This document shows, piece by piece, positions 1 to 64,000 of a stretch of 64,000 nucleotides of DNA (positions are counted from its first letter, which is position 1; every line of letters begins with the position of its first letter). The notes below the pieces were generated by a model. The model was not told the DNA's origin, did not search any database, and worked only from the letters and a program-made list of their open reading frames with translations. The stretch lies in assembly GCF_026571515.1 (NCBI RefSeq), contig NW_026853097.1:1-64000 (forward strand). Direction: 5' to 3'. The position numbers were made by a program, and so were the translations under genes. This DNA is from Ruditapes philippinarum (Eukaryota).

Positions 1-420
1 CTAGTACACTAGTTCTGAAGTAAGATCACTAGATTTCTTAAATCCACACAGTAACATATTGTTTTGTATTACAGATGCCTTCAATGTTTACATTGTCTTA
101 ATGTGTATCACAGGAAATTTTAAAATGATAACATACCTCAATAATGTATTTCAAAATGATTGTAAGCTGGCACGAACAAACCTACAGCAATTTCCTTTAA
201 AATAGTCACAAGCAATGGCCAATCACTGCTTTTTGGCGGTTTACTATTTAGTATCGTCTATCAACCGAGGACAATTCAAGATATACATCTGCTATCATAT
301 CATATTTCTATTTTACATTAAATTGCAGGAAATGAAAGGTTTACTTTTCTGGACATTTAATGTTGTCATGATTTTTTAATTGATTTAATGAAAAAAATGT
401 TGTTTTTTGTTTTGTTTTAG

Positions 421-3400
421 ATCCACAACTTCAATAACATATTCAACTACGACAATCTTCATCTACATGTGTATAAAGCTTACTCAAATTACAACAAACT
501 CCTATAGCTATAAGTTACAACAAGGTAGGTATTGGAACTTTAAGGTACAACAGTTACACTGTTGGCTTACAGACTTATTGTATTTTAATTCTTTCTTCGC
601 GTGAGTTTGATTTGTGTCTTGCTCTTTAAATAACTTGTTCATGTACGTCTTTGCTGTGTATGATACACTTAATAATCCTCTTGTTATTTTTTGTTTTCTA
701 TTTTAATAGTAACTACATGTGTTCAATGAAATTTGAAATTTTAGTTCAACAACCGAACGCTGGATATGAGCGGCTATGGTTCTCATCTGATAGTGCATTA
801 TCAACAGTCTCTACAATATGTGATACGTCAGTTAGCATACCGACCCTAGAGTTCCACGTTCTTGTAAAACAAGGTAGGTTAAAGCTTTAACAAATCCTAG
901 AAGAAGCAGCTTGAAATATCTTATGACAACGGTATCGATGCTTTTACACTACAGAATGCAAATTAATTCACTCAGTTTATTTTCCTGCAAACATTCTTTA
1001 TTATAAATTTTACATTTCCTTCTTACCAAATGTGTATTAATAGAGTAAGTTTTTATTTACGAAAGTTATTAGTCAAATATCTTAAATTCTAGAGTAGTTA
1101 GCAGAATTGCAATCAAACCGAGTCTGCAATTCCTTATGTTATTTTGTTTGTGATTGATACTTCCGAGGATCACTTTGTTTCCACAAATTTACAATTAGTC
1201 GTAATCCTTTCACTCAGTCCAACTTTTTACTTAACATCTAGAGAAACAAACTAGGAACAATTCAATATCAAAAAAAAGCAGGACTATTGTGCATAACCAG
1301 AAAAATACTAAATAACAGTTAAAGATAACATTGGAGTTTATTGATTGATGGGCAATAAATATGTATATTTACCGATTTCCAAAATCTTGTTTATGTATAG
1401 TTCTTGTCTGACATGGGTTTGAAATTTAGGCTTTCACACATTATGGTATTATGCTTTGTTTATATTTTTTCTTGTATGATTAAACTTTAAAACATAAACA
1501 TTTATCTAAAATTGCTCTGGCGTATTCCATGCATTGGATATTTATTTTGAATATTTGAATATCAATAACATAAAACTTCGATGAAACTATAGGAATGGCC
1601 GACTCTGCTGAATTCACTTCCTCAGACAAATTGTTTACTCACCGCGACTATAAATACATCAAGTAGGGGGGCAGAGGATTTGTGATACCATAATATTAAA
1701 ACACAAAAAAACGGCGTGTCATTCAATAACTATACAAACTGCAAACAAGAAATTGCCTACTCTGGTATACAGCCATACATCTATATTATCACTATCATAT
1801 TTTCATGAGTGTTGTTTGGCATACCTTCAAATCTTTAAATTAAAGATTTATATAGAATTTCAAAGCTATATATATCTAAGAAGAAAACATTGTACTTATA
1901 CTATTGTGATGGTTTCTAAATATTGTCAGTGAAATTGTAATTATGTAACACTGATATGATTTGTTGTAAGGATGCACTAATACAGGGTGCATTTTAAGTG
2001 AAAGAAGTCATGTTCTTTCCGTTTCGTAGAAATGTAATTTCGTCAATGTTCCTTTACGCGCACTAAAATTAACGCTTTTCTTCATTAGCATTTGTTAATA
2101 TAATTAGTAATTTATTGTAATATTTTGTGTCCCCAACAGCTGACGGTGAGTTATGGTGTGTTGCTAAGGCCTCTTTAGGTAGTTACGATTGTGCTGTGGT
2201 GTACAACAGAGATGCATCTATATCAGGGACATCCTCACAGTTTGCTTGTCTGGTAAATATTAATATAATATTGATTAAGTACTATTTAAAGGGCTTCATG
2301 ATCAAATGGTTAATGTCTCTGACTTTGGAGAGCAGACCCCTTACAGATGTTAAGGATACAGATAAAGATACCTACACATTTGATGCAGTTTTAACAAGAT
2401 GTGGGAGACATTGACATTATAGTGACGCCATCTTGTAATTGTTGTTAAATATCAAAATAAGGTTAATTGCAAACACCGATTCATTCTTTCATTATGCCTC
2501 AGAAATGAATAAATTTTGAATTCCTTAGAAAGGGCAAATATGACTTTTATAACGTCTGAATGGTGGTTTTAGAGCATGTTAGATACTTAATAGTTATTAC
2601 CTTAAGAAAGTAGCGATAAATGTACAATAGTCTCTTATATAAGTAGCAAAATGTAAACAAAGTGGTATTTTGACAAAACTACTAATTCACTATAACAGTT
2701 CAAATTGCCAAAAAACAATAAAGAATAATATGGTTCAGGTACTTGACCAATGAATTACTAAAATTTTGGAAACGAAAGCAGAACACTAATCAATAAAAGT
2801 TTTTAAGAAATAGAAATAAAAGCATTTATGAGGCATAATATGACTTTCAGGTACTGTCACAGACACACCAACTACATATATTAGATTTCAAAAATGCGTA
2901 ATTGAAATCATAATTTAGATTATTTTATGTCATTTCTTTTTTTTTAATTCCAGTGTTCCGACGGCAGTTCGGTATCTGTAGTGTCGGGTAATTGTACATC
3001 AGACCAGAAAGCCAGCAGCTATCCGACAGCAGCCGACGGCACGACGGTTATAGGATATTTACTCGATAAAAATTTTTTATGGTAAGACTGTTATTTTTAA
3101 AAATTCAAAAATTTTTTTTAAAATTTTTTACAGTAAAAAAAACAAAACTTTTTTTCCCGGCCTTTGGTTTCTCGAAACAAAAATTATTTTAAAAAAAACT
3201 GAAATTTTTTGGGTTTGTATCAAAGAGATTTTTTCTTGTTTAAGGATTCAAACATTCAAGATTTGGTTCACAGTGAATGGTAGCCGATTATTGCAAATTT
3301 ATATTTTAAATTTTTAATGCTTTGTTTGTATCTGTGTTTAATACAATTTCTGTTAAAATTGTTGAGCCGTAAAACTAAAACTTTGTTTCTTTTGATGTGT

Positions 3401-6400
3401 GCATATTCTAAATGGTTTTAGTTATACTTGTAATTGAAAATCTGTCAGTATTTATACGGACAAAAATAATTTAATTTTACTTTTTATCTTTTTACTTTCA
3501 GTTAACTGTGGTATGATTCATTTGTAAACATCTTGGATAACTGGGAGAAATTCTTTTGCATAGACCATTAAATTAAAAATGCTATTTGAAAGCTCTTAAT
3601 ACTTTATATTAGAAAATATCCATTAATGACTTTTATACATTTTAATCACACCATACCTCTAATGGACCATAATCAGCTAGATAATTTCAATTCATGTTAA
3701 TCAACACATATTACTGAACTTTAAAAAGTTGTACGTGTTATCAAGTTATCTCCTTAGAATGAATTAAACTTCACTTATCTTATTTAAGATATGTGTTTCA
3801 TTTGATGATNNNNNNNNNNNNNNNNNNNNNNNNNNNNNNNNNNNNNNNNNNNNNNNNNNNNNNNNNNNNNNNNNNNNNNNNNNNNNNNNNNNNNNNNNNN
3901 NNNNNNNNNNNNNNNNNNNNNNNNNNNNNNNNNNNNNNNNNNNNNNNNNNNNNNNNNNNNNNNNNNNNNATTTAATATCATTACTTTATGATGAGTATTA
4001 TTATAATTATTCAGCCCCAACTTCTGCTTCTGATAGTAGTAGCAACGTTGTCATCATCGTTGTGGTCGTTCTTCTCCTTGTCATCATTATTGCCGTTGTC
4101 GTGGTCAGCATCATCCTGTACAAACGTGGACACTGTGTAACTATATGTGGTCATTTGGATAAATGTCTTGGCAAAACCCCATGTTGGCCATTTTGCCGAA
4201 GAAAAGTATGCTTTTGTTGTGTAATTAAATCTGATACACTAGAAGCAGAAAAACCAATTATGTCAAGTAAGTAATAGCTATTGTTATTTATAAATCAAAC
4301 AAATAAATTCACCAAAACACCAACAGAAACAATAACAGTTAGAGTAGAAGCAAAGTTTTTTCTCAATATATAAACTGGCAGATTTTTATAATATAATGCT
4401 CATTTTGTTGAGGTTTATATCTTTCTATATAGATAATAAGCTGAATCAAAATATACAATACAAAAGTGTAGATTTATTACAAAGCATGATATAATAAAGA
4501 AAAAAAGAGAGAGAAAATAAAATAAATTTAAGATGGAAAAATTCACAAATTTGATCTGTATTGTTCTAAAGAATTGAAAATTGTATAACCTTTACATAAA
4601 TAAAGCCCGATTTGATATGAAACAATGGTACCATATTCTTAATCATATATCAGATGGTACAAGCGCTCATGTCGAGACAATAAACGAATCTTCAAAAGCA
4701 AAGATGACGAGAGAAAAAACGTCGATGAGTGCAATTACACGCTCCTCGACCATGGCACTAACTAGGGAGAAAAGCGAGCTCGAAAAGTCCTTGCAAAGAC
4801 AGGCAACAACAACAAGTATAGGCTTTGATATGAAATCGGAAAGATCATCAGTACATCAAATCAAAGTCAAGTCTCAAGATGACGATGATGACAAAGAGCC
4901 TAGGCTTAAACTATTGGTAAGTGTATCTAAAAATGAGACAAAAATATCATCAAAGGAGAGCAAAGATAAGTTACGAAACCCCAACAAAATCTGAAAGCAA
5001 CAATGGCTTAAAGGGAACCAAACGGACAGGGGCAGACAAACTAGGTGAAAGAAGCGCCATTTTTAAAGCAAAAACGACCTTAGATTTATATTACATATAA
5101 TTTTATAATTAATGTCTGTTAATGGTTTTGATATATATCAAACATTTTAATAAAAAAAAGAAAAAAAAACAAACAAAACAAACAAACAAAAAACAACAAC
5201 AACAAAAACAACAACAACACAGGAATGTTTAATAATAGATTAATATATGTCATACTCATGTTCTGGTGATAATTTTTGGATGAATGCATTAACCAGTATT
5301 GCTGGGTACATGTTTTGAATTTATATTTTTAAATTTTAAACTACACTTCTGTTTATTAAAGTGGACTCGTGTGTAAAACTAGAGACTTTAACCAACATTC
5401 TTCACATATTTTCAGGGTCTTGACTTGTCGTTCCTTGTGTGCTGTCCCGAGAAAAAGGATGAAGTAAAAACAGTTAGACTGGGTATGTTTGTCAATTTGA
5501 TAATAAAGGGTTGGCAATAGCAGGAACTATAAAACGAGCATGTGAACATGACACTGTTTTCACCGTTATTGCGATTAATTTATGAGATATGAATGAATTA
5601 TTAACTGCAGTTTCTGAAATGTCTAGACAAAGATGTTTTAACGTTTGAAGAAAGAACTTAAATTTTCATTGCAACAAGTTTCGTTAAACTTATAATGCAT
5701 TAGACTGACAGTGATTTTTTGAATCTTTCAAAATTTCTTGCAGTTGAGCCTGAAGAAAAAAAGTCGTTATCACCAGAAAAGAAACCTGCAAAAGGTGGAA
5801 CTGAAAAAGAAGAAAACAAAGAAGCTTAAAAAAGGGGGGAAAGAAAGCAAACGAAAAGGAGGAAAGGGAAAAGGTGGCAAAGGGAAGGAGAAAAATGAAA
5901 AATCAGAAGAAAAAGCTGAAAATGAAGAAGTTAAAGTAGAAGAAAATGGTAAGGTTCCAAAGAAAGAAATATCAGATGTTAAACAAACAAAAGATGAAAG
6001 TAGCGAAAAGGCAAAGGGAAAAGCGGATAAAGGTGGCAAAAAGAATAAAAACAAATCAAAGGTTCAGCCTCAAGATTCGCCACGAAATGGCGACGTTACA
6101 TTAACAGATGGTATGAAACATTAATGAGTTTTAAAAGTGTTATGTCCTTGTATATAATGTATGTTCTTGTATATGTCCTAACATTTAAAAATGTATTTAC
6201 GAGTATGCATTATGAATTATTTTGAGAAACAAAACATTTTTATGTATATATTAGAAAGTTACATGTTATATAAGTAGGTATATAAAATATTTTCTAAACC
6301 AATTATCTTTTGTAACTATGGAAATATTTCAGGACTTAAGTAATAATCTTCTACAACAGCTCATATCATAACCAATAGTTTTCGATTTTACCTTTAAAAT

Positions 6401-7669
6401 GTATATTGTAATCAGCTTTTAGAATATGAACTTAAAGATTAATAAATATTTTTTTCCGATGTAGTTGAAAACAGTACATTTCCAGAGAGTGAGGCATTAA
6501 CAAGGGCTCCAACAAAAATGAAATCTGATCTGCGTCTAACAAGTACTCCCGTACCCGGAGGTGAAAAAGGTCAAAAGGGAGTTGTCAGTGTACCAGCAGG
6601 GCTACTCAAGCCACAAGACAAGGTATAACGCTATGAAAGTTGGATAATAGGATTCTAATGATTTATAAAATATTTTGTCATTTAATGTGGGGCATCTCAT
6701 ATCTGAAACCTGAAATAGATATATAAGCAATAGTGCTTATAAATGTAAATAAGGTATTGAAACCTAATTTTACTACATATTATATACACGTGTTTTATAA
6801 ATTGTTGAGGGATCGTGATTACTTCCAGTATCATTTTAGAAAATGACTAAGCAAACGGTGATGAAACCACTAAACTCTCTATAAATGTTTTATTTCTTTT
6901 GCAGCCCACTGAGTGGACATTCTTATCTTGCTGTTTTGGGAACAGGAATCCACCACCATCGGAAGACGAAAATTTTGAAGGTGATGAAAATGATGATTAA
7001 ATATATCAATAATTCTGTTTGCATTTTGAATATTATATCGCTCATATTAAGCTCAATGTAATCGTATTGAAAACGAACATGTTTGATATACAAATCTCTT
7101 TTTTGCGTTTGTCTATAGTACTTGTCTTTATTTTATACTATATATTATTTTCAGAACCTGCGGAAGCGATAGTTCCAGCGAAAGGAAAAACCAAAGTCGC
7201 AGCCAAGGGAAAAGTGGCAGCATCCAAGAAAGGGACTGCAGCTGCAGCAAAGAAACCAGTAAAGAAAGGTGGTGGAGGAAAGGGAGGTGGAAAGAAAAAA
7301 GATGTAAATGAAAATGACGTTGACAAGGGAAACACAACAAACGAACCTAAACCTATAGAAAGAGCCAAGACAATGCCAGAAAGAGAGAAAACGACACTGA
7401 GTTTGCAGGACGCGGAACAAGTAAAAGTTGCAGTTTATATTCCTACGGATAAAACTAACTTACAATTAAAAGATACTATCATTAATGGCCCACCAAAGCT
7501 AGAAAAATCTAAAACTGATGCCGGGTTAACAAGACCCCCGTCATCAAGACCAGCTTCTTCGGTAAAACAAAGTAATAACAAGAAAGATAAGAAAAGTAAC
7601 AAAAAAGCAGAAAAGGGTAAAGATGGAGGCAAAAAAGACAAGAAGAGCGGAAAGAAGAAAAAGAAGTGA
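421..7669 (+). CDS. Multi-exon uncharacterised type-I membrane protein (Cys-containing ectodomain, single TM helix, Cys-clustered and Lys/Gly-rich cytoplasmic tail); 5' incomplete
   Basis: AG/GT-bounded exons read by hand: 421-524, 745-873, 2140-2252, 2954-3081, [gap], 4015-4266 (TM), 4654-4916, 5416-5482, 5744-6110, 6465-6622, 6905-6980, 7155-7669 (TGA). Intron phases are compatible at every junction except across the N-gap. One extra base near 5827 must be removed to keep the frame in exon 5744-6110. No family recognised. Confidence 0.8.
3810..3969. other. Assembly gap (160 N)
   Basis: Run of N. Exon phases on either side (2 vs 1) are incompatible, so exon(s) are probably missing here. Confidence 0.99.
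4015..4266 (+). CDS. Transmembrane plus juxtamembrane Cys-rich exon of gene 1
   Basis: Acceptor ttcag and donor gtaagt, 252 nt, phase 1-1. Encodes PTSASDSSSN-VVIIVVVVLLLVIIIAVVVVSIILY-KRGHCVTICGHLDKCLGKTPCWPFCRRKVCFCCVIK, i.e. a hydrophobic helix, basic stop-transfer residues and 8 Cys. Confidence 0.88.
7155..7669 (+). CDS. Terminal Lys/Ala/Gly-rich exon of gene 1, ending KKDKKSGKKKKK*
   Basis: Acceptor ttttcag ending at 7154, open frame to TGA at 7667-7669, several AATAAA signals downstream (about 7977-8306). Confidence 0.85.
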
Positions 7670-8400
7670 TGAATGAATATATATTTTATTGATATATAAA
7701 TAACAAGGCGGTAGTTATGTCTATTAACATGATATTTTATCATAAGATAATGTATCACACCATGAGACGATGACAAAGTCTTTACTTATTTCCAATCTAA
7801 TTGTTTGGTAAGCAGGGGCTTACTTAATGTAAGTGCTTAAGAAACGAATTCTGATGAATGCTATTTGCTTGCACAGTTTTTAACGCATATATCATTATTT
7901 TTATATAGTTCCATTGTTTTATTTATATGTCAACGCATTTCTTCTTCATTTTAACATGCATATTTTAATAAGTTATAATAAAGTGCATTTTTATAGTAAT
8001 ATGATGAGCTTCAGAATGCGTCGACATTGTATTAGAAATGATTATATCCGATCATTTTGCAATGTACTCATGACTTTTTCAAATAAAAGAAATACATAAG
8101 AATTTTACAGTTATACATGCTAAAATGTTTTTAACTTTAAGTAAGAATGCTTTGTTGTCGCACGAGAGAAGTACAATAAACGTGCCATGTACGTGTGTAA
8201 ACACTTATATGCCTTATTTTGAATGGCTATTACATCAAATAAACTCTTTTCCAGTTCTGTTTAGACATTATCATGTATTAAATACTGTTCTGATAAAAAT
8301 AAATAAAACTGTTTCAAATAATTGTGATTTATTTGACTTTATCTGCATGCATTGTTTTATAACACAGGGTACTCTACAATAAAAAAACTACTGAATAATT

Positions 8401-9201
8401 TTACAAGAAAGTCGCTTCATCGAGGGTGTTTCTGGATTCATTTCTTTCGTTTTTTCTAGGGCTCTCGACAGAACCAGACATACATGAGTTCGAAATGTCA
8501 GGTGTGCCTGTCATGGTAGATTAGCCCATCTCGGATGCTTGCCTCAACCCGATGGCTGTCATTGGTGGACGAGGACTGAGAGGCCCGCGTCTTTCCCAGT
8601 AATCGGCGCGTTTCAGGAGATACCCTCGTCCGTGCTCAGCAAGACCTTGAGAGTGTAAAAAACTCCTGCGATTGTGGATCTGTAAAATATCACTATAAAT
8701 GGTGTCAATGGGGTTTCATCCAAAAATATCAAAGACATAGAAAATGTTAATCATTAGTATATATATAAGTTTATATATTGCATTTTAAAGTTACTGTACC
8801 ATTTAAGTGCTCACTTGATTCAACATCACCCGGTCTTCGAACAATAGTAAACAAGGGTATTTTTGTTGCTTAAAAAAGAATCGATCATAAACTTTAAGAC
8901 AAATCAGTTAGAACAATAACATTGAATATTAGACCCATTTTGTTATCATTTAATTATTTAACTATTTGATGAAATTCAAAACACTTCTTTAGTTCACCTA
9001 TTGAAAAATTTGTTGTTGATACGATGTTCATTATCTAATAACAGTACGTTCCCGATCCTACCTGTTTTTAACTTGACACATTTAATGTTATATATAGAAA
9101 AGTATCATTTATGCATTCAATCATGGAGACCATCCTATACAGTGTATATAAAACATAGTAATATTAATGTCCTTGTTGATAGCGAATTTGCAATTTAAAA
9201 T
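8401..9201 (-). pseudogene. Disrupted 3' exons of a convergent gene, probably a membrane protein, with C-terminus ...ESPRKNERNESRNTLDEATFL*
   Basis: GC-rich block 8679-8401 opens with a minus-strand acceptor (ttttacag) and ends exactly at TAA 8403-8401. A 54-nt exon 8868-8815 has good splice sites (ttttaag / gtgagc). A hydrophobic exon-like block at about 9201-9062 has a donor gtagga. Internal stops occur in all frames of the last exon and of the hydrophobic block. Confidence 0.5.
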
Positions 9202-9513
9202 CTATTGCATAACATGAACATATATTAAACTGTCGGGGCATGCATTTTGTATCGTAAGATATAGTATACAATACAATTGTTTATGTGCACCTACTCAAAA
9301 AAGACTTATTTTGAATTCGAAAGGAAACTGTATTTTTGTCCTCGTTATAGGTGAAATAGTATTAAAACCAACATTTATGAAATAAAACATTATTTCAAAA
9401 ATATTACATACAATTTATAATAATCTAGGCCAGTTTAAATCTAAATGATAAAATAATGATGATCAAGATTGATAATTTGTTTACACATAAGTCTTATGTA
9501 TCAAGCAGAACAG

Positions 9514-11432
9514 TAAATAAATAACACATGTTTTGTGGGTAACTGTAAAAATATCATCCCGTTGGATGGAAATACTGTTACCCGAGGCGTAGCCGAGGGT
9601 TATATACGGTGGCACAAATGTGACATGTGTGTGTTTTTATTTATCTCGTGGCCACGAGATACTTTGTCGTGGCCACGAGTTACTAAGTCGTGGCCACGAG
9701 ATAGCTAAGTCGTGGCCACGAGTTACTAAGTCGTGGCCTCGAGATACTATGTCGTGGCCACGAGATAGCTATGTCGTGGCCACGAGTTACTAAGCCGTGG
9801 CCACGAGATACTATGTCGTGGCCACGATATAGCTAAGTCGTGGCTACGAGTTACTAAGCCGTGGCCACGAGATAGCTAAGTCGTGGCCACGAGATAATTA
9901 ACCAATCAGAATAAACTATATATATTATGAATTTTTTAAACTTAACAACTTTCTTTTACATGCAACATTAATCTTTGAAAATACTGAAGATATTCACTTT
10001 GAACTTGTCTTTAAGATCATATTAGAAAGTCATCTTCCAAGGCCCATCAGACATTAATTTTGACTATAGCTCTTTGTTGGGCAAGTTTGTGATCGAATTG
10101 GTCAGTTTGTACGTACTACGGCCTTGTATATACGATAACATGAGAAGGAATAAGTCCTGGTTTATTTTATTTGTAAGGGACATTGCCCATGGAAGTAAAT
10201 AGCCTATATGGTAAAATCCTTGTCTGATGAATAATTTAGAAGGGATAAGCCTGGTTAATGTAACCAAGAAAGATCATTGCACCTGATCAGTAGATGACAT
10301 CTAATACTTTCGAGGTCATTGGGTCAAAATCAGGGTCACAGTGACGCTAAATGTAAAATAATTGACAAGTCAACAAGTTGTATAAATGGCACTTTTACAG
10401 GCTGGTAAAGAAGGGGCATCCTTGTACTATAGCACATGTCTAGTTAATAAGGAAAATTCACATAAATGGTTTAATCTGATTGTTTATTTATCTCGTGGCC
10501 ACGACTTAGCTATATCGTGGCCACGACTTAGTATCTCGTGGCCACGACATAGTATCTCGTGGCCACGAGATAAATAAAAACACACACACACACATGTCAC
10601 CTTTGTGCCACCGTAGAAATAGCATTTTTACGAGGGATGATATTTTTACTGTAACTCACAAACCCATGTGTTATTTATTTTATTACCCGAACAAATACTG
10701 TGATGTCTAAAATTGTTAACTAAATCTATCTGTAACAAAAATAAACCAACAGTAACAATAACTAAACTGTCCTTACCTTTTAAGTTTTAAGTGTACCGTA
10801 AGCCTTCTTCAGAAGTTTTTTTCTTCTTTTATTCTTTAAGCAAGCAATGATATCTACCAGTCATAAACATACAATAAGTTATGTTTTATTTAGAAAAAAA
10901 ACCCACTAACATATTATACTGATACGATCTGTGAAATCTGATCCTTCTGTATTTGCATGGGTTTTGACAAAGTGCATTTACAAAATAACGATAATACCCT
11001 ATGTCTGTCCACCATATCTGTAACGTTTCACTGATAATTTTTTTTTAAATAATCCTTTGTTGCATGCTTTAATCGTCTGCATGTTCCAGTTTGATACATA
11101 ATAATTCACATTGCAATTTCTTTCTTTGAAAACGGATGTTACTTTTTGACTATTCAACAAAAAGATATTTTATAAGCGAAAAGCACTCCAGGGTGCAAAC
11201 AACTAGATTTTATGGGGGTCATAATTACCCTGGTGATTCCCTTTTGTCAAAGAGTGAATCGAGAAAAAAAAAAATTGCGGCCATTTTATTTTATTTTATT
11301 TAGAAAATAGACCACATGACCAGATTTTATACTGTAAAATTTTTTAGTCACGTGGTACACTTTTATTAACAGTAGGAATAACTCCCATAGGCCTATGTGA
11401 AATTAACATTTCGAAAGAAGTGAGGGGTAATA
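9514..11432. mobile_element. Non-autonomous split-palindrome (Crypton-like) element A, interrupted by a TA-TSD element
   Basis: Long hairpin with arm 9514-9585, apex CCCGAGGCGTAGCCGAGGG and second arm about 10620-10680. Internal TTATTACCC is matched by GGGTAATA at 11425-11432. The Crypton assignment is inference. Confidence 0.55.
9607..10613. mobile_element. Non-autonomous TIR DNA transposon with TA target duplication and subterminal palindrome arrays
   Basis: TA|CGGTGGCACAAAtGTGACATGTGTGTG...CACACACATGTCACcTTTGTGCCACCG|TA. Twelve left and four right copies of TCGTGGCCACGA at 21-22 bp spacing. Confidence 0.88.
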
Positions 11433-11810
11433 TATATGTATATACATAAAAGGTTAAATATGCAAACAACTGTTAGTATAGGGTCATATAGCCTGGCTTT
11501 ATAACTGATATTACATGTTCAAGAAAAACAAGTAATTATACCGTCCATAACGTATGACAAGATATCATTAAACAAATTAATCGTAACCGCGCAATGAGTA
11601 GCATACTTCATACAGGCACTCCTTTCGTTTGTTTGTTGAATAACTGATTTGAGTGACACCAGTTCTTCTAAAGAACACAGACGTTAGGGGCTCCTTATTA
11701 CGAATAGTAAATCTATGAGAATATTTATTTTTTTAGATTTTCACCATCCTTATTTAGATTCTTGTGTACAGATTACAGTACAGTATGATCATCCTGTCCA
11801 CAGGTGAAGA

Positions 11811-12275
11811 AGCAGAGTTTTTTCCTGCCAAACATGGCGCGTTTCAATACTAAATATAGTAATAACCTGTAAATAATAAGTAATAAGTTATAAATAATAG
11901 GTAATAAGTAATATTTTTTTATATAATACATGTCCCTCCAGGGCTTCCTTATTACGGTGTTATGTAACTATGATATATTCGACTGAAATAAGTAATAAGT
12001 GATAAATAGTAAATTATAAGTTATAAGTAGTAGATTATATTTAATAATTAAGTTAAACGTATTAAGTAAAAAATAATAAATAATAAAAAATAATTTTCCT
12101 TCCAGGGCTTCCGTTTTCGATATTGGTCTTGATCTGAGCAGAGTTTTTTCCTGCCAAACATGGTGCGGGGCAATACTAAATGTAAGTAATAATCTGTAAA
12201 TAATAAGTAAAAGGTATGAAGAATAGGTAATAAGTAATAATATTTTAAATGATAAATGCCCACAGGGCTCCCGTA
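11811..12275. repeat. Tandemly duplicated transposon-end fragments (AGGGCT[T/C]CC..TA ends with AATAAGT repeats)
   Basis: A ~140-bp block AGCAGAGTTTTTTCCTGCCAAACATGG...CAGGGCT[T/C]CC occurs at 11811 and 12137, with a third end-like motif at about 12103-12113. Confidence 0.55.
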
Positions 12276-14683
12276 CAATTCAGTTTATTTTGACAATGAA
12301 AAATGAGCATAATGACACTTTGAATGGGTAAGTTTTCCTTTAAAACATATAAATACAAATGTTGCTATGTACACATTCACCAGTTTCTTTTTAAATTCAA
12401 GCGATATGATAGTTTAACTACCCTTTTCGGAACATTGGCCATACCTGCATAACGTTTGCATTTAATGAACAAGTAGTCTTTATACTATCACATCAAGTTT
12501 CAAATAACGCCAAAGCGATGATGATGATTATAACAAAGGTAAAATGAAACACTTGCAAGGTCTCCTTACCCGAGTCTGTGATTGGTCGCTTTTTATATTT
12601 GCCAGGGAGGGATTTTCCCTGTTTTACATATTTTATTCATATGTATGATACATCGAGCAAATGTAGTAAATGTCAATTTACGGACTGATTTGAAGAATTA
12701 GCATTTCTTTCAAACAATTCTTTTAAAATGGCTTCGCGGTATGTTATAATAGTCGTATGATTTCCTAACATCGTTGACCCTAGTATCTTTAGTATCAATT
12801 TAGTGTATTGTGAAAATTTTAGCTGCTGCTAAAGGACACGACTTGTTTCGTTTTCATTGTTTCACTGGAACACGATCAAAATGGAGTCTACAATTTACTC
12901 CAATAAATTTTGGTTTTCATTGTGCTCGAGGGGATCTCCCTTAACCTTAATTTAAATGTCACATAAAAGATTATCTTGAACACTTCTGTTATACCTTTTT
13001 TAAATACAAATGTTTAAAGCCAGTAATAGCGAGTGGAAATTATCACAGCAGCACTCGTTAGCTACATCATGGTCTTTCAATTAGACTATTTGAAAGATCC
13101 TGGCTACATCGAGCTTTACCGTATTAAGCAGTCTAAAAATTTATTTTCCCGCTCTTACTTTATCATGTGATCAAAAGGATTTTAAAAAGGAAGAGGAAAA
13201 TAACACAACTCTTTTGAAAGTGTATCCAGTATAGTTATTGTTTGATTTGATTAATTAACCTGTCAAATTCATACTGATTATACGTACATGCACACAATAT
13301 ATTTATCTTCGATAAATGTTCGATATACGCAGTATGCAGTATGATGCGATAACATTTAATATGATTCTCTGAAATAGTTATACTGACCGTTATAGCACAA
13401 AAGGGTAAACTACCGGTTTATTTCTTAATGTTAGACGTGTTGTATGATCGCCACCGCGTATTTCTATTTTTTTTTCTTATTTAATTTTCAACATTATTGA
13501 AGGTATGATTGTTTTTTTTTGTTTTTTTTTGAAGTTGTTCTTTTTGTGTTCTTTTTATATGTTTTGCAATTATTTAGTAAAGATCATACTCTTTTTAAAT
13601 AGCATTAATATTAGAATCAAGAAAATCAATCAATAAATGTCAGGTCAATGCCGTATATTTCAATACAAAACAGACAGATCAGTATTTCTAAGTTGTTCCA
13701 TATTCGTGTAGACAATTTTGCAAGCCCTAGTTAGATAAAAAGAATAGGTCTGAAAACAATTGCAAAAGTAGGGATCGAACCACAGACCTCTCATATAATA
13801 GGTAATCACTCAACCGGCTGTGCCATTGCAAATATGACCAGAACGTAAACATTAAGATAGTGTGACTTTCAAAACATTATTCATATACTCCATATTAATT
13901 CTCGTAAACTATACGGACAAAACCGAAGTGAAATGAGTGCTATAATGTATTCATAATTGACAGGTTAATAAAATCAGACTATAACTTGTTATTGACAGAA
14001 TATTAGCCTTATTTGTTCTGTCTGTCCGCCACTAGGGAGTTGTCAAGCTCTCTTAAAATTATAAACATATGCTTAATAAATCATGAACTTTGCTAGTAAT
14101 CAATTTGTATTGTAATAAGTAATCAAAATCTAAAATAAAAAGAAATATAAAAAAGTAAAAATTAATTTCATTGAAGTAGACACACTATGTTATTAAAGTA
14201 CTTTATCGTACGATATTCTCATCTTACGAGAAAGGGAATACTTTTTACAATTTCCTGATTTTCCAAATTCTTTACCGATGTAACATTACTTTCTAGGAGA
14301 ATATATTGACTTATTTTAAAAGTGCCAGCGGAAATTAATGACATAAAATTGAAAGACGATGACGATTTTAAGGAGTAGCCGACACAAAATGGAATGTGAA
14401 AAAATGTTATTAATATTCGGGAGTAAAAAGAGCTTTATTATTGTGAGAAGACAATATTTTATGTAAATTTCAAAATATGTTAATTTGTTATAATTAGGTA
14501 AGGGCAAGTGTATATAGTTTATAACTGCATCTCGTATACTGTTTTCTATGATTTCGTAAAAGGAAAAAAACACATCAATTTACTTAAATAGTAATAGTGA
14601 AAATGAAGTTACAAACGGCATGGGTATGTCTTATAAATATGTTTTTTTCTTTTTACGACATTATTTCTGGGAAAGCCCTCATC

Positions 14684-16418
14684 ATTAGTCGCCGGTAGAA
14701 ACCGGCGACTATATTTGTAACAGTTTATTATTATATCTATGGTAGGAGAAGGCCTTAAAAAAATCTGAATATAAAAGCAAATCAATTACTGAACAATTAA
14801 GGACCACAATTATTTTTCATAATCTTAATTCAAACATAAAGTAACGTTTCTAATTGAAATGAAATATACAAATATTGACTTCTTAAAAAGCAACACACAG
14901 AATTAATAATGTATCCCTTTGGACCAGTCATTGAATTTAGGTATACTTTTACTTTTTTTCTAAGTGTCAAGCGTTGCTATTTTATGATTGATAAATCATG
15001 AATGATATTTGAAAAGACACATTTAAATTATTTGGTTGCTTATATCTTATGAGACCTATTATATTTCATTATTTTATCTAATTACAAACATATTCTCCCT
15101 GTTCTTTTGTAAGAATCACGTGACTACACGTTGTATGTTCTTGTTATAAAATCTATTTATAGTAACAGATTGCTGATAAGACTACAAGTAAAAGGCTGAA
15201 GAGATGCAAATGTATAAATAATAACAAAGTTATCTTTCATTAATCAGTTTCATATTTTATTTCATTAGAAAGGTATGTATACTCATAATTTACACATTAA
15301 AGAATAAGTTTTCAAAACCTTTTCATTTTTTCTTGGTAAAGGGTTAAACTTGGCCCTTTCTGTCAACGTTCAATAGTTTAGTTTAGGTTGAACATCACAA
15401 AATAGATTTATGCTTAAGAGGCACATTTATTGAAATAAATAGTGGTAATCGTCGTCTTCGTTATATTCCGTCGATTTCCGTCGCCAGGTTACCAAAACGG
15501 TATGACGGTAGGGATCCGGAATCGTATTAGATGCATAAAGAAAACTAATAAAATATCTTTTTGTTTATATTTTATCGAACTGAAAGGCAATTAAACGTAA
15601 ACTATATCGTATGTAACGACAGGAATATTAATTTCAACTAAATTATATATTTTTTCGATAGCGCGGAAGAATATTATTTTATGCAGATACCAGTTTTAAG
15701 GTAGAATTGCATTGTTTCATGCAATAATAAAAACATATATATTTTCAAATATTCGATGACCGTTAATTATTTGGCGGTAATTATCGGATTCTGAAGTAAA
15801 CAATACGGTTTCGATATCTGGTATTACGGTATATGTATAAGGTAGAATTACAAGTAGAATTACAAGAATATCACTCGCCTTACAAAATTAATCAAAATTA
15901 TGAATAAAAAAATGCTACAAATGAAACACGCTATATTAACTTATGTTTCATATAGTTAAAAGAAATAATAAAAAATAGCTTTATGAAAACTGCAAAAGGG
16001 ATTTTCAAAGATTCGAACTTGGCCTACTAGGTCACATCTTCGTCATACTTACCACCACTAGGCCATCGAGCAATATTTATTGATTTAATATCGAGATCTA
16101 TACTATCAATAAAATCGTTAGCATTAATCATAATAAGTTATATAACGAAACACCTCCCGAAAATTAATGAGTCTCAGGTCAATATTGCCAGACAATACTT
16201 GCTTATTTAATAATCATAGCAGTTCCTTGACAATATTGCTAAGCAAGTTTGCTTCATATAATTATGATGTTTTATTGTGAATAAATAGTCACTCAACCTA
16301 TTGTTCCTCTTTTCTTTATATTTGAACCATTAATTAAACTGATATTTTCTTATATTTATGATAATACAATCATTTTTCTATCCGGCGACTTGATGCTTAA
16401 GCATCAAAATCTCTAGTT
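14684..16418 (+). mobile_element. Helentron-associated non-autonomous element (HINE/DINE-1-like)
   Basis: 5' hairpin AGTCGCCGGT-AGAA-ACCGGCGACT at 14687-14710. The 3' subterminal CCGGCGACT is followed by a perfect 18-bp palindrome TTGATGCTTAAGCATCAA (16390-16407) and CTAG-TTTT. Confidence 0.7.
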
Positions 16419-17059
16419 TTTAGTATTATTATATATATTTTGTTTCATACTATGAACATACATGTTTCCTTTTCTGTATAAGCTATATTCTGTTTTGTAT
16501 TTAATGTTCTCTTTATGTTGCATGTAAAACGTTAGTGAAATTGTACAATGTAGTATAATTGTATTAAACTATATATAGTAACTAAAAAAGGACATTAAGG
16601 TAATTAAATGTTCATTTATCGATACTGTCAAATGAAAATACAGCAGTGATACAACATGTAATAGTTGTGTAAATTGCTGCATCAAACATTCGCAGTATAC
16701 GTGCCACTTGTGTTTTACTGCCCTTTATTCTTTCCGTTGTTGTTGTTGTGTTTCTTCTGGTCCTTCAGTGTCAATGATAATTGTAAGGTTGAAAACCGAT
16801 TTGGAACATTTGCATCTTTATATTTTGAGTATATTTGTTATCTTCATTTAAATAGTCAACTCAACATAATAAATTCAGGTAACAGTCCATTTCATTGCTT
16901 ATATAGATAAATACTTGGATATTTTTAAATGCGATAATGTAGGGACTCCACTGAGGTTTTTTTGACATGACAGGACCGAATAAATATATTTTTTAAACTT
17001 TATGTAGGTGTGAACCAATAACTCGTGTACACAATTTCATATCATTCGCTCACTCCGCT

Positions 17060-18802
17060 TATTTTGGATAATTTTGTCAGATGCACAATTTGGGTTTAGA
17101 AAAGGAAAATCAACCATTGATGCTTTATTTAGTCTAATGACAGTTGTTCAAAATTATATAAATAATAATTAACGTTTGTATTGTGTTTTTGTAGACTTTA
17201 AGAAGGCTTTCGATTGTATATATAGAAACGCGCTTTGGTTAAAATTAAGTAATTGTGGGATTAGAGGTAAATTGTTACGCCTAATAAAAGACGTGTATAG
17301 TAAAGTAAAATCGTGTGTAAGGTAATGTAATAGTTACTCAGAATTCTTTAATTATGCTGTAGGTCTACGTCAAGGGGAGGTAATTTCACCGATTTTATTT
17401 TCCCTCTTTTTAGATGACTTTGAATTATTTTTACAAAGGGATGTAAATAGTGGTTTGACTTTAAACGATATTGTTTTGATTTTGTTACTGTTCGCTGATG
17501 ATATGGTCATTTTAGGAAATACATCAGATGATATAAATAGAAGTTTGACATTATTAAATGATTATTGTAAAAAATGGAGCTTAGATGTAAATATCGATAA
17601 AACCAAAGATGTTGTTTTTAGAAAACGTGGAGGTTTAAAAAACAATTAATTATTTTATTACGAAGGGAAACATATAGATATTGTCGATAGATTCAATTAC
17701 TTAGGAACAATATTTACTAATACTGGTTGTTTTAATTTAAATCAAGAACATTTGATTGGTAAAGCTCATAAAGCTCTAAATGTACTACTGATTAATTGTA
17801 ATAGATACCAGTTAAAACCTAAAGTGTTATGTCAGCTTTTTGACACTTTTGTTGGTTTAATTTTAAATTATGCTGCTGAAATCTGGGGTTTTACTAAATC
17901 AAAGGAAATTGACAGACTTCATCTTAAATTTTGTAAAAAGATATTAAATATAAAAGTTAATTCATATAATGTTGTATTATGAATTAGCACGTTATCCTTT
18001 ATATATTTCAAGATATGTTAAGATTTTAAGATTTTGGTTTAAAATGCTTGAGACAGATAATATCATTCTTAAAAATGTATATAACATTGCTCTTGAAGAC
18101 AGTAATAATGGTAAGAAAAAATGGTTATCAAATCTAAAATTGTTATTATGTAATCATGGTTTTAGTGATATTTGGGATTCTGTAAATAGTAACATATTTT
18201 TACCGATGTTTAAGCAAAGGGCAATTGATTGTTCTTTTGGTAAAGAAAGCAGTCCTGTTTTGTATCTGTAAAATCATGTTAAAGATTCTTTTGTATATTA
18301 TGAAAACTATCTTGATATAATACCAAGTACTTTAAGGATCTTCGCATTCATTACATGTGCAAACTGGTAGGTTTCATAGAAATAGAATTAGTTAGAAATG
18401 AAAGATATTGTTTATATTGTAATCTACATGACGTCGAAGATGAATACCATTTTATTTTAATTTGTCCTTGTTATATTGATATAAGAAAAAAATATATAAA
18501 AAGATACTATTATATAAGACCTAGTATGCTTAAATTCACTGATATGTTAAAATCAAACAATAGAAGTATACTTTTAAATTTATCCTGGTATGTACGAGAT
18601 GCGATGTCTCATAGAAATTACTTAGATATAGTACATACAACTTAATATATTATAATTCATCCTCTATATTGATATGAAAGAGACATGTTTAGATGCAATC
18701 TTGTGATTTATATTGGTATGTATTGTAAAATTGTTTATACATATATATGTATGACGATGTATGATTGTACAAGTAAAAAAATTAAATATCTGTTCTGTTC
18801 TG
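17060..18802 (+). mobile_element. 5'-truncated decayed non-LTR retrotransposon (RTEX/Proto2-like ORF2: RT plus C-terminal CCHC)
   Basis: QFGFRKGKSTID, FVDFKKAFD, GLRQGEVISPILF, LLFADD and C-terminal RYCLYCNLHDVEDEYHFILICPCY, with stops and frameshifts. ATTAAA plus a (TCTGT)n tail at about 18781-18802. Clade is inferred. Confidence 0.9.
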
Positions 18803-21200
18803 ACAATTAAATTTTATTGCACTAATTGACCCAAAATTGAAAAGCTTTGAAACGCTTTTCACTCAAATCGACTGCAAGACTGCATTAAAAATCGATCATC
18901 ATTTTATTAACGAGTATAATTATACATTATTATATAGTTTTCCATTTTAAGCTCATCTGTTGATTTATGAAAAGACTTCAAATGTTATGCTTTCGGGATA
19001 TTAGACCTCAGTGGACTTTTTATAGAGGGGTTCAACTGAAGTCTAAAAACCTAAAACAAAATTTTTGATTTTTAAGAAAAAAATTCTTACATAAATCAGC
19101 TGGAGGAAACAAAACAGAAAGATAATTAAGATATATACTTAAAAAATCATATTGTTGTGCTTTTCAGCCCGACTTGAGTGGAAAGCCTTTAAGCTTTAAT
19201 CTCGGGTCATTTTTCACAATTAGAATAATTATTCTGGAAAAAACGAAGCGAGCAAATGATCTGAAATTACACAAGTTATTGGTCAATGCCTACATCAAAC
19301 GGAACATTAATCTCTTAAAATTATTTCAAGTCCCGTCATGCAAAAAAACAACCTGTGTCCCTTTAAATCCTTATTATTTTTTTTTGGAACCTTAAAATGA
19401 AACAATTATCAACTATAGCAGCATATCAGCCAGATCATTTCATTGGCTTATAAAAGAAACAGATAACAGAAAGTTGGATCAAGATGATCAAAGATTGAAT
19501 TTTCATTTGTAGTTAAAATAATGTGATCAAGACAATACTAAGTCGTTTAACGAAGTTATGCATCGAAGGGGAAGCGTTTCAACAGCTCTACCCACTGTTA
19601 TGGACAAAACTGGAATAATATTGCTAAATTATAATTGAAATAAGCTTGAATGTACCTGAAGGTATTCTATACTTACAAACATATTTCACACGCTGAATGT
19701 TTTCCGATGAAAATGCAGCTAATACCACTGATTATACCATAATCTTAAATGAAGATTTAAATCAGAACAGAACGCCGATGCACGTGTCTGTATTTAGCCC
19801 ACTATGGATAATGATTATGTGGGATAGCAGAAATGTAAAACGCCCGTCTAAGGTCATAATCGCTTTCTATAAATAATAAACTGATGCCACCCTGTAAATG
19901 ATGAAGTTTTAAATATTGGGCGTACAATTAAGTAGGTTTATGTTACATTAAACTGATCAAGTTACAGACACGACGATGGGAATTGCGACGTAGTAGTGAA
20001 AACATAATAAGATACCGATATGTCAGCCACATTATAAATTGCAACCAACATCCCCGGCCTATTGAAATTTTATTTACGTTAGCTTATTTGAATAAATATT
20101 ATAAGCATTTTACAAGTTGCATAACTTAAAACCTCAGGGGTGATCAAAACGTTTGTGGAAACGTGTAAGTGTTAGCTTAGTTATTGAACCTATGGTCTCA
20201 ACGTAAGACAAAACAAATTCCGACAGTAATCTCTCAAACTGCTGACTTAGTCTAAGAAAGAAATATCTGATTAACATATAAATATGACAACAATCGAGTC
20301 AGAAACGAAAGTATAGTGAACCCATAGTTACCAATGATTGCTTAAATCAAAGAAAATTATACCAGCCGTAACGATCAGTATCGCCAGCCTTGAAAGTCAA
20401 CCTGACTTATTATAGTGTTATTATTCTTCACAAGTCAAGAAGTGTAGAAACACGTTTGCGGATTTAACTAATTTCTATATATAGCGACATTTTCATGTTA
20501 AACTATTAGAAGACATTTTCATGTGTATGAGTCATGTAAGGTAAATTGCTAGGTAAATAAAGGACTGTTGTACAGGAACAAGTTCTTGCAACAGTTTCAA
20601 TTATGGTGTGTCAGGGGACCATTAACGCTTCTCATTCGACGTATCTAAGTATAAAATCAGCGTTGTTTGTGTCGTCTGCTTGTTGTAAAATGTCTTTCCA
20701 TACGTCCATACGCAAGATCGAGCAGCATGATATGCATGGTGTGTATATGGTAATCTGGATTCTCTTAATTTTGTTTTTATTTATATTTCAATTACCAATG
20801 CTTCATAATTGAAAATATAGCAGTCTCCGAATGTCCGGTAACACCAGATTTCAACGTTTAAAACGGAGAAATATTCGCAGATTTGTTCACACGCTCAGAG
20901 TCGACATAAATTATTTTGTTGGCGTCAACCTTGAAAATATTTTTTAGACGAGTACTTTTCTAAAGGGCGTGTAATTTTGTAATCAAATGTGTAAATTGAG
21001 CAAAAAATGATAAATGCTTGTATGAAATTAATCTCGACTCAGTAGAATTATCATGAATATCATGTGTTAAGAAAAGAAATAGGAAGCATCTTACCGCGAT
21101 ATTTTTCATCACCCCTCGAACATTCCCCAATATAAAAGAGGTTGACCTGGAGAGAAAAAGACATTTCCATTCGCTTGATGCTTCTAATATATTTGTATGA

Positions 21201-21274
21201 TATATAAACTTCTGAAAATGTGTGTACTAGATAAAGCTCATATCTGAGTAACGCGTGTCAGCCGCAAGGTATGT
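21201..21274 (+). promoter_or_regulatory. Candidate TATA promoter with short non-coding first exon
   Basis: TATATAAA at 21201-21208, Inr-like TCATAT about 35 nt downstream and a strong donor AAG|GTATGT at 21268/21269. Motif evidence only. Confidence 0.3.
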
Positions 21275-21765
21275 TTCATTTTATTTCTCTAATTTATTTA
21301 AAATTTCGATAATATTAGTGGTACATGTATTATGTTTTCAGAATTATTAACCGATAAATCAATATTATTTATACGCGTTGAAGAAAAACACCTTACGCTT
21401 TTATTCAGTGACGGTTTTTGTTATAGTCAACAAATTTGAAACTTTTAACAGATCTCATGAATGCATAAAGTACGTTTTTAGATATAATTGAAGTCTTATT
21501 TTACATTCAATGTATTCATTCAAAAAGGCAGATTTATCTTTTAAGGAGATTTTTCTTTATTTTGTTTGGTTTAATATTGTATACTGATTTATCCGTGAAA
21601 ATTATATTTGATAGTTTTTTACAGTGAAAATTATCAAAGTATAATTTCACACTGACTACTTTTTAAAGATTTTCCCAATGTGGTACCTCACTTTTATTTT
21701 CGCTTACACCAAGTCTGTTATTTTCATATTTACAAATACTTCTCAACAAATTAAATCAATATCAG

Positions 21766-24468
21766 GGGGTGGAACGTATAGCGGTGCGATACTCCTTTAA
21801 GCGAGGTGAAATCATGCGATACGGACTTATGGCGGATTTATTCGTGTAAACACACGTCAGAGTGAGTGTATTTTATTAATTATTTATTTTATTAATTATT
21901 TCATAAATCTTCAATTACAATTACATATTTTGTATTGAAGATGTGAAGATAGGACCGACACATATTTCATCAAAATTACAAGGGCTTAAATTCATACTTA
22001 AAAAAGTTATTGAAAGTAAACTGACGGCAACTGATTTTGTGTCGGTGAATAAAATCGCTAAAAGCAAGCTTATATTAATATAGTTTATTTCTTTTTCTTT
22101 TTTATTCTATAAGGGTAATCATAATTGATTTGCATAGCAAGTACCTTTGTGCTCCTATATCATGTATATACATAGAAGCTTACCGGACAAAATTTTTGAG
22201 TGTACGCTGGGTTTTGGTGCGATGAAATAACTGTTCGCTATTAAAGGTTCGATATTTGTTCATTTTCACATTTGTTGTACATGTTTCCCTATGATAACAC
22301 TAAGAGATCTACCATATGTGTCCGTTTCCGGATTTCTGAAAAAAAAGGTTTGATATCTTCTTCTTTCCTTAAGGATTTACTTCAAATAAAAGTTTCGTAT
22401 CACTATTTATATAAGTGTTACTATTTGAACTAAATTTTATTAGTTAGATTTCTACCTGTGATAATTAGGAGTTGGAAAAAGTAAACTTTACTCTAAAATC
22501 TTAGAAACTATATTTCTTGTCCTTTATCAATTTTAAGCAACGTTCATAGTTACAGTATTGTCATTCCAAAAATATGTCGCCATTTTCAACAACAAGAGTC
22601 TTGTTTTTGTACTGTATCTTGTTTGTGATTTATTTCTAATTTTGATCATAGAATTTGTGTTGAGTTTTGTTTCTGTAGTCTAATTTATTACTGAAGAATC
22701 CATGCAATTTAATTTTGAAGTTTATTTTCCACTTTCGTTCATCTATGATATGTTTGTCATTTGATTTTGCTCTTGATATTAATTAGGCAATACTGTATTC
22801 CTAGGCATTATTTCGAGCTTATTAAATTAGCGCTTTTCGCGTTGAGTATATTTCCGCGAATGTTTGTATCCGCAAAAAATATGCATGTAACAAATTCTCA
22901 AAAAATTGAAGCTTATAATTTCTACAGCGCACATCACTCACATAAAAGTTCAAACTGTTTTTTTAACTCAAACTTGCCACTTAGGCAAGGAAAATACAGC
23001 AGTTTACACACATTTAGAAAGACAATAGCTTGCGTAAGAGATCAACAGAATCATGTTAAAGGAGTCTTTAGGAACCTTAACAATAGTAAAACAGTATATG
23101 CCATCATTCCTTTATTCATTCTGCAACTTTTATATGTTGATATATACATTTTTTAATTTATTTTTATTCAAAAAGTAGGAATAGTAGGAATATTCATAAA
23201 AAGGAACAGAGTAAGAGTATGGCAAAGAAGTAGGAAATTAGGCAAAAGTAGGACTTATTTCAAGCTTGTATACTAAAATGGCCATAATGGCTTTCATCTT
23301 TGACCTTAAATGACATTAAATAAATAAGGGTCATCTAATAGGCTTTTGTCAGTGTTTTTTTTTAATTTTCTAAAAAAATATATGTAATATCCAATCCATA
23401 AAAGAAATCAAACAAGTATTTTTTAAAATAAATATTTCAAGTCACATTGCAAAAAAACAACAACAAAAAAACACAAAAAAAGAAAAACACAACAACACAA
23501 TTTATAACATGTACTTCGTACTTCTCAAGGTATTGAATGAACATTAGAACGGATGGTAGGCGTGTTTTTCCGACAAGTGCATGTAATAAATAGTAATTCC
23601 ACTTCTCATATGTTGCTGTTTTAATTAAAGTTATTTTTTCTCTGACAACATAAATATGTAATTAATAATAGAAAAACATGTTATTAAATGATAAAACCTT
23701 TACTGAATAAATGGAATAAACAAAACGAATATTATCGTTACTATTGCTTATTTGATAAAATTTTAAGTTTCTGTGCAATAACATATCTAATTTTAATATT
23801 TAACCTTTGTGAGATGAGAATATTTAACTTAACTTTATCATAGTACAATGTATAATACATTAATTGACACTACTGTTTTAATTGACACTGTGATTTACAT
23901 ATGATAAACATACAAACACAAAGCTAAATATTTCATCAATATTGAATAAGAATGTACTGTAATGAGGAACTCCCCGTCACCACAGAAAAACACACCAAAA
24001 TTTGTGCGTACAGTTGGTTTCTCGGGCCAAATATTAGGCGTATAGTAAGAAAGCTGGAAATATTATATATATTTTCGGATAGATATGGAAAACTACTCTT
24101 TTATATCGTTTTGTTATCAAAAATAAACATGTAAGGACGTAAACTAATCGAATATCTAGTTTGAAAACTACTGATACATTATTTGTTTGCATGTGTACAT
24201 CAGTTTGACGGTTGAATTTGCAGCAAGAAATACCTCAATAACTTCCTCAATACTATAAAATTTAGTATTTTGTTTTGACGATCACGCATAATTATTAGTT
24301 CTGATCAGCATGCACAATGCTTTTCTTCAAGAAATTACAGTAGACAACAAATATTTGAAAACAAACATGCGCATACCCACTTTCGTTTTCGTCTTCGACG
24401 GCCATTAGTCCGTATCGTATGGTTTCACCTCGCTTGAAAGAGTATGGCACCGCTATACGTTCGACCCC
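21766..24468. mobile_element. Non-autonomous TIR element with ~70-bp TIRs and GGGG termini (ISL2EU/Harbinger-like)
   Basis: Left GGGGTGGAACGTATAGCGGTGCGATACTCCTTTAAGCGAGGTGAAATCATGCGATACGGACT versus reverse complement of right GGGGTCGAACGTATAGCGGTGCCATACTCTTTCAAGCGAGGTGAAACCATACGATACGGACT. No clean TSD and no transposase ORF seen. Confidence 0.75.
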
Positions 24469-25168
24469 ATTGGACAAACTGTTGAAGTTGATAAGACTGC
24501 TACAATGGTTTTCAATACAGGAACGATAATTTTGAGTTCTTATATAATTATGAAAAAATTAAGGTTCTACAAACATTTACTTATCTAGGTTTCGGTTTTC
24601 GGCTGAAGTTTTTGTTAGTTTGTTGTTCCCTCATTTTTAAAATGAGGACTGAGTACTCGCGTAAAACATTTTACGTTAGAAACCGTTCTATATATCTATT
24701 AGTATATACGAGTATAAAGGTCATCCTATCAGTGCAAAAATAGGTTATAAGAATATTACACCGGCTGCCGGTACAGAAGGAATAACTGGCTCTATAATAA
24801 CTGTTTACGGCGGTAATTAGGCTCTACCGAGATTTCGCTTAACAGCTTTTATCATTTTGTACTTATTTTGTGGTCTAAATACAAGTGCACATGAAATTAT
24901 TCAACATAAGTGACGGAACTGTGGTATCATTATAGTGTTTTGAACGTCAACGTGTACAAAAAAACCGCTCAACAGCTTTAGCTTTCAAAAAGGACATTAT
25001 TATATGATATACATGTATAGCTATTGACATGAATATGGTGGCCTCAATTACACTTTTTTACGCTCTATCAGTAGGCGTTAAATTAAATGTACAATGTATC
25101 ACTAAAAGTTGTCTAATTTAACACCGAATTTGAGCTGATTCTCATAAAAGTTGGAGACATTTTGGATG

Positions 25169-25340
25169 TGTCGTAGGGTTCCTCTTTCATAATAAAGGAG
25201 AGGCTGTTTTTGCCTGTAATGTCACGTAAACAAATAAAACAATTTACTAAGGTAGAAAGAAAAAGCAACACAGCTACTTAGTGGCGCCAACCAATGGAAG
25301 TATTTTCAATGTGCGCATGCGTGCCTTCCAATTCGCAACA
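25169..25340 (-). repeat. Gypsy LTR-like repeat, left copy
   Basis: About 88% identical by hand count to 35191-35357 and bounded by TGTCG...CAACA. No obvious polypurine tract next to it. Confidence 0.7.
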
Positions 25341-25687
25341 CATAAACACAACATGCATAATGGAAAACGACCTGAAAGTCTCACTTTTAAAGTAAGTGTA
25401 TTAATAAAAGTGTGTCTACGGAATATTATGATCACTGAAGGTTTTGTTTTACCTAGTTTTTATCAAAGACTTGTACGATTTCTTTGTTTTAATGAAAACA
25501 GCTAGAGCTGGCTTGGGGAAAAGGATCATTTGGAATACTCTTAAAATTAGAAAATTATGTTGTCAATAAAAATATTCATATAATATAACTGCAAGCATCA
25601 AAGAAATGTATACACAGAATATTGCACACAAGATCTGTTTTATTCCTTAAAAAATCATAAAAGCATGACAACTGACCGAGTTCTTCG

Positions 25688-27420
25688 TACCGTATCAAGG
25701 GTCCGCACCGAAAAATGTGGCACCGTATACATTAGCGCTAGACTTGCAACGCATCATGATGATTAACCTTATGCTGAATAATCTTATTTGTGTTTATTTA
25801 TTTTTGCCCATCTGGGCGAAGCTGTTATCAATCATTTACAAACCGGAGGAAAATGCATAAATACTAAAGATTCTTCTGTTCTAGAAGCAAACCTGGTTCT
25901 TTTGTGCGTCTGGCGTAAACACGTGGTACCATGGTCATATTTGAAAGAATCGGTTCGATAAGGACAACTAGAATGCAAATTGCTAATTTTCTTGTACATG
26001 TAAAGAAGCAAGTTTATATTGAAAATGTTATGAATAAATGTAACACAAATAGTCATATATAATTGTTACCATTTTATACATACTCTTTGAGATAGTGCTT
26101 ACGGAGATAGTTTCTAAAAAAAGCTTTTTAAGATTCCTACTCAATCCAAAAACTCCTACTCAATATGTATAATTTGTTATTTGTCAATTATCATGTAAAT
26201 GAAATGTTTATAAATAACATATAGATTGAACTAAACAATTTGAGTCAATATATTGGAAGAAATAGGAATCGAACCCGTGACTTTTAGACTGAAACGTCGG
26301 ACTTGCAATTCTGGCATCGCTTGTCAAGGCGTTAGCTCGAACCCCGTCAGCGGCCATCCCATGTTTACTTGAGCAAGAAACTTACACTGTTTTGGTTAAA
26401 GTTATCTATAAGTTTTATTATAGTCTAGCAACAACTGGAACCACAAGTATCAAGAAAGTGTGAAAAAATACGAGCATGCCGACACAGATATTAATACAGG
26501 GAGAATAGCACACCGTTGCCGCCTTTCTTAAATTCAGTAGCATGCGTAAGTTACGTGCCCTGTCAATAAGTTAAGTAACTATAATTCAAATGTAAAAAAC
26601 TACTGTTTTAGAAATATGAGCTTTGGCTTGCTTGTGCGATGTATTAGGCAATGTGAGAGTAAAAGTTCTATTATTGATTTCAGCAAATACTATGTAATTC
26701 CCGACTCCAAATAAAAAGTTTAACTTCACAAAAGACATAAAATGCAACTGAATAGAAACTGACAGCATAGAATTTTTATAGGAAATTATCTTTAAAAACC
26801 TATAGAGGTGCAGATTGCTTCCAGGCGCAGGTAATCCACTGCCCCGCTTACCCTAACCGGTAACCAAACATTTACCTTTTTACAAAAAAAAAGAAAAAAA
26901 CAAAAACGATTAAACACATTTTAAAGTACATGTTTGCAGTATTACCGCAAAAAAGCGGTGCCATGGTTCTGCATGATGCGGTACCACGTTTATCAAAGTC
27001 TTCTTGATTTTACAACATTATTTTGCATTATTTGTGTAAAATTGATATGTGATCAGCTCGTGTCAATGCTTTATGTGATCTTTTGACATTTGATACTTTT
27101 CCCGACCACTTTACTGTCGGAAAAGAATAAAAAATGTTCGCATCAACAACACAAATGTTTCACATGACTGTATAAAAGTGTTTTCATTAGTTTCAGGTTA
27201 AAATAGGCAAATATAGTTGCATAATGTTTTGCACACATAGATTAAACATTCAAAACTTCCGTGATGTATGCAAACTGTCTAAATAGAATCAATTTTAGAA
27301 AGAAATTTTCGCCCTCTTGCATTTTTTAGAAGATTGCGTAAGAATCATACGGTACTGCGCGCAAGATGATATATTATCGACGGTATGCGGAAAAATGATG
27401 CGTATCACTTGACACCGTGC
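25688..27420. mobile_element. Possible old TIR element with degenerate ends
   Basis: Degenerate inverted ends (CCGTATCAAG...CGCAC versus TGCGTATCACTTGACACCG) and internal inverted CGTGGTACC / GGTACCACG motifs. Confidence 0.35.
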
Positions 27421-28609
27421 ATATGTTTAATCTAAATTGAGGATAAGGAAAACTGTAAAGTATTTATATTTGAAAAATAGGCGTGCACTCCAATATAATT
27501 CAAATAAACACATCTAGTAAATATAATAGATAAAAGAGTACATTTGTACCCACTAGTACATCATTAGTACATTTGTACTAAAATGTTTCTTTCAAAATTG
27601 TTCAACTAATGAACAAAACTTAATTGAAATCTTTGCTTTATTTAAGATTTCTACAAAATATAGAAAACTCAATTGTGATAAAATCAAACATATGTTTTAC
27701 AATTAAAATAAAATTGTCAAATTCATGAATATGTCACAACTGATATACTACTATAAACAGCATTAAGAATCAGTTGAATTACCATACACTATTCCTCATC
27801 CATGCAGACTGGACCCTATATCTTCTTTGTCTCCTAAGTGGTTCATCAGACAGACATGTCAGCTGCTTTTGCGTATCAGTACTATTCTGTCCGACAACTT
27901 TCCATAAGCTTTTGACCGATTATTCCGACGTGCTGGTATAACATATTTACCTGATGAGTCTGAAATAGAAGTATCAACGTTTGTTGAACAAAATTATCAA
28001 TATTAGGGATGGTTTGTGTAAAAGTATTAGAATGATTATCAGGGCATAGACCAGAAGATGTACCTAAATCACTCTTATGATCAACTGAGATTTCAGGGTC
28101 ACAAGCTTTACGCTTTGTTATCGGAATACCTGTCAATGGGAGTAAGAGATTCCTGTTAAGGAGTCGATGTTTTCCCTTACCATGCTCCCGTTTGATTTCA
28201 AATATCGGAACATCGGACGTAGGTTGACTGACCACCACATAAACATTTTCTCCCATCTATCAGCCAACTTTGCCTTACCCCTTATTCCAACATTCGAACA
28301 AGAACCCTATCTCAAATTTCAACCTTGGCTTCCCTGACCCGCAGATCATACCATTTCTTATGTCTTTGACCTTGTTCACAAGCTTCACGACTAGCTGCCT
28401 TATAAGCAAAGTTAAGTCTGGTACGTAATACAGAAAAATGTGTGGATTTATCTGTTGGCTTAGAACGATTAGGTTCGATACCTAAAAAAGCATCGATTGC
28501 TAGCCGAGAATGACGTCCAAACATTACAAAATGGGGTGTATACTCTGTGCTTAAATGTGGGGTTGAATTATACGCATGAACAAGTGCAGGGACATGAGCT
28601 CTCCAATTG

Positions 28610-30443
28610 CAGGGCGTCAAGTGAATTTTGGTCCAAAAAATATAGGACTTACCTCTGAAATATAGGACCATTTTCCCCAGAAATATAGGAATATATAGGA
28701 CAAGAAAAACAAAGAACTTTTGCACTTTTAAGCCTCCTCCTCCACTCACTTCACTCTTCTTTTATTTACAAGTTACAACAGGTATAACAACTTTCAATAT
28801 TTCAATAAAATTATGTCAATTAACAAAATGACATACATGTACTTGGAAAACTAACATAAATCAGTAAATGAAGCACTAGGTACTGTTCTGTATCTGTGTC
28901 CATTTATATGCCAAAATACTTATTTTAATCATAGTAACTGTTAAGCCCAGAAATACTAACTACACTGGCCTACTGTACCATACATTTGAAAAAATGTTTA
29001 ACTATTAAGATGTTTGTGTTGCAACCATAAATGCTGCTAAATTAATCTCACTTTTGCTTTGGAATGAAATGACTGGGTGTTATTGTTTTTCCTTTTTTTT
29101 TGATGAAAAATCCTCATCTTCTGTACTATCCTTTTTGTCTTTGTCCTTCAAATTACCCTTTGTTTTTATAATGCTGATTTTTCACATTATATAAAATGGC
29201 TTTGGTCAACGTTTGTCCCAGTCCATGGACAGCATTGTCCTGCTCAAACTGAACGTGTCAGCAACTAGGCAATAAAACATTTCTATAAATGTGTCTGATA
29301 TGCCATCATTAGTCCGAAAAATGATATTGAATGTGGCACATTTCATTTCCCAAATGACTCCGGCATACATCTTCATTAAGGTAAAGCATCACAAAAGTTT
29401 GGTGAACCAACAGCAGTACCTGAGCTTCCTGCCTCCTGACCTAACCTGACCTTACACTCTCTGCTGTGTTGCAAGATGCACTAGACTGTATTTTGAATGG
29501 AAGTGAAGTCTGTTTTGTTGACAGAATTGACTCACCTAATTTCTTGTGTTGTGACCCTTTTGCATGTTGAAGTATTTGATTAATTACACAGTACACTATT
29601 GTCACATTTGATTTCTGTCTTACAAAGGGTACACCTAACAATATGATCTGAACTATCTTTAACACACCATGTATGTATTTTCGTCTATTTGAATTAATTT
29701 CAGTTGAGCACTGTTTCTCAAACTTTGTTTTAGCCTTAGGCATGTTTACTCTTGTTAATGAAATACTATGCTCATTCTTTAGTAAAATATCTTTATCGCA
29801 ATCCATAAAAATTTACTTGAATAAAAGAATGAATGAACTACATGCATGTTTGGGAAGCTGCTTTCTATATTACTGGTCAAGTATAGTTGATCTTTTCTCC
29901 AAAAAAAAATGCCAGTTTTTGTTTTGTAATCACACTATATATTCATTTTGTCACCACCTATAGTGTGAAGAATTTTAAACATCACACATACTTTGTATGA
30001 AGTCAAAACATGTTTATTTCATATTTATAAAAAGAATGTGTAGCAATTATCAAATTTTCTAATATCAAATTTGAGCATTGTATATCTCAACATGAAACAG
30101 AATACTTTTTAGAATAGAATATAAGACAGCTTCACCTGCAAGAATGTTTGACTTCCCTTAAACAAATCCAGCAGGAAAAACTGGACTACCTGGGCTGGAC
30201 AGGGTAGCTACACTTATAAGAAAGATGAATTTTGAAGTAAATGTTGCATATATAAAAACAGATGACACAAACTGCTTGTAATATACAGTATTTGTTTTAC
30301 TACAGAATCCATAATTTTCTTGCTTACCCTTAAATATAGGAATTTATAGGAATTTCACAGAAATATAGGAATTTTCATGGAAATATAGGAATTTATAGGA
30401 ATTACTCCAAATTATAGGAATTTATAGGAAACTTGACGCCCTG
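28610..30443 (-). mobile_element. hAT-like DNA transposon deletion derivative inserted in Gypsy pol
   Basis: Perfect 13-bp TIR CAGGGCGTCAAGT, TATAGGA subterminal repeats at both ends and flanking 6-mer CAATTG on both sides. Minus-strand remnants of an N-terminal zinc finger (RCTLCKTEIKC...QILQHAKGSQHKK) and a WEMKC...NDGISDTF...FSLSRT block resembling a hAT-type transposase. Confidence 0.8.
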
Positions 30444-33400
30444 CAATTGGATTATCTATTTTCTGAATCAAAATACCAAATACGTCCTGTTGGTCTTTCT
30501 CCCACTTTCACGGTGTAAAGGTTTTACATTTGACTGCATACTTATTAGTAGGGTGACCCACTAAAAGATCATTTAGAGGTTTAACGATTTTAAAAAATCC
30601 TCTATATAACGTCTATAGTAACCTGAAAAACCTAGACATTTTCTTAGTTCTTTTACAAAAGTTGGAACCGGCCATTCCTTCAGGGCTCTTATTTTCTTAG
30701 GATTAGTTTCTATACCTTGAGAACTAACAACATGTCCAAGATATTGAACATGGGTCCTGAAAATTTCACATTTTTTACCTTTAAGCTTAAGGTTATGCTT
30801 TTCAAGACGAAGAAAAACTGATTCTAAACGCTGAAAATGAGAATCTATATTGTCCGAATAGATAATGATGTCATCAAGATATATGAGACAATCTTTTAAA
30901 TGTAGTTCACCCATGCAACGTTCTATTTAGGCAGAAAAGTCGCAGGCGCATTGGTTAACCCAAATGCAATTCGATTACATTCCAAAAATCGAAAATATTA
31001 AAAGCAGTCTTCTGTTTATCTTCTTCCTTCATAGTGACCTGCCAATACCCAGATCTAACTTAGAAACATACTTAAATCCTGCAAGTGAGTCAATGGTTTC
31101 GTCAATCTCAGGAAGAAAATAAGCATCCTTAACAGTACGAATATATAATTTTCGATTGTCAATGCATAAACGCAATGAACTATCTTTCTTGCGTTCTAAG
31201 AGAAAGGGCTATGAGATTCACGAATAGCTCCAGCTTCGACCATGCTCCTTAAATGTTCCCGTACTTCTTCAAACATACCTGGGGGAATACGTCTATATGC
31301 GTCTTTAAAAGGAGTCAGGTCAGTTAAGTTGATTTCATATTCAACAACATTTGTCCCCTAAAATGTAACCATGGGCCGGCTACGCCCTTTTAACATTCAC
31401 AGTAAATTTGCTTTCAGAATTATGCAACTATGGTGGGACGACAACAGACAATCCCTCAATACCTGAAGGTTTCATGAAATTCAAAATGTGTGTCCATATT
31501 ATCAATGGCACACTAACAGAATTACTAGTGTCTGGAACAATAAGTATTTGAACAGGAACAGGGGTAAAATCTGAAACAGGAAAAATATTTCCAGTAAAGA
31601 ATAACCTCAATATGGCACTTTATTACCACCAGCTCCAGAAATTTCCAAACAAAAATCTTCCGAATTGTGCATAACTGGCTGTGGATTTAAAGATTTAAAA
31701 AATGTTTCACCCAAAAGGAAAAACATTAAAGTCTCAAAAATTTTAAAGCTTCCTTGGAAAAATACCCTGGGTTTCATTTTCTAACCAATATGAGGCAGAG
31801 AAAAAACTAGGCCATCCAAGTATTATGACCACCATCTCCCTTACGATGGGGGTTTTACTTTTTGTTTAAAAAGTAACCCTTTTTAATAGGTTTTTTCAGG
31901 CTTCTCTCTTCAGATGTTCTTTTACCAAAATTTTTACCGGGGATATTTTTATAAAAACTAACTCTTCTATCATTCTTCAATCCTTTAATCTCAGCATCCA
32001 TCTCACTCAGTTTTACTTCCATACTCTGCATCTGTTTGGAAAGTGTTTGTAGTTGCTTCAGAAACTTATTCTCAACAGAGGTAGCATATGTTTGGCTTCT
32101 ACAACATCAGATTTCTCTCCTTTAGAATTTGATACCCCTGGAGAAGGTTGAATTTTACATTCAGTTTTACTTTTGATATGGTTTGAAGATGAACTTGATT
32201 GCTTAAGATCCTCTTCAATTGCCCTCAATTCCTTTCTAAATTTGTTATAGTCATCAGATTTCTCATAAAGAAAACGAGACACATTTTTCAATTCCAAATC
32301 TTGGAAACCAGACCATAATCTAATGTGAAGCATTTCTGATTTTGCAGATTTGTTAACTGGACCGGGTAATCAGCTCAATAGGCGCTCTTTTTTCATACTA
32401 TAATAAGAGACAATCTTCTCTCTGACGTTCACTATAAAACTGTTCCTTAAGACGTTCAGAAGTTTGAACGTTCCCATAAACATCTTCTAATTCTGTAAGT
32501 TTATGCGCTACAGAAGTATCCTCTCCAAGATGTAATAAATCCCTCGAGCGGTACCTTTCAGATTTACGTATGGCTTCACATAAAATATGAATGGGATATA
32601 CCTGTTCATCAATCCAACAATGATCATCATTGTTCCATACTTCAAATGAGTTGGTTTTGGGGCTCTCATGCCAGTAAATGTTGGTAAATCAGGGATTCGA
32701 TGATGAATATAATCTAACTTACCTTTCAAAGTTTGATTTGTAAGTAAAAAATGACCAGGAGTGGGAAAAAAGCGTACTTGGCGTATTTAAGCATGACTGG
32801 ACTGTTGGTCAGTGTCGCAAGGTTGCAATAATTTGGGCCTTGTTCCGGTTTTAGAAGTATCCTTTGTATAATAATTAAGGGTTACATAAGAATCATCAAA
32901 ATTATGTCAATATACATTGAATTAATATATTATCCTCTTGCCTATAATCTCGTGAACCTGTTACATCCTCATCTCTATCCTTTGGTGTTGCCATATTGAG
33001 AAAACCAAAAAATTCCAAAATCAAATACAACACAAATATAGTGGATCAAATATAAATAAATCTAGATCCAAAGAACATTTTATAAAAAAGAATCTATAAA
33101 AAGAAATCTTAGGAAAATCTGTTATGTGTCAAATGCAATGGTAATTTCACTTGCGCAAAGTGGAACAAAGTTTTTAACGCAAACAAATCAAAATTCAAAT
33201 TGCGTTACATAAAATTCGGGAAATAAAATTGTCCATCTGGTAGGCCATACTTCTGTCGAACACATAAATGATTTCATATGTACATCACGAACCATCAATT
33301 ATAACCATTTACTAAGTTTCAAACACAGTAAGACGGAAAAAAAAGAGTAAAATTGTGTCACATAATATTCAGGAAAATTGTAATCGCCTAAATGTACACC

Positions 33401-35190
33401 ATACATGCACCACAAAACATCAACATAAAATAGTACTGTATTCTGTACTCAAGTACTAACAGCAATATTTGTCACGCAAGTCACACACTATGCAATTCAA
33501 TCAAGATTCTGTGTAGTGTCAATGGCACCTCTGGTAGACCATAGTTCTCATTCAGTAACTTTTGATGATATTCAAACCATACATACAACTAATTTAACAT
33601 CAACTGGGTTTCCTTCCAGTATTTTCTAATCAATAAGTGGTAAACGGCTATACCAACCACCATTCATAATAATCAACCACAATATGAAAAGGTCACTCTC
33701 ATGTACAAACATTCATTTAATTTCAAGTAAGAAAACGTTAGCATTATACCCTGCAGTGATGTATTTCCAGCGTTTTCTAATTTACTGTAATACAGAAAAT
33801 TGAGAAAAACAAACTTCAAACAAAATCTTTTCAAAATTTTATTTCAAATTACCATTTTAAATTGCACTTTATATTTACTACAGATTAAATACTCATGATG
33901 CATCAAAACAGACAAATGCACTTTTTGGTTTGTTTCTCAAAATACTTGTAAAAAGTTACTTTTCAGCATGCAAGTTGACTAAGTTTGTTTCACGACTTAT
34001 AAACTTGAAACTCACTTCATCGCTGTAAGTTAATAAACTGGAAATATAAATAAAAACAACAAATCAATACTATGGAAATTTTAGGGTGATCACAAACACT
34101 CTACCAAGTCTCAAATATTTCTTTTAAAATTATGGAAATAAATTTGCAATTAGGTAATGGTCATCTGATTAGACACGGACAAGTAGCCAAGCTTGATATA
34201 AACATTTCAGCAATCCGCAGTACATGGAGACAAAGACATAGCAATGGTGTGTTTAATTTTATACCATTTCATTTGTATTAAATGTTTTTTAAGAGGGTAT
34301 TACACAGACATAAATAAAACCAATAATGATAATAATACCAATTATACCGCCAATACAGTTCACACGGCTAGATATTCAGGACTATTCGAAAGTTTTTACA
34401 GGAATCAAGGGCTACATAATAGATTCATGATATAGGAATCAGGAAAGTACATGTATATACATGTATGTAGGTTGGGAGGGGAGAAAAAAATATGTTACCA
34501 ATACCAATGAGTTAGGACTGTTGAATGGATGGATGACAGATGATTGAAAGAGTGCCTACAGTTACATGCATCCCATGCCAACCACTGTTACTGTGTGTGA
34601 CTGTGCTTGAAAGTACCATACAAACATACAACAACCTGAAAAATTACAAATAGCATAATTTCCAGTTTCTAAGTGAAATATTTACTTACATTACACACAA
34701 CTTAAGTTAACCTTATACTTTATAAGTTTATACTATAAAATGTCACTGTAAGATTATATTCATATAAGAAAAAGTTCAGTTTTACTTTCACTTTTAAATG
34801 TAACCAATGTCAAAGAACAGCTGCTGATGAATATATCCGGTATTACATGTCCCTGTTGTTATCACATTTAAATCCTTTCTATTGACGACAAATATGTTGA
34901 ATTAACGAACAATTTTTGACATGATCATGTAATGATAATATTAATGAGCTCAAATGATTTTATATGACGAAACAGTGCACTACTCGTATACAAATCATTT
35001 CCCATGTTTGTTTACAATAAACATTTTTTTGTTGTTGTTGTTCCGGAAATGGCTAAAAATACCATGGCCAATCTGATTGGTGGAAAATGGAAGTCTGTGA
35101 CGTCATACATGGTAATCCAACAGAATCGTCCCCAAAACGTCTCGTACGTCACCTTCTGGTGAAAATAAGGAAAGCTACACTGGCCACCAA

Positions 35191-35357
35191 TGTCGTAGGG
35201 TTCCTTTTTCCTAGTAAAGGGGGGCTGTTTCGGCCTGTAATGGCACGAAAACAAATAAAATAATTTACTTAAGTGGAAAGAAGAAGCAACACAGCCATTT
35301 CGTGGCGTAAACCAATGGAAGTATTTTCAATGTGCGCATGCGTGCCTTCCAATCCGG
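35191..35357 (-). repeat. Gypsy 5' LTR, PBS-proximal part
   Basis: Ends ...ACA on the minus strand, followed by T-TGG PBS. Homologous to 25169-25335. Confidence 0.75.
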
Positions 35358-38215
35358 GTGAGTGAATGTTAGGTCCGTCTAGAAGAAATAAGTTGTTATG
35401 AATTATAGAATGACATTGAGTGTTACATGTTGCAATGAATGAAAAGGATGAATGAAAATGAGTAAAATATGGGAAATGAATAGGACAAATATATAGGACA
35501 TGTACATATATGATATAACAAAAATGACAAACGTACAGGGGATAAATAACGACACAATATACAGTTGAGTTCACACTAAACTTCCCACCCTTGTGCTCTT
35601 CTAGTGCACTAGAGCTGAACTAGAAGTGCACACCGTGTGCATTTCTAGTGCACTAGACCACATGACCAAACTGGCCAGGGAAGGTGACACCTTAATGGTT
35701 TATTTGATAATTGCATAACTAGTGACAGGGGGCATCCATTGTTTAGCCATGGAACAGAATTAGTGCATTTATTCCATCTTGCTTGATGATATTTGGACTT
35801 ACATTATGCTTGCTTTCATATTTCTTTTTGACAATGGAAACCTTCGCTTTGCTTAATACAATTAGCATTATGATTACTGAATGCACTATCATGCAATTGC
35901 AACTTCAAATGTTCCTTTCCAAACCATCAAAACTCGCATATTTTAATATGCTTTATGTTTAGTTCCATCTGTTTTAAGGACAGCGTATTATGTTCGGTGT
36001 TTAAGTTAACATTCTTTGCTTGTTCTTGATATAACTAGATCTAAAATGGTAAGGTCATGTAAGTACCTTTATTTGCTATAAATCTGCGCCTTAAATTGTC
36101 GACACTATTTCACAAAAAATAATTGATTTTGATCAATACTTGGCGAATTTGACGTGTCTTAGCATTCATATGCTTCAGTATATTCTCTGATTACAAATAT
36201 AATGCAATACATGATCGCACAGCACCGACAACGCAGATGACAACGATAGCAATATTATAGTCGCATGTTACAGTACGCACTAAGCAGCTGGCGGTAAGCA
36301 TAATGCGAGAAGCAATATTTTGTTTTCATATTATGACAGCAATTGTCGCTTTGTGGGTACATCCCGTTATTTTCCGGATGGTCCCGCTATAATATTTTGG
36401 CACGTGGAGTAAACAAGGTTACATCCCTTTTTATATGGGCGTATACCAAACAGTGTTAGTTGGGGCTGACATTTTGATAAAATCAAGAAGACGATGCGAC
36501 AGGCGAAAAGTGCGTGTTTTTGAAGATTCGGCCAGCATGTGACAAAAATGTAGTAGATGTCTCTTATAACTCCTCCTACAAGTGGCAAATCACATCTTAT
36601 AATGATTGTTTATACAACTTTTTGAGCGTGTTCCGTAGTCGTATGTGTAATAGTGAACTTGAATTTAAAGGTATATTATGCTCAAACTTGATATTTGAAA
36701 ATATTGTTTATTGCTTCACAGTCTTTTTGTAATATAAAATAAATATCATTTGGATTCACACAAACATTTTGCTTTAAATTCTATACACTATAAGTGGGTA
36801 CTATGAATATATAGTGTTATTAAAAGAATATGGCAGTTTCTTTAAGACAGGCACAACTTTACTTGGCCCGTAATAAGGAACGCAGATTCCCATACATTTT
36901 ATTTATGTGTTTTTATTAAATAAGACATTTTCAGTAAGAATTTAATATATTTCAATAAATTTCTGTATTAAAAATATATTACTGAAAGATGCGCATAGTA
37001 TATCTTTAAGCACAAATGTATATGAATGTGGTGGTGGTGTGAGGGGTGTCTGTGACACAGTTAATTGGTGACTTGTAGATCCATTGGGCCGTGTACTATA
37101 TAATCACACACACATATGCTCATTATTTGTTATTCGCTATACACATGTCACAATAATAAACAGCTTCCTTCCTTCCTCATTATATACTGTACTGCGTAAC
37201 ACACCTATTCACCACTATATATATTAGTGACTCTGAGACATTTGTAAAGTCAATAAGCCAATAAAATTTGCCTTTTTAATGTTCAAGTCATTAGATAAAG
37301 ACCTTTGCAGCACATAGGCAGGTGCTTTACAACTGGATGACAGCATTATATGTTTTGATAAGGGAGTACACTATGACCCCTATTGCATGAAACTGACAAG
37401 TATATATTCCATCCCAGCTCATGAACTTTTCTTTGGGCTGAGCTGGTAGTTGGGATGGGTGCAGCCCTTTAGCCAAGGCCTGAATCCGCCACTGTATAAC
37501 TGCCCCCAAGAATATTTTTTTTTCTATAAGACTGTATACATATATAATATTATATTGCATTACCTTTTTCTACTTATATTTATATCCTATCCTGAGCAAT
37601 TTATTTATTTAGTGCTTGGTACGTATTTATATAATCGCCAAAGAATACCGTTGTATGGTCACAGCAGTTTATGTACGGAAAATTCCGATGCTAGGCGAAA
37701 TGTGGAAAAATTACGTTGATCTCGATAACAGAGTTCTCGCCCCTTAACATTTCGCAATCGCAAGACATTGTTTAAATTGTTTATATATATTTTAAGATGA
37801 TCAAACATAATCCAAAAAACATTAGACACCGAGCTTTATTTAGCAAAAACACTAAATAATGGAAATAAGTGAATCAAAGCTAATAAGTAATCACGCCATG
37901 TGAGCGATAAATGATATAAGTCACACTTTAACAAAATCCATCGTGTAATTTTAGGTGTACAAAAGGAAGTATAGAATAAAAAAAGTCGATTTCAAATGAC
38001 TTCTACATAAAAGTAATACAAAAAGAACTAAAGCGTAAATAGTTTGTATAGAGCATGAAGAAAGGTAGCTTATACATAAAGGTAAATGACGTTAACATTT
38101 TAATATTCCAAAACAGTACGATAAATGGCCTGTGCAAGTTTAATAGTTATCACTCAATGAAAGAATTAGTCACTACGAAAGTTTGAATGAAATAATGAAA
38201 AAAAGAATGCAGCTT

Positions 38216-38368
38216 AATGCAAAGTTACAATATCATAAAGCAGGATGAAATCAATCATAATGCAATTTCCAATGTCATCAAGCAAGATGGAATCAAGCAT
38301 AATGCAAGTTCTAATGTCACCAAGCAAGATGGAATCAAGCATAATGCAAGTTCTAATGTCATCGAGCA
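38216..38368 (+). repeat. 42-bp minisatellite, about 3.5 copies
   Basis: Unit AAGCAAGATGGAATCAAGCATAATGCAAGTTCTAATGTCA[C/T]C. Confidence 0.85.
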
Positions 38369-38704
38369 AAATACAATAAATGCATTAATTTTGTTCCATA
38401 CAATATACTGTGATAATTTAGTATGCCCGATATTTTTTAAAGATACAAATAATAAACATATTATCCATAAGATAAATAAATTTGATAACTTTATTCATGA
38501 TTTCAATATTAAAAATTTAATGTATTACTATAAAGGGAATACTTTTATTGAAGATCTCAGGAAAGTCTCAAGTTATGCTGTGTATTGGTATTTTCTGAGA
38601 GCGACTGTTTTCATTATACCACTTTCTTGCTGATAAGAGGGCCTCAGGGTAAATAACAAAAATGCAGATTATAAGTATGCATTGAAATTCCCTGGTTTTC
38701 ACAA

Positions 38705-39551
38705 AAATGCATGTAGCCGCACTCAGTTGCAGTAGCCATCGCAACTTGGGATGTGTGAACTCGCGCATAGTCGTGCAGGAGCAGAACACATTGAGTCAGT
38801 TTGCCCCTCCTTTTACGCGCGATTTCTTGACGCAGACGTCTCGATTCGTCTGCATAGTACGTACCGTTTATGGTACGACCTTGCTCAAGTCAATCATGAT
38901 TATCCCCTTACTATTAAAAATATATTGAACCCATCATCTTCCCTGCTGATGGCACCTTCTTGAATTTCTTCGGAGGGGGTGAGCTAGGGTGCTTCCACTG
39001 CATGCTCTGGGGTTTTGTTTGGATTCTGGATCGAAGTGATGGACCTATGTTTCATCCTTAGTTACGATTCGGTAGATAAAATCAGGTTAATCCTCGTAGC
39101 GAGAAAAAAGATATCTTGAAATGTCAAGCCTTGTCCGTTTCTGGTCGTCAGTCAACTATCTGGGAACCTTTGACATGCCATTAACATCAGAATTGCCTGA
39201 ACTGAACCAAAGCTTATACCCACTTCCCTAGCAATGCTTCGCAGATCTCGCATTATGTCGCAAATGACCAGATCGTCCACAGCTTCTGCAGTTGCATCGT
39301 TGGTAGCCTCTTTTGGCCGCCCAGGCCGCTCATCATCTCCAATACTCTCCTTGCCCTTCTTAAATTCAGCAGCCCATTTTTTCACAGTGCTATAGGAAGG
39401 GGACTCCGTCTCAAGTGTATCCATTAAGGCTTCATGGATTTCCTTTAAGTACTTCCCTTTCTTACATAGGTACTTAATGACGGATCTGATTTCAACTTTC
39501 TCCATTTGGTCTAAATGACACACCCCTCTCATGATCAAAGTATGTTTTATG
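38705..39551 (-). mobile_element. Decayed mariner transposase, 3'-truncated
   Basis: MEKVEIRSVIKYL...SPSYSTVKKWAAEFKKG...DDERPGRPK (HTH), then a frameshifted VTKDET*VHHFDPESK block and VLLLHDYARVH. The third catalytic Asp region is absent. Confidence 0.92.
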
Positions 39552-42500
39552 TTATTTGGGACAACAACAAAACAATATCATACTTTAACTAATTTTATTT
39601 TATAGTCATACATAGTGGCATATGTAATTTATCTCACTGAGTAATGTCTTAGTTTATCTTTGGCATTTTATGGGCACGACTCCATTAATAAAAGCCAAAA
39701 GGTTTGGATACCGGGCATACAAAACCCTGTTAGGGCATCCATAGCAAAGCAAACAAATGACACAAAATCAAAACAAGCAAATGGAACAAACTGTATAGCT
39801 TTTTGGAACAGTATGTTCTAGAAAATAATTGATCAAAGCAATACTAGTCTTTCAATTCTTCATTCACAAAATAGTCAATGTTCACAAATGTATATGAGCA
39901 ACAACACAGCATTGACACTGTTGCGCGAAATTGGTTCTGGGAAGCAGAAACCAGTATCGCCAGTATCACAAAATGTCTATTCGCCGGCCGCAAAATGCAA
40001 ATTTAGCAGACCTAGTATTTGAAAGTTCATAGAACACATCTCTGGAGTCGCACCGTTGTCGAATTCTCTCTGCTGGTGGTTTTGGCCCAAGCAGTTTTCC
40101 TAAAAGATACCTCTTCCGTAGTATTTAGTAGGGCTAGCTGTCTTGAAACACGTCGCTTATGTTGGCTAATCTGAAAACATATCAAAAGAGGACAGAAACA
40201 ACAAAAAAGCAGGATACTAATATTAAATTTAAGCTCAAGTCTTTCACACTTCACACTCATAATTGACCGAGGAGGGCGGGTGGGTTTTTTCAACAATTCA
40301 TTTCTTCCTTGTTACAATATTCGACGCCAGCGTTAAAAGGATATGACGTAGATACAGTACCTACGTCATAACCAGGGCAGGGTATAAGTTGTTCCCCAAA
40401 TAACAGAGACTATTCTATAGAAATAGTCATCATTATCTGGGACAACAACAAAACAATATCATACTTTAACTAATTTTATTTTATAGTCATACATAGTGGC
40501 ATATGTAATTTATCTCACTGAGTAATGTTTTAGTTTATCTTTGGCATTTTATGGGCACGACTCCATTAATAAAAGCCAAAAGGTTTGGATACCGGGCATA
40601 CAAAACCCTGTTAGGGCATCCATAGCAATGCAAACAAATGACACAAAATCAAAACAAGCAAATGGAACAAACTGTATAGCTTTTTGGAACAGTATGTTCT
40701 AAAAAATAATTGATCAAAGCAATACTAGTCTTTCAATTCTTCATTCACAAAATAGTCAATTTTCACAAATGTATATGAGCAACAACACAGCATTGACACT
40801 GTTGCGCGAAATTGGTTCTGGGAAGCAGAAACCAGTATCGCCAGTATCACAAAATGTCTATTCGCCGGCCGCCACTAGACTTCGGATGGTGAACGGGAGA
40901 TTTCCCGTTTTCCAGTCGAAGGCTCCGCCAATAACATATAATATTGGCTTCGCCAATATCATACTATTATTGGCTCCGGCGAATTGAATACTTGAAAAAA
41001 AATTAGTCGTGCCCAGCCATTCTATGATTTATAATACAACACTGCCATGTAGGTAATGCAACTTAGCAAATAAAGCAGCATTCCAACAAATATGCATATA
41101 CTAGCGCTCATAAATCAAATATGACACTATCTGAAACACAATAATTTGGGTAGTAACCACCAAGATCTCGAGTTCAGTGTCATTTCTCCTGACATGAATT
41201 TAGCAAAAGCATTCAATTTTAACTGCTCCAAATATGTGCTAGTTAAATGTATATACATTTGACGGTGCATTTTTTCGAGATATTAATTTAGCAATAACGT
41301 TCAAACTGCTTCAAATATGTGCTAGATACATGTATACAATAAGTGCATTCAATCAACTGAACTATAAATTATGCATCAACACATCAACTTTTCATATATA
41401 CATTTCCTGAACCACTCTATGCCATAGGTGTTCGGCGCGCTGATCGGCCACCCACCCCACAACCCTCCCACCCCCCAAAACCATGTAAACTGCAGTATTT
41501 TTCATTTGAAACATGTTTTAATATTTGGTATATGCTTTTAATTCAATAACCTTCATTTCCCACAAAAAATAAAAAATTGATTAATTATTAATATATACAT
41601 ATTTAGTAAAGGTATGCAACTCGCTGCACATTTTTCAGCACTCATCTTAATAATAATTGAACTCCATAACCCCAACGTTTTTTTTAACCAATTTTCAATA
41701 TTATGGTTCTGAAAGGTTGGAGGGCCGCAAAGTGGGCGAGGGTCCCCCGGGGGCAGCCACCAACCAACGCGCCGAAAACATATGCCCAATACAATAGTGA
41801 CCATCAAGATCGTGAGACCTGCATGACTCTGAGAGCAGATATTTCCAATTGCACTCCATGGGTTCGAATCCTTCCAATTCAACCAACATGTTTAATAATG
41901 TTACATTAATCAGGTTTCCATTTGTTTTTAAATCGCATGATGTAAACTATTACACTCCATGCGGTAAAGAAAACTAGCAACAATTCAATGCATCATATCG
42001 TCGACAAGGCAGAACACTGGTATTACATTTTAGTATGCTTAGCACCTATTGTCATTAGAATAGCATGCAATATTAACGTGTTAGAAATTGTCCTAATTTT
42101 TTACCCCACAATTGTACATAGGTTGCCACAATTGTACATAGGTTCGAGCTATATTTTTCAATTTGCAGCATTTCACACCACCCATCCTGGTCAGTCCTGG
42201 ACTGTCTTTCTTACAACTACATGTGAAGCGCTTATTCAAAATAGTGACTTATACTAATATACTTAACTGAGCTGTAAAAAGATTTGAAACAAATAATAGA
42301 TTTCATGGAATATTTACTAATAAAATATCTTTATTGGCCAAAACATACTAAATTCCCAAACTTCAAGAATAATGGTTTAAGCTTTTTGTTGGACATAAAT
42401 TCTACTGCCAGTGTTATAAGCAATTTAACAAAATATTCTTTCACTGGTCAATTTGCAGCATCCAGCTATACTGTCAGATTCTGTATTGGTTGTTAGTCAA

Positions 42501-43737
42501 TTCAACCAATTAATAGACTTAAATAAACATTGATTATAATAATACTAACGTATTTACATTTTATTTTAATTGAAAGCCGCATTCATTAATCTATCTGCAA
42601 TACAGAAAGCATTTGCTGATTATCAGCCAAGATATTTTTGATTATCAAATTAAGTAGCTGCTGAAAAAAAAATTGCTTAAGAATATGGTAATTTAAGATT
42701 TTGAACAAAGTGAAACCTTAGAACATTGCCAAAGTATTTGCATCATTTTATTTAAACATTGTAAAGTTAGTGTTTTTATGTGCCTTAATATGTTTATTGT
42801 TAATAAAATAATCCAGACAGAAAACGACAAAGTTTATTACCATGAAGATAAAAGGCAATCATTTTAAGAACAAAAATTATATAAATATGGTATGGACTCT
42901 GAAGTGCATAATAATTTATTACAAAATTATGAAAATATTTGTACATTAAATGATTTAATTGACACTAATCAAATAGAATTTAAACAGTATTAAACAGTAT
43001 GTAATAGATATTTTTGACATAACGCATAATGCCCATCCAAGGCTTTAATTATATAATGAGTGAACAGGTGAAAGTCAAATAAGTTTACATCTTGCAATAA
43101 TCTTTTCAAATTTATAATGTACTTTCCATTTTTGAACGATAAATTAATGCAATTGGAAATTACCCAATCAATTTATATAAGTTTGGGACAGTCTTTTTTA
43201 AATTTTAGGCATACTTATATTTTATCATAAACATTTTAAAATGTCAGCTGTAGGTCAATAACATTTTTTCAGTCAATTATTTGAAACATAAAGTCAATTC
43301 AGCATAACTTGACCATGGCAAAATAGGCACAATGTCATTTTAATATCATAACCATGTTATTTTGTAATTAATAGGGTGTACTTTTTCACAATGAAATATT
43401 GTTTCAACACCGAATTTAAAGTAAGACGATTTATATTAACATTTTAAATGTCAAACGTCATACCCTATATGAGTTTACATAAAATTGGTCTTGCAATTCA
43501 ACCAAAGTTGGGTATTATACTAAAGCCAAGAGAAAACTGTCTTGAATGATTTTTCTTTGAAATAAAAGTTAAACGTTGAATGCATGATTTTGTGTAAATA
43601 TTATCAACAGTGTTTAACACTAAAATTTAAGAAGGGTGTTCACTTTTATTACTAGTTTAGGGGAATGAGTACCTATCATATAGCATAAGATTATAAGAAA
43701 ACCTAAAGAAATAGAAAACTTTTAACCTCTTAATTAA

Positions 43738-44242
43738 AGGGAGACACAGGCAAAATTTTCATTTCTTAGTTTTGGATTTTTCATTCACTATTCTGTTAAT
43801 GCCCTCAAAATGAATATATAAGACAGTCAATGGAACAAAACTTTTGTCCATATAAAGAATAAAATGGTGGTTTCCTAACTTGACCCGCGTGGGTCAGGTT
43901 AGAGCGCTATGATTTCGCAATATTTGTCAAAATGAGCTCTGGAAACGTTAAAGAACATTTCAAATGAATGACATAGACTTGTTTCAATCATACAATATCC
44001 AAAATATCTGTTATTGTAACTTAAAAGGTTTGTTCAGGTCACCTGACTTGTTTTAAAACTATTTGGTGATTCTATTGGCGTCTAAATTTTGTTCAACATA
44101 TATAGATATATTTACGTTTCAAACCCAAAATATATAGAATTCAAACAAAATCATGCTGAAACTTCAAGAAATGTCATTTTAGCCTGATTTGAGTACGCAA
44201 ATCATTTATATATCTTTGTCATTATTTTGCCTGAATATCCCT
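43738..44242. mobile_element. Kolobok-type MITE (TTAA TSD)
   Basis: TTAA|AGGGAGACACAGGCAAAAT...ATTTTGCCTGAATATCCCT|TTAA. Confidence 0.75.
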
Positions 44243-44589
44243 TTAAAGTTTTAAGTTTAATTATCTGTAGATATATGGTCAAACTATAAGAAAAAATAAA
44301 AAATAAATGATATACTTTCAAATTTAAAGTTTTATATTTGGATGGTGTTCACTATGCCTAAATCATTAAAAGAGGTTCATAATAATTTAATAAATAAGCT
44401 ATTCATTTATTATATTAAAATATTTATCTTTTTAGGTTGTGTAAAGTAAATAAAAGGTACAATGGAAAATAAATTTTACAAGTGAACTACAACTTGTCAA
44501 CTTAAAATTGCAATAAATTGTGTGTTATAAATCTGTACTATAATGTAGCCTACACCATTAATTATAAACAACATAGTCAAACAAAGACA

Positions 44590-44890
44590 ATTATTAAAAA
44601 TTATTATTATTATTAATTTATTATTATAAATAATTTATTATTATTATTATTATAATTATGAATTCATGATTGTCTTATTATTATCATTAGATCACATCAT
44701 CATTATTATTATTACTATATTATCAATTCATTATTATTTTTATTATTATTATTATTATCATCATCATTAATAATTTTTTTTATTATTATTATTATTATCA
44801 ATTCATTATTATATATTACTATTAATTTATTGTTATTATTTTATTTTTATATAATGTTTATTAATTTACTATAATTATTATTATCTAATA
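44590..44890. repeat. Degenerate (ATT)n/(ATC)n microsatellite
   Basis: Directly visible low-complexity run. Confidence 0.9.
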
Positions 44891-46211
44891 TCTTAATCTT
44901 GTGATTGATGTTGCATTGAAGTCTGTATCTTTTAATTATTGGTGCATTATTAATTTATCAGTTTCTAATTAATGTGATTTTAACCCCTTCTTATCCAACA
45001 TAATTTGCTAATTATGCATACTTCATTTTACCATAAAAACAACAGGCCCTAAATTAAGGCAATGTATTCACATCTATGTGACTATGATAACAAATAATGA
45101 AATATAACTGAATAATTATTTTGTTCAACATGTAGATCTAAACCTAGGTTCCACATTGTAAAATAATGTATAAAATAAACATTTAAACAGGAAATACCTC
45201 ACCTAATACTGTAAGGAACTAAACTACTACCTCACCTAACATCAGTCACCAATTTATCTCATACCACAATTCATCAAATGTCAGGAGTCATCACAAGAAG
45301 CTGCTGATCACCATCGCATTTATTTCCACATTTCCCATACAGACCAGTAGTGTTGTCTTTAATCACATTCTTCCAATCTCGTCCAGCAAAAAGAAAATTA
45401 TAGATCTATTTTGAAGATTTAAAAGCAAATAAAATATATTTTAAAACTGATTAATAATAACTGATTTATTATGAACGTGTTAGACTTATAGACACCTTTT
45501 TTCCCGAATTCAGGACAATTGGCACAAGTTAACAAAAATTTCTTGCTTCCACCATTCTTAACGCCATTGAAAATAGCAAAGTGCACCTAGCTAGATGAAC
45601 CCTCCATCATTTCTTTTTTTAAAGGTTTTCATTACAATCATCATCGTTACCACACAGCGAATGATTTATCATTATAGCGAGATACAGACATAGCTAAATG
45701 AATAGCCGTGGGTGAGAGTAGATCCATGGATCGTCATAATAAAATTGTCAATTTACGATACTGTACAGTAAAGCTAGACAAAGTACAACCTTATGTTCAT
45801 TTCACAAAACAATGCATATGAATAATTTAAAATTAAACTGTTCTCGACAACAATCTTTTGAAGATCTAGATCTCTAAATCTGAATTGACTAAGAAAACTT
45901 CTCTGTCCATATAATATCCTGCTTGATTCAGTGTTCCATGTAAAAGGCATGTTCCCACCAAAGACATCAAGAACAAATCCGCTTCAATCGTGGAAAATAT
46001 CAACAAAATTGCTGCTTATAGGACACACAGATAATCACTGACGTCTTATCGATTCATATTTAAAAGATACTACTATCGATTGTTGTTTTGATCAGCGATT
46101 TCTTTTGATTTTTTTCAACAATTCATTTCTTCCTTGTTACAATATTCGACGCCAGCGTTAAAAGAATATGACGTAGATACAGTACCTACGTCATAACCAG
46201 GGCAGGGTATA

Positions 46212-47021
46212 TAGAGAATAATAGGTTGGTGCCGTGGATTGAGAAAGTTTATCTGGCGAGGCGGAGGAATTTATTGGGTGAGCCGAAGGCGAACCCAATA
46301 AATTCCGGAGCAGAGCCAGATAAACTTTCTCCATCCACGGCACCAATCTATTATTCTATTTATCCCGTCACCGTTTTTTTAAAGAATTTTATTAGGCAAA
46401 CAACCTTTAATCACACTATCGGAAATGTTTCTATATAAACAAAGAAGGCCCTAATTTTTCTACACCAATGCACTCGCCGTTCTTATTATCTCCCCGTGTA
46501 TTTTCACATTGAGGGCGCCATTTTGTTTGAAAAATGTGATAAATAAAAACAATTTTTTGTCGAATTTTGTTGTGAAAACTATCTAGAATGAAAGAAAATG
46601 GTCTAACTAAGAAAATGAATTCGGATACCAATATCTTTTATTCAGTCGTTAACGCTGTACAGACGTTTAAAGTATTGTTTACGTGACGTCACAATGTAGC
46701 GCCAAACAGCACGTGCAAAACAATCAAATCAAGTACGCTATTCTAAAATGTCGCAAACAGTTAAATTTTACATTTATTTCACTTTAAATAATTTTTATTT
46801 CGCTTGAAAAATTATAGAGTGAAATAAAATAAACAAACAAAGTTTTATCAACGTTTCCAAAATTCGTTATTCTACACACAGAAGATTTAACGACAGTTTT
46901 TATATTTTTTCTTGAAAAGTAGTCCGGCAAACATGCATACCACGTGATCAAGTGCCGTAGATCAGTAAAAATATACGGCACCTTGTTATCGGGCCGAAAT
47001 TGAGACAAGTGACAGGATAAA
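46212..47021. mobile_element. Non-autonomous split-palindrome (Crypton-like) element C
   Basis: Absent from the homologous position in unit B1 (GGGTATA|AGTTG). It has a ~150-bp terminal hairpin with apex GAGCCGAAGGCGAA, and internal TTTATCCCGTCAC inverted to the terminus GTGACAGGATAAA. Confidence 0.8.
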
Positions 47022-47070
47022 AGTTGTTCCCCAAATAACAGAGACTATTCTATAGAAATAGTCATCATTA

Positions 47071-47202
47071 CTTTATCTGTGTAAAACCGCGTGTAACTCG
47101 GTCAGTAATCTTCAATAAGATATCGGTATCGACGTATTGTGTGTAAATGTCAGTGTAATGGCTAGAAGTTTATCGGGCCGAGAACTTTTTGATCACACCT
47201 CG
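47071..47202 (-). mobile_element. Displaced 5' end/TIR of the same mariner element
   Basis: Minus strand begins CGAGGTGTGATCAAAAAGTT, a mariner-type TIR. It becomes contiguous with the transposase leader once the TTA-bounded insert 39552-47070 is removed. Confidence 0.75.
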
Positions 47203-48502
47203 TTTAATTGGAGTTTATGTGAACTTCTTTTTGGCCGTTGTTTACCATGCATCAATGTTTAAGAGAAGACCAAAGAAAAATATGTCCGCTTGAGCATGTT
47301 CTTCCCTGTTTGTTTGTTCTATATTGTAGCATTATAATGGTTTCTGTTGCTGCAGATTCCATGAGTCTCAAAATTTATCAATTCTTTTTATTCTATTTGA
47401 TAATCCGTATTTCAAAAATATAAAGATATATTTGTTGTATTGCTATAAGGTACTGTTAAACGTTTTGTTATCTTGTTTCTTTTTCGTTTTTTCCTTCTGA
47501 AAAATCTTTTAAAGCTATCAGGGATTAATCACGATAACGTGCGCTTCTTTCCATATAAATAACGTTAATATGTAATGTGTATAGGTAGTAAATATGATTA
47601 TCAAGTACATGTAGTTTACAAGACTTCTTCAATTTCATAAGATGTATAATGGTTCATGGTCTAGCTGGTGCAATACTTAATTATGCGGGTGTTAATAAAA
47701 GGCTTCAACTACCCACGCATCAGAAATGTGAAAAGGGTATGACAAACAAAACTTATATGGATTCTAACGTCCCATTGGAACTTATGATTGCAAATATTAA
47801 TATTAAGAACTTCCGCTTTGAATATAACATCTTTATTCAATGATATTTTGTTTTAATAATTTGGCAACAATCAATGAAATGTTTGATATTTTTCTATCAT
47901 TTGACAACAAATTGCGCATTTATTGAGTATATAAGTATATGATTTACAAATGCAAATAAATTAGGGATCAACTTTACGTGCAGACATACAATTAAAAATT
48001 AGCGCATGGAATAGATACTTAAAGGTTTTTCGTTTCATCAGAGTGTAGAACATTTAATTCAAAAATATTTTTTTTATAAGAGATTACTATGTTTCAAAAC
48101 AAAATATTTATATTTTATTGGCTGACACAATATTTTTTAAAATACACACTTTTAACTGTTGAATATACTTATCATAGCGTGAACATTGTCGTTTTTTTCT
48201 ATTATACGAGTATGTTATACAAATATGGACGTTTTAGCTGATGAATATGATAGCCGATGTCAATATCAATTTTGCAGTACATACCACATCATATTTACCA
48301 GCTAAAAAATACACATCTGTTTTATTATAAAATTTATGAATAGCTTTTATATAGCTTATCAAATCTGCCATTGAATATGAATATCTGTCTAAGTTCGCAT
48401 TTTGTTTTGATTACACATATGTGATAAAAAAAGATACGTGACGAGTATTGATCATGCCGATAATAGATATGTGATGAGATAAAAACAAAATAAAAACAAT
48501 AT

Positions 48503-48737
48503 GAGCCGTGTCACGACAAAAACAACATAGTGGGTTTGCGACCAGCATGGATCCAGACCAGCCTGCGCATCCACGCAGTCTGATCAGGATCCATGCTGTT
48601 CGCTTACCAACCCTATTACAAGTAGAGAAACTGATAGCGAACAGCATGGATCCTGATCAGACTGCGCGGATGCGCAGGCTGGTCTGGATCAATGCTGGTC
48701 GCAAACGCACTATGTTGGTTTTGTCATGACGCGGCTC
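48503..48737. mobile_element. Palindromic MITE, Sola-like (GAG termini, ATAT TSD)
   Basis: ATAT|GAGCCGTGTCACGACAAAA...TTTTGTCATGACGCGGCTC|ATAT, near-perfect inverted arms of about 100 bp. Confidence 0.9.
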
Positions 48738-49152
48738 ATATCATGTTATTTGGCTCAGCTGAAAATATATAAAAATCCTTTTAAGCATGTACTATTTTCT
48801 TTTGTCAATTCAGAGGTGATAACTTTTTGAAAGTGGCAGATATTTTTTGTAGTAAATGCATATATGTATTTGGCATAAGATGGCTTTAAGCCATCGCTTT
48901 ATTTATTCATTTATATAATTTAGTGAATTTATTGTAGTTGTAACCACATAGGTATTTTAAACAACACGAGTACATGTAAATGTTGGAAATGATATACATG
49001 TACACTTATTCTCTGTAACTTTTGTACCGTAAATGTTGCAGAAGATGAAACTAATTTTCTTTGAATGGAAATACGCTGTATTCTCATGTTACTATGCATG
49101 TGTTTGTAGTTAAAGTAAAACGAGTCAAAAGAAAAATATTTTTACAGATAAA

Positions 49153-52100
49153 ATGTGCAAGATAAGGTTTATGCTGTTGTTCCTGCTGACGTCAGTCCAC
49201 ACAACAACAGGTAACTTATAATTCCTTACTTTCATATGTCAATGGTAATTACCATTCTGTTTGATTTGTTGTTATTTGTTTATGTTCTTGCTTGATAAAG
49301 GTTTAAAAACATCTACCAGTGTCAGGCCTGTCAACGTGTAAGCAAATGTTTGGAAATGGACCTACAATTTCTTAACAAAAATTGAAAGGCTATTTTGAAT
49401 ATGAGTAAAAATTTTCTGTATTTATTTTTTGAGAATATGGCTAAATAGTTTATACTGTATAACCGCTAAAACTATCAAAGGCGCATTTGTACGAAAGCTA
49501 CAAGTACCAATCACCTTACTAAAATTGCCGCTATTTATGTATCATCCGAATCATATATTTTAAACTGTACAATTTGCTATATTCATTGGCCTGCAGACTA
49601 TTGTTAATACTCACGGATGCTTCTGTTACAATTTACTAGATAACTTTCGAGACTAATACCATAAAGTAAATTATCCCTTGTATCAATAACCAGGTGCCGA
49701 TTATTTGGACATTACTGGAGTAAGACTTGTAGATGGCAATGGTACATTTAGCGGACGTGTTGAGATCAAGGTTGACGGTGTTTGGGGAACAATCTGTGAT
49801 TACGCTTTTGACATGAACGACGCCGAAGTTATATGCAGAACACTGAATCTGACGTATGTTTATTATATTAAATTTTGTAATAATCTCTTCAATATTTTTC
49901 CTCTTTTTGTTAAACAAACATACTGTATAGTTTTCTTTCAATTGTAATAAAAATAAACCAATTCCTCATTGGATGGGAAATGGCAGCCATAAACTCTCCA
50001 AACCAGTGCAGAAGCCTGTGTAACCTACATATGTAACTCATCACCTATTTTCTTTTCTATTTACGTCGTAAGTTCTAAATTTTACCAGTTCATGTTAAAT
50101 GTTGAATTCTGCTTAAGCAGGTGCTAGGGGGCGTGGACGGTAGTTTGCACTTGACAGTACCGTCCATGAACAGGCTCAATCAAACCGAGCCTGCAACATT
50201 TTCAATTGTGCTGTGTTGGGCTTTCTTTCGGGATTCTTATTTTTCTCTATTTTATCGCCACATCAGCGTTGTTTGTGCCGTGTGGAGGCTGTAAAAAGTC
50301 ACCCCGTACATTCAATCAGGGATGTTATATTTCCGATCCTTAAAGATCGTTAAGCACGACATTATTGTTGTGCTTGTGGTTTTTTCGTTCTTTTTATTTG
50401 GCATCTTTCTTGTTGGGTGGTTCCAGTATTCCTCGCTTGAATACTGTTGAATCACCCTTAGTATATGTGGCCTGCTTTTTAAATTTGTCCTGTTGACGTC
50501 GTATCTGTGATATGCAGGCTTCATAACTTCTGATCCCCTTTCAAAATTCCATTTTATTTAGTTCCGCCCATTGTTTTCTCGTTTAGGGCACACACATCTT
50601 TTTACTTGGGAACCATATGCCGCTTAACATGGAATGGCACTAACGTTTCACATTGAAGGTTCCATGATAACCGCCACATGAACACATCTGCGGATGTTTC
50701 AAAATTCTAAATTTTACCAGTTCATGTTAAATGTTGAATTCTGCTTAAGCCGGTGCTAGGGGGCGTGGACGGTAGTTTTCACTTGACAGTACCGTCCATG
50801 AACTGGCTAAATCAGACCGAGCCTGCAACATTTTCAATTGTGCTGTGTTGGGCTTTCTTTCGGGATTCTTATTTCTCTCTATTTTAGTTATTCAGTACAC
50901 TATTCCTTATCTATTCTTGATGAAATTTTGATAATTGCATGAACACGAATGTAATATCTTCTTGTATCATTACATAGTTTTATCCTTCTTATGTAAGCTT
51001 ATCATTTGTCGTGTTTTCCTGTCAAATGTCTCAATCTTATGTTGCATTTGTATTCTAAACAGACCTGAACATTTCCGTTTATGTTATAATAGATTTGTTT
51101 TTTGAACACATTTTAAATGTTAGATAAATAATACCAAAGACTATTTATATGCTAAAATATTAATTTCCATTTCAGAGCAACATCATTCTTTACGGGAGCA
51201 CACTATGGGCTAGGTAAAGGTCCAGTATTTGCTCAAAGGTTTCATTGCTATGGACATGAAAGTCACCTTAGAGATTGTCGCTTCGACCCCAATACTTTTT
51301 GTTCTCATTCACGGGATATTGGGGTAATCTGCACAGGTACAGATTCGTTCACAGAAAATGTTAATTATCTTTAATAGGTGTGAACTTTTAAAATAAGGAG
51401 TCACAGAAACTTTAGAAAAACATATCAAATATTATCTGTTATGGCCAACAAGTTCATAAATATAAAAAGCAATTAAACGTCTTCTCTTTAAACTTCCTAA
51501 TTCTTAAAAACCTACCTATAAACGATTACTGATCATTACATTATTATAATATTTAGTAATAACATGAAAAATAAAAGTTATTTCATAACATTAAGTTTAT
51601 TAACACTAACCAGTTTTAATTCGTGAAACACATAGGTAAAATGGTTTGTGAGAACACTATGAATGATCATTTCATTTCATTGACAGAATGTGGAGAAATC
51701 GACATCAAAAATGGAATCATTGAGTCAATATCATCAAATGGTACAGTTCTTACAACCTCTTGTGTAACTGACTACCAGACAAACACACACACAAGTGTAT
51801 GCCAAACTAATGGCAGCTGGTCAAACAACATTATATGTGCAACATCTGGTAAGTTTGAATTATTTTCTGGATTGATAAGTTAACGCTAATGCGCTAGACT
51901 TGAGCTAGACTTGCAAGAGGAAAGAGATACATTTATAAATTTTGATTTTCTTTTATTTTCTTTGCATGTTAAGGTCAGATGTTAGCTTTATTAAAATGTT
52001 GCTATGCAATAGATGTAATAGCCTTTCCAACGCCACTTCCTTCGTCTTTACCTGCAATATAACTGGAACATTAGATTAAAGGTGTATTCTAGGGTTACAT

Positions 52101-55100
52101 AAAGATATTAACCAGACTGAAAACTACTTTAAAGAATGCATTTAAACCTTGAATTATCTTCGAATAAGATAAAAGGAATATTTTTAATGAAAACAATGGA
52201 TAGAGGGTGGGGTTGTCATCGACTTCGTTTTGGAATGTTTTGCCCTTGAAATAATGTTGTTTCTTTTGCTTTAACCGTTTTTTGCTATCACAATCACAGA
52301 TAAATACACACTACCGTTATTTGATATTTCGCACATTTAAAATGAATGGACCATCATTATACTTAATATATATTAATACGTTCAAGCTAAATACAGAAAG
52401 CTCCCAGTACCAATTACTAGTATGCAAGATTATGCAATTCGCTTGTCATTAATATTTAACAGGCTAAAGGTAAGTTTGCTGCTTCAACTAAGATAACTAA
52501 CTGAATAGTATTTCGGATGAGGATGTTACATAATGAACGCCCATTGTGATGTTTGATAGAAAAATCCGGATGGTTTGATATCAAACCACATTAATTGTAT
52601 TACATTCCTCTTTAAGATAATTCTGATGTAACCCATATGGTTTATTTACATTTTATCGCTTAAATAAAAGATTCCATTTCAATCTATTTATATGTTTAAT
52701 ATCATATATAAATTTCTTATGTCAGAATTGAACACACAAAATAAACTATATGGATTAGGTCAGAATGTTTAAAAAACTGTTTGATACTGATACACCGACC
52801 TTACTTTTTTGCTCATGCGCAAAATAGTATCTCCGTTGCTTTGTGAATATCAAAATGTTAAAAATCGCCCATAGATAACATGAATCTTTTTAATAGATTA
52901 TTTGTACCAAAGGACTGAAAAAATAATTAGTCCAATATTAATGAGGGGCAATTTAAAAAACCCATCAACCTATTGAAGGATCGCTTAAATAGATGTTTTA
53001 AATAACGTTTATATCTCTATCATTACAAGACGATTAACTTTTATGTTGAAGCTTAGACGATTAATTTTTATGTTGAAGCTTATGGAAGAATTTGTGAATA
53101 TCAAGCTGGATTTAGAACTGTATATAGGACTATCGACAATGCACTTATTCTTTATTCTGTTGTCACTAAATATTTTAGAATGAATGGAAAATAAGTATAT
53201 GTAACATTTATAGACTTTCAAAAACCATTTGATTCTGTTGATAGATCTTTATTATACACATCTCTAAGAAATAATGGTATCAAAGGTCATTTGTTTAAGG
53301 CTATATATTCAATTTATATTTCAGTAAAATCATGTTTTAGAACTAGGACAGAGATAACAAATGTATCTGGCTTCCCTGTGGGGCTCCGTCAAGGATGTTC
53401 CTTAAGTCAAATATTGTTTTCTATGTTTATAAATGAGTTATATACAGTTGTATGTAATGAACAAATTGGTGGTATACAGTTGGTTTTTAGTTTGGTTGAA
53501 TTATTCATGTTAATGTTTGCAGATGACATTGCCCTCATGCTAGATACAGTTGTATGTTTGCAGAAACAGCTAAATGTTCTCTACATAAATTTTGTAATGA
53601 CTAAAGTAAACTGTTAATATATCCAAGACCAATATATTGGTGTTCAAGAAAGGTGGTAGGCTAGCTGAAAGAGAGGAATGAAATATGGTAACGATTATTT
53701 AGAAGTTGTTAATGTCTTTTCATATGTTGGCATCTATTTTACAAATAGATTGTGTATCTATAAAATGGCGGAAAAAATGTCAAATAAAGCAAAACGACTG
53801 CAGTTTTAATGATTAACACTCTAGATCAGTTACCTTGTCTACCTAGCACTACATTTTTTTAAACTGTATGATGTAAAGAAGCAGCCACATTATTATATAG
53901 TTCTGAACAGTTTTACTGGGGGATTATATATATATAAATACTGCAAAAATACATTTCATATTGTAAATTTATGTTATGAAATGTTAACAACATGGGTTTT
54001 CATAACTGGGCTACAGATGTTCGTGTGCTTTTATTTTTAAATGGCTATAGTTATGTTTGGGAGGATCAAAGTGTTGACAATCCAAAGTTATTTTTGTTAA
54101 AGATTAAAGGATCAATATGTACAGGAATGGAGAGATAGGTGTAGTACTATGAGTAAATTATGCATCCATTATTTAAATTTTAAACAAAACTATGTAATTG
54201 AAAAAAAAAATAAAAAATTAGAACTTGTATGGCAAGGTAACGTAGTTCAGCACATAGCCTTATGGTAAAAAATGTAGACATTATGAGTTTACTGTTTAAT
54301 GTAGGAATTGTCCTTTTTGTGAATGTTATTTGGAAGATTTTTACCATTTTTTGTTAGTGTATCCTCTTTACAATGACTTTAGGATTAAATACATACCTTC
54401 TGTATATTATCAGACTCCAAATGAATATTAATATTCTATAATTTAATGTCTTGTCAAAGTTTAGAAGTCTAAGAGAACTTGCTATATATTTGTATTTTGC
54501 TACAAAAGAAATAATACAATGTCTTACGTCTGACTAGAATATTATTTAATTGACTTTGTACATAAAATATGTCTGAAATAATTTTGTGTATAATTGTTGT
54601 GTTTTCTTGAAAACATAAATATAATGTTATTGCATCACAGGGCTGTTATACTATAATTATGTATCATGTATTATGTAATGGAATGTAATGTAATGTGTAT
54701 GGGCTGGTGGCCTAATTATACAATAAACTGTTGAATTGAATTACAGGGTATCCACTGAACATTACTGACATACGGCTTGTCAACGGTATAGGTCTTACCG
54801 ATGGTATCGTCGAGCTCAAGGTCAATGGTACCTGGGGACAGATATGTCGTAACAGCTTTCAAAGCAGCGATGCAATAGTGATATGCAAGATGCTTGGATT
54901 TAAGTAATGTTTACTAAAACTATACTTAACTTGTATAAGGTCAATTTGGATTTGTAATAAGTGAACAGAAATTATTTAGTATGCTTAGAACCAGTGTGTC
55001 GCATGACATCAAATTTTTATTGAGTAGTTAATATGATACATCAAAAACAATTTATCAGTTCCGTTGGTGGTAACATGAACTGATCAACACCGTTCATAAA

Positions 55101-58100
55101 CATAGTAAATGAAACCTAACTGATAAATATCTTTAAACTTAAAAAGATAGATTAAGCTACGATGAATGCCCATATTTTCTCTTTTTATATTGATAACACA
55201 ATGCTTAAATACACAACATTTAGCGTTTCATAAAGGTATAACTTATATCACATTCTGTATAATTTGAATGTATATTCTGTATATGTGTGTATTGGCTGGT
55301 GGCCATATATCGCAGATAAAAGTATAAGTATATGAATGTAATTGTGCACATCAGAAGATGCCATTCATGGGTATGATATAATAATTATGCTAGTGCCTTT
55401 ATTGTCCCCCGCCTTTTCGAAGAAAAAAGGGGGATATAGAAATAGGCTCCGTCCGTCTGTCCGTCCGTCCGTCCGTCACACTTTCGTGTCCGGTTCATAA
55501 CTTTGTCATTTATGAAAGGAATTTGAAATAACTTGGCACAAATGTTTATTATAATAAGACAATGTGTCATGGGCAACAACCAGACCCCTACCTCCAGGGT
55601 CAAGGTCACACTTGCTCATTCAAGGTCAACATTGCCTATTTGAGGGTATATGTCGTGTCCGGTCCATAACTTTCTTATCTATGAAGGGATTTTGTAAATA
55701 CTTGCCATAATTGTTCACAATAATCAGACGATGTGTCATGCGCAAAAACCAGTCACCTACTTTCAATGTCAAGGTCACACTTGGAGGTCAAATATTAACA
55801 TAGTCTGTTACAGGGTATATTTCGTGTCCGGTCCATAACTTTGTCATTTACCAAAGGAATTTGAAATTACTTGGCACAAATGTTTGTTATAATAAGACGA
55901 TGTGTCATGCGCAACAACCAGACCCGTACCTTCAGGGTCAAGGTCGTACTTGCTCATTCAAGGTTAACATTGTCTATTTGAGGGTATATGTTGTGTCCGG
56001 TCCATAACTTTCTTATCTATGAAGGGATTTTGTAAATACTTGCCATAATTGTTCACAATAATCAGACGATGTGTCATGCGCAAAAACCAGTCACCTACCG
56101 TCAAGGTCACACTTGGAGGTCAAATATTAACATAGTCTGTTACAGGGTTTATTTCGTGTCCAGTCCATAACTTTTTCATTTATCAAAGGAATTTGAGATA
56201 ACTTGGCACAAATGTTTGTTATAATAAGACGATGTGTCATGCGCAACAACCAGACCCGTACCTTCAGGGTCAAGGTCGTACTTGCTCATTCAAGGTCAAC
56301 ATTGTCTATTTGAGGGTATATGTCGTGTCCGGTCCATAACTTTCTTATCTATGAAGGACTTTTGTAAATACTTGCGAAAATTGTTCACAATAATCAGATG
56401 ATGTATCATGCGCAAAAGCCGGCCACCTACCTCCAAGGTCAAGGTCACACTTGGAGGTCAAATACTTACATAGTGTGTTACAGGGTATATTTTGTGTCTG
56501 GTCTATAACTTTTTCATAGATCAAAGGATTTTGAAAATACTTCGCACAAATAGTCACTATAATAAGAGGATGTGTCATGCGCAACACCTGCATCCCTACC
56601 TCCAAGGTCAAGGTCACACTTAGAGGTAAAAAATTAACATAGTCTGTTATAGGGTATATTTTGTGTCGAATCTAGAACTTCTTCATAGTTCAAGGGATTT
56701 TGAAAAAACTTGGCACAAATAGTCACAATAATAAGCCGATATGTCAGGTACAACACCTGCACCCCAACCTTTTAAGGTCAAGGTCACACTTAGAGGTCAA
56801 AGGTTAACAGAGTCTGTTATTTGGTATATTTTTTGTCCCGTCCATTACTTCTTCATAGATTAAGGGATTTTGAAAATACTTGGCACAAAGAGTCACAATG
56901 ATTAGATGATATGTCATGCGTAACATCTGTGTCCCTACCTCCAAGGTCAAGGTCACACTTAGAGGTCAAAGATTTACATAGTCTGTTATAGGGTATATTT
57001 TGTGTTCAATCTATAACTTCTTCATAGTTCAAGGGATTTTGAAAATACTTGGCACAAATAGTCTCAATAATAAGACGTTATGTCATGCACAACACCTGCT
57101 CCCCTACCTCCGAGGTCAAGGTCACACTTAGAGGTCAAAGCTTAACATGATAGATTTTTAAATTCCGTGTTTCATTTTATTTTTTTAACAAATTTATTGT
57201 TACATTTGCAGATCTAGCATTGATCATAATTTTGGACTGAAAGTCCTTAGATCCATACCTCAATCTTTTGAAATAGCATAATTTTATGCTTCATATAAAA
57301 CTCCCGGGGCGGGGGACGTTGGTAACTCTGTTACAAATTCTTGTTATTTTGATTTCAGCTACTGGCAGTACTATTCTGGGAATCGTTTAAGAAGCACTTT
57401 AAACCTTTATCATTTAGACAAACTCGATTGTATAGGAACGGAGGAACACATAAACGAATGTTTATACGATGTTCGTCAAACGTGTTCGAGTATCTATCCA
57501 ATCTACGTTGAGTGCAGTAAGTTCTGTAAATGGTTCTGTTTGTATGTCTGCATAGTTTTCTGTACAGGAGCTATATATATATATACAATACAATTGCAAT
57601 GAAATTAGCTAAAGAGATAAATTAATTTATAGAGTTGCAAAAAATAATGAGACTTTCTTTCTAAAATTTCAATTGTCAACGTATATTTTGGAGTATATTT
57701 GAAAATAACTTTGAAGTTGTAGATTGTACATTGAAGTCTCTACTATCTGTTTTAGTATAATAATAAGAGTTTATTGATCATCAAATTTATCTCAACACAT
57801 TAGACTTTGAACGGTGCAATAATTTACAAAAACGCTGATATCCCTCTCCTTATTCATTAAAACAAACACTTTTCAGCGTTTTCACAATGTGATCTCGCTA
57901 CTTTAAAATCAGTATTGGATCAAATCTCATCAATTTAGCTTTGCGTTTTCCTTTTTATAGTCCAGAAAATCACATTTAACTTATATGATACCCAATATAG
58001 CCTTCAGCCTCATTTTTATTTCAAACCAAAAATATCAAACACCATTTAGTCTCGTTTTTACATACATATACAAAAATTCATATCAAATCCATATTGTACT

Positions 58101-61100
58101 CTAAGTAACTTTATTTACAATACCACTATTGATTCTCTCAAAATCATCCTCTCAAAATCATTATAATTATCGAAATTACTTGAACCTCTATGAAAATTTA
58201 ATGTAATCTATTTATACCCTTTATGTTTTGTTTTAGAATATCCTTATAATATAACAGATGTTAGGCTTGTCGGGGGAACAGGTCCATACGACGGTCGTGT
58301 TGAAGTCAATATCAACGATGGCTGGGGAACTGTTTGCAGTACATACATCGGACCTTATGATGACGACACATTATGTCAATCAATGGATTTAAAGTAAGTT
58401 AATGTGTATCATAGAAAATATGAATGTTCTAAACTACAATACAAAATGTAGTGAATAAAATATAGCGTTGGAATGTTCAGAACAAATTTCATATTTTGTA
58501 CTCCATTCGATTTTTTATACGTGTTAAAAATTAGGTAGCTCAAAAATGTCTTTGCTATCGCACAGAAATGTTGTTTCTAAATGTGTTAAATACAAGGAAG
58601 TTAAAATTAATGTTTAAGTGTTCATCAGTCAATTGAAAATTTAGACAGTCGTGATAAAATGATCGACAAATTATCAATTTCAAAAATATCATAAAATATT
58701 AATATTTGTACGAAGTAATCTTTAAATGACACCGTCTAAAAATACAAACTACTTTGAAATATATAACAAGAAATTTTGATTTCTTATGACGACATTTGTT
58801 ACGCGTATGAACATCAATAATGGGAAATTCTTGGAAATTGACAATAAATGGAAACATGCTAAAAGAAATTGAAATTGAAATTTAATGTTTACCTCTGCTC
58901 GCCGGATTTAAATAGCTTGTTTCCAATATAAGTACTCTTAGTTACATATGTTCATGATGGTGGAATGTATTGAATTGTAGATTGACGCACTACTTTCCGC
59001 GTATTTCTGTTTACGAACAAGGAACAGGATCTATATACATCGGTCGTATTGGATGCTCTGCTACAAACACTCATATAAGTCAGTGTAGTTTTCTGCCCCC
59101 ATTTCGATACTATTGCTCTCACAGTTATGATATTTCGTTAGTATGTACACGTAAGTATTATTTTCATCTTCATTTTCTTGTATTATATCATTGATAGAAT
59201 GCCTTTTATATCCAAACATATACAGGTCAACTAACATTATTTACAAACCGATACATAAACGTGACTTGCTGAGTTCCTTATAAATAAATATGGTGATGAA
59301 TTAGTTGGCTAATATGCATTGGTCTTCAGCAGGGCACTTCCTGTTTTTTTTTTAAAAAGTTGCTTATTCAAATCAAAACACTCTGGAATTGTTACTGGTG
59401 TCATTTGTTATGTATGACTTTTATAAAGGTCATCTTGAACCAAACTTTAAACTGTTGAAATATTTTTTTGATCCTTAGTGATAATTGCTTCCAATATATT
59501 GAATATCAAAATCAAAATGCTCTGTAATTATTCGGGTATTGTTTGTTTTGATTGCCTCCTTTGATAAATGTAATCTTGAACCAAATATAAAACTTCTGAA
59601 ATATTTTTTGATCCTTATTAATTCCAATATATCGAGTTTAAAGGATTAATAAGAGCTTTGAGATCTGAATAACGTTTAAGCCGGTGCTAGAGAGCATGGT
59701 AAATGTTTCACCTTTAACGTTCTCTCATACACATATAAAACAATTTTATATTCATCTAAAACTTAATATTATTTTGTTTACAGCTTGTGGTAAACCGACA
59801 ATACACTCTGGATCTTTTGATTCTTTTAATGGTACTGTACTGACTGCAAAGTGCGACGATGGCTATCAACCAGAAAAAATAACATTTGATTGTCTTGAAA
59901 ATGGGACTTGGCTGCAAAATGATGAATGTTCATCAAAATATTGTACGTTACTTATATTTGTATATTTTACATACATTGTATTATTAAATGCATGCTGAAA
60001 TTTTAAAACACTGTGAGAGTCACGTTGGTTAATACTGTGAGAGTCATGTTAGTTGTGCTAAAATGTTTCAACAATCAAAAGTTAAAGATGGTCATACAGA
60101 ATCGAATATTTGTTTGTTTGTTTAATTGGGTTTTACGTCACACCGACACAGTATAGGTCATTTGGCGACGTTCCAGCTTTACTGGTGGAGGAAGACCTCA
60201 AGTGCCCTTCCGTGCATTATTTCAGGCACGAACGGGCACCTGGGTAGAACCACCGACGTTCCGTAAGCTATCGTGGTTTGAAATCAACGACCTTAACCAC
60301 TCGAGTTCTGGCTTTACAAAATGTGTACTTTTTCTCTTCTTACTTTTTTTGTTACTTTTTTGTTTTATATCAGACGAAAACGAATTGTCGAACATATGTA
60401 GGCATTTTTATACTGTCTATCAACTATATAAAATATACAGGCATGAATAATTGCTCCGTAGTGCATTGTGCCAGGACTTTATTAGTATCAAGCCAACTAA
60501 GCAATTTGTGTACATTTATGCATTACTTTTAGTATATGGCCTCACCAACTTGCTAGATATGAATTAAAATACTGAATATACTGAAAATATTGAATTTTCA
60601 AAGCAAAACACAATGTAATCATTACGACGAAGTGTAAATTCCTCATTGTGTAATACAGGCATGGACTCAAATGTTATGCAATAAAATGATTTTATTGCAA
60701 TAAAATGATAAAAAAGTTTAAAAAACATGCACAAAATATATAAAACTAGAACTGTGTCCAAAGGACACGGATGCCCCCACTGACAACATATATATGGTAT
60801 ATAGTGAAAACATCAACAAAGGGCCATTATTATGGTAAATTTGGTCGCAGCGAAAATTCCTTTCTTTACTGCCATCTACACATTAAGGTTGTTCATCCTT
60901 GGAAGTTTAAGCAAAATCTGTCATCCGGTTTAAGAGGAGTTGCGTTCGGACGGACAGACGTGCGGACGGACGGACAGACGGACGGACAAGTGCAACGCTA
61001 TATGCCCCCCACTTTGTGGGGGCATAAAATATACAAGAATAAAAGTTTAAGATTTCTATTTTCCTAACAGCACTCTATTATTATACTTCCTAATTGAGCT

Positions 61101-63063
61101 TGTAAAGTACAATTACAAACTCAGCCATTTTTATGCATTTTTTGATGTTTTCATTACAGCGTATCCATTAAACATAACTGATTTGAAACTTGTCAGCAAT
61201 TATGATCTTCACGAAGGTCGCGTTGAGATCAAGGTCGATGGTATTTGGGGGACTATTTGTAGTGACAATTTTACCATAGCAGAGGCGAACGTCATTTGTA
61301 ACATGATCGGATTAGAGTACGCATTTATCTTTGTTACATCATTAAGTCGAACATTTTTGAAAAAAAATATTTAACTAAAATTTTTATTCTCTGATCTCAT
61401 ACGATATAAGAAAGTAACATACGAATGATCGTAAATCAAATTTGTTGGCACCAAACACATATAGACTACAATACAATTCAAACTCTAGTATTGACGAAGA
61501 AAATACACATAGCAAAATTTGCAAAAACCTTATTCAGAATTCCATTTGCAACATACACCGCATATTAAAAGCCTTTGTTTTATCCGGATCATTTAAGATT
61601 TGTTTTTGCGTTTGTTTGCTTATTTGATTTATTCACAATGACAGAGATAAATGTATGTTTTTTTTCTTAAACAGAGCAGATCGGTTTTACAAAGATACCG
61701 GAGGCAACGGTCCGGTTTTCATTTCGAATCTCAAATGCAATGGAAATGAATCACATATCAACAATTGTTCGTACAATATAGATAATGATTGTTTGTACAC
61801 CCATGGTGCAGCAGTAATCTGTACAGGTTACCATATTTACATCAATTCAAATATTTAAACATTGAATAAATTACAAGAGCTCAAATGATACCATTATTTG
61901 AACTTTTGGTATTTAACTGCTTCTTTTCCTGCGTATATAAAACAGAGTTGACTTAGAAGTTATTCGTTTATATTTAAATGGTTCCTTTCCATGTTAATAT
62001 TTTAATGTCTTTGTTTAATATATGCTGTCAAAACATTTAACAAAATCACAATTAACTTATGTCGAATACATATTAAATATATAAAAGAGGATAGAATTGT
62101 TTCCAATAGAAGAAAGTACAAGAGTTCATCGAGTTTTGTTAAACAACTTTGTTGTTACATTAAGAAAATGGCATATTTATCAAAGCTTTTCATATCATTT
62201 TAATATAAGTGATGGCCAATCTCATTAAAATCATATCCTAACTGTCGCTTCACTACCCTACTCTACGTAGCGAAGAGTAACGGAGCAAAAACGATGATCT
62301 GATTTTAATGAGATTGAGTGATGGCGGGGTTTTCTTTGAATTTGTGATTCAGTTTTGCTATATTTTGTCTGGTCCTTCAGGATCAATTCCAACACATTAA
62401 GTTGAAGATTTAATACTGCTTAAGTGGGGCGTAATGGATGTCTTACTCATTAACAGACTCAATTAAATCGACTCTGCAATTTTTATTATGTTTCAGAATG
62501 ATCACATTATTTCATGTTTTTCTTTTTTTCAAAGGGTATCAGCTGAACATTACTGGATTGCGTCTAGCCGGTACAAATGGGCCTTATCATGGAAGAGTCG
62601 AAATAGAAGTGAATGATACATGGGGCACGATTTGTTCACGGAATATGTATTACAAATCAAGATATGTTATATGTAACATGCTTGGATTAAGGTAAGAACT
62701 TTTTTCAGTGTCTATATATAAATGTCAGTATCTACATGTGTCAGTACCGTTAGCATAATACATAAGGTAGGTGTTGTAATAATACAGCATTGGTTTGATC
62801 ACTTCACTTTAATTGCTTTTAAGCAAATAGTTCATCAATTTATAACGCTAATTTAACTATTTAATTTTGACAATGTTTTCTTTCTTACAGATATACAGGC
62901 TGGAATTCTAATGCATACTATGGAGAAGGTGAAGGGCCAATATATATCGAGAGTTTGTACTGTAGCAGCACCGCTTACACGGATATAAACGACTGCAAAT
63001 ATGTCTCAAACAACTATTATGGTGCATGTACACATGCGAATGATCTGTCGGTGGTGTGTCATG
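49153..63063 (+). CDS. Scavenger receptor cysteine-rich (group A SRCR) / Sushi-CCP multidomain protein, DMBT1-like; 3' end beyond the window
   Basis: Thirteen AG/GT exons, all phase-compatible and stop-free: 49153-49210 signal peptide [19 protein letters not shown]; SRCR1 49694-49853 + 51176-51336; CCP1 51687-51848; SRCR2 54747-54903 + 57359-57516; SRCR3 58237-58393 + 58981-59150; CCP2 59784-59942; SRCR4 61160-61316 + 61675-61826; SRCR5 62535-62691 + 62891-63063. Motifs RLVxG..GRVE...WGTIC with 6 Cys per SRCR; C-C-C-W-C pattern in CCP. Confidence 0.95.
50073..50885. repeat. Element with ~180-bp structured direct terminal repeats (50073-50253, 50705-50885) around a ~450-bp core
   Basis: The two copies differ at only a handful of positions and contain several hairpins. 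There are no TG...CA LTR ends. Family unresolved; possibly a Penelope-like derivative. Confidence 0.8.
52870..54742 (+). mobile_element. Decayed 5'-truncated LINE (RTEX/Proto2-like RT) in an SRCR-gene intron
   Basis: [37 protein letters not shown] and C-terminal [23 protein letters not shown] at 54722-54727 is followed by a (TTGAA)2 tail. Confidence 0.88.
55398..57345 (+). mobile_element. HINE (Helentron-associated) carrying about 10 tandem 169-bp satellite units
   Basis: 5' GTCCCCCGCC plus inverted repeat plus (GTCC)n microsatellite. Units start at about 55486, 55655, 55824, 55993, 56156, 56325, 56494, 56663, 56833, 57002. 3' GGCGGGGGAC, short hairpin GTAACTCTGTTAC and TTCTTGTT end. Confidence 0.92.
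60109..60303 (-). mobile_element. tRNA-derived SINE fragment
   Basis: (AAAC)n tail on the minus strand and a partial tRNA-like head CGAGTGGTTAAGGTCGTTGATTTCAAACCAC; the B-box region appears deleted. Confidence 0.75.
60743..61029 (-). mobile_element. Short HINE, reverse orientation
   Basis: ACTAG end, hairpin GTGTCC-AAA-GGACAC, ATGCCCCCAC subterminal repeat at both ends, (GGAC/AGAC)n microsatellite and terminal hairpin ATGCCCCC...GGGGGCAT. Confidence 0.85.
62217..62316. mobile_element. 100-bp MITE with 9-bp TSD (Mutator/Merlin-like)
   Basis: AGTGATGGC|CAATCTCATTAAAATCA...TGATTTTAATGAGATTG|AGTGATGGC. Confidence 0.88.
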
Positions 63064-63467
63064 GTAATTTCCTACAATAGGAGTCTTATGATATTTATAT
63101 TATATATGATACTTTTGACACAGAGTATCTTCTGAACAACACATTCATGTCAATATGAATTGAAATCTATCAAATCAATCTGTGTTCAGCTCAATTGAAG
63201 TTAGTAACTGACCATTAAAGATTAAATACACAAAATGCATTAAATACACAAGATAATACTTTGAAGTTTTTAACAAGCTTCCTTGTTATTTCTTTAATAT
63301 ATGTCATGCTTAGTTTCATTACAACCTATTCAGCCGGTGTACAGTGGGGCTTGGAAATAGACAATTTTCAATGAAAACTGACATTCGATAAAAATAGTCA
63401 AATGTAAAGAAACCCGTAATAAATTGACTTTGATGACATTTGATGATTAACATGTCCCTATTCTTAA

Positions 63468-63814
63468 AGCTGCACGCCTCCAGATGAGCAAAAATATTTC
63501 GATAATATCAAACCTGAATAAAACGTACTAAGATTTTAGGAAAGGTATAATGATTCAAAATTCTTGTAAAAATTTACATGTTATGTGCGATTAATGATCG
63601 AATTTTTCAGTATTTATAATTATATTTCTAATGCGTTACTAACGCAGTAAGGGCTATTTTAGCAGATTTTGACCTCTTTATAGTAATTAACATAGGTTGA
63701 AAGTGCCATTGATAATGTGTAAATTGCATTATTTTAGTAACTTTACAATTGTATACTATTAAATACATTTTTAAATTTTCATGAAAATTAGCATGAATCT
63801 GGAGGCATGCTGCT
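63468..63814. mobile_element. Kolobok-type MITE (TTAA TSD)
   Basis: TTAA|AGCTGCACGCCTCCAGAT...ATCTGGAGGCATGCTGCT|TTAA. Confidence 0.82.
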
Positions 63815-64000
63815 TTAAATACATTCTCGATAAGTTAAAAATAAAAACATTTTAGGGAAAAACAATGTTTCACAGGATTTCAATATGAAACTTTGTAAAG
63901 CGAGTGACACCAAGTGTTATCACAGAGTCAATATTTGTAAAATCTTGTTACGTGTATTGAGAAGAAAACGATTTAAATGTTTTTATGTTTTTTTTTTAAT

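Follow-up and report, generated by a model that had tools for sequence, protein, structure and literature searches.

The window analyzed here, a stretch of 64,000 nucleotides of Ruditapes philippinarum DNA, carries three elements, A, B, and C (Table 1), with C sitting inside B close to B's far end. The initial annotation had proposed that in all three elements the joined ends rebuild an inverted copy of an internal site, and the end and internal strings that it quoted are indeed present at the positions given. When the 26-nt junction was scored against the reverse complement of the interior and compared with random intervals of equal length (n = 3000), the score of C was matched by 1/3000 intervals, that of A by 2/3000, and that of B by 23/3000. 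Chance does not account for the match of the joined ends in C and A; in B the match is weaker. The design consists of a terminal sequence, an inverted copy of it close to the opposite end, and a hairpin running from that copy to the terminus. The genome that was searched comprises 1.4 Gb and is AT-rich, with adenine making up about a third of the bases.

Table 1. Elements A, B, and C and their parts, in positions of the window
Feature	Positions	Strand	Remarks
Element A, likely non-autonomous CryptonA	9514..11433	-	Family length ~940 bp
Separate TA-flanked MITE with long inverted repeats and a 21-bp array	9607..10613	.	Inserted in A's hairpin
Internal mirror of A's circle junction	10665..10688	+	
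Element B, composite of short and long unit, 7.5 kb	39552..47067	+	Likely non-autonomous, Helitron2/Helentron type
Short unit of B, 881 bp	39552..40432	+	Also stands alone
3' end module of B's short unit	40388..40432	+	Subterminal inverted repeat, 4 nt, 21-nt stem-loop, 4 nt
Long unit of B, ~5.3 kb minus insertions	40433..47067	+	Also stands alone
Element C, non-autonomous CryptonA, 810 bp	46211..47021	-	Strand as for the recombinase gene of the partner
Terminal hairpin of C, ~150 nt	46211..46358	-	2-nt bulge at foot
Internal mirror of C's circle junction	46348..46371	+	Hairpin foot plus inverted copy of opposite terminus
Final 3' end module of B	47023..47067	+	

C belongs to a young family, with 2432 first-look candidates in the genome, of which the 40 scored are all near full length and 96 to 100% identical. 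Both ends are present in 29/30 loci (L017 is truncated and L025 nested), and the internal site, whose conservation among copies had been named as decisive, lies within 2 substitutions in 30/30 loci. The hairpin tip has a 3-nt loop flanked by small internal loops, and at the crossover one base is assignable to either side. Other copies of B and two public runs, the latter through an 810-base skip, show the empty site of C, with no duplication. Searching the genome for DUF3504 gave 149 matches among the 150 scored of 393 candidates; 60 recombinase loci were taken, and a locus with a C-like hairpin was followed to its partners. Three of these (L281, L282, and L283), 3.3 to 3.5 kb long, carry both C ends around a recombinase frame, sharing with C 90 to 118 bp of one end (85 to 98% identity) and about 200 bp of the other (81 to 91%). 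The L282 locus scores above the PF12012 cutoff and retains the H-x-x-R, H, and Y motifs, and a fourth locus, L284, has C's hairpin end only. The partners are decayed or were not seen intact, with stops in L281 and L283 and broken frames; only recombinase-type frames were recognized in them by eye, with no reverse transcriptase (RT) or RNase H. As both of its termini are common to these DUF3504 recombinase elements, C is a gene-less (non-autonomous) derivative of CryptonA. Locus L331 furthermore contains a head-to-tail joint of C that is identical to the predicted circle junction.

The link of A to a recombinase is one-ended. The A family (2387 candidates, 40 scored) retains the internal site in 29/30 loci, and the copy in the window is an old one, ~82% identical to the others, of which ~1 kb is the inserted MITE and lies outside the design. 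The 21-bp array of this MITE recurs in locus L225. Two recombinase loci, L299 and L332, open at exactly A's terminal base and match A over 165 to 204 bp at 92 to 95% identity, with weaker similarity further in. A's hairpin end was not found in the 3.8 kb further on in either locus, and their downstream sequence is shared between them and unlike that of A, which limits the link to one terminus. By this sequence similarity, A is likely a gene-less derivative of CryptonA as well. The long enzyme-encoding copies that the initial annotation had suggested looking for were found for C; A was matched at one end, and no partner of B was found. Its reading of the elements as circle-based and mobilized by a tyrosine recombinase is supported for C, with both ends common to DUF3504 elements and a tandem junction, and probably for A, with one end in common.

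B had been delimited wrongly. It is a 7.5-kb element (39552 to 47067), and the joint reported at 40388 to 40446 as its circular or tandem junction is real (~40432/40433) and proved to be the inner joint of this longer composite, the long unit starting directly after the 3' module of the short unit. Both units have the same two ends; the long unit hosts C and an unrelated 500-bp insertion (~43740 to 44242), and the piece from 46110 to 47067 is B's far end. Among 20 extended loci, 20/20 begin with the short unit and 18/20 reach the far end; among a further 20 loci, each kind of unit is also seen without the other, the short ones varying in length, and solo units in L212, L218, and L205 have their own exact empty sites. 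One public run joins B's left flank to 47068. The repeats of B measure 439 bp and 150 bp and follow, on the minus strand, the layout A1 ... B1 A2 B2. No coding remnant was detected in B by tblastn with recombinases or by a home-made profile, and its 19 frames of at least 55 amino acids gave only sub-threshold hits and no Pfam match. No B end was found in the recombinase loci searched, and of the 94 Rep matches of this genome none overlaps a B-type repeat among 100 of the 118 listed sites; neither a recombinase nor a Rep/helicase partner was found. Several other descriptions of B were discarded: an 883-bp element with a partial tandem copy (the element runs on to 47067), an ordinary long terminal repeat (LTR) element (no target site duplication [TSD], and the repeats are not terminal), and KolobokP, in which the long terminal direct repeats have terminal inverted repeats (TIRs) of their own at their borders, with a TSD (accessible text of PMC9587614), features at odds with the absence of a TSD and with repeats that are not terminal at both ends. 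Locus L203 was considered as a possible old ancestor of B, but it resembles a copy containing homopolymer errors.

The end design extends to other recombinase families. It is present in 11/14 multi-copy DUF3504 groups of this genome, with different letters in each, and these are all the groups with definable ends, the other three being F9, F10, and F13. All 11 families carry long hairpins, and in the 8 hairpins folded, stem pairing is kept as the sequence changes. The junction mirror is in register, the bulge is always on the terminal arm, and the mirror is two bases shorter than the junction in C, F1, F2, and F4. Seven groups have the hairpin downstream of the gene and 4 have it upstream, the latter forming one weakly supported clade (80/90) in a tree of 27 proteins of this genome only, one per group or single locus. 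Tandem joints occur also in families F2 and F5, and the hairpin tip faces the same way in all 7 A copies shown with an intact tip and in 6/6 F1 copies. The conserved end design of Cryptons is real. Two loci taken for short-hairpin Cryptons, L165 and L170, were set aside because the repeats flanking the gene on either side are palindromic elements in their own right. One end of F10 resembles the start of B, but a search for an internal mirror in F10 found none.

The target sites distinguish A and C from B. In 26 copies of A, the left flank has A at -8 in 26, a pyrimidine at -9 in 24, and A at -10 in 16, and the right flank has T at +2 in 25, a purine at +3 in 26, and T at +4 in 19, so that the two flanks mirror each other across a 6-bp spacer. 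C shows the same mirror more weakly (33 rows, one locus counted twice: -8 A in 24, -7 T in 19, +1 A in 25, +2 T in 28). B has the right half (+2 T and +3 purine, 31/31 each) and lacks the left one (-8 A in 15/31, -9 pyrimidine in 13/31), with one of its 31 rows mis-anchored; the base following B is T in 24/31, A in 6, and G in 1, with zero duplication. Positions -9 and -10 of all three targets were counted by hand from the printed flanks. Sites of tyrosine recombinases are inverted repeats around 6 to 8 bp (PMC3212892, in its accessible part). Among copies with an empty site, this site is exact in 4/6 for C, 2/4 for A, and 4/6 for B, and the exact sites have no foreign bases at the junctions; the others show run-length differences or are diverged, nested, or mis-anchored. 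The empty sites bear out the earlier statements that A, B, and C lack a TSD, that A and C also lack TIRs, and that at most 1 to 3 AT bases at the ends are ambiguous. A and C have no terminal direct repeat of 4 to 6 bp.

The proposal of one cis-signal common to all three elements therefore finds no support. B has a hairpin of 21 nt, against 100 to 190 nt, its target lacks the mirror half present in A and C, and its layout is that of published Helitron2/Helentron ends (PMC3627910 and PMC4067079, as far as accessible), which the initial annotation had not recognized. For Helitron2, the 3' inverted copy is expected 20 to 30 bp from the end; in B, this copy (40388 to 40403) lies 30 bp from the end, upstream of the hairpin. 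B is thus probably of the Helitron2 type, similar in layout but unrelated to A and C. If, instead, B were a short-hairpin Crypton also moved by a tyrosine recombinase, a single system would be right after all. The first four letters of B do recur at the start of most Crypton families of this genome, and B has an in-register mirror, shares the right target half, and inserts without duplication. Nevertheless, with its one-sided target, the long hairpins in 11/11 recombinase families with defined ends, the lack of B ends in any recombinase locus searched, and a different HINE-type end in this genome having B's very spacing of repeat, spacer, and hairpin, we regard this reading as rather improbable. 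B might also be a non-autonomous split-direct-repeat retroelement of the Ngaro/PAT type, since the 439-bp and 150-bp repeats are so arranged and the composite has spread as one in the 18/20 loci that reach the far end. The solo units with insertion sites of their own (exact in L212, L218, and L205), the variable length of the short units, and the lack of a detected RT or recombinase remnant make that very unlikely.

Taken together, we moderately favor a reading in which C, and likely A too, is a CryptonA element devoid of genes whose joined ends likely pair with the internal site in a folded single-stranded circle, with B likely being of the Helitron2 type. This opens the way for a hypothesis on the mechanism, drawn by analogy with integrons. 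The element would form a circle, and on one strand the circle junction would pair with the internal mirror, so that the hairpin would be lengthened into a double-stranded site bearing a 2-nt bulge. A recombinase acting in trans would then exchange that single strand with a double-stranded AT-rich target, and replication would resolve the exchange product, as for integron attC x attI. With exchange of one strand, the 6-bp spacer need not match; that this spacer varies freely while exact empty sites have no foreign bases is the main argument for single-strand exchange. Tentatively, and with slightly more doubt than conviction, we suggest that animal CryptonA elements integrate via a folded single-stranded circle with an attC-like 2-nt-bulge site and a mirrored AT-rich target, as a eukaryotic counterpart of integron cassettes that has converged on the Helitron2 end layout.

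Alternatively, A and C may recombine as ordinary double-stranded circles, in which case the mirror and hairpin would serve another step; they might, for instance, form a cruciform, prime or terminate replication, or provide an accessory site for binding. Excision and integration of a double-stranded circle is the standard Crypton model (cited in PMC3212892, accessible part). A mirrored target around 6 bp suits any tyrosine recombinase, and no single-stranded form was seen among the joints shown. Two-strand exchange across a nonmatching 6-bp spacer should, however, leave foreign bases at the junctions, and the exact empty sites have none; moreover, the mirror spans the junction in register, with the bulge always on the terminal arm. 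We hold this alternative to be unlikely. It is also conceivable that the recombinase flips the hairpin inside the circle by acting on the junction and its inverted copy, just as Flp inverts a segment of the 2-micron plasmid via inverted sites. Two near-identical sites are inverted on the circle, as such a reaction would need, but the asymmetric tip keeps one orientation among the copies shown and the sites are only ~150 bp apart, which leaves this idea scarcely credible. With respect to direct traces of the folded-circle route, the search for circle-junction evidence that had been recommended yielded the tandem C joint in L331, but no circle joint among those shown from four public runs. A go-back joint, of either a circle or a single-stranded form, was absent among the 15 of 39 joints shown, contigs being unable to show absence. 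The computed fold energies largely reflect the hairpin and do not bear on junction pairing.

To our knowledge, how Cryptons move has not yet been shown, and their ends have been described as nearly featureless. We found no description of the present end design for Cryptons in the literature; Repbase or Dfam notes and subscription papers may mention it. Conserved ends, a target rule, and young multi-copy substrates (96 to 100% identical in C) make the mechanism testable with short DNAs and one enzyme. The design furthermore provides a classification rule for thousands of gene-less marine repeats, with the caution that end layout alone cannot separate a Crypton from a Helitron2.

Among known systems, A and C most resemble CryptonA, for which the accessible text of PMC3212892 describes abundant gene-less derivatives without TIR or TSD, a DUF3504 recombinase as the only gene, and derivatives sharing both ends, as C does. 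Fungal and oomycete Cryptons have a terminal direct repeat of 4 to 6 bp that is absent in animal ones (same source, in part); A and C, without such a repeat, follow the animal pattern and are thus compatible with membership in CryptonA. For animal Cryptons no terminal repeats were found according to that source, and the available parts of PMC13465315 and PMC8969392 say much the same, whereas here the inverted repeat is asymmetric, one terminus forms a long hairpin, and the target is defined. Eulor5/6 have been linked to Cryptons, the hairpin being unmentioned in the available portion of PMC5753468. Helitron2, Helentron, and HINE elements have a terminal repeat with an inverted copy just upstream of the 3' hairpin (PMC3627910, PMC4067079, PMC7492417, and PMC5148889, accessible passages), the very layout that the initial annotation described. 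B shares with Helitron2 the 30-bp spacing (PMC3627910 and PMC8969392, in part), a 5' T, insertion ahead of a T, the absence of a TSD, and multiple termini, several termini in one element being known for Helitrons (PMC5148889, in part). It differs in having no clear 5' hairpin by eye, a left flank that is not T-rich, and no Rep/helicase partner found; some Helitron2 members have repeats that are not hairpins (PMC5148889, available text). A and C differ from Helitron2 in their 150-nt hairpins and recombinase partners.

In DIRS elements, the internal complementary region serves cDNA circularization. DIRS1 resembles the elements described here in its tyrosine recombinase and in an internal sequence complementary to both termini (PMC13465315 and PMC4157794, accessible parts), but A and C have no long inverted terminal repeats, and the frames of the 3.3- to 3.5-kb C partners, read by eye, include no RT. 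Integron attC sites, finally, are single strands that fold into a recombination substrate, with some bases left unpaired and a terminal structure that varies; a tyrosine recombinase acts on them, and replication resolves the product (PMC2727003 and PMC3458562, available sections). We take them as a working analogy only: attC sites are bacterial and unrelated in sequence, whereas here the site is distributed over the two ends and an internal copy.

In element C, a non-autonomous CryptonA of 810 bp, contig depth across the interior (positions 46415 to 46900) is about 10 times that of the ends, and this stretch matches elements adjoining other hairpins at loci L197, L199 and L294. Together, these observations raise the possibility that several mini-families have one interior in common, each with different ends.

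The terminus of element A, a likely non-autonomous CryptonA, is also the start of two loci encoding a DUF3504 tyrosine recombinase, L299 and L332, which have more than 2 kb of downstream sequence in common and a hairpin reduced to a remnant. A third copy of this downstream region lies on contig C13149. Among recombinase loci L141 to L200 and L281 to L300, the side of the gene on which the hairpin lies, upstream or downstream, tracks the protein tree of this genome's recombinases, and this weakly supported correspondence suggests a single inversion of the recombinase gene relative to the element ends.

Copies of A and C were found inserted within copies of their own family (L040, L046, L025 and L021), with tail-to-tail contact between two C copies in one case. 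The MITE within A carries a palindromic 21-bp array, and the same array is present at L225. Element B, a composite likely of the Helitron2/Helentron type, was inserted at the upstream edge of a mariner-type transposase relic, and its own 500-bp insertion is not present in the other B copies compared.

Features of the window and recombinase loci sharing A's terminus
Feature	Location	Strand	Description
MITE	9607-10613		TA-flanked, long inverted repeats; within hairpin of A
2.7-kb element	21766-24468		68-bp inverted repeats
Transposase relic	39155-39551	minus	Mariner type; Mos1 HTH, Pfam HTH_48
Insertion in B	43740-44242		500 bp, short inverted ends
Foldback	48499-48741		240 bp
Direct repeat	50070-50891		185 bp, copies 632 bp apart
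Tandem array	55448-57148		Microsatellite, then ten 169-bp repeats in 338-bp higher-order pattern
Hairpin	62217-62316		100 bp
L299/L332/L333	G000:C15136, C1229		Two recombinase loci opening at A's terminus, with shared downstream sequence

Among the other repeats of the window, the tandem array has the layout usual for a bivalve HINE satellite array.
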